A stretch of DNA of 64,000 bases, from contig NOWV01000127.1 of NCBI GenBank assembly GCA_003344405.1, positions 124,001 through 188,000 on the forward strand, given 5' to 3'. The translations under genes and the position numbers were made by a program. The notes under the pieces were generated by a model. The model saw only the letters and a list, made by a program, of their open reading frames with translations, had not been told where the DNA came from and did not search any database. This DNA comes from Trichoplax sp. H2 (Eukaryota). Shown in pieces: positions 1-64,000 of the stretch (its first letter is position 1; each line of letters opens with the position of its first letter).

Positions 1-2617
1 CTGGAACAGGTAAATCATTGATCCCGTAGCCGACTTTCTTGCAGTAGCAGCATAAATTCTCTAACTTATGTTTCAGAGCTTATATTTAGAAATTAATAAT
101 CGATACAAGTGGAAAGAGAAAGTTCCATTCGATGTAGTCCGCTAATTACTTTTATATTTGTACATAGGTGCAAGCAAGAAGGTTATTGATATTGAAGCTG
201 AAGGACAAGTGGATGGCACCCCTTTGTACGAGTATGATATAGATGATAGTGAAAAACCATGGAGGAAGCCAGGTACGACTTTTGGCTAATAGCACATTTA
301 CGTCTATTTATGAACAGTAAAGATAGTCAGATTCTTGACGTTGTCAATATCTTTTATCCTTATGCACCACATAGTCATCCCTTAGCCTTGCCTCTAGTAC
401 TAACTGAGACTAACTGAACCCTTTATTAGGTGCTGATATTACTGACTACTTTAATTACGGATTTAATGAAGAAGTTTGGAAGCAATATTGCGAGAAGCAA
501 CGCAAATTGAGGGCAGAGATTGCAAATGGATTATATAATCCGCCACCAAAAGTACAAGAAAACTTTTACATATTATTAATAACCGTCGCCATCGTAGTAA
601 TCTTGCTATTGATAATCTGATAGTATTATCTTCCATTAATCCTACTCTTATGAATTAGGGATCATTGCCATCAATACATAAGAGTGAACTTAATACTCAA
701 GCTGCTAAGACTGATGCAGTGAGTGCGACTGGTAAGGATTGACTCTAATTTAGAATCCTACTTTCTTCAGATACTCTGAAGCTGTACAGCTTTTGCATTT
801 ATTGTTGACTTTATACTGGTCTACTTATCATTAGATGCACTATTAAAATGAATTTTTTTATTAATCTAGCAGGAAAGCGACTTCCCAACAAAGCTGGACC
901 GCCTCCAGATAGGAAAACAGAGGGAGCTATCGCTGTTATTGGAGTCGGTAAGTGTATCCGCTATCACAAGTTTATATCTTATACTAACCATCGGCGTTTT
1001 GAATTAGTGTTGGTATCTTTTATCATTGATTGAAAATTTGTCGCAAGCAGTGCAATGATTGAAGTTGCTATTTGTTTTACGTAGCTGACAGCCGACGCAG
1101 ACTGGATGAGTTACCTGCGACATCGGAAATAAACATTCCCCAGAGGTTTTGGAATAATTTAATGCAAAGTTGTAATTAATCGAACTACTGGATATTGGAT
1201 ATTTATAACATCTTACTAATTACCATTTTAGGGACACGAATAAAAATAATTCTAGCCAATCTCGACAATCGCAATCCAACGTAGGTCCTGGTATGGTACA
1301 GGTAAATACTAGTATTCCACCCCCTATGATGAGTGGCCAGCAATTTTCTCAGCCAGCAAATCAAGCCAATTCGGCTAGTGGTCCAATCATGAATAATCAT
1401 CCCAATCCAGCCCCTCCTGTGCAGCAGTTTCTCGTTCCTCCACTTAGTCATAACTTACCACCACCCAATATGCAACTTCCGCCACCCATTCCAAATCCAC
1501 CTCCAATGGTTGTACCAGGATTTAATGCTATGCAAGGTGAAGGAATACCTCCGGCTGGCTTTCATAATATGAATATGCCTCCAGTTGGTATGGGTAGAGG
1601 CCGTGGAAGAGGTGGTATGGGTATCCCGGGAATGGGCCTACCCGGTCAAGGTCCAGGTGAATTCCAACCAGGAATGGAAGATAGGTACAATGTCATGTCA
1701 CGAATATAACAAATGTGAACGTAATAGCAGACAATGTTAATCACTACATTCTTTTTTACTATAATGGTGGATGGTAGACCTTTTTTTGCCGGCTCAGGTA
1801 ATGCTGCTAATTACGTAATTATATTTGAATTGTTGATATTCACTGTTGACTATAAAACTTATCCTGATATTTTTTTATGGCAAACATTCTATTTGATATA
1901 GGTCAGGCGACTTCACCTGATATTTGGCCTCCTAATCAAGAATTCCCTCAAGGCTTTAATCCAGAGTCGAGAGGTCATAGCTCTGTTTCCGATAGTGAAA
2001 ATTCTAGTGAAAGCTATGAATATGAACACCCTAGAAGTAGTAAAGAAAAGAGTAGTAAACGGCGTGAACGAGGACGCGATCGAGATCATCGAGATCACAG
2101 AGATCGTGATCGTGACCGGCACCGAGAACGACATCGAGATAGAGAGCATAGAGATCACGATAGAGATAGGAAGCATAGAGAGCGAGACAGAGATAGAAGA
2201 GATCATGATCGAGATAGGAGAGAGGTACAATAATAATTGTACAGTACTTTAGCGTGTTTCCTTAGGCTGAACTAGATACAGTTAATCTCAAATCTTTTCT
2301 TTTGTGGTTAAATCTAGGACCGGCGCAAGAGAGATGATCGAAATACTAAGGAAGATAAGAAAAGGTGCCTAGCACAGTGCTATTTGTAGTTTACTAATCG
2401 CAGTCATTTTATGTTTACTGTAGAACTGGTCATGCTTTGCTGACAAAAAGAGAATCATTGAGGCTGATCATTGAAACATTTATTGATCGTATTGTTTTTT
2501 TGCACTAGGAGACGCCATAGTGCTGGTTCTAGTGATGGAGAAACTCCACGTCGACCCAGCAAACATTCAAAAGATAGAGAGGAAGCGATTGCAGATGAAG
2601 ATGTCAACGCATCATAA
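1..2617 (+). CDS. FIP1L1: Pre-mRNA 3'-end processing factor FIP1-like, 5'-truncated by the window. Exons ~1-9, 168-272, 430-551, 659-731, 870-947, 1085-1145, 1256-1684, 1902-2224, 2318-2364, 2509-2617
   Basis: GT-AG spliced translation gives the Fip1 motif [35 protein letters not shown], then a Pro-rich exon (ORF 1293-1709) and an RD/RE/RH-rich exon (ORF 1877-2233). Stop TAA at 2615-2617. Confidence 0.93.
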
Positions 2618-3205
2618 GAAAGTTATTGTACTGATTCTGGAGATTATCTGTATGATAAAACGTCGATTTTATTCAATCATAAAATGCAAATTTGAAATTT
2701 CCTATTACTTAATATGCTTTTCACTCAGCATGCTTGCCTGTAAATTCGAATTAATGTTAAGATGTATGTATAAAGACATGGCTTAATAATAGGCCGGATA
2801 TCAGGCTTGGTTCCAAATTGTTTAAAGTGTTGATCTTGTCAACGTACTGATTTCGTCGACTTTTGTTGGAGTAATGTGGTGAACATTGAGCTCTAAAATA
2901 TATTGGCCGCAACAATATCAAAGAATAGCTGCTAACACTCAAATTTTAACAAACGCGACAGTATCAACATTGATGAGAATTGGCCCAGTTTCAGGGCCCC
3001 CTTTAAACTGTACTAGCGTACCAGCGTACTGTACATGGTCATCTACAATAGGTAACTTCAATGTTACTACGGTGATCGTATCTCGTTACATTAACTAATT
3101 AATTGATTATATCATAATAAATTATGCGACCGTATTTTGTTCAAGAAAACTCTCGCGCGTACAGTATTTTATGATGTAGGGATTTNNNNNNNNNNNNNNN
3201 NNNNN

Positions 3206-3823
3206 CTTACAGATAAAGTATCTAGCAATCTGTACAAACTATGGGCATCGCTTTCGCTCGTATTCATAATAGAGCGGTAGGGAATGCACTGATGATCTAC
3301 TAGTAGTACAGTCTATATAAATTTAGTAATTAAGGCAGCGCATGCAGGCATATTCGATCGATACTGGTCAATGGGTTATTTTTGTCGATGATAATTCATC
3401 TTCAACGATGGGATACAATGTCACGCCTTGCATGTCCAGCTAGTCATGTTACTGTAAGAGCGATTCATTATCAGAACTGTCTTCAGTAAGTCCAATTTTG
3501 GCCTATGCAGACGTTCAATTCTCTTCAGGACAAGTTTTCCTTGTCATTCTATCGTATCACTGAAATAGGAGCTATTACTCATTCCTAGTTATCAGGCTAT
3601 TGGTGGGCTTCAATCGTACTCATCCAAGGAAGAGACAAGGATATTTCCAAGCGTAACGTTAGCAATTGTCAGTGATGAGAATGCGCTTTTTTAGAGTACG
3701 GCCCCGATCACTTTTTCAACATATCTAAGCCATGACTATATCAAGTTGGATTGCTCTAGAAGACTAAAAGATTTTTAAAAGTAGGCTAATATTAACGAGT
3801 GGCCTATTATGAAGGCCATCGAC
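3206..3823. other. Gap-flanked near-identical copy of 6203-6897 (RPS3 intron 1), probably a misplaced alternate haplotype contig
   Basis: Bounded by N runs at 3186-3205 and 3824-3843. Matches 6203-6897 except for scattered SNPs and a ~77-nt deletion (about 6366-6443 missing). Confidence 0.88.
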
Positions 3824-3843
3824 NNNNNNNNNNNNNNNNNNNN

Positions 3844-4014
3844 AGCGTACCAGCGTACTGTACATGGTCATCTACAATAGGTAACTTCAATGTTACTACG
3901 GTGATCGTATCTCGTTACATTAACTAATTAATTGATTATATCATAATAAATTATGCGACCGTATTTTGTTCAAGAAAACTCTCGCGCGTACAGTATTTTA
4001 TGATGTAGGGATTT
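3844..4014. other. Copy of 3015-3185 immediately after a gap (unmerged contig overlap)
   Basis: agcgtaccagcgtactg...gatgtagggattt is repeated at offset 829 on either side of the gaps. Confidence 0.9.
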
Positions 4015-4324
4015 CGTAATTTCACTATGAATTATACAGTAAATTCGTCCTGCACCTGCATTAAGGTTAAAGATTACCAAATCCGTAATGTTGAACTGTG
4101 TTTTAAGATTTTTGCCCAATTCACTATTGTAAATTGTTAAAAAAAAAGTTTTGTTGTCTGGATATTCAGGAAATTAATTAAGGCAAACGCTACATCCACT
4201 ACTGTATATTACAGCATGCGAAATAACATTATGATACCATTGTACATTCATTTCATTTTGTTGTCGTTATGATCCAAAACAATAAATCTAACAACTAGAA
4301 ATTTTTTAATTAAATTTAAATGAC

Positions 4325-4330
4325 TTTATT
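4325..4330 (-). terminator. Polyadenylation signal AATAAA of the RPS3 terminal non-coding exon
   Basis: tttatt on +, about 70 nt downstream of the acceptor (ttctcag/ctag, ~4396-4401) of the 3'-UTR intron. Confidence 0.6.
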
Positions 4331-4455
4331 GATGTTGAACTTGATGTCAAGGATGACAATATATTACATGATAAATCCTCCAGTATTTCCAACACCTAGC
4401 TGAGAATAATAAGAAATGAATTAGAGTCAGTAGTTTACGCAAGGTAACGTTATGA

Positions 4456-4596
4456 TAATGTTTGATTACAATACAAGCACGATCTCAGAAGTCAACCTTA
4501 AATCGAGCCCGACACAATTAATCAAGTCAATATCGCATTCTTAATCAACAAGTGAAATGCGATTAACCATTTTCACCAGTTAACGAGAAGAATGCG
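4456..4596 (-). ncRNA. Candidate intronic box H/ACA snoRNA in the RPS3 3'-UTR intron
   Basis: Minus strand folds as hairpin 1 (CGCATTCTT/AAGAATGCG base stem; GTTAAC/GTTGAT and GTGAAAATG/CATTTCAC upper stems), hinge ATATTG (imperfect H box), hairpin 2 (TTGATTA/TAATCAA base stem, internal pocket, CGGGC/GCTTG and CGATT/GATCG upper stems), then ACA plus 3 nt. About 141 nt, sense to the host, ~55-60 nt from the 3' splice site. Confidence 0.7.
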
Positions 4597-4788
4597 TCGA
4601 TTACTAAATACTGCTATAAATAGCCAAGCTATATTCACAGTATCGTTCGATTATTTTTGATTCGTTATTATACCGCACATATGTAACTAAAGCAAGTAAG
4701 GATATTACAAAATTTTCCCTCATTTCGTAATTCATAGATTTACTTACCGATTGAAATCGGATCTGCGGTAGCTTAAAAAACATCCAGG

Positions 4789-7209
4789 TTAATTATCCTT
4801 GCTAGAGTCATATTGCTCAAAGACTTCACTCTTGGGTTCAGAAATGCTAACATAATCAGGCAATGGTTTCTTAGGTCCACTCTTGCCAGTGGGATCTGTT
4901 GGCAACATGATTTTGACTTTGATACCAAGTACACCTAAAAATTTTTGTCACGGATAGAGAAAAGTTTGAAGTTAGAGAAAGACTACAATTTCTCACACAT
5001 ACGAGGCAAAGTAGTTCTATTCATTTAGCTAAGGCTTTACCTTGTCGAAGATATACGTGGCGAATAGCTGTATCGACATAATCAACACAGGGTTGACCTG
5101 TGTGAATCATTAAACCATCTACAAATTTCATAGACTTTGCACGCTGTCCACGTAATTTACCAGAGACAACGATTTCACAGCCTTTAGCACCACTTTCCAT
5201 GATGAATCTCAATACACCATAGCAAGCCCTAAAGTAATATCATAACGATTAAAGTTACCATCTGACTAATAAAAATGTCGAAAGATAGGATAATACTACT
5301 TCTAGAGTATTCATGTTGCAATAACTAAGGCTTAGCACAGGGGATACAATGCACTAAGCTTAACTCTTCACTAGATTACTCGATAGTAGCGATTGTCATT
5401 TTTTTTACGCTTACCTTCTAACTGCTAAGCCTCCGATCAATTTGTAACGGAGAGATTCACACTGCGCGATAGCACATAAACCACGAGCAGCAACTTTTTC
5501 TGCATAGATCTATGATATCAACGACAAGAAAACACTGCAATTACGATCGTGAAATAACAGCCAGTGTACTGCTGTACAATTTTAGCCGTAACTATAACGA
5601 TAATAGTTTAAGTAATTGGGCGAGCGACTGTCGTTTTTAAGTGATAGATGTACAACATTCAAGACACTTCTTTTACCTCAACACTGTCTTCGGGGAAATT
5701 GAATCGTTTCTGAATCAGAGACATGAGCTCACGGATTCTTCTACCCTTTTCACCAAGTACATTTTGAGTACGAGTGGCAGAGATGATAATTTCAGTTCTA
5801 GTAGGGGTAACGCGAACTTCTACACCGCTATAGCCATCTTCAGCTAATTCACGGCTTAAGAAATTGTTCAGTTCAGCCCTAAAGATTCCATCAGCTACAA
5901 ACTAGTACAAAAATCAAAATACCACGGTTAAAGGATGGCATAATTTCAACTTTCTACTGTTACTATTAGCTAGACTACTCGGCCTCTACTGTAACAGGCC
6001 TTAACTTGATCCTGTGCACTTCTACAGTTCGATTTAAAATAGCCATAATTTCATGTTATGTCGCGCGAATAAAGTGGTCGTTTTGATAGATACGAAATCA
6101 TATCCCTATTGCATCGTCACTAAGACCATTGGCTACAGTCATAGGAGTCATTTCATTACTTAAGTAATGAGATTACGTTTAGTAAAGAATTAAGATGAAG
6201 GTCTTACAGATAAAGTATCTAGCAATCTGTACAAACTATGGGCATCGCTTTCGCTCGTATTCATAATAGAGCGGTAGGGAATGCACTGATGATCTACTAG
6301 TAGTACAGTCTATATAAATTTAGTAATTAAGGCAGCGCATGCAGGCATATTCGATCGATACTGGTCGTCATGTTAGTCGCTTTACGTTAACAAGGCAGAT
6401 CAGCACGAAAGTAATCCATTTCATAAAGAATAGCAATCACTGAGTGGGTTATTTTTGTCGATGATAATTAATCTTCAACGATGGGATACAATGTCACGCC
6501 TTCCATGTCTAGCTAGTCATCTTACTGTAAGAGCGGATTCATTATCAGAACTGTCTTCAGTAAGTCCAATTTTGGCCTATGCAGACGTTCAATTCTCTTC
6601 AGGACAAGTTTTCCTTGTCATTCTATCGTATCACTGAAATAGGAGCTATTACTCATTCCTAGTTATCAGGCTATTGGTGGGCTTCAATCGTACTCATCCA
6701 AGGAAGAGACAAGGATATTTCCAAGCGTAACGTTAGCAATTGTCAGTGATGAGAATGCGTTTTTTTAGAGTACGGCCCCGATCACTTTTTCAACGTAACT
6801 AAGCCATGACTATATCAAGTTGGATTGCTCTAGAAGACTAAAAGATTTTTAAAAGTATGCTAGTATTAACGAGTGGCCTATTATGAAGGCCATCGACTAG
6901 CAAGACTATACCGAAATCAATCTTGTCCATCTTTGCTAACCGGACTATGACAAAATCTACTAAGACAGTATCCATCCATGTTGATGGCTATTACTAACGC
7001 ACGAGTAGAATATGGGCAATGGACATTATAATCGGCTGGAAATCCGTGTTTTCTATAGTCATCCATATTCAAACACCTTCGCCATCGGTCCAATATGTAC
7101 GTAAAGACATGATTGAACAATTTTTTGTTCAATTTAATGGCAAAATAATGGAATTTCTGAATTAAAATTGGCCTACCTTTCTTTTCTTACTGATACTCGC
7201 TGCAGCCAT
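4789..7209 (-). CDS. RPS3: 40S ribosomal protein S3 (uS3). Exons 7209-7177, 5901-5677, 5509-5415, 5228-5041, 4934-4789
   Basis: Spliced translation [51 protein letters not shown]...[32 protein letters not shown]...[12 protein letters not shown]...GPKKPLPD. All introns are GT-AG. Confidence 0.98.
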
Positions 7210-7225
7210 ATTCGACTTTGTTGCG

Positions 7226-7319
7226 AAAGATTGAGAAGAGGGCTGGCTAAAGTGCGCCTGCGCTACTTATACCCACTTGACTGTTGCCACTTGCAAGTAC
7301 AGTCACTAGCAACCACGTG
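7226..7319 (-). promoter_or_regulatory. RPS3 5'TOP/TCT-like polypyrimidine initiator, with upstream NRF1-like and E-box motifs
   Basis: Minus strand CCCTCTTCTCAATCTTT lies ~17-33 nt upstream of the ATG. TGCGCCTGCGC at 7253-7263 and CACGTG at 7314-7319. Confidence 0.6.
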
Positions 7320-7857
7320 GGCCGTCGGCAGTGGCAGCCAGGCTGTACGTGATGTGTTGTCTGTCATACTGTTCACTGTAGTGTACGGACGCTTTGAGTC
7401 CTTTTGCTCTCACTGCTTGTGGTACTCGTGGGTAACGTTGGTACAGTCACTGTAGTTTAGGATGGCACTTTTTTATACCGTAAACACAGTACAGGCACTA
7501 GTCTACAGTCTAGTACACCGAGTCCAGTCATGGACTACTATAGCAGAAAGAAAGGAACACCACCCCTCGGCATTGCTTGATGAATACAAGAGTACACTGA
7601 CTGAGTACAGTATGTATGCAGTGAAGAAGGCATGTTAACATAGGGAAAGGTGATTCTTCAGTAAGAGTGAAAAGAAAAAAATGAACAGAAACTTGACTAG
7701 TAAAGCATACAGTATCCTGTAGTATGCAACGTGGTACTCCATGCTGAAGATCATAAAGGAAAAATTGCAATCAGTAAATGATTTTTCTTTCTTTCTTTGG
7801 CCTCAGTCAAGTGGACAGCAAAGATTATCATCGATGCTGTCCAGTTAGACCTGACAG

Positions 7858-8853
7858 TCCAGTACAGTACACAGAGTACAGTACACTGTACAGTACAGTA
7901 CTTCTGTATGGACAGATGGACTACTAGAAATTACTTCCAGTACAGTACAATATAGTACTGTACTGTATAGTGTACAGTACAGTATAAGTGCCCATACGCA
8001 AGTACTGTACAGTGTACACTAATTCTGTAAGGACAGACGGACTACTAGAAATTACTTCCAGTTACAGTACTGAGTACACTAATTCTGTATGGACAGATGG
8101 ACTGCTAGAAATTACTTTAAGTACAGTACTGTACACTAATTACAGTATGTACTGTACTGTACGTATGGATACATGGACTACGGTACTAGAAATTACTTCC
8201 AGTACTGTACACTGTACACTGTACAGTCCAGTAATTCTGTATGGACAGATGGACGAAAAGAAATTACTTCAAGTACAGTACAATATAGTACTGTACTGTA
8301 CAGTATAGTGTACAGTACAGTATAAGTGCCCATACGCAAGTACTGTACAGTGTACACTAATCCTGTAAGGACAGACGGACTACTAGAAATTACTTCCAGT
8401 TACAGTACTGAGTACACTAATTCTGTATGGACAGATGGACTGCTAGAAATTACTTTAAGTACAGTACTGTACACTAATTACAGTATGTACGTATGGATAG
8501 ATGGACTACGGTACTAGAAATTACTTCCAGTACTGTACACTGTACACTGTACAGTCCAGTAATTCTGTATGGACAGATGGACGAAAAGAAATTACTTCAA
8601 GTACAGTACAGTGTACACTAATTACAGTACAGTATAGTATACAATCACTATACTGTACTGTATAGTACTGTACTGTATGTAGCTGAATTTATGCCAAAAT
8701 TTCCAAATTATTCTGTAACATTAGTATAGTATACTGGCTGTACACTATTTACAGTATATATGGACAGATGGACTACTAGAAATTACTTCCAGTACAGTAC
8801 AGTACAGTAATTCTGTATGGACAGATGGACTACTAGAAGTTACTTCCAGTACT
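7858..8853. repeat. GTAC/TACAG-rich satellite with a ~45-60 bp core and a 338-bp higher-order duplication
   Basis: Recurrent unit ttctgtatggacagatggactactagaaattacttccagtacagtac. The block starting at 7988 recurs at 8326. Confidence 0.92.
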
Positions 8854-9559
8854 GTAGCCTGCCAAGGATGCAGAACGGACCATTCGGACAGACAGCCGCT
8901 AACATGGTGGAAATAAATTGAATTGAAACAATGCCCCTTACCACTTGCGTTCCATCTTATACTCCAATACAGTGATCAAGCGTTCAAGGAATGATCGAGA
9001 ATTGAATCAGTTTAGAGTCAATACATTTTCCACTCTATTCTACTCTAGCATGCCATGATGCTGTGCAGTGTACAGTATATGTCATACATAGCCAAGACAA
9101 TTCCATTAGTGTACATTTCAGTAATTTCAAATTTCGTTCATCGATTACATACTGTATACAGGATGTTGATTTCCATAAATACCAGAAGGACGGAATATAA
9201 AATAAATAAATGAAAAAGTAAAAAATAAAAGGAAGAAATTCTTCTATACATCAATATCTACTGTATGTTGAGGCTATTGTTGTTTTGGAGACAAGTGAAA
9301 TCACCACAGCACGGTAGTGCTGTATCCTTTCCAGCACAAGTTCTCAATGCCAGTACAGTATTGCCCATTTTCAGGTATTTCGCCTTATGCCATCATCCAG
9401 CTCCCACTTATATCGCATTTCTGTCAATTCAAAGTCGTGCCTTAGTCATTCTCTCTTGTAACTCTTTAACCATTTAAAAAAAAATGGTTTAACTCAAGTG
9501 ATTCTTAGGAAATCACAGACAAGAACTGCAATCAAGAATGCAACTGTCAGATAGGTTGA

Positions 9560-12500
9560 CCAGTTTACATCTTGCGTCATCTCCTACACTTATATTATGA
9601 GCGCTTCTTCAATGAATCATGGATATGGAGACACTCTAATCGCTATCACAAGACACTTTAGGTATCCAACTTTCTACTACTGTATCCAATGATGGATAAC
9701 GGGGATACGCTTCGGTTGGATCCTCAATGCTTTCCATGATTTGATGGAAGCAATTGTATCAACCTCGAATATATATTAAAGCCAAGTTGTCCAGGACCTC
9801 ATTCGATACTAAAACAATATTGCAATTTTCAATTAGCGATCGTCTCGTATATTGCGTTTTTCTCCATTTTACAATATTCAGTATTAACCATAACTGAGAA
9901 TTTATCCATATACGTTATACCCGATATGTAGTAATAGTACTCTACAGCAGTGGAATACCTTCGGTTTCTTCTATCCGTTCGAAACTCAGACACATACGTA
10001 TACAGTATTACAAAAAAAAAAAATAGACCATAAGCTGCTATATCGAACAGAGTAACTGCGGATTATTGATAGATAGATAAATTCTCTCCATGATTATAAA
10101 TGGTCTAAGCAATCTCCAAATTAAATCAATTTCATAATAACACCGGATGAACAGGGAATAATTATTATTAAAGAGAGAATCTTAGCGTCCCGTTGAAAAA
10201 CTACCAAATTAAAAATAGATTAGAATGATAAAGTCTGCAGTACACAGCGTTCAATGTTGTGCTAGTTCTTGATTGTTGAGAAGAAAAATATCCTGACGTA
10301 TTATTATAAATTCTGTCTTCAATGTCTTCTCTGATCAATAACTTTTAATTATAGTAGTCCCTGCTAAAAGTATCCAAATAGAAAGAGTAGGTATGATTTC
10401 TAAATCGAAGTAGGAAAAAAGCAACCGTGGAATTGTCAATAAAACAGTGAGTCAATCAGATGTATAGCACTTTCTATAATCCGTATTTATTGTAAATTAA
10501 AAAAATTGATAAAGTAATAGTGAAAGATAGCGTAATCGATTATGATAAAGGTAAAGTAAAAAAGGAATAAAATAGTCGACAGAACTCAAGGAGATCAATA
10601 CAATCTGAGTCCAGTCATACCGGTACAATATATGTGCTCTAAATATAGTTCAGTTGCAAACGTGTTAAATGAATCAATAGCAATCCATTTTCTAGCATCG
10701 CGTTGACTTGGAAAGGCAATATCATTACCCCACCGGCAGATGAAATTAGACTAGGTAATTATTTCAAGTCGATATAATTGCCATGATCACCTGACAACTT
10801 TGCTATTGATCATTGAAGAATTCATTTTGTTTTGTTCCTATGGTGTTGGCGAATGGAATTAATCAATTCCATGCTCAAAAACAGTATCGTCAAATTGAAT
10901 CATGCCTATTAAAATGAAGAGATAAAAGCTAGAGCATACAGTATTAAGCTAGTAGCAAAAATCAATGCTTTCTATTTGATCAAAGCATTAGATAAGAAAC
11001 AATCGCAATTGATATTCTTTCACGCTCATTCGATCGAACAAAATAAACATCAAAATCTTATCTATTCATTGACTTGTTTCGTTAAGATGATGAATAAACA
11101 AGTCTACATTTAGACATCATTCCAATCGATCAGTTACTTTGTTTCAATCCTTTCTGTCATTTTTTCGCAATCGATCGCCATCGTCGACAGATCGATTCAG
11201 CATTTTCCTTGTAAATAGGCTGTTAACGCTAGGAAATTGTTCACGTAAGGATAAAATTCTGTCTTGCTTCCCTTTCGTATTTTATCGTCAATGATTCTCC
11301 ACCATCCTTGGTTAATTAATGATCCTTTCTAATCTATTCGCTGATAACGATATATCAAAATCAATTTAATATTGGCAACGTATGTATCTTTAGTATAACT
11401 AATCGAATAAAAACCCATCATTATTGGTATGAGTTAATCAATTTACAACAGGAATACGTGCAGAATTTATAATATCAATAATCGTCTTGTTGACCAGATA
11501 GATTAATATTGTATAGCAAATGATTCTTGACAATAGTTGGTTAATGATTACTTCTATTTTAGTCGTCGATAGCGATAGATCAGAAAGCTATTTTACTTTT
11601 TGCAACGTATGGTTTCTTTAGCATGAATAATCAAATAAGAATAGATCGTTATTATCAAAAGTTAATCAGCTTTGAACTAGAATACGCATAGAAATTAAAA
11701 TAGAGAATATCATCTTGTTTAATAGGTTGATTAATCTTTCATCATAAAATAATTTTCAACAATCCTCATTTATTATTATTTCTTATGTAGTCGCAGATAA
11801 TAATGTATTTATAATTTACTTTATGCTAGCAGCTTAGATATCATCAGAACTAATAATCGAATAAGAATCGCTAATCATTGCCATGAGTTAATCTATCTTA
11901 AACTGTAAAGTGCTAAATAAAATACGTGTAGAATTGAAGATGAACTTCGATATTGGACCAATGAATACCTGATTCAAAATTTTCTAATCATATATTTCAT
12001 GATTGGCAAGGAATTGAGGTTTTCGTCAACAGCAATCCTAGACCTATCACATCGCTTGACGACCCTTTCCGTTCTCCAAGTCCAATTAACTTACTAATGA
12101 AATAGTTGTTATCGCCAAGAAAAGCATCCAAAATCAACAAAGTAGCCCATTGATCAAAGTGTATACAGCAAGTGAGTAATGAAAAAAGTTTTATCGTGTT
12201 AATAAAGTGAAAGTAATCATTCATTTCATAATTCTGGACACATTGTTACTTTATGTTGAATTGAAGCTAAATATAAATATCCACCTTGGCATCTCCATGG
12301 ATAATTAACCAATATCGTAAAGTATCTAATTTATTACAATTCTTAGCATTTTGATGAAACGTCATGATATCATTGATTAATGATAGTGTTTCATCAATAA
12401 TATAACACTATACTTCATCGGGTATTTGAAAGGGGAAAGATGCTATCATGATTTTATTATCTATACTATTTTTGTAACTTAAATCTTCTGTTCTTTCATT

Positions 12501-13050
12501 TGATATTGGTAATGGTTGAGTAATTTTTATAATCTCCATTTTGGCGATAATTCAATTCATAGCTAAAAAGATTGAAATGTAATCGTGATAGAAACAATAT
12601 CACTGTCCTAGTTAAACTTTAAAAGGAATAAATACTTTATCAATCTTTGTTTTACTATGATTGAACGCTTGAATCAATTTTGGATTGATCCCATATTCAA
12701 TGATTGGCCTAAACATTTATCCTTGAACATTGAATATACTATCTTTAAAGCAAGACCACATCATTGATGCATCTCATAACTAAGTTACAAGTTGAATTGG
12801 CAAGAACAGTTTAATCAAGTACCACACTATTTCCTCTTTCAATTTTTCTCGCCTTTTTCTTTTCTTTTTTATCGTCATTTAAAGTCAGTGCTAAATAATC
12901 TGAAGAATACTCTTGAATATCACCTCTTACTTGCCCGCTTCAGTTCTATTTGTCTGATTTATTTTAACGTCCAATCTCCTTACCTTGAACTTCTAAAGTC
13001 ATTAATTTATCTACAAATGTTGATTGGATTCTATCATAGCAGCAAGTAAA
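9560..13050 (-). pseudogene. Heavily decayed NB-ARC (Apaf-1-like)-TPR gene remnant
   Basis: Fragments in the expected order on the minus strand, with many stops and frameshifts: WLIIHGD (pre-P-loop, ~12300), LLV-DDI (Walker B-like, ~11845), RILSL.EQFP.ALTA and RRWRSIAKK (GLPL region, ~11170-11260), HDS (~10900), TPR-like EIA*TIYNHG (~10100) and VLDNLALIY...KALRIQ (~9720-9800). Confidence 0.42.
11399..11975. repeat. Decayed tandem repeat, three units of ~228 bp
   Basis: taatc(g/a)aataa...agttaatc...aatacg...agaa recurs at ~11399, ~11628 and ~11854. Confidence 0.7.
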
Positions 13051-13477
13051 TTACCATTGATATTACAATATTTGTATAGTTAATCTTTGGTAGGCACGGA
13101 AAGAGTGAGGTTGTATTAATACTAAATTTATTTAATTCTTATTGTATTATTTCCCTATTAAATTTTATAGCTAATCACTGTTTATCTTGCCAATCAATTC
13201 AAGCAATCATATGATCACAGTATCAAGGCAGGAAAGAGGTATGGTAGGCAATGTAAAGTATTAATTAATCAAGAAAATGTTAGTCGTCGTAATTATTTGA
13301 ATTTTTTTCTATAACAATAGAAGATACTATTTAATAGGTAGGAATACGAAGTATTTATTTCAAAATTGAATCATTTATCCTTATAAAGTGAATAGCAACG
13401 CATATTTATCAGTTAATAGTTTGTCTCAATATATTTTAAAGCGTACGAAGAAATTCTTAGCGTTAATAAATCTCGTT

Positions 13478-16400
13478 ATGGGCATTTCTTATAGCAACAA
13501 CGATATGGTAAATAACAATCCTGCATTAGAAGAATTTCATATTGAACTTACTGATAATCGAAGTAGTTATCGAAATGGACAAATACTATCTGGTGTCGTT
13601 ACCATTCAACCCAAGGAGCAGTGGCAGGCTAAGCAAATATGGATTGAAATTGTCGGGGTAGGCCATTCAAGGATTCGAGCTTTGCAGGCTTTCCGAAAGA
13701 GAAAGACGGCATCTTTAGCTAGAATGGGTAGTATAACTGGTTTCTTAGAAGAAACAGAAACTTATTTTAAGCAGAAAAAAGTTCTATGGGGCAAAGAAGG
13801 TATAGCATTGTTTTAAATTTGTAGAATTTATTCTAGCGTAAGCGGATACTTTGAATACGAGATATTCAATTATTTTTTCTTTTCTTTTGTGATTGTACGG
13901 CCATTTCTTTCAAATTTGACTATTATTAATGTTCAACAAACTTTGATTTATATCAACGATAGCTTGTGGCGATTGCCCTTGCTGTTTAAATTCAGATTTT
14001 AGCCCAGAACAATTAACTGCTCTATCCCTACGAAGGCATCGATTCCCATTTAGTTTTATGATTACTGGCGATCAATTACCTTCCTCTTTTGAAAATAATC
14101 ATTGCTATATACGTTATTCATTGCAAGCTTGTATTGAAAAATTGAATGGAATAGATCATTCTGCTAGTAGAGTTTTTACACTATTGGAGAATAGTGATGT
14201 AAATCGTTCAGAATATAAGGTATGGCCATTTTCAAGCAATTTACATCACCTAGGAAATCAATCTGTTTTAACATGCAGTTCCGTGATGATTACTAAAAAA
14301 TGGATCACATCTCATGTCGGTGTTGATTCCTATTCTAGATGCCTCCACCAATCTTTGAGAAAGAAACTTACTTTCGTTGTTACAATTGTCGTTCTGGTCC
14401 ATTGCGATTATTTGCAAATATTGACCATAGTGGCTATGTTCCTGGTGATACCCTTAATCTTGATGTAACCATCGAGAATTCTACCGATGCAACTGTCGAT
14501 CGGATGGATGCTTCTTTAATGCAGTGCATTACTATTAAGGCTCAGAATGGTTACCAAAATGAGCGAAAAACTTGTGTTTCTGTTCAGGATGAAGAATCGG
14601 TTCGGCCTGGAGATGTTAAAAGATGGGCCAATAAATCTATCATCATTCCAAATCTTACACCTACCATTCGCAGCAGTGGCGTTATTAAATTGGATTATTT
14701 ATTAGAGGTTGGTATTTATTTCTGGGCATTTTAGTCGATTTTATCCTACTATTCGCAACAGTAGTATTGACTAAAGTGAGTTAATTATTTCGAGTTGGAG
14801 TTAATTTCTATGATTTTTAGTTGATTTTATCCTACTATTTGCATCAGCAGTATTGTCTAAGTGAGTTAGTTATTTCGGGTGGGAGTTAATTTCTGCAGTT
14901 TTCTAGTTGACTTTATCCTGCCATTCGTAATAGCACAGTATAGTATTATTGTAGTATTCAACTGGGTTGATTATATGAAAATTGTATTACTTTCTGCCAA
15001 TTTTAGTCGCAGAATTACAGTATTGATTGTAATTGAATTGATTATTTGAGCATGATGTTATTTTATGGAATTCTAGTTACAAAAGTACAGTGAAAGCTGG
15101 GTTACTTTTTCCAAAAAGGGTTCATTTATGAAATTTCTAGTTAATTTTTACTTACCGTCCTCAGCAGTAGTATTACAGTTTTGAAACCGGGTTGGGTTTT
15201 AGAAGAGAGTGTTTTTTCCACAATTTCTAGTTGATTTCAACTACCATCCACAACAGCAGTGTTAGAGTTTTCTATTGAACTGACGATTATAGGATAATGC
15301 TCATTAGTGAAAGTTCTAGTTGATTTCACCTACCTTCTCCAGTAGCAGAATTCGAATGTTAAATTAGATTAGCTATGAGAGGATGATGTTCATATCTCGA
15401 ATTTCTAACTGAATTCATTTCTAAAATTGCTATTATATCGGGTTAATTATTATCTACGTGTGTATAATTATCCAGATGCTCAATATCGTTATCTTTTGTT
15501 GACAAGCTACATGCATATAAATATATAAATTAGCCTTAATAGTTATTATGGGTTAAGTCATAGAGGTCAATAATCTCTATGGACTCAGTATAAAAATATA
15601 GAATACTATCCTACATGAAATTATAAATTTCATGAGTTTGTGATAACTGTTTGTAGTGCAGTCCAGTGGAATGATTTTAACTAGTAAATATTGTGCAATA
15701 GTTATTATTCAATTAAAAACTAACGGGTTATAAATCGAATCCAGACATAGAATCCAAAAATACTTGCTTGTTAATTTGATTTGGACTAAATATCGCATGA
15801 CCTTAGTCTCTAACAATAACTACGGAAACCATGACAGCTTGTTGTTTGACTTTATATGTGAAAGTTTAACGATGTGCAAAGCTACTCTTGCGAGATTATA
15901 GAATAGTGAGAACGTTGATAGTTCAATTCACTTGCCGCAATTTAGCTAACTGTAAAGTAGATTTAGACTGACGATTATCTAATTAGATCCCTAAAAATGA
16001 AACGATTTCAACTTTTAGTCTCCTTTGTCCACTCGATTAGATTCATTATTCAATGATAAAAAATGTTTGAGAAATCGATTATTAACATGATATAAATTAG
16101 TAATGATATGCCTCATTTATTACATTTCTAGATCGCTGTAGCTGTGAAGAACAAAAATTTAATTACAGCAACATTTCCAATTGTTATTGGTACACCGGGT
16201 ATAAATGAATTAGAAAAGGAAGATTCCGTTTCGTCTGGTAAATAAAATAAATAATATCCATTCTGTATTTGCGCCTTAGTTGAATCTATTCATGACCATA
16301 ACGACCTTGTTATTGAAGTAGCAATTGTTACTAGCTATAATTAATTGCATGATTTTCATTATCGGCTATTGATTTTCATTCTAGTAGGTAGAATAGCAAT

Positions 16401-16539
16401 TCCAAATTCATCGCTAAGCCAAGATAAGATAGATACAGCCAAGAGTAGCGGCAATGTCATCCGTAGAAATATTAACGGGGAACAAGCATTAAGCGACCGT
16501 TGTCCAAGAATACTTATTAGTATAGAGAGCACAGTATAA
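13478..16539 (+). CDS. Alpha-arrestin (ARRDC/TXNIP-like) paralogue A. Exons 13478-13799, 13963-14219, 14339-14707, 16132-16237, ~16385-16539
   Basis: Arrestin_N motifs (YRNGQILSGVV, IWIEIVGVG, ETYF, HRFPFSF, LPSSFE..HCYIRYSLQACIE) and Arrestin_C motifs (SGYVPGD, IENST, IPNLTPTI, IKLDYLLE, PIVIGT). GT-AG junctions are in consistent phase. Confidence 0.9.
14729..15420. repeat. Degenerate ~88-bp minisatellite (about 8 units) in alpha-arrestin A intron 3
   Basis: tt(c/t)tagttgatttt..cctac...cagcagtatt recurs at roughly 85-95 bp spacing. Confidence 0.8.
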
Positions 16540-17079
16540 GTAATTTAAAACATAGTAGTCAGAGAAGGATTAGAATAAGTTTCTTCCCCTCTTTCTTTCC
16601 TAGAACTTAGAAGTATTATATTGACAGCAGATAATGGAATAGATAATAGTTCTAGGATCAGTAAGTGTATTGACGATTCTGTACCATAAATTAATCTTTT
16701 AAATTGATTTCAATTCCATTGTAAGACTTTGCTTATTCTTGTAATATAAAAGTTAATAAATAACAATATACCCAAGTTGGGTGAAATACATTGATCTGAT
16801 TGTGAATGACTAATGGTCTCAACTTGAAAGTGTAATTTATATGAAGATCCAGCATAGAGCCAGTTTACAATCCTTTTCAGCCAAGCACTTCAGTTTCTCT
16901 CTCATCAAGTATCTCATGAATAACATTTATGACCGATTGCATGGATTAAAGTTAGCGTACTCGCAATGTATCTTATGTCTGCAGATATAGTTGTTATGAC
17001 TAGTTAAGCCTTGAAATTTGTATAAATTGTTAAAATTATTTCAAGTATGTTATTATTGAGTAGGACATGTTTTAATTTT

Positions 17080-18060
17080 GCCTATACTGTATGTATGCGT
17101 GTACCGTTGATTCTGAACACACATGTTCTTGGTTGCTTATGCTTTTACCGTCTTTTGAAGCATCTCACCAAGGCATAAGATGGTATTGGCAGTTCACAAT
17201 TCGATTCTGAGAATATATCTTATATATCTACCAGCATCATTGCCACCGTTCATCAAGCTTAGGCATGGATCGTGGATCGCAAAGTTATTTGAAGTATGTT
17301 ATTACAAAACAGAAGGTCTTATAGGTTTGCTTAAATTTTTACCGTCTTTTAAAGTATTTTATTAAGGTATAAGATGGATTGACGAACTAGAAATGTTAAG
17401 CGTTGGAACTTATAATGGATCGTAAAGTTATCTAAAGAGTGTTATCATAGACTGAAACATGTCCCAAGTGTAGATTCTAATAACACCATTCGCGCTATCT
17501 TTTGCTTCCTTTTTAATGAAGGTGCTTTATTAAAGCATAAGATAGCATTAGCGATTTAGAATCAGGATTCTGGATCATATCCCTGTTAACATACATTGCC
17601 AAAGCTTGCTAAGAGTTGGCGTTAATACTGTAAAGCTTTTTAACGTGTATTATTATAAAATAGAAAGTATTGCAGGTTTACGACTCGTAGTTCAATTTTA
17701 ACGGAAGTGTCTAATTAAAGCAAAGGATGGTATTAGTAGTTTAGAATCAGAATTCTGGAAATAAATTTTAAAGCTATTAAGCGTAGTTGCCATGCTAGTT
17801 AACTGTAGGTATTTATAGCGAATTTTATGATTGTTCGATGTATGCTGTTTTGATTAAATAGAAAATTTTTCCACACTAGATTTAATTTTTACCTCGTAAT
17901 TGATCTCACGAAGGCCTAAGAAGATGTGTATTTTTCTCGTTTGCAATTAGAATTCTGGAAAGATACCTTGTATTTGTTACCCTTAACTTAGTATACCTGT
18001 CACGATTAGCCAAACGTAGGCATTGATGGCGAATCTTCGAGTTATTTGAAGTATGGAGTT
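17080..18060. repeat. Degenerate ~190-bp tandem repeat (about 5 units) between the two alpha-arrestins
   Basis: aaggcataagatggtattg/aaagcataagatagcattag...gattctgg recurs near 17170, 17365, 17532, 17717 and 17915. Confidence 0.72.
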
Positions 18061-18614
18061 ATTACTATTAAATATTGTCGCTGTTTTCATGAATCTATCC
18101 AATAATTAAATGTATAATTTTCAAACTATGGAGTAGTAAGAACTTTATGTCTTAAAAAGCAATCACCGTTTCCAACTTTCTGTGGAACTTTATCGAAAGA
18201 TGGACAATTCTGATCTCTTCTTATATCTTAAATTGTTTAATACCATATAGAACCAGGTTGAAGCTTCTTATTAACACTAAATAATGCTATAAAACTATAT
18301 CAACGAGTAGATAAATAGCTTTAGCCAGACTTTCAAAAACTGTTATCCCTATATTTCCATCTATAGACTTTTATATGACGAGAAAAATGGCTCGTTTCAA
18401 CCCTTCAGAATATTTATTCTATGGTCAATCATTATTGCCATATTTAATCATGGAGAAATGATCCAAACGACTTCATCTCTCTTCTCGCCAAATATGTCAA
18501 TAGAGTAAAATTCAAGTCGAGTTATTTTACGCAGTGTTTCACATCAATAACATAATCCTTGCGAAGATTACTCCCAATTCAGCAAGGCGAGATTGGAAAC
18601 GATTATATATTATC

Positions 18615-21567
18615 ATGAATCATTTAGACGAATTTAATATTGAGATTCCCGATGGTAGTCATATTTTACGACGCGGTCAGCAATTAACAGGCTTAATCAG
18701 ATTAAAACCTAAGGAAACATGGATAGCGAAATGTCTTTGGATCGAATTTTATGGTCGAGCAAGTATAAAAGCTAACAACGCAAATTTGTCAACATATCGG
18801 CAACGACGGGGTCGAAGATTTATGCTTTATGATCTCTACACAGAAAAAACTGAATTGTTCTTTAAAGTCAAGAAATGTCTGTGGGGATTCAATGGTAAAA
18901 TGGCTACAGTCCAATCATGACTTAAAATCCAATAACTTGAATAAGCATAACTAAATTAAATTTTTCCTGAGTGAGTAAGCCAATAATTTATAATTAAGTT
19001 TTCCTTTATAACTATGAATAATTTAGGATTACCTGATGAATCTGAGAATTCGAAACTCATGGACAATCCTTGTCATTTGAAAATTTTAGCCGCTAAATCT
19101 CATCAGTTTTCCTTTGCTTTTTTCGTACCTAATGACGAATTACCTTCCTCTATCGAAGGTGATCGATTCTATGTTCGATATTCCCTTCGAGCATGCATTG
19201 AAAAGCTTAACGGAAGGGATTACTTCATGGAAAGGATTTTAACATTGAGAACTCCAGTTGACGTCAATTCATTCAATTTCATCGTAAGTAAAAATTAGCG
19301 AATGATTGCCTTGTATTTAGGACTCTATTAAAATTCAACGTTGCAACGAATTTAGCCATGTCAATTTGTTTATTAGTCTTCTTTCTAGCACAGCTGCTTA
19401 GCATTGGAAAGTTGATTTCACTCACAGTTTTAAGAATTCATTGTGAGATGCTTTGAATTACTGTTTGCAACTTGGCTGTTGCAAAACAATCGCTTTCCTA
19501 GCTATTAATCTGAACTAATTTCATAAAAGATTATTGTGTTATGACGTGAGCAGTTGTGGCAGGCTTATCCTAGAATACTTACGTTAAATCTTTCATCGTT
19601 ATGTGATTATGGCATATATTTTGCACTTAATCACATAAATAGCAATCTAACCTAAACAAGTTAAATAGCAGCTAAATAACCTACTAATAGTAATGATGTC
19701 TACCTGAATTATCAAAGTAATTATCGTTATTGATATTTTTATTGGCATTATTGCATAAAAACTAACGCAAATATTTTGGTTCTAATAGCTAACGATTGTT
19801 TGGTAATACGAGATCAATCCAAATAGATTTAGGAAATGTTAAAGTAGCTTCGAAACAAGTTCAAAGCTAATCATTGTTTGAGTATCTAATTTAAGCTTTA
19901 GGATGTTCTATCTTTCCTACGAAGTCCATTATTCTACTCTATCCATACACTAGAATATCGATCCCTTTTATTTATAGTTTATTTTCATCACTCGATAACG
20001 AAAGACAGCTTATGCGAGCAATGTCTACTAATTCGATTGTCTTGACTACTATCGATTAAGCCCTTATTAAGTTTGCCATGATTGCGTAATTATCTTTCTG
20101 ATCAGAAACGACGGTTAAAATTCAAGTTAAGAATATAAATCAAAAAGAATGTAATAAATCGCATTTTAGCTCTGCAATAAATCGAGTATAGGTCGATATT
20201 AAAGTAATGTGAGTGAGTTGAAAAAAGTACTTGGACCTTCGTTATATTGACGTTCATTTTCACTTAAAAATGATTACTTTAGATCCCGCCACTATCCTAC
20301 CAAGCCGAGAGAGTTGTTACTAGCTGGTGTTGTCATTCTAGACCAGTACGATTGTTAGTCTCCATTAATCGCAATGGTTATTACCCTGGTGAAGATATTT
20401 CATTTAGCGTAAAAGCTACAAATAAAACTAGAAAAGTCCTTGGCAAGATCAAAGTGAAACTCTATCAGGTATTGAATTCTAGATTTGTTAGAGGCCCACA
20501 ACGTAAATGCTACGCTCGTCAGCAGTATGATCGCAAGCTTGGACCTGGTGATACCATCTTTTGGCAAAATGGTAGAATAACTATTCCTAATATTCCACCT
20601 ACCATTCAAGCTTGTGCACTAGCTCGCATTGATTACGAAGTGCAGGTTGGTCCTTCATAGAAAGTTGCTTTAGTTAATGTTTATCCCTATTAAAATCAGA
20701 AAGACTTTGACATTTTACTTTACTGATTCCATTAAAATAAAAAAGAATTCTATGCAACTATTTCCGTTGATATCATACCTTGCTCATAGTACCTACAAAC
20801 CAGAGTATTCCTAAAATAAAAGTGAATTAGAAAATATTTATCGCATTATACTGTACTGTATTGCACCTATTCTAGAAAAGCCGAAATTATTCAAGATTGA
20901 ATCTTATCTATTTTAGTTGATGTCAAAAAATAGGCAATTGCGTAATACTGAAATTTTATTGAATACTCGTGACTGAATTTATTTTTGCTTTGCTATAGTA
21001 CCTGTTTAACTTAATTATTAAATCTTTAGATACTTTTCCTTGCTATCTTAATTAATTTGATACGTTTAGATCGAATACAAAGGGAAGTAGTTGATTTTCA
21101 TTATTTTTAATTTTTAATCATCCATAGATAACTAGGCTTCAATTGTAATTGGCAGAGTGTAAGATAAGTGAGACTAAATTCAATTTACAAATGTATCTAT
21201 CTACTGACACAGGCAATAGTACCTATACCCTTCGATCATGACATTATAGTAGCATTTAAGATTGTCATTGGGACTGAACCAGTTCAAACTACTCTATCGC
21301 ATCAAGAAAATACATTGCGTAAGTTACGATACATAGAATTCATCATGCACGTTGTCTTGAAATATTGCTGTACTACAGATTTCAAAACTGACAATATATA
21401 GGGCGGTAAACATAATATTATTTCACATAATAGGACAATCAACACATCGTATACGTCAATTCAGTTGCGATGAAATTGAAGAGATCACTAGAAAATTTAA
21501 AAATACCATGACATGGGAGAATGATGATGATTTTGGATATAAAGACAGCTTGGAGACTACCGTGTAA
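18615..21567 (+). CDS. Alpha-arrestin (ARRDC-like) paralogue B. Exons 18615-18894, 19027-19283, 20283-20645, 21213-21318, 21434-21567; start codon uncertain
   Basis: Same arrestin motifs (GQQLTG, LWIEFYG, HQFSFAF, LPSSIEG..YVRYSLRACIE, NGYYPGE, IPNIPPTI, IDYEVQ, KIVIGT). Exon 2 (257 bp) and exon 4 (106 bp) have the same lengths as in paralogue A. Confidence 0.88.
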
Positions 21568-22085
21568 AGTACCAGTATACTCTTAAAAATTCCGTAAACT
21601 TTAAGAAGCTGTATAAAATACGATAAGATAAAGCAGCTGCTCTCCTACTTTATGCAGTACGAATCTTTGTCTTGGATTTTGTCAATAGAAACGATGAAGC
21701 ATTTGTTATTGCGTATTTTTGCCGCTTAACAATTACAGCATCAAGCCTAGTTTGAGAAATGAATCTGATAATACACAATTGGCTAATGTTTAGTAATCGC
21801 TATGAATCTTTAAAAAAAATCATATTTTGCAGTAAATCTAGGCAACTGTAGGGAGTTTGATAAGTGTTGCTACTGTTTTGTTATAAGTTCTGTTTATTAT
21901 GCTATAAATGATATGCTTTATTCATCTTTTGCAGCTTCTTTTAACATAGAATAACTTGAAGCTTAGTTTACGAGATCGGTTGTTAAACTTTTGGCAAGTT
22001 TGATATGTATAACTCTGTTCAAAATCATATAATTATAATGCTTTTAATTGTTGATAAAAGTGTCTACACGACTGCTGTATGTTCA

Positions 22086-25000
22086 TCAGCGCAATAAGCT
22101 TGCTGCTGTTGTAAGTTGAGTATCAGAATCTTCCAGCTTTATATGCTCTTTCCGATTCCCTTCTTTCAGCATTTCTAGGGTTATCTTTTGTTCTTGATTT
22201 TTCTTGTTGTGGGTTACAGCAACATGAATGTCGCAGTTAGGTTGAATCAAATCACGCTCATGAGCAGCCGCTAATTGATTAATGATACGTTTTTCGGTCT
22301 AGAGAAAAGTAAGAAATTATAGTAAAGTATTAAATCTGCGTCGCTTCGTTAAAAATATTATTTCTTAAGAAATAGCTAAGGAATTTATAATATGACCACT
22401 TTACCTCATATTTAATCGATCTAGCGCCATAATAAACGTCATATCCGTCCGCAATAACCTCGAGAACTTCTTTGTCCCAAGTTAAATTAATATTGTGTCT
22501 ATGCTTTGCCTATATAAAACAAAATATAGTTGAAGGAAACAGCGTTGATACTTTAAGAGGAGTGAATCTATTCAGAAATGCTATATATACTGTATACTGT
22601 GCGTACAATTTTCGACCAATAGCATAATTCCTTGTTAACCAGTAGTAATAGTTCAGATCGAGAAAACGGTAGAAAATATAGTATTTCGTTAATTCTTCCA
22701 AGAAATTCATCGCGCCTAAAATGACTCTATATAAAATCGGATAATGTACATTTATTTAATTTTCAGTATTTTAATTTCGTTGCAAAGTAGAAAATGTACT
22801 GTATCATTTATCCAATCATAAAATGTTTAATTGAATGATTACTTTTAAAATTGGCTTTATGACTTTATCGCAAAAACTTTTAGACAGGGTAATTTTATCT
22901 TCTAAATCGCTAATTTCTTCGATGAATAGAAATAGAAATTAGGTTTAGTACAGATAGACATACAGTTAAATTATTAAGAATAGATAAAACTGAAAATCCT
23001 CAAGCCGGAAACGATGGAAGCATGGATTAATTAAAATTATAATTGAAAGATTACTGTACAAATTCTAACCAGCATCTGATTTCTTTCTTTCGATAGCTAA
23101 TTCTTTGGCTTTTTTTCTCAATTCCATTGCATAATTTGCAATTTCGGCATTGCCGAGGTTGCACGTCATTATAAATATAGCGTCTTTACAGTCTATAGTT
23201 TTACCTTTCCCGTCAGTAAGCCGCCCCTGTAAGAGTTAAATAGATAGTTGGATAGATAAAGCTTCACTACTTTTTAAATTTTTATCTGTATTAGATACAA
23301 TTTAGCGGTTACCAGTCACTATTGAGTCAGTATCATGTATTCAGAGAGGTTTACCTCATCAAACAATTGAAGTAAAATTGTCAATACGTCAGGATGTGCT
23401 TTATCAACCTATAAGACATTACCGGATATTTTGGTACAATATTAAGGGAAATTAGGATATAGCACTCCTAGAATTTTAATGTCACATAAATCTCTCCATG
23501 GCATAAATGAACGGCGTTACGAGTACTAACCTCATCGAGTAAAACAACAGCGTTGGAACACTTCTTTAAACGTTTTGTTAATTGACCACCTTCGTCATGA
23601 CCAATATATCCTGGAGGTGAACCAATCATTTTTGCTACCTGAAAGGGTACGAGTTACGAGCAAGCGTGTGAGCAATATAAACATGTAGTTTCAATATATG
23701 ATATTAAAGATTGCCTCGTGTTTTTCTTGATATTCAGACATATCGAGTCGAATAAAGCCCTAACATAAATTGGGAATTAAAACGCTAAGGATTTGATCAC
23801 ATTTGTAACTGAAAAATGAACAAATCATTGCAAACATGCTATTGATTACGTTTTCTAAATCCTTGTGAATATATTTTGCAACTTGCTTTGCGAGTTCAGT
23901 CTTTCCTAGTTAAATAATAAATTTTACAGTGAATGTCGTTGAATTTGCCTGTATAACTCCTCTATTTAAAGACTAGCAAATTGCTTGCATGTTAGATAAT
24001 ATTTACTATCCACACAGGTACCTATTCCTGATGAGCCAAGAAAAAGAAATACCATCGGGCGATCTTCGTTATGCCAACCATTCTCTTTTCGGCGAATTGC
24101 TAAAAGTTTGTAACGCACGATGCATGTAAAATTATTAGTTTTCATTTGATCGGTGGAACAATAATCTGAATAATTGCAGTAGTTGCACTGCTAACAAATA
24201 CAAAATGATATTACCAGAAGCAACTGCAGCAATAGGTAATTCTTGTCCAATAATTTGCTCTTTAATACGTTTTTCCAAAGGGTATCGTTTGCGTTCGACA
24301 GCAGCTTCCTTCAATTTCTGTGCTCGATACTACGCCATCACAACTCATATTAGTATCATAATTTTTACTTGATCTTAAATATTAAACGTTGACCTTCACT
24401 TCAGCATTTTTCAGCGTTTCGATAATTTCTTCATCATCGGTATACTCGACCGGCAAATGTCCCATTTGACTCTTCAAGTTCGGCGCAGCACCTGTTTATT
24501 GGACAAAATAGTCATTAATTGAAGTCATCAATGTGTACTATACAGTATTTTAGAACTGGAAAACGTTGAATCATGGCGCTTAAAATGTAAATTTACAGTT
24601 GAGCCTAATAAAATTTTATGTATGTACAGTAAACCGACCTGCTTCCAGTAATATTTCAATAATTTGAGTTTTGCGAAATAAAACGGCATAATGCAATGCA
24701 GTAAATCCTCTGCAATCATAGTTGGGTCTTAAACTGCTATTGAATTCAGCTTCTCTTTTTTGAATTACTAATACGTATACAATTTAAAATTATCGATATA
24801 ATTCAATAAAATAGCTAGTAGCCGTTGGAAATGAATAAGTTTCAGTGAGATTGATCATCTTACCTGAATAAACATCGATGCCCTTTTGCTGAGCTATACG
24901 GAATGGTGTTGAATAGAAATCACCAGCATCGACATCGGCTCCAGCATCAAGTAGCACCTTTACAGCCCTTTACGATGTCAACAAAATGTTAGCCTGGAGA

Positions 25001-25871
25001 TAAAGTGTCAATCTTAACACTAGGCTATTCATGATAAGTGTAGCGAGACGGATGGCAGTTCAAATGGAATCAAGCAGAGGTACAGTATTTACTTACTCTT
25101 GGCAACCATTAGCAGTTGCACATTGAAGAGCAGTCCAGCCTAAAGGATGGCGCTGATTGACATCAGTCCCATTTTGAATCAGCCTACCATGTCGAGATGG
25201 ATCATATCAACGTTGTTAGGGTTTTTAACGCAACCGCTTTGATATGTATTGCAGATTGTCAATTCATATAGCAAAGGTATTTTTCTATTTTCATACATTC
25301 AAGAATACGGTTGTGGTACTGACAGTACGTTAAGATGTTACCTTTTCAATATTGTAATATCATTGACCTTTGCAGCATAGCAGAGCTTGATAATTTCACC
25401 CGAGTCTGCAGACAACGCAATAGTAGAATTTGTAAATAAATGATCAATTTTGAAAAGAATTGATGTACGACAAGTAGTCTGGATTATAGTTACTATCATT
25501 ACGCTAACAGGTTTAGCTATCATCAATACTACATCAAAGGCACCAATAATTTTGTATTCCTTCTTAATCATGAATATCCGAATAGACATACCAGTCTTGC
25601 TGCAAGGTATGATGGATAACTGATCGCCATCGTTGACAGTTAAAAGGAAAAGTCCAAGTGCAGCTGTCGATAGCCACGGGACGGTACGAGCTGGGAATGA
25701 ACAAGCGGAGATCGAAGGCAAGCCATAAGAATATTTTATTCTTGATCTCCAACCATCAACAGTCTTAATGACTGGATTTGTTTGCTTCGATCGTTGTCGA
25801 AGTACAAAGATTAAACGGCCAATAAGGCGATCAGTATTGCGAGCTAATTTGCAAGCGAAATTCATCGACAT
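22086..25871 (-). CDS. CLPB: Mitochondrial disaggregase CLPB/Skd3 (ankyrin repeats plus one AAA+ domain), ~17 exons
   Basis: Arg-rich N-terminus with a hydrophobic stretch; ankyrin motifs [16 protein letters not shown] and [129 protein letters not shown]. Stop TGA at 22086-22088. Confidence 0.96.
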
Positions 25872-26389
25872 TGAACCAATTCTTCTTGAAAGTCGAGCAA
25901 TCACTTTCTGGGTCCACCTGGAGTTCTATGACGATCAAATCAGCAACAACTTGCTCCTTTCCAAGACAGTTTTACAAGGCGGTCAACACTACAACCTAGA
26001 TCGAGCAGATTAATGCTAACTAATACTAACTATAATCAAAAATTAGTCAGATCATCGATAATTATTTCTAATTCATTCTCGATGATGCAATCACGAATCA
26101 GCAAAATGTGCAAAAGTTCACCAGCTTACTTGACTTATATACAGTTATCCTGTATGTGGACAACTGGACATTGTAAGCTACAGTATAGTAGGCGTTTTCC
26201 ACCGGTCGTTTGCTGACAAGCAGTGGTACGGTACTTAACAACATTTCGCTATACTCTAGTATATAATGTAGTATATTGTATAGGACGTAATACTATCTAG
26301 TCTGTTTCATATTGATTTTAGTAAAATCATAAATGCTCCCAAAGCAATCCACTCTCTTCACTTTAAATGGATTTTGAACAGGCACTTGA

Positions 26390-28320
26390 CTAAACTAGTT
26401 TGCAATACGTGTACTGTTTGAATATGCAACGCTCACTTTACCGACTTTGATCGACTGTGCAAGTAGAAGGATTGTGATCGTAGATGTTTAGCATGCTATT
26501 ATTGGTAGATAGATAACGATCTACACTTACAATGTTATCTAAGTCCTGCTAATAGATGTTTATACAGGTGGGCTAGAAAAACGTTGGTATATCAACGCCA
26601 AATTGAGATTCATGTACAGTCTATCAGAAGTATAGTTAGTGCATGCTACAACTGCAATAGCAAAACAAACCACTCACGAATACTGCGAGATCGATCATTA
26701 ATAAATTTCTCCATCGTCCTAATGATTTGAGTTACGCACCAATGTAGTTAACAAAGTCTCTGAGCGTTAGTGTAACCTCAGACAACGAAGTACTAGGATT
26801 GTAAGCCTAACACAAAATCAGATAATAAATGTGCACGGTAACTCAAGTTTATTTTTAAGCAAGCACGAATCTCATATTAACGGAAATCTTTAGATCAAGA
26901 TAAACCTGAACCAATTTACATGAGTTATCCAATCATACACTGACTACTCATCCAAAATGCTTCAAACGCGACTCCACTTGACTTTAGCTAAAAGCAGTTC
27001 AATGCTAATCTTTAGATCAAGATAAAGCTAAACCAGTTTAGATGAGTTATTCAATCATACAATGACAACTCATCCAAAATGTTTCAAACGCGACTCCACT
27101 TAACTTTAGCTAAAAGTAGTTCATTACTTAAATATGGCGATACTGCAGCCAAATGTCAAGAAGACATGCCTGACAATCGCCTAGACTGTAGTCTATAGCT
27201 TCCCCGTTACAAGTCTCGCAACTGAGTTATATTGGATTAGATGATTATTTAGCAAGAAGTTACAAATTTGAACTAGCTCTTGACTAATAAAGTAGTTTGG
27301 AATACGTGTACAGTTTGTATATGGAATCTTTCCCTAGCCGAACTTGACCAACTATGCAAGTAGAGGGATTGTCATCGTGGATGACAGGTGTTTGGCGTAC
27401 AACCATCTCTATACTGTAGCTAACGATATGTTTTTACGATGTTGTCGAAGTCATGCTAATAGATGCTTATGCAGATGAGCTACAAATAAGTTGGTATTTC
27501 AACGCCAGCATGAGATTAAAGTCCAGTCTATGAGAGGTAGGTAGTTGGTGCTCCTCTTGGCAATACAGCAGGTAAATGTTAAGGAAGACATCCCTGACAA
27601 TCGTTTAAACAATAGTCCCGAACGTTCTCGTTACAAGTCTCTCAACTTGGCTATGTTGGATTAAGTAACTACATCAATAGTTTGTTAGCAATAAATTACT
27701 ACAGCATTTCGAACCGTCTCTCAATTAATTAACTAGTTTATAACGCGCGTATACAGTTTATATATGGAATGCTAAGCTTACCGAACTTGATCAGCTATGC
27801 AATTACCGTACAAGTAAAGCGATTGTGATCGGGTTACTGGATGTTTTGCATGAGATCAATTATGTAGATAATGGCATACTGTTATAATGCTGTCTATGTC
27901 TTGCTAATTCATGTTTATATGAATATGTTAGAAATGAGTTAGTATTTCAATGCCAGTTTGAGATTAAAACTTGCTCTATGAGAGACAGTTAATGCACCTC
28001 CTGGCGGTAAATAAGGGTTGGTATGGAATCGTACTGAAGGCGAATGTCAATAGGGAAATGCTTTTCGAAATTTACTTATAGTCCTAACTTTCTTGTTACA
28101 AGTTTCACAACTTAGATACGAGTAGGTTGGATTAAATAATTACACCAACAGTTATTTAGCAATGAGCTACTACTATAATAATAATTCACTATTGTTTTCC
28201 ATAACGAAAATGAGTTCATAACCATTATTATCTTTTTCTGTAATACTAATATTGACATGGAAAGACATCGCAAGCGGCTAAATTAGTTCAACTATACAAT
28301 TAAAGGATCTTGTAACTGTA
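26390..28320. repeat. Decayed long tandem repeat (3-4 units, ~440-bp base period)
   Basis: aactagttt..aatacgtgtac.gttt.....tggaa....ccgaacttga...aagtag..ggattgt.atcg recurs at ~26392, ~27289 and ~27731, and weakly at ~28250. Confidence 0.8.
26885..27123. repeat. Recent 122-bp tandem duplication nested in the older array
   Basis: aatctttagatcaagataaa...ctcatccaaaatg.ttcaaacgcgactccactt.actttagctaaaag.agttca occurs at 26885 and 27007. Confidence 0.9.
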
Positions 28321-29228
28321 AGCTGCTAGCACAGTAACAATTTATCATTGATTTCTATAATGGAAAATGGATTTAATTGATAAAGTATATTTGATCATGT
28401 CATCCTGTAATGCATCACTACTGTAATTAGCTAAAGCCATTACCGTTAACCTAAAGGGAAATACTAGAAGCGTAACAATTATATATGTTAAAATCTGCAG
28501 GGAAGCCGTATAAAATTTCGAAAGGGTACAATATATTTAGATTAAATTGACGAAAATATCACGAAAGTTTTCTAACAGCAAGCTGTTAATATAATAAAAA
28601 TTCATTGTTGCTTCCCAAAATGAAAACAGGTTAATAATCATTTACATCCTTTGAGTAATACAAATATTGACATAGAAAACGTTAGATTACGAGATACGGT
28701 AAATAATTTATTTCCAGTATTACTGGAGAATACTGATTAGAATACCCAATAAGTCTAATCCTGATTGAAGTTCAAGTCGGATTCTCATTCTACTTCATTG
28801 CTTCAATTAACTCTAACAAATCTACACCATAGCCTTTGCTAGTAGTTAGGAATAAGCTTTTAATGACTTTTAAGGCAAAAATATATCCTACAGATTATTC
28901 AGCCTTTTTAATTCACTGTCATTGATTAGCACGTTATTCCATGGATATTGTGCATCGTATAAGAAATAATTGGTCTGTATATTGTCATTTATTCATAAAT
29001 TCACTAATGATTAATGGATGGTACTAACCGTAAGTAGTCATGATTCATTGATGACATTTTTATTGTTCTGTAATATCGTAAGATATGTCTAGACTTTAAA
29101 AATGCGCAAAATTCGTATTTAGAAAAATCTCAGCAACAGTCTCCAGTATGCAATCTTCTGCATAATAGCATGTCAATTATGATAAGGGATGCCAATAAAT
29201 TAATTAAATAGAAAATAATTCATTAGAA

Positions 29229-30226
29229 ATGAATTTTTTAAATTGGGAGAATAAGAAGATAATGACTAATTTAAGTGCCAATCTCTCGCTCTTGAATATA
29301 ACTTCAGCAACGTGCCTTCCAGTCGGCATCATGGGCATACTGACTGATTTCTTCCTTCTCGTCATTATTTCTACATCAAAATCTTTAAAAGATCCGATTT
29401 ATAGGATAATTGCTAATATTATGGTTTGCGATTGTATTAGTTGTCTTCAGTTTTTTGTTATTTTCCTCGGACTTCATCTATTAAAAGATTCAACATTTCA
29501 TACTAGTCAAATTTATTGCAAGACTCTGATGTATTCCATGTATTCGACATATAACGTGTCTGCTCTTAATTTAAAAGCTATTAGCGTTTATCGTTATGAA
29601 GCAGTTGTTAAAGCTTCACGAATTCGTTTTAAAGAGCTTGAGCTGCGAAAGATAAGAAAATTATTAGTATTGATATGGGCTACAAGTTGTCTATTTTCTA
29701 TACCATCGTGTTCTTTAATGAAACAAATTTTCTTATAACTGGTTATTGCGAAATTGGCTATATCCAAAACAATCTGTATTTAACTCTCATTTACTATCTT
29801 ATTGCAACCGTAATCACTTATCTTATACCGTTAATCGCCATGATTGTTAATTATTCAAGATTAATTAGGCGGTTATAAGGATATGTAGCCCCGGGAGAAA
29901 ATCGAATACAAGCTATCCGTCGGTACCATTATCATATTACTAAAATGTTACTAGCCGTTACCACCGCATTTATGCTCTTTAATTGTCCATTATTTGTAAG
30001 CTTTAATTTTCTAGCTGGCAACTTTAAAACCTATTACTTGCTACGGCAGCAAAGCTTCATCTTATATCTAATTTTTTTGCTATAATTGCCTCTAGCTGTG
30101 GTTGTAAGTACTATTAATCCAATATTTTATGTTGCATTCGATAAGAATATCTCCAAAGAGGTTAAACAGATACTATATATTAATTCTAGTAGCCGTATAA
30201 GATCTACCAGGGTTGTTTTAGTTTAA
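29229..30226 (+). pseudogene. Intronless rhodopsin-class GPCR with one frameshift and one premature stop
   Basis: 7TM pattern: GIMGILTD, IANIMVCD, YCK...ISVYRY, LIW..S..FSIP, [frameshift ~29704], YC, YLIPLIAMIVNYSRL, [TAA 29876-29878], KMLLAVTTAFMLFNCP, STINPIFY. Natural stop at 30224-30226. Confidence 0.88.
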
Positions 30227-32153
30227 ACTGATACATAACTCTAATTGTTACTGACACGGATATTAACATTATGTTAATTGAACAATATTGAAAAACTAAG
30301 TCATAATGATATTATCTATCGCAATCACAACGTAATTTTAATCAATATTGGCAAGATTAATAATAAAACTTGAAACAATTATTATAATGATTTATTAATC
30401 AAGCGATAAATTCTTTCCATTAGCACCTAGAATAATATTAGAAGTCCTTTAATTGTAATATTAGTGTATGATTAAAAAATAGACTCAGTTTATAATTGAA
30501 ATTACCATACCTTATGGCCTAAACTTCGTGGAATTAGGCTAAACAGGGTTAGAGAAGAGAATATATTCAGTGTTCTATCGTTATTGTAAATGACTAATAG
30601 GGTTTGTTCGGATCAGATTGAAAGATTATAAAAATAATTCGGGTAATGAGTATATTATAATTTATAACTGAAGCTCCATTGTAATATCATGAAGAATGAC
30701 GAAATGGAGCTAACTGGGCTTCTAGATTTGCTTTTAAAGTAGAAAAAGTGGATACAGCTGTAACTATTTACAATTTTTGTCTTCTTAACTGCAACTCAAA
30801 TTAAGTGTGGTATTTAAAAAATACAGTTCGCGCAATTATATAAGCCTTAATACTGTATAAAACTTCAAAATCTTACTAACTTTAAAATTAATAGTCATCA
30901 TCTGGTCCATTAATGTCTCCGACTTGTACATATTTCCAATATAATCCACAAATATTAAAAATGTAAAGAAGTTCCAATCAGTTATTATTAGTATATTGCA
31001 TTGCATTTCGTGATCCCCAGCCTTCGCTAGGGATGACGACAAATTATACACTAGTAACAACAGTATCATCACGCAGTTTTAATTTCCTTCATAAAAATAA
31101 TAATTTTTCCGATAGCAATTGCGGCTCCCTTACTGTAAATATTCATCCAAAAGTAGCTCATTCCGTTCAGAAGTGTAAAATGTTAGTTAAATTTTAAATA
31201 TTTTTATTGTATGGTATAAAGCAAATAAGATACTAACCGATAAGACAATAAGCTGCTACGTACTTTTGTAACGTAAAGAACGGCTGGAAATAGCAGCATA
31301 TTTTAGCAGTATTACTACCTGAGCGAGCTGGCTTTTAATAGATTTAATGTGTTATATGCTTTTGCTTTAGTTCTTGTTACAAACTGAACTTTACAACAAG
31401 AAAATATAAACTACTAATACCACGAGTTTATTGTTCAACTTGCCCTCTCGGTGTTTGTTCATATCGCAACTCATTTACTAACGATATCGTATCATCGTGA
31501 GGCCACCGTAACTACACAAATCTCTAAGACCATATTCTGAAACTTAAATTTTATTGGAAAGCCAATTAATGCACCGGGTAACTACGTCAATAACATCATC
31601 ATTGGATAAAATTATAATAATGTACTATGATGAATAGACAATACAAATATTCTCAAAAGATACGCAGTAGCTCTATCTAATGACAAGCATGAATCTACGT
31701 CATATGGAAGCGACATAAAAATTAGCTCTAAGACACTTTACCGTAATTTATTTTGTCACAATCCATTATCTATTACAATATTGTTGGTCTATGGACATAT
31801 CTTCAGAGAAACAATATCATTTTATGCTACAATCAGTAATGTCGGTAAAATGTGAGAATATCGTAAGTTAGGGGGATTGTTGGTATAAGTTAATAGCTGA
31901 GTATGCCATACATTAGTTAAAATGACCATAAGATAATTTCTTTACTGACAAACATACTGTGTAGAATTGCTTATTATTATTATTGAGGACGGGGTTAAAA
32001 AATATCAGAGCGATTGATGGCTATACTAGTATGGATTAAAAATGTTAAATTAAGTAATCCGTGTTTAATATAGCACTGCACAAGTTGTACTATGAATTGA
32101 TTGTTCGAATAGCGATTGCAGTCTTGACTGTTAGAGAATTTGTAAAATCCTTA

Positions 32154-35100
32154 TCAAAATCTAGTGAATAGTTGGTTTTGTTGATCATGTAGATTCATAA
32201 GCTTTTTCTTCATAATTGCTGGCTTAGATTGGACTCGATTTCTTGATCTCCTAAATGAGTTTCCTAAACGGGCAGCCGGACGAATAAATAATCCTTTAAT
32301 TACGGCTGCATTTGTAAAGGTATATAGGAATGGATTAAGGGCAGAATTAACAGGCAATGCAAAAATACCAACAAATTGTAATGTAACAACATCAACACTG
32401 TCGTTGCTAAAGATAGCATAACTGTTAACTACATAATAAGGTACCCAACTAATTAAATCGGTTAACAGTATGACCGATAGACGCCATGCGAGTGATTTGT
32501 TTTCCTTAGTAGGTGATCTTCCGGCTGCTTTACGGGTATTTTGGGCTGAGATAAACATTCCAATATAAAGTGAAGAAGTAATTATCCAAGCAATAATAGT
32601 CGTGGTTATATAGGATATCATCCAGATGCGATATAGAGGGTGCTCATAATTGCTTGGCATGCACATGCTATTATAGGTATATAATCGCTCAGGACCAGGT
32701 TTATCGGTACTGAATAGTGCTGGCACAATTGCAAATGCAAAGCCTATTAGCCATGCCATACCAGTGATCATTTGAGCTGTATACCTGCTCAATTTTTTTC
32801 CTTTGATCCCATAAACGATAGCGATAAATCTATCGATACTGATAATTATCATTAGAAACACAGATACAATACTTGATGTAGTCACAAAAACACAGGATGC
32901 TACACATAGACCACTTCGTAGCCAATTTTCAGATTGTAGACCGTATTGACCTTGGCCGCTATAAATTAAATTAGCGGTCGCAATTATGAATAAATATATA
33001 GACATGATAAAATCGGATAGTGCTAGATTATTGATTAAGAATATGTGAACTTTCTTTTTAGTCTTTTGGCTAAGAAATTGATTTCGTGCAATAACCATAA
33101 TGTTGCCAAAAAATGCCAGAGAACCAATAACCCATACAAAAGTTTGTAATGAAACATGAGCAAGGAGATGTTGACACGATGATAAAGTATCAGATATCAT
33201 CGATGGCTTACACGTTGTAATTTTAGCAGGTATAAAGCAGCAAAAGTAAGGACGATTTGTTAGCCTATTGAGACATATCGTAGTAAAGAGGATGGTACAT
33301 TTTAAGTTCTGATGTCGATGCAAATGTACTATTTGAAAGTAGGATAGTTGGTTAGCTATTGTTATTTTGACTTACGTTTCTTCCAACTTAGATGGACCAA
33401 AGAAGGATTCTCGAGATATATGTGCTAAAGAATTCATTCGTAAATCTCTAAAAATTGCAGATAGTAAATGTCTTATCATTGGAAGATGCGGTAAAGATTA
33501 CCTCGTGTAATGAAATAAAGGTATGGACATAATAGTGTTAGCAAAAAGTTACTTCCTGAACCAATATAGTATACGAATCGGATATTTACAAAATATCATA
33601 ATACTGTACAATATAAAGGTCACTAATATGGTACAGCTTTTGAATTATTTCAAAGTTAGTCCAGTATATGAACGGCTTTGCATGATGTATGTGCAAGTTA
33701 AGTCTCAATTTTTACAAAACAAAGCGTAGTAGATAAAATTATCAGTGAAAAATATAGAGTATTAAAAGTAATATAATTTGTTCATTGATTGTGTTCAACA
33801 TCAGTGAATATTCAGTATAACAATCTTTTTCACCTAATAATCAAAGCTAAAATTGTTTGCTTGCTCATACCGTGATGAGAATGCTACTACCTGTTCATAA
33901 CAACGTCGTTTTATAGTTATAGCACAAAAAATATTAAGTAAAAGGAGCAATGGTAGTAGTACTAAAATGGTGCCATTCTGTCTTTGTTGAACTTACAATT
34001 TTTGCAGGCTTGATAGTCCTTTAAAGCATCTCTTATCGATCCTGTCAATCTTGTTTCCGCTAGCATCACTTTAATCAATTTACGATTTGATAATTTTTAG
34101 TCAATAATCTTTGTTTTTACTACTACCAACAAAAATTAACCTAAATTTCTAAAATGATTATTAAATACCCACATTTCGATTATATTGAGAAACTGTCCAG
34201 CAAAATCTAGATTTGGGCCACATATTATCTTGATTCGATTATTGGAAATATTGCTGATTCAGAGAGATAAAGGTATTAGATCCATGCTTCTTAATATACT
34301 CTGTCAGTCTTAATATCGTGATACTATCGTTTTCTAGTTATGAAATAAATCTACGAGGGCTACCGGTACTGCCTTCGGATTTCGAGGTTAAAAATCTAAT
34401 CATGAGTATATATTTTGCATTACATACATTACATTACATACATTATACTTACAGCTTTTTCAGCTTTTCAAATCTAACTAATTTTGTAACTTTAAATCCT
34501 GTTAGATTATTGTTTGCAAGACTCCTGCAATAAATATTCGGATATTATAGCAAAAATTGCATATACGCTTATTTCTCTAAAAGCTCCTATCGCGTAAAAT
34601 GAGAGCTTAATCATAAATCACCATATTTACACAAGTCACTTTAATAACTGCAGTAAATAGGCCGCATATGAATTATGTAGAAATTACATATTATAATAGC
34701 CAAGAATGGCTTTGATGTCGCAGTAGACAGTCCGTGATTGCAACAACAGCTAATTAAATATAGCTGAACCAACTCTGTCAAAAAGTCTTATAACTGAGTG
34801 CCACTGTACTTAGTAAATAGTGTATTCTTCCTACGTAACTTACTACCACAGACATTAGACTGTTCTAAACGGTTGTACTCTAGCTTTTGTTTCTTTAGTT
34901 TGATATAATGGTAGGAGTATCACTTTACATTAGGTAAATGAAGTTTGTAAGACTTAAGATCATAATAAGGATCTATTCTGATGTGTGACAATTGTCCACT
35001 ATTCTTTAAATAGATGTATCTGATATTTTTTACATTAATTTGGAATATGAGTAGTTAAATCATCTTACAATTCCATTAACACATTTGCATCATTGACAGA

Positions 35101-38100
35101 GATGTCGACCATATCAAATTCGCTTAAGTTGTTGTGATTTAATGATCTGTTAATTTAGAAATATTAAAATAATCCGCCGATAAATCTTTAGTAAGGTTTT
35201 GAAATACCATCATTATCTATTTAGATCATGGCAATAAATTTCAATTCAAAGTTAGTAGTGGTAGCGAGCTAGAAAGGTAACTCTCACGTAATATTATGTA
35301 ATGTTAAGTTAAGATACTTACATAATTCTGAGACCATCAAAATAAAAGGCTTTTCTTGGAATTTTCAAAATGTTACATTTATTTAATTGGCTGTAAAGGA
35401 TTTAGATATTAAAGTTAGAACTGGTAGCACCATATAAATATGTGATGAATCATTCTATTTTTTATGACCTAAATTTATTTCGATACTTAAGAAAATTAGT
35501 ACTTTAGTTCTTAATATTTAAAACTGAATGTTACGCACAATTTATGACTTAAAAATCTTTGATATGGAATCATAAGTACGCAAAATTTTAATTTTATGGT
35601 CTTTCAGCTATTACTCGTTCATAAAAATTTTCCAGTTTCTACGTATACATGTATAACTTTCAAAATGCTTCAATCATTTTTGGTACTATTTATAACCCCT
35701 ACTTAGCAACACTTTTGAAGACTAGATTTAATTAGCTAAGTGAGTTGAAATAATAATTTGGTTTTCAATTTGCGTTTAAATTGATTTAATGGTGACTGTT
35801 TGTACATGTTAAGCTGTATACTTTTATGTCTAGCCTAACTTGATCCTAATATTTAACTTTTCGATAATAACGACACATTCTGTAAACATTTCTAATTCCT
35901 GTAAGGCGCCTATTATTATCCTCGTATTATGCATCATAATAAACTCCTGACATACCTATAAATGGAATGTCAGTAGTTATTTATGGTTCTGGTCAGATAT
36001 AAACTGGATTTATTTTATTTCTCTGGCTCTATATTTATGACTTGAATCAACTGTAAGTACATGAATGCTGAGTTTTTATTAATTATGTGTTTGTTACACA
36101 TTCACTTTACCGGATTTAAATTTAGATGTTTTTGCATGTTAAGAGTAATTTTGATCTAAAACTATTGTCAATATTATCATGGATGTAAAATTGTGATGTG
36201 AATTCGCTAATGGATTTGCATTAACGACTGTGATGCTTTTAGATGACGATGATAAAGATATAACGTAATTACTATGAATGCAAAGTATAAAGTTTAAGAT
36301 GGATATTGTCTCACTTTTAGTATAAGATGTTAGATTGCTAACTTCTTAATTGGGCTAAATGTGCTAGCACTCATTATCAATTAATACATATGTGCCCTAT
36401 AATAAGTATTATAAAACTAAGTCTATAGAAAAGTATGTTAATTGTATAAGCCTAAGAATTAATTGTTTTGTACCAGAAAGCTTGGCAAATGTATAAAAGA
36501 GGATTCATTTATTTAATATAACAGTGAGGTAATTGCAGTTGCTGAGTAGAGTACGCTATCATCGACAAAGATCTCATTAAGTAATCACCAAAAAGCTTTT
36601 TGTCTGTGACTTACTATTGCCTAAGATTATGCACTAGGTCAGTGAAGTTTGTGGCGCTTAGTAGTAGGGATACTGTACCATAAAAACTAACGGTAGTGAA
36701 ATAGGGAGTTTTTTAAATGTCGCAAACGCGGTTGTGATGATGTTGTAATTTCGATCGTTTGATTTAATTACTACTATAAAGTACTAGTGACATTGAAAAA
36801 GTTCTTGGAAATATTGTCTAGAGATATATCTTGTACCGTTATTTTCTTGTCTAAGTGCTACCTAGAACTGCGTTGTATTTCTTAAAGCACAATAATACTA
36901 TATAAAGAAGTACTTTAAACTTTGAAACATTACAAGAAACTGTATGAAGATTGTACGGTCTAAAATATCAAAAATGATTATCTCGTTTATCTTAGCCAAG
37001 GATCAAATCCGCTTTGTATGAATTTCTAGTGAAGGATGTAGCATAGAGTGTAGTCTCATTTTGTATAATTTTATATGAAATTATAATAGCTTTAGAAATT
37101 GGCTAAATCTTGTTCGGATTATTTTAGTCACTTTCGACAGTTGGGAAATAAAGTACTAGTACGACGGATCTTGTATAGATGTTTAATAAATCTTCAAAAA
37201 TTAAAGACTATATATACGTGTATATATTATGGTTATCATTATTGTGAGATAAGGTAGAGTTTTGATAATTTAGCAAATAAGGCAAATTTAATCGGATTGA
37301 AGTGAGCAAGATGAAAGAGTTACGAATTTCGATTTAAGATAGCTAACCTAATAAGAAGAGATAATTATCAAGGATTGGCGATCCTATCTAGTGCAAGTAG
37401 CGCTATGTTTTGATCATCTGATTACTATCATATTTCTTTATATTCCGATTATATAAGATTCTATATTAGATATTTAGCCGATTCACAAACAGTTTTGTGT
37501 ATCCGCAAATTATACTATGCAATATTGATTTCATCTGATCCCTGCGTTTCTTTAATTAATTTTAAATTTACACACATTGGCGTAGCTGCAGCTACTAAGA
37601 AATCTACATGTAAGATCGTTTACTAATAGCCTATAGTGCAAAGTGCATATCTAGATTACAGTGCTTTATGGACCTTACTTTTTGCATATTCCATGTTAGT
37701 ATTATTACTTAGCCATGTTTTTGTTATACGATATGAACATGTTAATAATACATTCTGTTATTTAATGATATTCTAACTATAATGTATAGCATTTCTTTAT
37801 CTAACATCTTCTATTTCTGTTGTTATTTATGAGTTACAGATTCAATAAATACCAGTCATTCTTGTTTTGAAAGTAACTCTAGTATTCAATAGTTCTGAAC
37901 TCTCAAGTAGTTGATTCTTTTCGAACAAACTACGCTTCAACTTTTCTATATTTCATCTCATTTTACTTGACAGAGTTCATATATGCATAACATAGCCGAA
38001 TAACCGAATAATCTAATTAACTAAGCATTCTAACAAATGCTAAAAGCAAGTTATCGTAAGAATATAGAGATATATCAGAGGAATATGCTATTATTTAATC

Positions 38101-41100
38101 TAATCTACTATTAAACTCTCATTCGATTTATTTAAATATAAAATTAATGATTCTATCAACTATTTTCTGTATTTATGAATAAAGTACATAGCTGCATACT
38201 TATTCTCATACTGTCCAGTTGTTATTATTAGTCAGTGTTATTAACAAATACAGTGTAATAGAAACTAACCTTTTGCGGGATAGAGTAAAATATTCCTTAT
38301 TTTGACTACTTACATGCCAGTTAGGAATGGCCCAACACGGTCGTATAAATCTCTCAGGAAGGAATTTAATATTATTGGATTATCACTCACATCTCTATAC
38401 GCTCAAAAATAAATACAGATACGATCGTTAACATTTTCCTGATGGTATATCTTTTAAGTTATAAATATCTAATGAAAGCTCAGTAAAATAAACTGGTGAT
38501 ATCAAATGGAATATCGTCTAAATTATATATAGCTAATGATAAAAATTAGTAAATAAAACTGGCGATATCTTGTTTTTCAATTAATAACATTACAAATTTT
38601 AGATCCTTAGTAATTATATCATTGTTTTATGTACATACAGTTTTAAGTTTTTCATAGTCGGCATTCCGTTAATAATTCCAGCCCAATTATTCCCTGCTAA
38701 TTTCCTATGAAAGTAATCGACAAGGCAAATCATTAAATTTGTATAAGCGTATCAATACTTATAGTTAGAGTTTACTTTGTAAAGAGATTTATATCATAAA
38801 TAGGCTCTATAGTGGCTTGCTATCTAAGTAAATTAATAACGACCCTAATCTGAAGTCAGATCACCAGCGTATTACTTCGTAAAACGTACAAGTCATTAAT
38901 CAGCTTTAATTTTTCAAGCAAGTCTTTCTGCATATTTATTCCGTTTGTAATCAAATTGGTATAGCTCATATCACTATCGAATAAATACAAAAGCAAATGG
39001 GTCACTTAATTCCAAATGCGTATCAAATAAATCATAACAAGTTATTTATGGAGAGGTTCAATCAGTAACCTACATTTTGGTAACTTGATAGAATAACTGA
39101 TCACAATTAGGATCAAACTTTTTGATATTATTATTTGCTAAAATTCTTAAATTAGCCAATTAAGCATAATAATTAGAGAGTAATATTTCCAGAAATAATT
39201 AGCTTTCAATTTAAATACTTAAGGGTGACCGTAGTTAGTAACAGTATCATCAATAAAGAGAAATTGTTAAATGAATTTATTATTACTTACATAGATTTTA
39301 GTATTGCAGGCAATCCTGAGCAGTTCAAGTATTTGATGTTGTTTCTCGCTAAATTGCTATAATAAAAGTAGACTTGAGAATTCTATAAGAATACGATTTC
39401 ATAAATGATACGGTACAGATGTAAGATTTTTTACTCTAGGTTTGATATTATAACATAAAAAGCTACGAAATAGTAATTATATTGAAAATTTAGACGAAGA
39501 ATTTAAATATTCGCGTTCCCTGTTACAAGTACAAATCTTTAGATTTTATTCGTCCTATTTTCACTTACAGCTTTTCAAGAAAAGTTAATCCCAGATTATC
39601 TTGATCAGACAGTGTTATAGCATTATTACTTAAATCTCTAAAAAAAGAATTTTAGTATGCCTGAGCTTCTAGATCATTCATTTACTATATAGTAACCGAA
39701 ATGGTTATTTATTTAGCTCACAGAATTCTTAAATTTTTGTAACGCGAAAATAATTTGTTTCCCAGCATCGTAATGTAATTGTTGCTTAAATATCTGAAAC
39801 AAAGTCACTTCAATTAATTTAGGAAGCTACACGCATAAAATTTACTACCATTGTGATTACATACGTTTAGAATTGTATATAGACTAAATTTATGAATATT
39901 CCTAATTTGCACTTACAATTGGCTCAGATACGGCAGTTTCACTTTAAAAATTTTACCAACATTTCTAATATTATTGTAATTTAAGTTCCTTGTATACCGA
40001 AATATCATGAAGATATAAAATGATAAGGAATAACTGGGCTTAGCTACAAATGAAGTAATACAATTTGTCTTACAATATCCGTATGTTGCTTAATCCTCCC
40101 AAAAAGGTATTTTGATGATCGGATATATGATTATGATGTAGATATCTGAATCATATATAGACGTTATGAATTAATTTATCAGGTAATCATAAATATTTTA
40201 CTACAGTTAGCAGTATATATTTTCCTGTGTTCTTACAAACTATTTAACATCGTATTTTTAAAAACATTTTCTGGCAATGTTCCAATGTGGTTGTAACCAA
40301 GGTATCTGTTAAACATAAATGTAATTATACTGTACTTTAAAAGATATATTTTTCTTTCATGCCATTCTCTCTGGATGAAAAGATTGTTCAGCACTATAAA
40401 TTTGTTGATAGCTACTCATATACTTTATAAATGAGTACAATTAATTTATTAAATAATAAAATATTCTCAAGATTCATATTAACAATCGGCGCTTAGAAAT
40501 ATAATCATTGAATGTGACATAAATGACGATCATAAGACGTCTTGTGCAGTCAATCGAGTACAATTTTGTAACGGTAGTGAATCTACTGTGATGAATGATA
40601 TCTTACTTAATTTAGACACGTACATGTATCACGATAAGATAGTTATCAATTTGGATATGTGCATGAATTATTTTATGACTTAATTAATATAGCCGATACA
40701 AACCTGTTCCTAATACAGGCTAAATTACACTAAATATAGTATATGAATTGTCAATGGTAAATTCAATATAAATCCTGTTAATTATAAGCTAGTGAAAACA
40801 TAAAGTTAATATATCGTAATATTACAAAGTCATTGGATTAGGCTAGGAATAATTTAATGTATTCACTAAGTCTTATTGGTCGAAATATATCACACATCGT
40901 AAACCGATTTTATGGCTAGAATAGCTATTTTAATGATTGATTTAGAATATTAAATTAGACTCGTATTTTCTAGAATAAAGATATAATTAGAAGATTCCGA
41001 AAGTGCATTTCTTAGTTATTGTTACTTATCTAGGGTAATCTAATTAGTTTAGATTAGGCAAGTTTGGTTAAGTAACACATTTATACTTTTACAAAGTTAC

Positions 41101-44100
41101 TTACAATTCTTTAAGACTTCTTAAATCTTTAAAATCATCGGAGTCTATTGCTTCAATGCGATTATTTGCTACAGATCTAGGCATTTAAAATGACAATTAA
41201 ATGCTTTAGCATTTGGTATTTGGCAGTATCAAGATAAATTAATTTTTCTTTATATTACCGAGTAGGTTATGGATTGCATTCAAAAGCATCGCAACATTAA
41301 AATCATTCTAACGAAGTACCACTTTACGGTATAAAGTTACTGAACCTCTGTTAAATGAGCACATTATCGTAAACCGTCAGTAAAGCGACGGGAGTTTGCA
41401 CTAGTGAATTCTAATTTAAACACCTTGCGAAGATTTATTGTTATAGGCACATGCTCTTTATATGGTATTCTTAATGAAAAAGTATACTAACTAATCTTAT
41501 TTTCGTAGACAAATATTTACACCATTATTTCTAACATTATCATTTTATACTTTTGCACTTATACTGATAAGCTGTACAAGTTAGCCTGGACTTACGATAG
41601 AAATAAAATACTAGCAAAATTCCCTTTTCAATATATGTCTTACGTGAATACAAATACGTCATTATAATCTATGATATACTATTCAAATTATACTTATTTA
41701 ATCAAATTTGATAACAAGCTAGGCTAGGAAGTTTATAAGCTTACAAAGCAACAAGTTGAGATAGTGGTCTTATAAAATCTATCTTTCTTAGGTTGTTCTT
41801 ACCCAAAAATCTGAAAAATCGAAATAAAAAATAAATTATCAGAAAGCTTAAAAAGCTTACAAAGGTAGCTTGCCAATGCTTTATCCAGAAATCAGCTTAA
41901 AATGAATCGCTCTTACGATTAAAATATTATGAAGTAAATGATTTAATCGAATTTTACATGCCAATTAATTTAAGTAATATTTCTGCTGGTTAAACTTACA
42001 GTGAATGTAACCCTGACAATGGTTTTAGTGCGTCTGTCTTAATAGAATTTAGATTATTGGAAGAAATATTTCTGCGGGATTTGAATAGGAATTAGTAACT
42101 TAGAATAATTTTGAAATTATGTTTATAATTAATTTATCAAATACTATTTGAATTAAGTCTATGGCAAAAGATAAGGACGATGCTCTGTCAACCTCATAAC
42201 ATTTTAATAATTCAGATATTAGAAATTTCCAAGTATCTGTTGCAGATTAAGCTAAATTATTTTAAATAAAATTACAGCAAGTGAATTGGCTTTCAATGAC
42301 GTGAATTTGATTATTAAATGGTAACTTTGTCAATTGTAAATGGACAGTATTGAATACAGTAATATAATATTAACATGTTAGCCGTAATTTGTGCCGTATC
42401 TTATTAAATACCCCAGTACTAGAGCTTATATTAGAGTAACACACATTACTGTTACAGAATTACCGTAAATTTCTTTTAAAGTTGATTATTGTGTTTTACA
42501 ATACTCTCCATCAAGAAAGTTCATTATCTGATAATTTACATCTTAGGTGCAAACACCGTTGTCATTAAATTTTTTAATATTTAAATTATAATTACGTCAT
42601 AATAATTTCTATCATTAATTGTTATAACATGTTAATTACCGTATTACATATCACTATGCATGCTTTAGGAGTAAGATAATTACAATTTTCATATATTGCC
42701 TGATGCCACATACAAACCAATAGATAAAATATTAACGTAATATCAATGTAGTTCTTTATTTGTTAGCATACCTAAAGATACTTTCTAGAAATTATCATAT
42801 TAGATATCATGTCATCTTAGCGTCTTCAAAATAATTTCTCAACTAATACAGTATAATTTAATGAAGAAGTTTCTGTTCTAGCAATGTATTCTAATAATTA
42901 CAAATCATTCTCTCTATCTCCGTCCAACTAGAAACTATTGACACTATATTACCCTTGAATTTAAAATAACATAACATTAAGCACCTGAAAAGGAGGTATC
43001 AAATCTGGAGGTGATAACTCAACAAATATGCTCCTAGTACTACACTAGTTTAACCTGATCAAACTTTGATATTTACTAAAATCGAGTAAGAAATTATTAA
43101 GAATCAGCACGAAAGATTTTAATATGAACTTAGCAGTTAGACTTCCTATATGGACATTTTATCTTAACATTAACAAGACTTTTGTGCTACTATTTAACAT
43201 AATTGGAAAAATTTTCGTAAATATCAGCATAAGAATTAAGGTAAATATGCTATCAGACTGTGAATATGCATAATAGCTATCAAACTGTTATGTATATTTA
43301 GGAGTTAGTGGTATCCTTTGGAATTGGTAAATCTTCTAAGATAAAGTATATACTAAGATATAAGATGTAAAGCTTTAAATTAAATTTACCGAGTATAAGA
43401 TATTGAAACATAATTAATAAACATAGAGTTCAGTCTAATAGCCTCTAGTTCTAGTACCAATTAGTTTAATTTCACAGTATAGTTACCGGCTTACATTATG
43501 AATAACAGTGAAAAAATACTTACAATGACATTATATTGCTGTAGTTATTCATATGGAAGGAATAGGTGACGTTTTCAATTTCGCTGTAACGATTGCCTGT
43601 TAAATCACTGATATAAAATCAGGTATTGGTTAGTTAAATTAAAGCAAATTATAATACAAATGCTTGTAGCTATTTTATTTCCTCATATATTGTCACTTAC
43701 AGGTGGGCTAGATAATTTAATGCAGAAAAATTGAGTGGATTTGATTGATGTAGCTTGTTATAAGATAAGTTACTGTTTCAAAGAAGATCTTCACTAAGGT
43801 CATATAGTCTTAAAGTGATTACTTCTTAAGAAATGCAGCAGTAATTAAAATTATTGCTTTAATTATAACTTGATGTTTTACAATGGTTACAATTGCAACT
43901 GAATCATGATCATAAGCATTACAGGGTTCTGCAGTCTCCAAAGTCTAAGTTTTTTATTGTCGATAGGAAATTATTGGTCAAATCCCTATATTGAAAAAAG
44001 ATATCGAAAGATTGAGTAATCAGTAGATAGAAAAATTATTAAAAGATATGCTAGTGTATCAAAGTAAGTTTAAATAAGATTAAATGTTTCCTATAATACA

Positions 44101-47100
44101 AGTATGATTGTGAAAAGTGCTTATTCCCATTTTCTTGTTAAATTACTGAGTGCAAATGTGGTTAGGGTTAAGGTTACACTATTTGCTCAATATCTTTCAA
44201 TTTTTATTTGTATGGTATAGCATTTGAGCTGTGAAAGCATCTACTTCAAGTATATAACGCCTATAAGACTTACAAAGTCTCTATTATAACTGGGTTACTT
44301 GCTCTGTTGCGATTTTCGTCCAGCTTCAATGGATATGATCTTGATAAACCCCTTCGTAAGTCAATAATAATCATAAATAATAAGCGTAGAAAAAAACTTT
44401 TCCAGTTGAAAAGTGTAAAATGTAATGTTATATCCTATTTAGGGTCTATATATATAATAGTTTAGTTATGGTTATTCACTTAAGAAGGCTTTTATGAGAT
44501 TGAATTATAAGTGAGAAGTACGACATACAAAAAGTTCATCGATGCCGTATTGGGTAAATTGAATTCTCGAAAATTTCCAATAGGATTACCACTAAGCTGT
44601 CTAATAAAATTATATTAGAAATATATTTAATTACTTTACTTATTTATCTCTTATTATAATCTTTGTTTATAATTGGTGAAAGTAAACAGCATATAATTAT
44701 ATCGTTAGGAATCAGGCTATATAGTGAAGGAAGTAACAATGATAGTGTACTTACAGCAATTTTAGTTTGTTTAGTCCGAAAAAAGCTTTCCTATCAACAT
44801 GTTTTATGTTATTTGTTTGTAAACGTCTGGAATACACGTAAAACATATCAAAGATAAGCATTTAAATATTATATTATATAAATACACTGAAGATATGTAA
44901 TTCCGCCTTCAGCAACAATATACCGGACGAAGAAAAACTTCTTGAACTATTAACTGTAAATCTGTATCACTATTTTTAATTATTGTTAGATACGATTTGA
45001 TTAAGGTTACAGTAAACTAAATGAGGGATTTCAAGCGAAAATCTTCTTAACTGCAATCTATATAATGCACCATACATTACATGATACGCATTCTGTAAAG
45101 CACACGGTACAGCATGTAATTTTATTACTAATTAGTTATTCATGTTATCGTATAGCGTGTAGAGTAGAATGAATATTTACTTAACCTTAACTTATAAACA
45201 GTGACATTGGAAGCAACAGTTGTTAAAAATAAAGCCTAATTGTCTCTTTAATAATGTACTTTGCATGTGCTAGTAAAAAATGATTAAAATTAACGAATTC
45301 CGAATTTTACCAGTTACAGTGATCTTCTACATCTTTTGAGTTAGTTACAGACTACGATAAGAAGCTATGCACATAACTGTTCCAGAAAATACATTCATTT
45401 TCTATTTTATATGTCTAACAAGATCGACTTGCAGTTTCATTAGATATTTTGACATCATATAATGATTGAAAGATGGATGAAGAACAAATTGTAGTTTCAA
45501 ATTTTACTTAGGATTCGCAAAAATATTACAATATCTAGGCAAAGACCATGCCAGCTTACAAATTATGGAGATTTGAAAGGTACTCAAACTGATTGGGAGC
45601 TAAATTTTTGAGTTCATTTTCATTTATATTTCTAGCCAATATTAAGTATTGAAAACGAGCAATTATTAAAATGACAGCTAGACCAAATGTTATGATCTCA
45701 TTAATAAAAGCAGTACTAGTGAACTTACAAGTCCTGAAGTCTGACTAACGGTTGCAAACTTTCTGAGCTCAAATCGGTTAATTTATTTCCTGCTAAATCT
45801 CTTATCGACATAACATAAGAAACTATGCAATTAGTAGATTGATATTCACATGTTATGCGTAAATAGCTTAATAAATATGATGATTGTAATAGAGAATATA
45901 TAATGTGTTGATGAATAATTGCATGTTCTTAAATATGCTGGTACAAAGTCGGGAAAATTTTCTAATGTATTATTATACGGCATTTATATGTGAGTTATAA
46001 TGGCCAGCTAAATAGCTACGAATAAGAAAGGACAGGTAAGTTATGATGTATGAATGATATTTTATCTTCTAAAAGTTTGGAGAAAATTCTAGGTTTGTTA
46101 TGATTGTATACTCACAGAATAGCAACTTTGTCTAGGTCCTTAAAAGCGGTAGCATCGATCTTAGAAATATTATTAAAGGATAGTCTCCTAAAAATTTAAT
46201 TTGATTAATCTTGATAGGTATTTCCTGAAAGCTTTAGATATGTAATAATTGATTCTAATAAATTGATTGGTATTAGGTTAATTTCCGTTGCTAACTTTTA
46301 CTTTCAAAATCTAAATCTTGTGACGCTTATATATAGATTAAATAATTACAGGGTTATAAGGCTTTTGAGGCCCTTGAACTGGTAGCTATCCAACGAAGTT
46401 AACTTGCCATTAGTGATATTCCTATTCAATATTTAAAACATCAATTGTTATTTTAGAAGTAACTTCAAAAGATATGTCAGTATCTAACTAAGTGCACTTT
46501 GTTACCTAGCTATTAAAATATAAAAAATCTATTAAAACTTCTCTTTTTGAAGGTACGAATACGTTTAAGTATAAGGTCTCATTTAGATTTAAAATTCCAA
46601 CTTTCTTTAACAGAATTCGTCAGTACTACTGTTGGTTATTAACTGAGACTAATAGCGGTTTAAAAATATTTAACTTACAAAATTGTTGTCTTAACCATCG
46701 ATTTAAATAATTCAGGAGGAAGATTCAATATGGGATTGTAATCCAAATTTCTAAAAAATATATAGTTAATTAGATGAATAATGCACTGGATTAAAAAAGA
46801 TCATTTGCAAATTTTGTATTCGCTGAGGTAACTAGTAGTTTATTATCTTAAACTAGCCATGAAAATCTATAAGAAACTAGTTCGTATGGAAATTTTTAAT
46901 TAAATTCTTATTTATCTTATGTTGATATCTGCAGTTCCAGCGACTTTGTACTATTTTCATACTTACATCAATTTAATTGCAGTCAATGGCTGGAATGATG
47001 TTGAGGCAATTAATTGGATATTATTGTAATCTAAATGCCTTTATTATTCCGGTTAGAAATCGGATTTAGGAAATTTTGTTTTCAATTATTTAAGATAATT

Positions 47101-50100
47101 GAATTTGGGTTATGTAATAGTAACTTATAATAATGATCATTTGATTCTTACAGTTCCCGCAAGTTTGGAGCACATATAGTTTCTGGATAAATAGTTGTTA
47201 GATTATTACGATCTAAGCTCCTAAAAATGAAAACCAGTGGTGTGTTATCATAAGCTTATAATCCAATTAAATGGCTGATATCTTATAGGAAAAATAGCTG
47301 CTAAGAGCCGAGATATTCACGGCTTACAGTATAATTAATTATACATTATTACTAGGTCTAAGCCAGTTTGAATTTCAACACTATTTCTCAGTAAAATATA
47401 GTTGGAGGGGTTCATCATATTAATACAAGGTCTTATCGCAGTATCTTTATACAACGCTTTATGTTTAGACAAATCATACCCCAAAAATCTAATGTAACTT
47501 TCTATGGATTAATAGTGAAATTAATTTGTACATAGATAATCTAAAATGAAGTACATATAATTGATTACCGCTTACACTATTGTAATGTAACATAGTATTG
47601 TGATTGTAGACTGTTAGCCATGTAATCGTGCTCCCTAGCAATTAAGAATTTAAATTTTGATATAGTAACGTTACTTGGTAAATTTTTAATAAGACTTACA
47701 ATACTTCTAGTTTCTTAAAGTCGCAAAATGTATTATTTTCTATGGCATGCAATTTATTTTGAGCAAGGTCACTATATAAAAGAAAAGAAGATATGCGANN
47801 NNNNNNNNNNNNNNNNNNGCAGTAGAATAGTCTTACTAAGAATAATTAACTATGTGTAAAATAAGGTAAAAGGTTGCCATGCCGATTGTAGCTGCGAATG
47901 CTACGAAAAGTATAAAAGCATGCAACTTTAGATTATTCTGTTACTTCGTTGTAGAAGTCTTTAGTAGCAGTATTCGTCTAGAGTAGAGCTGTGTGTAGTT
48001 AATCTTTGTATAAGATTCAATAAAGCCCTTATTTTTCTAAAATTTGGAATTTCGTGATCGGTATATATCATAACTATCTATGAACTAATATTTTCAAAGA
48101 TATATATTATACTAACATTTGCATCATAAATGATCATGCAATGCGTACATATTAAAAATTCCATATTTAAACATATTCGAATAATAATAGTAATCGTGCT
48201 CCCTAGCAATTGAGAATTTAAATTTTGATATAGTAACGTTAATTGGTAAATTTTTAATAAGACTTACAATACTTCTAGTTTCTTAAAGTCGCAAAATGTA
48301 TTATTTTCTATGGCATGCAATTTATTTTGAGCAAGGTCACTATATAAAAGAAAAGAAGATATGCGAACGAAATTGATATTAAGGATTTATGACTACATTA
48401 ACACCATTTATATTATTTGCAATGTAATTATATCCTAGTAGACGATAGGATATGACATTTAGTTTAGTCTTTAGCTTCACATTATTACTTGTATGTATAT
48501 ATCATGTAAATAAACGCGCAAACAATTTAGCATAAATAAAATGTCAGAAATATATACGAGCATTACAGATTGTATGCAATAAATTCTCTCAGTTTGCTTA
48601 CAAATCTATCAAATTTGTTAAGCTGCTAACAGAATCACGTTGTAAATTCTCCAAATTGTTGCCTGCAATGAAACTAAAGCGTAAATAATCAATACTTCGA
48701 TTACTATTATCCAAAATAAGTTATTTGTCGTGATACTGTAATTTACGGTAAAAATAAAGTCAGATCAATAATTAAATTCGAAAGTGTATCGTATCAATTG
48801 AATTTAGTATTAAATTTGTAGTTGTTGACGTATAATGATTACCAAATGGATATTAAATATGAAGATTGCATTAGTAAATATATTTAAATATGATTTTACT
48901 GTAATCCATTATAATAAATGTATCGTGCATTAGATTCGTATTAAATGATATTAGTATAAGAGCTTATACTTTAAAGCAACTGTCATCTAGATTTAGTTAA
49001 ATAAATGATCAACTATCTTTAATTAAAAATTGCAATTAACCAGCATAACTATAACTGTTATGTCAGCAATATACAATGTGTTGAAATACTCGTAGACATT
49101 CCAAATCTTTGTACGGTTTGTTTGAAATCTTACGTACATCTTCCTAAGCCGGTTTGAGCCACTAAAAGCATTGCTTTCAATTGTTTCAATTTCATTATTC
49201 GAAAGGCATCTAATTTGAAATAGTTACCGTACTTCATTATGACTGATATTCAAAGTAGCATTCATTTCTATAGAATAATATCAAAAATTCTTAGCTGGTA
49301 AGTTATATGTAGGCTAGAAAAATTAAACATTTGAACTTCTATTTAAAATGATAATTAAAAATTATCATCGTTACTACATACAAGGTCTCCAGGTTATGAA
49401 GATCGATGAAATAGTTCGATCTTATGATTGATAGCTTGTTTTTGGAAAGCGATCTGCATAAATATAACAAATTTAATCAATGTATGAATACCTGGCTGCC
49501 ATAATACTTAAATAGGCCGATCAAAATTGCAAATTTTTCTTCTATATTCACAAAGTGGAGCATAGATTGATTAAATTCTACTTCAGTAATCTATAGTTTT
49601 TCAATCTCAATAAGACACTATAGATCTTTATATGGTATATTACCTGCATACGATACGCTCCACTAATTTTCTAAACATGTTTGTTTGTTAAGATCGTAAT
49701 GCAATCGATTTATACTTTCTTTTTCAACTGTTATTATTACTACTACTTACATTACTTACATTATTCACATGATGGCTTACACTGTAATATGTCTTTATTA
49801 ATAACTATCAACCGCGAATTATAGCAAACAATTACGGATCTATTTCCTGCTAGAGTATCTATGCGAATCCAGATGATAGTCATGAAATAGGGTTATTTAG
49901 ATTAATTGAACTCTCTATCATAAAAGTGAAATACAAACTATAGTGATATATCGTAGGCAATTTATACATTATTCTGCTTTATCAGACATACAACAAGTTC
50001 AATCCAGCAATTGGCTTAAAGGCTCCATCATCGATAGATAAGATTTCATTAGATTCCATAGTTCTGTCAATAAAATGAAAAAGATAGATAAGGATAAATT

Positions 50101-53100
50101 TGTATAATATAAATTCTTAGTCGTCAGATTGAATTATTATTTGTAGAACCAAAATGCAATTGCAGAAGTATCCAATTATTTACTGTAAATAAAATGGTTG
50201 AATGATAGTTTCAGTTCTATCAAACGAAAGTTCTAGCCACATCAACTAGAGATTAGTCTGTAATGTTTTCATAATTAATTAATGATTTAATGATATTCAA
50301 TCATGAGATTAGCAGTAATTTATTTGGCTTTATATCTTCTAAAATCTTATCTGAAATTGGCAAGTGTGGTAGATATAATCTTTATCATTAAATTAATAAA
50401 TCGAATGTATTATTAAAAGACATTAATCATCTACGGGTATTGTAAAAAACATGACAAAAATGAAATGACATTATAATATAAATCATTAGGAAATTTTTCT
50501 TACACTTCCGTTAGTTTGGAGAGGCATGCAAAGCTACCATTTGAAACTTTAGATAAATTGTTATCATTGAGGTCTCTAGAGAAAACAGTTCAAAATTACA
50601 GTTTTTTCCAGCTTCAGAGATAAACTTGAAATTACGTGCCAGAATACTATTTAAAGTACGTATGTACAAATCAATTAACGGTTTTACGTCGCCAATGTTA
50701 TACATGAAGTAAAATTGCTGACATATAAACATATACTTTTAAATGATTACTATAAATCTGCTATGCAGTATTATAACATATATATACATCACAAGAAGTA
50801 AATTGATTAAAAGAAACATTAAGAAAAGGTGAAATTTTATGAGGTATAATAAGAACTAATATCTAGAAACAGTTCATGTTTCATTTAATATGCATGCGAT
50901 AGTACCATTATCTTGAAGTATGAAAGACAATTAAGAATTTTTTATGATTGAGTTAATTAAAATTATTACGCGATTCAATGCGTTAGGTTGATGACCATCA
51001 ACGATAATACAATATTTTACCAATAAGTTTCAGAAAAAAATAATAAGTTTTGAGCTTTACTAAACTTACAGTAACCACAGATTGGGCATTGAACAGAATG
51101 ACCCGCTTTCGATAGAATTGATATCATTATTGTGTAAACTCCTAATAATTAGAAATGCTACGTCAAATTCACGTACTTTACATCATATAAAGAAATACTA
51201 AATGTGCTATTTAATTAACATCGAATTTATAGCTAAAGTAGTACAGTACAGAATGGAATAATACATATCATAACTTAATTTAAGTAAGAAGGTATCCATA
51301 GTTTTATCTACAAATAACCGGAATGAAGCAAAGCATTTTCGTTATCGTAGTTTGTATATTATAATAAAGATTAAGTCTGATAGATACTGCTCGATGAAAG
51401 GTAAGAAAAAGCCTAAGTTAATAGATACATATGCCTTAACTATCGATAATAAGGTTAAGGTAACAGAGAATTTTGCTTTATCAGATACTTGAGTATTTGA
51501 CGATATACATAATAAGCACTATTATTTCATTTTATCTAATAGTTTACAAGTTTTTCAAGTTAGAAAGACAAGCAAAGGTGTAACGTTCAATTTTCTGAAT
51601 TTTGTTCTGGAAAAGCCGTCTATAGTTAAGTCAAAAAAAGAACTTAGTGAGTATTAATCGTTTGATTTTTATGTATATCGCGTACGGATGAGGCAGTTCT
51701 TATGAAGATAGATACGTACAGATTCGAAACACTTAATAACGTACAAAACGAATTCGGTTCGATGTAAGTAATTGAATTTTGTTCTATGTCTCTAAAATAT
51801 CGAAATAGTTGAGGTTAGCACTGATCTGCCCAAATTGAAATTTTTACGGCTAATTCCAATATGGTTATTGGTTGATTTTGTGAATTGCGAGGAACCATGT
51901 AATAGTTCACGTAGCCGCTAGCAAGTCATTATGATATTTTTTGAAGGACATGCTTTACATGTTCATTAATGGCATCCGAAGCTCAGTGAGTATTTACCGA
52001 ATTGATTATATAATTTATTTTTAAAATTCAAATTCTTACAGAAGTTGCACTGATGATAAGCCAGTGAAGGCCCATAGACCAATTGTTTTCAGCTGATTTC
52101 TTGCAAGATCACTAATTAAAGATGATGTTTAGCGAAAAATTTAGACCGTATAGTAAATTAAGAATTTAAATCATTTTCATTTCCATGGAAAATTAGCTCT
52201 ATATAATGAGAGAGTGTAATATTGTATTCTAATTTTATGATATATTTAGTACTGTCTACGTAGTTATTGTGTTCAACATGTGATAGATATTCCGTTAGAG
52301 GCTTAAGTATTTGAGATGTTAATACGGAAGTGTGTAGCAAGTAAGGTGCTAAGATTGTTGACGCGGAAAAGTTTATAAGTGAATAGTTTAGCACGGTAAA
52401 ATAGTTCTTTCTCGTTAGAAGTCCTCAGTTGATTGATTACGTTATATTTTGGTAAACGAGATTTTGTTCAATAAATCTTAATTTTCTAAAGTCTTGAAGA
52501 TTCTTTATCTATCAAGCTCACACTCTGCTAATTAAAAAGTAGCGGTGGCTAATTATAGTTATAAAAGTAAATTTGATAAACTACATTGGTAGATTGTGCG
52601 ATAAGCTTTTGATACTATAAATATAATACTACACTATTACTGTCAATATAAAAGAATTCTGTAAAAGAATTCTATAAAATTTCAATCTTACAGTGTACGA
52701 AGTTTGGTCAAGTTACGGAATGAATTTGGCTCAATTTCTTCGATAGCATTAGCTTCAAGAAATCTAAAATATTAAATAATGGTATTGTTATTTACTAAGT
52801 ACTTGTATAAGCTCATTCAAGTTGGAATAGATTTTTTCGTTGCTAATGGTCAGAATATTTCGGTATATCAATGATCGCAGCTATTCAGGATGAGTATGAA
52901 AATATCACTGCGCTTTTTCTTCTATATTAACTTATTTTATACTTACAAGCCAATTAATGATATCAAACAATCCAAACTATCATTTTTAATCACTTTCAAA
53001 CGATTGCCTTTCAAATTTCTAAATAGTAAATTTCATATGTGCCAAAAAGAAAAATATTATGTCTAATCTTAGATAGTTTCATAATTAACTTACAATGTCT

Positions 53101-56100
53101 GTATTGACGCGATCGTAATTAAAGAAATTTATTAATTGTTCTTTAGCTACGATGTATGATAACTCTGATGATTAACTTATTTTTACATATTAATACGCAC
53201 AGACGAGTAAGTGACTGCAAACCACATAAGGAATTGGGTTCAATAACCGAAATGGCATTATGCCTAATTCGCCTGAGATGTTGATGAAAGAATGATAGTT
53301 CTAGATTAGTTGGTGAGAACACTGCCATTGCAATGTATTACATTAAAAATGAAATAAATATAATAGCTACTGATTGTGCCACATTGAATATTTGATTATA
53401 ATTGTAAATCAGAAATAAGATTTTGAAATTAAAAAAAATACTACTTATACTGTACATTACAATGCGGTCTTAAAATGATTTACTGGAAATGAAATTCTAC
53501 TGGATGATAGCAGCCAAAATTTAGAGCGAGCTAACGCACATAGATATATTATCAGATAGAATATCATCTATCGCAGACTTACAAATACTTCAAATTCGAT
53601 AAACAACCGAAATTGTCTTTAGACAGGGTTTTAATTCGATTATTATCCAAAAATCTAGTCAAAATTCAGATAAGATTTAAAAGTGGGATCAAAATGCTAA
53701 TATATGCTAATACAGCTAATGCAATTTCCCTCCGATGATACTGTTAACAGAGTATGTCCGTGTATTGCACTTACAAGTACTGCAGATTTTGCAATGTACA
53801 TAATGCTTTTGATTGGATGTCGATTAGAGCGTTCGAATCAAGTTTCCTACAAAAATTGGATATACAGATATTAACCATTACGTTTACTAGCTAACACTAC
53901 AATTGTAATGATCATGTATAGTCAAGGAAGCAAATAAGGCAGCTAGGACTTGGATTTTTAATGTAGTTATTGGAAAATGATTTATGACTTTTAGTGAAAT
54001 TTCACTATGGGGCACAGAGGATTATGTAGCAACCGCTTGAAAAATAATTTCAAAGGGTTCTTTCTTAACTTTTGCAGTGTAATCTTAAATTATTACTATC
54101 AATATTATAAGAATACATAGATAGCAAAACGAATCATTTCACCGAGAATGCATTACTAGGACAATATAAGCCTTATACTGTATAAAAGGAGTGTAAGACT
54201 TCAAATTTGAGCTTAGGTGCGGGGTTATTCTGATTTGAAAGGCATAACTTACAGTGATTTTAGGTTGGTTAAGCAATTAAATGATCCATTTGTAATGAAT
54301 TGCAGTCGATTAGCTTCTAAAGACCTTAAAAATGTATAAAGCAGTATGCTGGATATATCTCGACATTCTTTAAGTAATACGAGTATACTCGTAGACAGAA
54401 TAAATTTTGAAAACTTACAAATTGGCTAGCCGTGGCAAGCCACAGAATGCATCTGGTTCAATGGTCTCAATCAAGCTGCTGGTAATATTCCTATATTAAG
54501 TAATCATAGATGTTGGGTATCATTATCTAGAGATACTATTAACAACTGCTTTAAAGGTTCTTATTGCTTTTCACATGCATAGCGGACAGAAAATTTAGCA
54601 GTAGTAAGAGTTATTGTAAAATTAACTATTAACTGCTAGTCCATTCTTGATTGCAAGGACGACTTACGAGCGTCGTTCACTCTTGTAATGATTACAAATT
54701 ACAAAGTTGTAGCATACACAGTAGATTATTTAATGTTTACTCGGTGCAATTAACAATTTTTTATGTAGAATTAAGAAGTACAAATTAGCAAATGTAAACA
54801 TCTGTGCTTACTATACATTACATAATATTTATACAAAATTATAGTATTAATCTTTGCAGCATACAGCAACTGTAGGTAATTAGTCACCGTTGCTAAGTAA
54901 TTTGTAACGATAACAAGTTTTAAACATGAAAACGTAAAAAGCAAACTGTAACAATGGCAAGTTTATGGCTTCCAAATTCTCATTAGATGAATGGAATTAA
55001 CCCACTACATTATATGTCATAACATCACAATTACCGTCAGGAAAAATAGAATTAGATTATATTAATGTATAGTGATATTAGATATCTTGCGTTAAGATAC
55101 TATAATATTTGATATCTTGTGTTAAAATATTGCGATAATTCATATTTTGCGTTAAGGTTTAGTGATAATAGATAGTTCGTCTTAAGATATTGTCATATTG
55201 GATATTGTAGATATTTTAATACAATCTATTTGTAAGTTTTAAAAAGTATATCAGCATATTATAAACAGGCAAAAGGAGAAGTAAACAAATTAATTCTCAT
55301 CTACGTGTCTTGTATTACTGTGTTCTTGTAAACTTTGCTAAGGTAGACGATTAGGAATTATCTACAAATTATAATAGAGTTATTTGAGTTAAAGTGCCTA
55401 ATGTTAAACTCATACTGATCGTGTAGAAAATGGGCTATACATTATTGGCAGAACAGCAGTGAAAGTCTACATGGTAGAAGAAAATTTTTGTATTGCAATT
55501 GAGGTCGTGACTTCACGGTAGTCTGAAGGTAATGTCAGGTAATTTTTGATAGCCTTGTGTTGTGGAGTGACTTTTACTTACTATTTGCTTATCTTATTAT
55601 CCTGACGTTGGTCAAGTTAGATTGGAAGACTTGGAGATTAAATAAAGGTAACTTATTTAGTAATTCTAGATTGTATGTCAGGGAATTACGACAAGACAGA
55701 TTACCCGATATAATCTCCCTCTCCCAAGGTAGTGGGAAATACTAAGAGTGTAATATGGCGCATGGCACTAGTATTATCTAAGTAAGCGCTCATTACTAAT
55801 GCTTACATAAACTGACTATAAATTAAGTGATTTTTCAATAAAGTTAAGGTTTAGTTTTATTCAGAAAGACCAGTAGTGCGACTGTTCCTCCTGCCGACTG
55901 GAGATTGTCAGTATCTAGAGTGGCACTGCAGGCTCGCGGTTGTAGTTTTCTGCAATAGCTTAACTTTCCTCACGTTACAAATTTAGACTTACAGTGCATT
56001 GGTATTTATTTGTATTTAGTTGTAATAGCTGTCTATTCGTACAAATATTCATTGGTTTAAACTAGTATAGGATAATCAGCGAGGAATTTTCCTATCTATA

Positions 56101-57276
56101 AATTCGTCATTTGAAGTATACATTATTTATTGCTCGAAAGCTTTTGATCCAGCTGGATAGTCAATAGTGAGTTCTGGAAATAATATTGCTCTATGTGGTA
56201 AGTTTATCAACTCAAATATAATAAAATCTCATCTTAGGAAGGCATACCATGTACCATCAGTATGTGATTACTAAATTATCCTCTCATGAATTTTTAGGCC
56301 TTACAGCCGTAGGAATGCAATATTCTTGCTAGATTTTACTGCAGATTAGTGTAGTACAGTCATCTATTTGACCAGCTAAAGTCTAGTTAACTTGCTAGAA
56401 GGCGATCGGTGATATATATGGCATTGATTACTTCCAATAAAGTCATAAAATGCTACCGTATCTTTAAGTACGTAATAATGTTTTATAGAAGGCAGAATAA
56501 GCAAAATCCTCTAAAAATAAGATGAAAACAGTATAATAAGGTGAATACTTACAGGATGACTAGTTCTGGATAGTTTATAAAGCTTCTTGCTTTAATCTTT
56601 CTAATGCTGGTGTTGTTGATTATCCTATAAAATTAAAATTAAGCATCAGTTATCGTCTATAAATCAGTAGTGCAGTCATTTATCATAACAATGTATTGAG
56701 ACTATGATGAGATATAATTGCGACAAGAAATACTAAAGTGAATATAAATTCTTCGTTTAATAGTACCCCTGGCTTTAATTACAGATATTTTGGTAGGTAT
56801 TCTACTGTGACTATTACTAGATAATTTAAGTTTGAGTGCTAAATGATATCGTTTACTGCCTAGTACGTTTCGATTATTGTGCAATAACCGTGCGTTATCA
56901 ATAGAAGCGATCTTAAACACAAGTATATAAATAACAAACATTGAAATTTTCTATTGTTACAATGTCTACTAACAGTGATTGCACATTTTCAATGCCAGTG
57001 AAGTTAATGTTGGGCAATTCGATTAAGTCACTGCTAGAACAGTTTATAAACGAAATGTTGCACTTGCAGATACTTGGACAACCTTTGCTGATTTCTGTTA
57101 GAGGTAGTAGCAATATGTCACTTTATATCATGAAGAAATTAATAAGGGAAGGCTGGCTCTTTGATATTAACGTTAACTGCACCTGCAATTCCACCGCTAT
57201 AAGCTGTTAGAAGCCAAATTATTGCTATAAAATGATTGTAAAGGATCCAATGCTCTAAATTGCGCTTGCTTTTCAT
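32154..57276 (-). CDS. Giant leucine-rich-repeat GPCR (LGR): signal exon 57276-57183, LRRNT exon 57094-56974, about 50 single-LRR exons (mostly 72 bp, phase 2-2) from 56624 to 33376, and a hinge+7TM terminal exon 33264-32154
   Basis: LRRNT CPSICKC...NCS. Repeated 63-84 bp GT-AG exons encoding xLxxNxIxxIxxxxFxxLxxLxxL (e.g. 54419-54490, 52692-52763, 46678-46749, 41105-41176, 33997-34068). Hinge RPYFCC...CKP...DTLSSCQHLL. 7TM motifs GNIMV, NLALSDFIM, ISIDRF, SWVP, NSALNPFLY. Confidence 0.9.
47622..47798. other. Gap-adjacent duplicate of 48190-48366, including a second copy of one LRR exon (47700-47771 = 48268-48339); probably the other haplotype
   Basis: Near-identical at offset 568, and ends exactly at the N run 47799-47818. 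Confidence 0.85.
47819..48070 (-). repeat. Inverted copy of the dispersed repeat at 61009-61261, inside an LGR intron
   Basis: Reverse complement matches 61009-61261 with only scattered substitutions. Confidence 0.88.
55074..55206. repeat. Degenerate 30-bp tandem repeat (about 4-5 units) in an LGR intron
   Basis: gatatt.gatatcttg.gttaa repeated at 30-nt spacing. Confidence 0.75.
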
Positions 57277-59272
57277 GGCTACCAAGTAATAAACTTGTAG
57301 TTAATTTTTAAAATATCAATTAAAACCACAACAGTAATCGCTATGGTTTATATTAAGAGTTGAAAAGTTTAGGCTAACTGTTTGACCTTAGTTTTTACAA
57401 GAAAGCTAAGAAAATTTTTATTATGATGCTGAAGTTGACAAATAAAATTTTAAGCAATTCTATAGTGATGCACCCCTTATTTGATTATAAGGATAGCTAT
57501 ATTTGATATAGTCAGGTTACTAAGAATAGATATTATCTTGAGGCTTATATTAGATGATTGATAACTACTTGTCATTCACAGGAGTAACTCCACTGTCTAC
57601 TCTCTTCTAATGTGGGTGATCAACTAACTTACTAGCTACTTAGTCAATATTGTTGTTTGCATTAGGGAGCAATAGCTAAAATTAATGTCTAATTCAGTGA
57701 ATGAATCCAAAGTTAGTCGTACTAACTATCACTCTTGAACTATTGAGGGAGAGTATATAAACGTAATATATCGTATAATAAAGTTAATTCTTAAACTTAG
57801 TTTTTAGCGTAAAATACGAGGCATCTAAGTCTTTGTGTAGTCTGCTAGTAGAGCAAAAGTGTTCCTGATAGTGCAGATATCGTTTCTTGATACGTGGTTC
57901 AAGGAATTGACTCATTGATCGCACATTACATTATCGTGTTGCAAGCTGTTTTGTGACAGGTAACTAATCAAATTGACAAGAAAAGAAGAACTTGAGCAAC
58001 TTACCGTTAGCCTTGTAGCTCTTACTTTGCTAAGTCTAATATTTCTGGTACTAGCAATTTTTACCGCCGATTTATCTTGCATGCAATACAAAAGTGTTGA
58101 TAGTACAGGCTACGGTAAATTGTATACCCATACAATGAAATCTAAGTAAGAATAGCGTTGATAAAGTAAATTGTAGAAAAAGCTGTTTGATTTGCATTAT
58201 AATGCATAAAAAAGTATATTATTTCTATTCTTATTTATAAGTAATTTCGTTATTACTAAGGGAACTTTACAATACCACTAGCAACTCGATTCTCAACAGT
58301 ATCAAAGACAATTACTGTCTACCTACCGTATGTACATAAACTACCTAACAGTTAAGTAAGAATGATTATTAATCGGCGAAACCTGTTACGTGCCAATTAA
58401 AAATACGGAAGTGAAACCTGTTACGGGTCCGTCAATGGACCAACACCGATATACAATTTAACACTGTAACGATTAATTATAATTGAATATTAAGTTTTAT
58501 CGTTTGTCCTAAGTATAACATTGTCAATGTCTATAAAACTATTCAATCTATTATTCAAGTTCCAGTGAACTAATCAATTATTGAGACGTTGTTCTACAGA
58601 AAGAAATCGTAACAATTAGTTATCTTCTTGACCAACATTAATTTACTATTATCGCGGACATCTAGATCTCAATCGAGATCTTGAAGTCCAGGCCACAACA
58701 CCCATTACCTTGCACATATGGTGACAATGTAAAATACATCGATCTATTGTAGAAGGAAACCTTATTGTTCTATTTTTTTCTTCCCGGAAGTTATAATTAT
58801 TTAAGCTTGTGCATAGAATTTGATAGAAAATATCCTTAATAACTTTGATTGTTAAAGTAAACAACAGACAACATAGGGTCAAATTTGACGATATTATTCA
58901 ACGGAAGTACAATATGGTAATTCATAAAAGTATCAGTTAGAAAATAAAGTTATCGAACGAGCAGGCGCTTTAACAGACTGTTTATTCTTAATATTGTGAT
59001 GTCAATTTATTGATTGATTTTATGATTAGCAAGAGATTCGTTTTACAGTTACACCATTGTCTAGTACAGTTATTGTAAAGATATGATTGACGTTATTATG
59101 GTGTATTATTTGTACCAATATTCCATGTATTTACAGCCATTCAAGTAGGTGCTAGTATCTTACTTACTGTTCAGCAATTAAGGAATGGCCTATGAGATTA
59201 CCCATTGGATGATTAAAATGGAGATAAAAACAACTCCTAATGGAATTTGTAATAGTCCAAATTCTAGATTTC

Positions 59273-59840
59273 TAGAAATTCATTTTCAATCTGACTGAAC
59301 AACTGTAGAATAATTCAAGAAATAGATTAAATCAGTCTAAATGAGTCTTATTGTCAAAGATAATGTAATATAACTGTAAGAATCTGATAATAAAATTAGA
59401 CATTAACTACAGTTTATAGATTTACCGGCTTTATTGATTTAGGCTTAAAAGCAACTCTTATTGACTTATGGTTGTATTGTAGTAAAATAAAATTGAATAA
59501 GAAACTGGGAATGACCTTCTATGAATTGTTGACTGAATTTTTAAAATGAAGACAAAAAACAGCTACTTATGGAATATGTGACAGTCCATTTCTTACAATT
59601 TTAGAAATTCATTTTCAATCCTACGAAACAATTGTGGTATAATTGAAGACATAGATTAAATCCGTCCAAATCAGCCTTTCAAAGACAATATAATTGACAA
59701 CAGTTAGAACCAGATGATAAAATGAGGCATTAATTGCAATTTACGGATTAAGCGGCTGAATTAAATTAGGCGTAAAAATCAACTGTTAATAACTAATGTT
59801 TGTATTGTAGAAAACTAAAGATTGTACCATAAATTGGAAA
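59273..59840. repeat. Diverged ~329-bp tandem duplication
   Basis: tagaaattcattttcaatc...ataatt.aaga.atagattaaatc.gtc.aaat...tgtattgtag.aaa at 59273 and 59602. Confidence 0.8.
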
Positions 59841-61008
59841 TGAAATGATCTAAAGTCGACTTAAATTAAAGAGCTATTCATCTCGTCGCTTATAACTAAT
59901 TCAGCCATGCAGAAGACGGATCAAATCGCAATGTATTAAACCACGCTATTTGTTTCTTTTAAAGGATTTTAGAATAGATTATAAGAAAGTTTTGCATTAA
60001 AATTAGTAGGTAATAATTCAGGCTGTAAAATAGCCACTTCAAACTACAGCTAAACGACATGAACCGCCTTATTAGAAATTTGTTTTGCCTGTGAATCATT
60101 TTCAAAACTGATGTTAAATTAAATATTTGCTAAATAGATTTAATTAGCCCTTGCTGAATATGCCGACGTATAGAATCAACGTTCTATTGGAATATTAGTT
60201 GATGATACTGAATTAGATAAACATAACAATTTATAGTTCTTGTGACACCAATTATCACTTTGGTACTTTGTGATAAATTTAAATTTAAATATAAGGGTAA
60301 CATAGTGTCATTTGATTGCTAAATTTTTAACCGTGCTGCAAGTACAAAGGGAATCAAACGTCAAAAATTTTTTGAAATTGTTGAAATGTTGTATTTATTT
60401 GACGAACTATAAAGGATTACTAAATAAGTGATAAGAACTAGATGCGCCTTGTAAACTTGTAACGTATTACTCACTTGGAGCTTTAGTTGACACTTTCAAA
60501 GACTAATACAACAAGTTTCCTTCTGATTCAAGTTGAGCTTGTATTCGTTTTAACTCACCAAATGGGCATTAACGAATTATATGCCGCTGCAAATTTTAAA
60601 TGCACTCGTAAAATTGATACGGCTTATGGTCATTCACGCATATATGTTAATCGGGTTGACTGCAATGACTATAAAATCAAATTAAACTTTGCTAAAATCC
60701 AGAAAACATTTTACTCTTAGGTTTCACCTGATGAAATTTATGGACTTTATAGGAAAAGGAAAAATTACTAGAATTAGTAATTTACTACAGATTATTACTA
60801 GAGCTTCATTGAGATATCAGCAAGAGTAAATAAATAAAACTAATTGATCAATATCGCTCACTCATATCAGCAAGAATGAAGTATACAGAGGATTATTTAC
60901 GATTCTGTCTTGTTAGTGGCAAGGAAAAATATGCGCTTAAAGGAGATAATTGAGCATTTTTATGAGCTTATAAGCCGAATTTGATCTCAAAATCTCAGTA
61001 ACTTCTTG

Positions 61009-61558
61009 TGATATATACCAATCATAAAATTCCAAATTTTAGAAAAATAAGGGCTTTATTGAATCTTATACAAAGATTAACTACACACAGCTCTACTCTA
61101 GCCGAATACTACTACTAAAGACTTCTACAACGAAGTAACAGAATAATCTAAAGTTGCATGCTTTTATACTTTCCGTAGCATTCGCAGCTACAATCCGCAT
61201 GGCAACCTTTTACCTTATTTTACACGTAGTTAAATTATTCTTAGTAACACTATTCTACTGCGGACCATCATTAATCCAATATGGATACGACTACAGTATT
61301 TATGTAGACATTATTCACACCAGCCAAAGTACAATGAATTAACCATATCCTAATATATGATTTACAGTTCTATTTTTACCTATAACCTTACTAGTAACTC
61401 AACGCCTTACTTTATATAGTCATCTGTACTCTAGCATAAAGTCTATACCACTACAGTCTATAGTTATAGCTACCAAATATCTCTTAGGATAAATATCTAC
61501 CGTACATTATACTAAACATGGCTAACAGTCTACAATCACAATACTAAGTTACTTTACA
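61009..61558 (+). repeat. ~550-bp dispersed repeat (possible non-autonomous element) with an inverted copy at 47581-48070
   Basis: 61009-61261 matches revcomp 47819-48070, and 61517-61558 matches revcomp 47581-47622. No ORF or clear TIR. Confidence 0.75.
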
Positions 61559-63740
61559 CTTCTGTATTTCTGCATTCAAATTCAGAATTTCCTTACGTAC
61601 CGAAAGTGCGAGAGTGCTCTCGTACGTACTGAAATTAGACGAGACACAATAATTATTTTTTTCAATATAATACCTATGATTACTACGGTCATAAAGCCTC
61701 AGATATTAATAACTTCCGATGTAACTCCTCAATTTTAAGCGTAAATATTTTGCGGAAAGTCATGAAATGTAATCATATTAGAACGAAACATATGTTACAT
61801 TAAAGTTTCGAGTTTGCCAACACGTCTGGTTTGCTTGCAGATTAATCGTATTATATTCCATATTAAACATGGGAATAGAGTCGTGGTTAAATCTACAACA
61901 GTGTTAATTTCAGCAATAGTATCATATTTCTGCCTTTAAAATTATTGCTATTTTACTACAAAAAAATTCGTTAGCAAATAGCAACAACCATTAATAAAAA
62001 GTTTAAAACAATACGCGGATTTTAATTCTTTTTCTGGTATAAGAAATAAGATCAGAGGTGGTTAAACCACAACTTACAATATTTTGATGAATTTAGAAGA
62101 TTTATAGGGTGCTAAATAATTGATCAATTACATAGCCAAAACGTGCTAATGTTGGATAGACTAGGTAATGCTGCTACGACCAATTCAATCAATTTTGATC
62201 GAAAGTTGTTATGTATGAGGTTCGTACTACTGCTTAAGTCAAGTAATAAATCTCGTATAGTGTGTAAAATGATGTAAGTTTTATTAGGAAAACTGTCACT
62301 TAGCAAGATAAGGCAGACTTATAGTTAATATAAATCTATAAGCTCAAATCAGTATATGTAATCGTAATTACGGTAAGATCGTTTGAGTACAGGGTGAAGG
62401 TAGAATGTAAGAGAAGGACTAACGTAAAATTATACAATTCTTAAAGGACTATTCAGAAAAATTATAAAACTCTGAATACAAAAACTTGATTGTTCTCATA
62501 ATAACAAATATCCGCGTAAATAGTAACAAACGAAACATGTTTATCCATGATTTACATTCGTGGAAATACATTTTAGGCGAACATAAAACGTGTGCAAATG
62601 TGTAACAACAAGCGTGATAACTATATTATGTAGGCGTGATTAGGCGTGATAGTACACATGTGTAATAGACGCTTAACACATACTAAAAACTCTAAATATG
62701 TAATAGTTATTCATGTCATGAAACGGTGTTTATTACGAGTAATTAAAACTACGATAAGTCGCTCGTCCGACTTGCCCTCCTCAGCATTTGCTTGCAAAGT
62801 ACGGACAACTAACTACTCGCCGTCACGAGATTGCAATAACTAAACGTGTCTCCTTGATCGTAATAAGGAAGCTGCTTTATAGAAATATTAGCTAATTTAT
62901 GTACGACTACGATAAAATCAAATTTTATAGCCAGATATTGTTATGAAAGCAAACCTTGATTGATTAAAATACGTATAAGATCATAGATATATCTATAATT
63001 ACTGTGTTACAGAATTTTAGTAAAAATTATTTTGAAATTAAGTAAGAGTAACCTTTAGTTTTTTAGTATTTTAACTGCTGACATAATGTTATGTCTATCA
63101 TGGCTGCCTAGCAACTATTTTCAACAGTAGTTAAACACCCACACAAATTTTTCTAGAATTAAAACTAAAAGCTCCGTTTATTACAAAAAGTAGTCGGGTT
63201 TCATAAATTCTAACTTGATGGCGAGCGGTTTTAATCTTAGAATTACAAGAATATAATTTAACATTGTAATTTAAACGTGTCAGAGTACGGCTATTACACA
63301 AGATTAATTATGATGAGACCATAATCTGATCGTCGAGGTCATTGTAAATTACGTACCGTATCTAAAGAAATGGCTTAGCCTTATCCGAAAATGAATTAGT
63401 TTTACAATTCTAAATTTTACTAACAACTTAATGCTCTACAACATTGCCATACATCATAGTATAGATATCATGATACATGCTTAATCTAGTAGCATCGCAG
63501 ATTAATGATTATATGCATATTAAAATTGCGAAATTTAGAGAAAAAACGTTGCAAGGCGTCTAGTGCTTGAGTTAGAATACATGACATTACATTATACAAT
63601 TATAAATAGTGCAATAGGTTATGTACTAGTCGCGGTAATATGATATTAAAATACAAATGCAAGCTAAGTATTAGTGTATTCTTTATCGGCGTTAGATTTT
63701 TCGTGATGAGGATCCAGATCGTCCATATTTTTCTCCAGCT

Positions 63741-64000
63741 TTATTTGCTTACGTCTTTTTGTTGTCTTGTCCTATTTGTGTAGGTTACACGAGTCGCTGG
63801 ACGAATAAATAATCCTTTGATTACGGCCGTACTTGTAAAGGTATACAAGTATGGATTAAGAGCAGAATTTATAGGTAATGCAAATATACCAATAAATTGT
63901 AGTGTGATAACGTCAACACCATCGCTAGATGCGAAACCAGTAAAATTTACTATATAATAAGGTACCAAACTAATTAAATCGGTTATTAATATGATAAATA
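63741..64000 (-). CDS. 3' end (TM6-TM7 and tail) of a tandem paralogue of the LRR-GPCR; continues beyond the window
   Basis: ITDLISLVPYYIVNF...VDVITLQFIGIFALPINSALNPYLYTFTSTAVIKGLFIRPA is highly similar to the TM6-7 region at ~32270-32470. Confidence 0.9.
   Translation of the reverse strand, partial: FIILITDLISLVPYYIVNFTGFASSDGVDVITLQFIGIFALPINSALNPYLYTFTSTAVIKGLFIRPATRVTYTNRTRQQKDVSK

What the first reader, a model, noticed from the sequence alone, without database searches (positions are those of the whole stretch)
32154..57276. Giant LRR-GPCR: about 50 one-repeat exons, RXFP/GRL101-type hinge, no LDLa module
Seen: about 50 in-frame symmetric phase-2 exons, each encoding one LRR, between an LRRNT exon and a single hinge+7TM exon, giving a protein of roughly 1,600 aa. 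Known: type A LGRs have about 9 LRRs, type B about 17, and type C (RXFP1/2, GRL101) about 10 or fewer plus N-terminal LDLa module(s). The short CC-x-C-x-P-x-D-xx-SSC hinge here is type C-like, yet no LDLa exon precedes the LRRs. Inference: an LGR architecture outside the A/B/C scheme, with a very large solenoid ectodomain suited to broad ligand or microbe sensing, or adhesion.
Basis: partly seen in the sequence, partly recalled or inferred. Interest (0 to 1): 0.75.

Follow-up and report, generated by a model that had tools for sequence, protein, structure and literature searches.

The report
Placozoan GPCR with ~50 leucine-rich repeats
This is a real, expressed Trichoplax gene for a cell-surface G-protein-coupled receptor with about fifty leucine-rich repeats, each on its own small exon; it belongs to a placozoan-specific receptor group already described in 2022.

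Summary
On the minus strand, 57276 to 32154, lies one open reading frame of 54 coding exons and 1670 aa. It encodes a signal peptide, an LRRNT-like cap, 51 single-LRR exons that all start in phase 2, and one exon carrying a short 4-Cys hinge, a rhodopsin-type 7TM and the tail. RNA contigs show 12 of 12 displayed GT-AG joints at model introns, including a 5'UTR exon with an in-frame stop before the ATG. There is no LDLa module.

It is not new. Forty-one exon peptides are identical to GenBank RDD39647.1, the 1353-aa 'GRL101-like protein [Trichoplax sp. H2]', an N-truncated model. Hauser et al. 2022 (PMC9545775) already described 41 T. adhaerens-specific LGRs outside types A/B/C. These have their own Cys-rich hinge and unusually many LRRs; their example has 34.

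What this work adds is a fuller model: the true N-terminus and 50-51 LRRs. One exon is an identical duplicate next to an assembly gap. The function is inferred: a very large LRR solenoid that binds a ligand and drives a 7TM. The ligand is unknown.

The parts
58005..58087 (-). 5'UTR exon (its 5' end is not determined)
   Evidence: RNA contig X13 record 24 and the joint 57278|58005, 726-nt intron, CT..AC. An in-frame stop lies 9 codons before the ATG.
57183..57278 (-). Coding exon 1: ATG at 57276, signal-peptide-like N-terminus
   Evidence: RNA joints on both sides; translation.
56974..57094 (-). Exon 2: LRRNT-like 4-Cys cap
   Evidence: RNA joints 57094|57183 and 56623|56973. Pfam LRRNT 18.7 bits, below the cut-off.
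56553..56624 (-). Exon 3, LRR 1
   Evidence: RNA joints on both sides, including the 2062-nt intron.
54419..54490 (-). Exon 4, LRR 2
   Evidence: RNA joints on both sides.
54253..54324 (-). Exon 5, LRR 3
   Evidence: RNA joints on both sides.
53775..53846 (-). Exon 6, LRR 4
   Evidence: RNA joints on both sides.
53583..53654 (-). Exon 7, LRR 5
   Evidence: RNA joints on both sides.
53201..53272 (-). Exon 8, LRR 6
   Evidence: RNA joints on both sides; present in the public model P0097.
52947..53018 (-). Exon 9, LRR 7
   Evidence: RNA joint on the 5' side; in P0097.
52692..52763 (-). Exon 10, LRR 8
   Evidence: In P0097; splice sites.
52040..52111 (-). Exon 11, LRR 9
   Evidence: In P0097.
51720..51791 (-). 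Exon 12, LRR 10
   Evidence: In P0097.
51548..51619 (-). Exon 13, LRR 11 (predicted only)
   Evidence: AG/GT borders, phase 2, PSSM 21.7. Absent from P0097.
51070..51141 (-). Exon 14, LRR 12 (predicted only)
   Evidence: PSSM 20.8. Absent from P0097.
50504..50575 (-). Exon 15, LRR 13
   Evidence: In P0097.
49992..50063 (-). Exon 16, LRR 14
   Evidence: In P0097.
49382..49453 (-). Exon 17, LRR 15 (predicted only)
   Evidence: PSSM 13.9. Absent from P0097.
49138..49209 (-). Exon 18, LRR 16 (predicted only)
   Evidence: PSSM 18.3. Absent from P0097.
48602..48673 (-). Exon 19, LRR 17
   Evidence: In P0097.
48268..48339 (-). Exon 20, LRR 18
   Evidence: The peptide occurs once in P0097.
47700..47771 (-). 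Exon 21, identical copy of exon 20; possibly an assembly artefact
   Evidence: Lies in the 177-nt, 98.9% duplication that abuts the N gap 47799-47818.
47152..47220 (-). Exon 22, LRR
   Evidence: In P0097 and in the H1 fragment P0098.
46967..47038 (-). Exon 23, LRR
   Evidence: In P0097 and P0098.
46679..46750 (-). Exon 24, LRR
   Evidence: In P0097.
46350..46421 (-). Exon 25, LRR
   Evidence: In P0097.
46116..46187 (-). Exon 26, LRR
   Evidence: In P0097. Collinearity with paralogue P0001 starts here.
45729..45800 (-). Exon 27, LRR
   Evidence: RNA joint 45631|45729; in P0097.
45560..45631 (-). Exon 28, LRR
   Evidence: RNA joint; in P0097.
44755..44826 (-). Exon 29, LRR
   Evidence: RNA joint 44600|44755; in P0097.
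44529..44600 (-). Exon 30, LRR
   Evidence: RNA joints on both sides; in P0097.
44274..44351 (-). Exon 31, irregular 26-aa repeat
   Evidence: RNA joint; in P0097.
43923..43985 (-). Exon 32, 21-aa repeat
   Evidence: In P0097.
43701..43772 (-). Exon 33, LRR
   Evidence: In P0097.
43524..43607 (-). Exon 34, 28-aa repeat
   Evidence: In P0097. A piece of an RNA contig covers exactly 43524-43607 (record 19).
42000..42071 (-). Exon 35, LRR
   Evidence: In P0097.
41745..41810 (-). Exon 36, LRR
   Evidence: In P0097.
41105..41176 (-). Exon 37, LRR (predicted; matched by a paralogue)
   Evidence: PSSM 20.3. Absent from P0097. Paralogue P0001 has a repeat at the same position (read by eye). It lies in the same depth bin as a high-copy repeat (table 2).
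40237..40305 (-). Exon 38, LRR
   Evidence: In P0097.
40074..40145 (-). Exon 39, LRR
   Evidence: In P0097.
39917..39988 (-). Exon 40, LRR
   Evidence: In P0097. RNA joint 39793->39919 with 2 letters between (table 5c).
39722..39793 (-). Exon 41, LRR
   Evidence: In P0097.
39569..39637 (-). Exon 42, LRR
   Evidence: In P0097.
39291..39356 (-). Exon 43, LRR
   Evidence: In P0097.
39074..39145 (-). Exon 44, LRR
   Evidence: In P0097.
38890..38973 (-). Exon 45, 28-aa repeat
   Evidence: In P0097. Pieces of RNA contigs cover 38889-38973 inside longer records (records 18 and 25).
38639..38704 (-). Exon 46, LRR
   Evidence: Sequence read (donor GTATGT); in P0097.
38314..38394 (-). Exon 47, 27-aa repeat
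   Evidence: In P0097. A piece of an RNA contig covers exactly 38314-38394 (record 17).
35322..35390 (-). Exon 48, LRR (follows a 2923-nt intron)
   Evidence: In P0097. The same junction is in paralogue P0001.
35069..35146 (-). Exon 49, LRR
   Evidence: In P0097.
34453..34524 (-). Exon 50, LRR
   Evidence: In P0097.
34173..34253 (-). Exon 51, LRR
   Evidence: In P0097.
33997..34068 (-). Exon 52, LRR
   Evidence: In P0097.
33376..33447 (-). Exon 53, last LRR
   Evidence: In P0097.
32154..33264 (-). Exon 54: 4-Cys hinge, 7TM (DRF, SWxP, NPxxY) and C-terminal tail, stop codon included
   Evidence: Pfam 7tm_1 E = 6.7e-31. RXFP1 is the best PDB hit. 98% identical to TRIADDRAFT_14559.

Best explanation
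This is one expressed gene of a Trichoplax (sp. H2-type) genome. It encodes a member of the placozoan-specific clade of leucine-rich-repeat GPCRs (LGRs).

The protein has these parts, in order:
- a signal peptide;
- an LRRNT-like cap;
- an uninterrupted array of 50-51 'typical' 24-residue LRRs, one per phase-2 exon;
- a short hinge with four conserved cysteines;
- a rhodopsin-class 7TM domain that keeps DRF, a TM6 tryptophan-proline (SWVP) and NPxxY;
- a cytoplasmic tail.

The gene structure, transcription, domain content and family placement are shown. The mode of action is inferred by analogy with solved LGRs (RXFP1, TSHR, LGR4). In that reading the long LRR solenoid captures an extracellular macromolecular ligand. 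The hinge relays this to the 7TM, which signals through G proteins and/or arrestins. The ligand is unknown.
For: One gene:
- A single 1670-aa ORF runs over 54 exons.
- RNA-Seq contigs (X13, X14) give 12 of 12 displayed CT..AC joints exactly at model introns. They run from the 5'UTR exon through exon 9, and also cover exons 27-28 and 29-31. None of these joints is in the DNA-like run X1.
- The public, evidence-based model P0097 (RDD39647.1) carries 41 exon peptides letter for letter, from exon 8 to the stop. It overlaps the RNA chain at exons 8-9.

No LDLa:
- An in-frame stop lies in the 5'UTR exon, and no 6-Cys or DxSDE motif occurs in any frame of the window.
- Pfam finds only LRR families and 7tm_1 in P0097.

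Family placement:
- The best relatives are Trichoplax LRR+7tm_1 proteins without LDLa.
- In a 27-row 7TM tree, the 13 placozoan rows form a 100/100 clade apart from bilaterian GRL101/RXFP-like rows.
- The hinge residues are invariant in 7 paralogues.
- Hauser et al. 2022 (PMC9545775) describe exactly this kind.

Signalling competence:
- The DRF, SWVP and NPFLY motifs are visible.
- RXFP1, TSHR, LHCGR and FSHR are the top PDB hits.

Solenoid:
- An AlphaFold2 model of paralogue P0002 shows strands recurring about every 24 residues from residue 7 to 702, followed by a helical bundle.
- Foldseek ranks full-length LGR4 best by E-value. TLR8 ectodomains give the best superposition of the LRR part.
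Against: - No single RNA molecule spanning the whole gene was seen.
- Nine of the 53 introns (around exons 13, 14, 17, 18, 37 and between 20 and 21) have no support outside splice sites and LRR consensus. The public model skips those exons.
- One exon may be an assembly duplicate.
- The LRRNT match is below Pfam's cut-off.
- No ligand, G-protein coupling or cell type has been tested. TM6 has S where LGRs usually have C before the W, read from the alignment.
- The structure model is of a 48%-identical paralogue. Its mean pLDDT is only 69, and the hinge is below 50.
- The tree has no type A or type B rows.
Confidence: 0.8

Rival explanations
1. The receptor works as a germline-encoded pattern-recognition or environmental sensor. 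In this reading the TLR-sized or larger LRR solenoid binds microbial, algal-food or other non-self molecules and reports through a GPCR instead of a TIR domain. The 41-member clade would be a recognition repertoire.
For: [quoted passage not shown] H2, while other recognition families are expanded and fused to GPCRs (CTLD-GPCRs). Alpha-arrestins are also expanded (Kamm et al. 2019, PMC6321704, passages).
- The paralogue's LRR domain superposes best on TLR8 ectodomains, TMt about 0.59.
- The family is large and clustered: a tandem paralogue 3' end lies at 63732-63995, and three paralogues share one H1 scaffold.
- Two arrestin-domain genes lie in the same window.
Against: - There is no expression, induction or binding data.
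- The LRR array is old and conserved, not fast-changing. The orthologue is 98% identical between H1 and H2. Exon order is collinear with a 65%-identical paralogue. No recent intragenic duplications exist apart from the one beside the gap.
- Solved LGRs bind endogenous protein hormones.
Confidence: 0.25
2. The locus is really two or more genes, an LRR-only secreted or membrane protein upstream and a shorter LGR downstream, and the long ORF comes only from the fact that all exons are phase-2 symmetric.
For: - Any subset of symmetric phase-2 exons stays in frame, so an open frame alone proves little.
- The H1 annotation splits the locus into TRIADDRAFT_60110 (226 aa, LRR only) and TRIADDRAFT_14559 (293 aa, 7TM only).
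- No full-length transcript was seen.
Against: - RNA joints link the 5'UTR, signal peptide and LRRNT to exons 3-9. The H2 model links exon 8 to the stop, so the two chains overlap.
- No second signal peptide or LRRNT, and no stop codon, lies within the array.
- Paralogues P0002 and P0003 also join about 30 or more LRRs to a 7TM.
- Both H1 models are fragments without proper ends.
Confidence: 0.05
3. The protein acts mainly as an adhesion or cell-cell recognition molecule, like LRR adhesion proteins, with the 7TM serving as anchor or mechanosensor rather than as a hormone-type receptor.
For: - The ectodomain of about 1,270 residues is very large, with 27 N-x-S/T sites counted in the first 1,300 residues. 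This is far more than is needed for a hormone-binding site of the size used by LGRs with 9-17 repeats (PMC9545775).
- Placozoans have few cell types but 46 LGRs.
Against: - The G-protein-coupling motifs DRF and NPxxY and the LGR hinge are conserved.
- No adhesion-GPCR features such as a GAIN/GPS domain were found by Pfam.
- There is no localisation data.
Confidence: 0.12

Closest known systems
Placozoan-specific LGRs of Trichoplax adhaerens (41 of 46 LGRs; example Tadh-LGR-15 with 34 LRRs), Hauser, Koch & Grimmelikhuijzen 2022, PMC9545775
   Same: - LRR-only ectodomain with unusually many repeats.
- Its own cysteine-rich hinge.
- Neither type A, B nor C.
- Placozoan origin. The closest relatives of this gene are Trichoplax LRR+7tm_1 proteins.
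   Different: - This gene has 50-51 repeats against the published example of 34.
- Whether its H1 orthologue (TRIADDRAFT_14559) is one of the 41 could not be checked, because Supplementary Table S2 was not readable.
GenBank RDD39647.1, 'G-protein coupled receptor GRL101-like protein [Trichoplax sp. H2]', 1353 aa (P0097)
   Same: It is the same locus. Forty-one of the 54 exon peptides are identical, from exon 8 to the stop codon.
   Different: - The public model starts at an intronic ATG and lacks exons 1-7 (signal peptide, LRRNT, LRR 1-5), which RNA joints support.
- It omits exons 13, 14, 17, 18 and 37.
- It has the duplicated exon only once.
Type C LGRs: RXFP1/RXFP2 and molluscan GRL101
   Same: - RXFP1 is the best solved-structure match to the hinge+7TM exon (E = 5.8e-35), and the alignment runs through the short hinge.
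- Database names call the placozoan proteins 'GRL101-like'.
   Different: - No LDLa module.
- 50-51 LRRs instead of about 7-10.
- Four hinge cysteines in a different pattern.
- A separate clade from bilaterian GRL101/RXFP-like rows in the 7TM tree.
Type B LGRs (LGR4-6) and Toll-like receptor ectodomains
   Same: - Full-length LGR4 is the best Foldseek hit for the paralogue model, E = 3.4e-25.
- TLR8 ectodomains superpose best on its LRR solenoid.
- Both have long arrays of typical LRRs with an LRRNT-type cap.
   Different: - LGR4-6 have 16-18 LRRs and a type B hinge (PMC9545775).
- TLRs have a single TM helix and a TIR domain. This protein has a 7TM and no TIR.

Membership tests
LGR (leucine-rich-repeat-containing class A GPCR) | Rhodopsin-family 7TM most similar to glycoprotein-hormone and relaxin receptors | tested here: met
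   Pfam 7tm_1 E = 6.7e-31. The top PDB hits are RXFP1, TSHR, LHCGR and FSHR, at E from 5.8e-35 to 7.5e-26. The best non-LGR GPCR hit is at 3e-11.
LGR (leucine-rich-repeat-containing class A GPCR) | N-terminal extracellular LRR domain on the same polypeptide as the 7TM | tested here: met
   One ORF. RNA joints plus the public model. LRR_8 in 21 stretches in P0097.
LGR (leucine-rich-repeat-containing class A GPCR) | Cysteine-containing hinge between the LRRs and TM1 | tested here: met
   Four Cys lie between the last LRR and TM1. They are invariant in 7 paralogues.
Type C LGR (RXFP1/2, GRL101) | One or more N-terminal LDLa modules | tested here: not met
   The transcript's 5' exon has an in-frame stop, and no LDLa-like motif is found in six frames of the window. 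There is no PF00057 hit in P0097 or in the four Trichoplax sp. H2 relatives.
Type C LGR (RXFP1/2, GRL101) | About 7-10 LRRs | tested here: not met
   51 LRR exons. The repeat number for type C is taken from PMC9545775.
Type C LGR (RXFP1/2, GRL101) | Type C hinge consensus | tested here: inconclusive
   The hinge aligns with the RXFP1 hinge (C, P, CKP, D, SS, LLA shared) but has two extra cysteines. Hauser et al. call the placozoan hinge different from type C.
Type C LGR (RXFP1/2, GRL101) | Groups with type C receptors in a 7TM phylogeny | tested here: not met
   The placozoan rows form a 100/100 clade apart from 14 bilaterian GRL101/RXFP-like rows. No type A or B rows were available, so the wider position rests on the published tree (PMC9545775, Figure 6 legend).
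Placozoan-specific LGR clade (Hauser et al. 2022) | Unusually high LRR number, own Cys-rich hinge, placozoan lineage, outside types A/B/C | tested here: met
   definition.
Placozoan-specific LGR clade (Hauser et al. 2022) | Orthologue listed among the 41 accessions (Supplementary Table S2) | not testable with these tools
Toll-like receptor | Single TM helix and a cytoplasmic TIR domain | tested here: not met
   It has a 7TM domain, and Pfam finds no TIR.

The most novel reading that the evidence does not exclude
With 50-51 contiguous LRRs this would be the largest LRR ectodomain among the GPCRs examined here (56 relatives). Every repeat is a separate symmetric phase-2 cassette exon, so the gene could produce receptor isoforms of different solenoid length by exon skipping. 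The exon pairs 13/14 and 17/18, and exon 37, are missing from the evidence-based public model and may be such cassettes. The 41-gene family could then be a GPCR-coupled, TLR-like recognition repertoire in an animal that lacks true TLRs.
Probability: 0.12. Interest if true: 0.6.

Novelty: already known. Interest (0 to 1): 0.3.

Why it matters
The kind of receptor is already in print and the gene is already in GenBank. The value here is therefore corrective and not a discovery.

- The public model is N-terminally truncated. It lacks a signal peptide and LRRNT, and probably several repeats.
- The true protein is about 1,650-1,670 aa with 50-51 LRRs, well above the published example of 34.
- If other family members are truncated in the same way, repeat numbers for the whole placozoan LGR clade are underestimated.
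- The one-repeat-per-exon, all-phase-2 layout gives a simple route to changes in repeat number between paralogues.
- The biological question of why a nerveless animal with few cell types keeps about 40 giant LRR-GPCRs remains open and can be tested by experiment.

Tried and rejected
Tools that gave nothing:
- Whole genome of the window: none is held.
- Earlier notes of this scan: nothing by place or by sequence.

Exon candidates rejected:
- My first candidates at 36850-36785 and 36686-36615 lie inside the 2.9-kb intron. P0097 and P0001 both join exon 47 directly to exon 48.
- My first acceptor for the LRRNT exon (57120) was replaced by 57094 on RNA evidence.

Searches with negative or limited results:
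- Upstream LRR or LDLa exons between 57.3 and 63.8 kb: none.
- Intragenic nucleotide-level duplications: only the one at the gap, so there is no sign of recent exon amplification.
- Type A/B rows for the tree: the two LGR4 fragments found (P0100, P0105) did not give 250 aligned 7TM residues and were dropped. No type A sequence was in hand.
- Names for other long LRR-only LGR-like proteins (P0022, P0044, P0024, P0035, P0018): no informative name; the only one in these clusters is 'hypothetical protein' on a 29-aa member.

RNA runs:
- Run X11 gave only unspliced pieces on this stretch.
- Bins without RNA cover, for example 50206-51539, say nothing about exons 13-14.

Step not run:
- A statistical test of the two-exon alternation in the N-terminal repeats.
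- The alternation is therefore only an impression by eye: Cys at repeat position 17 in one exon and position 18 in the next.

Full report
**What is in the sequence**

The feature is on the minus strand. A 405-codon open frame at 32154-33371 matches Pfam 7tm_1 (E = 6.7e-31). An LRRNT-like Cys pattern lies near 57000.

A scan for AG..GT intervals found a long series of 72-nt exons. In each, one base completes a codon, 23 codons follow, and two bases are left over. Each carries the LRR consensus.

Chaining them gives 54 coding exons, a 5013-nt CDS and 1670 aa without an internal stop.
- Exon 1: ATG at 57276, with a hydrophobic signal-peptide-like start.
- Exon 2 (57094-56974): CPxxCxC...C cap. 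Pfam LRRNT scores 18.7 bits, below the 25.8 cut-off.
- Exons 3-53: 51 LRR exons, all phase 2 at both ends.
- Exon 54 (33264-32154): hinge, 7TM and tail.

Of the 51 repeats, 37 have 24 residues and the rest have 21-28. The consensus is LxLxxNx[IL]xx[IL]xxxxFxxLxxLxx, and the split codon always gives L, I, F or V. The PSSM scan from 63800 down to 33300 found candidates only between 56624 and 33376, so the series is bounded and is not a chance pattern.

**One gene or several**

All exons are symmetric, so an open frame alone is weak evidence. Two independent lines connect the parts.

First, contigs of two RNA-Seq runs (X13, X14) laid on 38200-58199 show 12 displayed joints with CT..AC ends, which are GT..AG on the gene strand. 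All 12 coincide with introns of the model:
- the 5'UTR exon (..58087-58005) to exon 1;
- exons 1 through 9 in unbroken order, including the 2062-nt intron;
- exons 27-28;
- exons 29-30-31.

None of these joints is present in the DNA-like run X1. Three other displayed joints are repeat-to-repeat joins seen in X1 only. Twenty-two joints were not displayed.

Second, a public protein in the same 90% cluster as the H1 fragment is RDD39647.1, 'GRL101-like protein [Trichoplax sp. H2]', 1353 aa (P0097). It contains 41 of my 54 exon peptides letter for letter, from exon 8 to the stop. That annotation was made with MAKER, using transcript evidence and repeat masking (Kamm et al. 2018, PMC6057997, passages).

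The two chains overlap at exons 8-9. By my count, 44 of the 53 introns have outside support. The other nine flank exons 13, 14, 17, 18 and 37 or lie between exons 20 and 21. Exon 37 has a counterpart at the same position in paralogue P0001, read by eye.

**No LDLa**

The RNA-supported 5' exon carries an in-frame stop nine codons before the ATG. No 6-Cys LDLa-like pattern or DxSDE motif exists in any of the six frames of the whole window. Pfam finds only LRR families and 7tm_1 in P0097. About 6.4 kb upstream of the ATG lies the 3' end of another LGR paralogue on the same strand (63995-63732, 65% identical to the P0001 tail). This limits the room for further upstream exons.

**Which organism, which family**

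The 7TM exon is 98% identical to TRIADDRAFT_14559 of T. adhaerens (293-aa fragment). It is identical to the H2 model, so I infer that the window is a Trichoplax sp. H2-type genome.

In H1 the locus is split into fragments: TRIADDRAFT_60110 (226 aa, LRRs only) and TRIADDRAFT_14559.

Paralogues in H2 have 1020, 1062 and 1208 aa (P0001-P0003). They have LRR and 7tm_1 domains, no LDLa, and no signal peptides, so they look N-truncated too. P0001 (65% identity in the 7TM) is collinear with this gene exon by exon from exon 26 to the end, apart from two exons it lacks. The long array therefore predates that duplication. No nucleotide-level intragenic duplication exists except the one at the gap.

In a maximum-likelihood tree of 27 hinge+7TM stretches, the 13 placozoan rows form a 100/100 clade. 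This gene pairs with TRIADDRAFT_14559, apart from 14 bilaterian GRL101/RXFP-like rows. Type A and B rows were not available, so the wider placement rests on the published tree.

**Comparison with what is known**

Hauser, Koch and Grimmelikhuijzen 2022 (PMC9545775; abstract, section 7 part 1 and passages read) re-annotated T. adhaerens and found 46 LGRs:
- two of type A;
- none of type B;
- three of type C, which carry LDLa;
- 41 placozoan-specific ones.

[quoted passage not shown] Their example is Tadh-LGR-15, with 34 repeats and its own Cys-rich hinge.

Three further searches found no other paper on these receptors:
- 'placozoa' + 'GRL101';
- 'placozoan' + 'LGRs' + 'Trichoplax adhaerens', from 2019;
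- Trichoplax, GPCR, LRR, expansion and innate immunity.

[quoted passage not shown] They labelled that group GRL101-type and called it phylogenetically not well supported.

**The hinge**

The hinge is short. HMMER aligns it with the RXFP1 hinge, sharing C, P, CKP, D, SS and LLA. RXFP1 is also the best PDB hit: 124 bits against 109 for TSHR, 95 for LHCGR and 94 for FSHR.

However, the hinge has four cysteines (CC..C..SSC). These, with R, Y, P, K, P, LSS and LL.H, are invariant in seven paralogues. The pattern is family-specific, as the 2022 review says.

**How it probably works**

Shown: the gene structure, transcription, domain order and family.

Inferred: the rest. The 7TM keeps DRF at the end of TM3, SWVP in TM6 and NPFLY in TM7. 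It is closest to receptors that signal through G proteins.

An AlphaFold2 model of paralogue P0002 (7-sequence alignment, mean pLDDT 69.3, pTM 0.51) shows a strand about every 24 residues from residue 7 to 702, followed by a helical bundle. The hinge is poorly predicted. Foldseek finds full-length LGR4 best by E-value (3.4e-25). TLR8 ectodomains superpose best on the LRR part (TMt about 0.59).

A solenoid of about 29 repeats is already TLR-sized, so 50-51 repeats would be nearly twice that. The most likely mechanism is that of an LGR: ligand capture on the LRR surface, relay through the hinge, and 7TM activation.

The ligand class is open. Possibilities are an endogenous protein hormone, microbial or food-derived molecules (placozoans lack true TLRs, PMC6321704), or a cell-surface partner.

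**What is added and what is left open**

The public model starts at an intronic ATG and lacks exons 1-7, which RNA supports. It also omits exons 13/14, 17/18 and 37. Whether these are annotation losses or cassette exons cannot be told from what was displayed.

Exons 20 and 21 are identical. They sit in a 177-nt, 98.9% duplication that ends exactly at the N gap 47799-47818, next to a high-copy repeat. One copy may be an assembly artefact.

By a common regex, the model has 44 LRR matches against 33 for P0097 and at most 26 for the other 55 relatives examined. Some unnamed records of about 1,200-1,300 aa with LRR+7tm_1 only also exist outside named placozoans.

**Verdict**

What is new is an improved full-length model.

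Noticed in passing
47622-47798 and 48190-48366, with the N gap at 47799-47818: A 177-nt, 98.9% direct duplication containing a whole LRR exon ends exactly at a scaffold gap. The gap is flanked by a very high-copy repeat: the X1 depth is about 100,000 in bin 47538-48204 against about 90 elsewhere. This is probably an uncollapsed contig overlap or an allelic variant.
   Followed up: partly
bins 40868-41534, 47538-48204, 52207-52873, 57543-58199: The introns and the 5' flank hold high-copy repeats. Depth is 40 to 1000 times the baseline in the DNA-like run, with many loose ends and repeat-to-repeat joints. Exon 37, which the public model omits, lies in one of these bins.
   Followed up: no
63732-63995 (-): The C-terminal end of another LGR 7TM exon, 65% identical to P0001 residues 917-1003. 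It is a tandem paralogue upstream on the same strand, cut by the window end.
   Followed up: partly
13370-14731 (+) and 18987-20657 (+): Two sets of exons with Arrestin_N and Arrestin_C domains, probably two alpha-arrestin-like genes in tandem. Kamm et al. 2019 report an alpha-arrestin expansion in this species.
   Followed up: no
29208-29735 (+): Another rhodopsin-family GPCR exon (7tm_1, E = 5.4e-13) on the opposite strand, convergent with the 3' end of the LGR gene.
   Followed up: no
5662-5901 (-): An exon with a KH_2 domain (E = 5e-13). It belongs to an unrelated gene.
   Followed up: no
exons 4-20, 54490-48268 (-): By eye, the N-terminal repeats alternate between two types. One has Cys at repeat position 17 ('..F-C-x-L') and the next has Cys at position 18 ('..F-x-C-L'), which suggests a 48-residue super-repeat and possibly paired cysteines between neighbouring turns. 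Paralogue P0002 shows the same pattern. No statistical test was run.
   Followed up: no
51707-52025: RNA run X13 holds a 319-nt contig that is collinear with the genome across the intron between exons 11 and 12. This is unspliced pre-mRNA, intron retention or DNA carry-over.
   Followed up: no
P0001 (paralogue, Trichoplax sp. H2): The public model of this paralogue seems to contain read-through or mis-framed stretches where this gene has exons 31-34. It also starts inside the LRR array without a signal peptide. Other family models may need the same repair.
   Followed up: no
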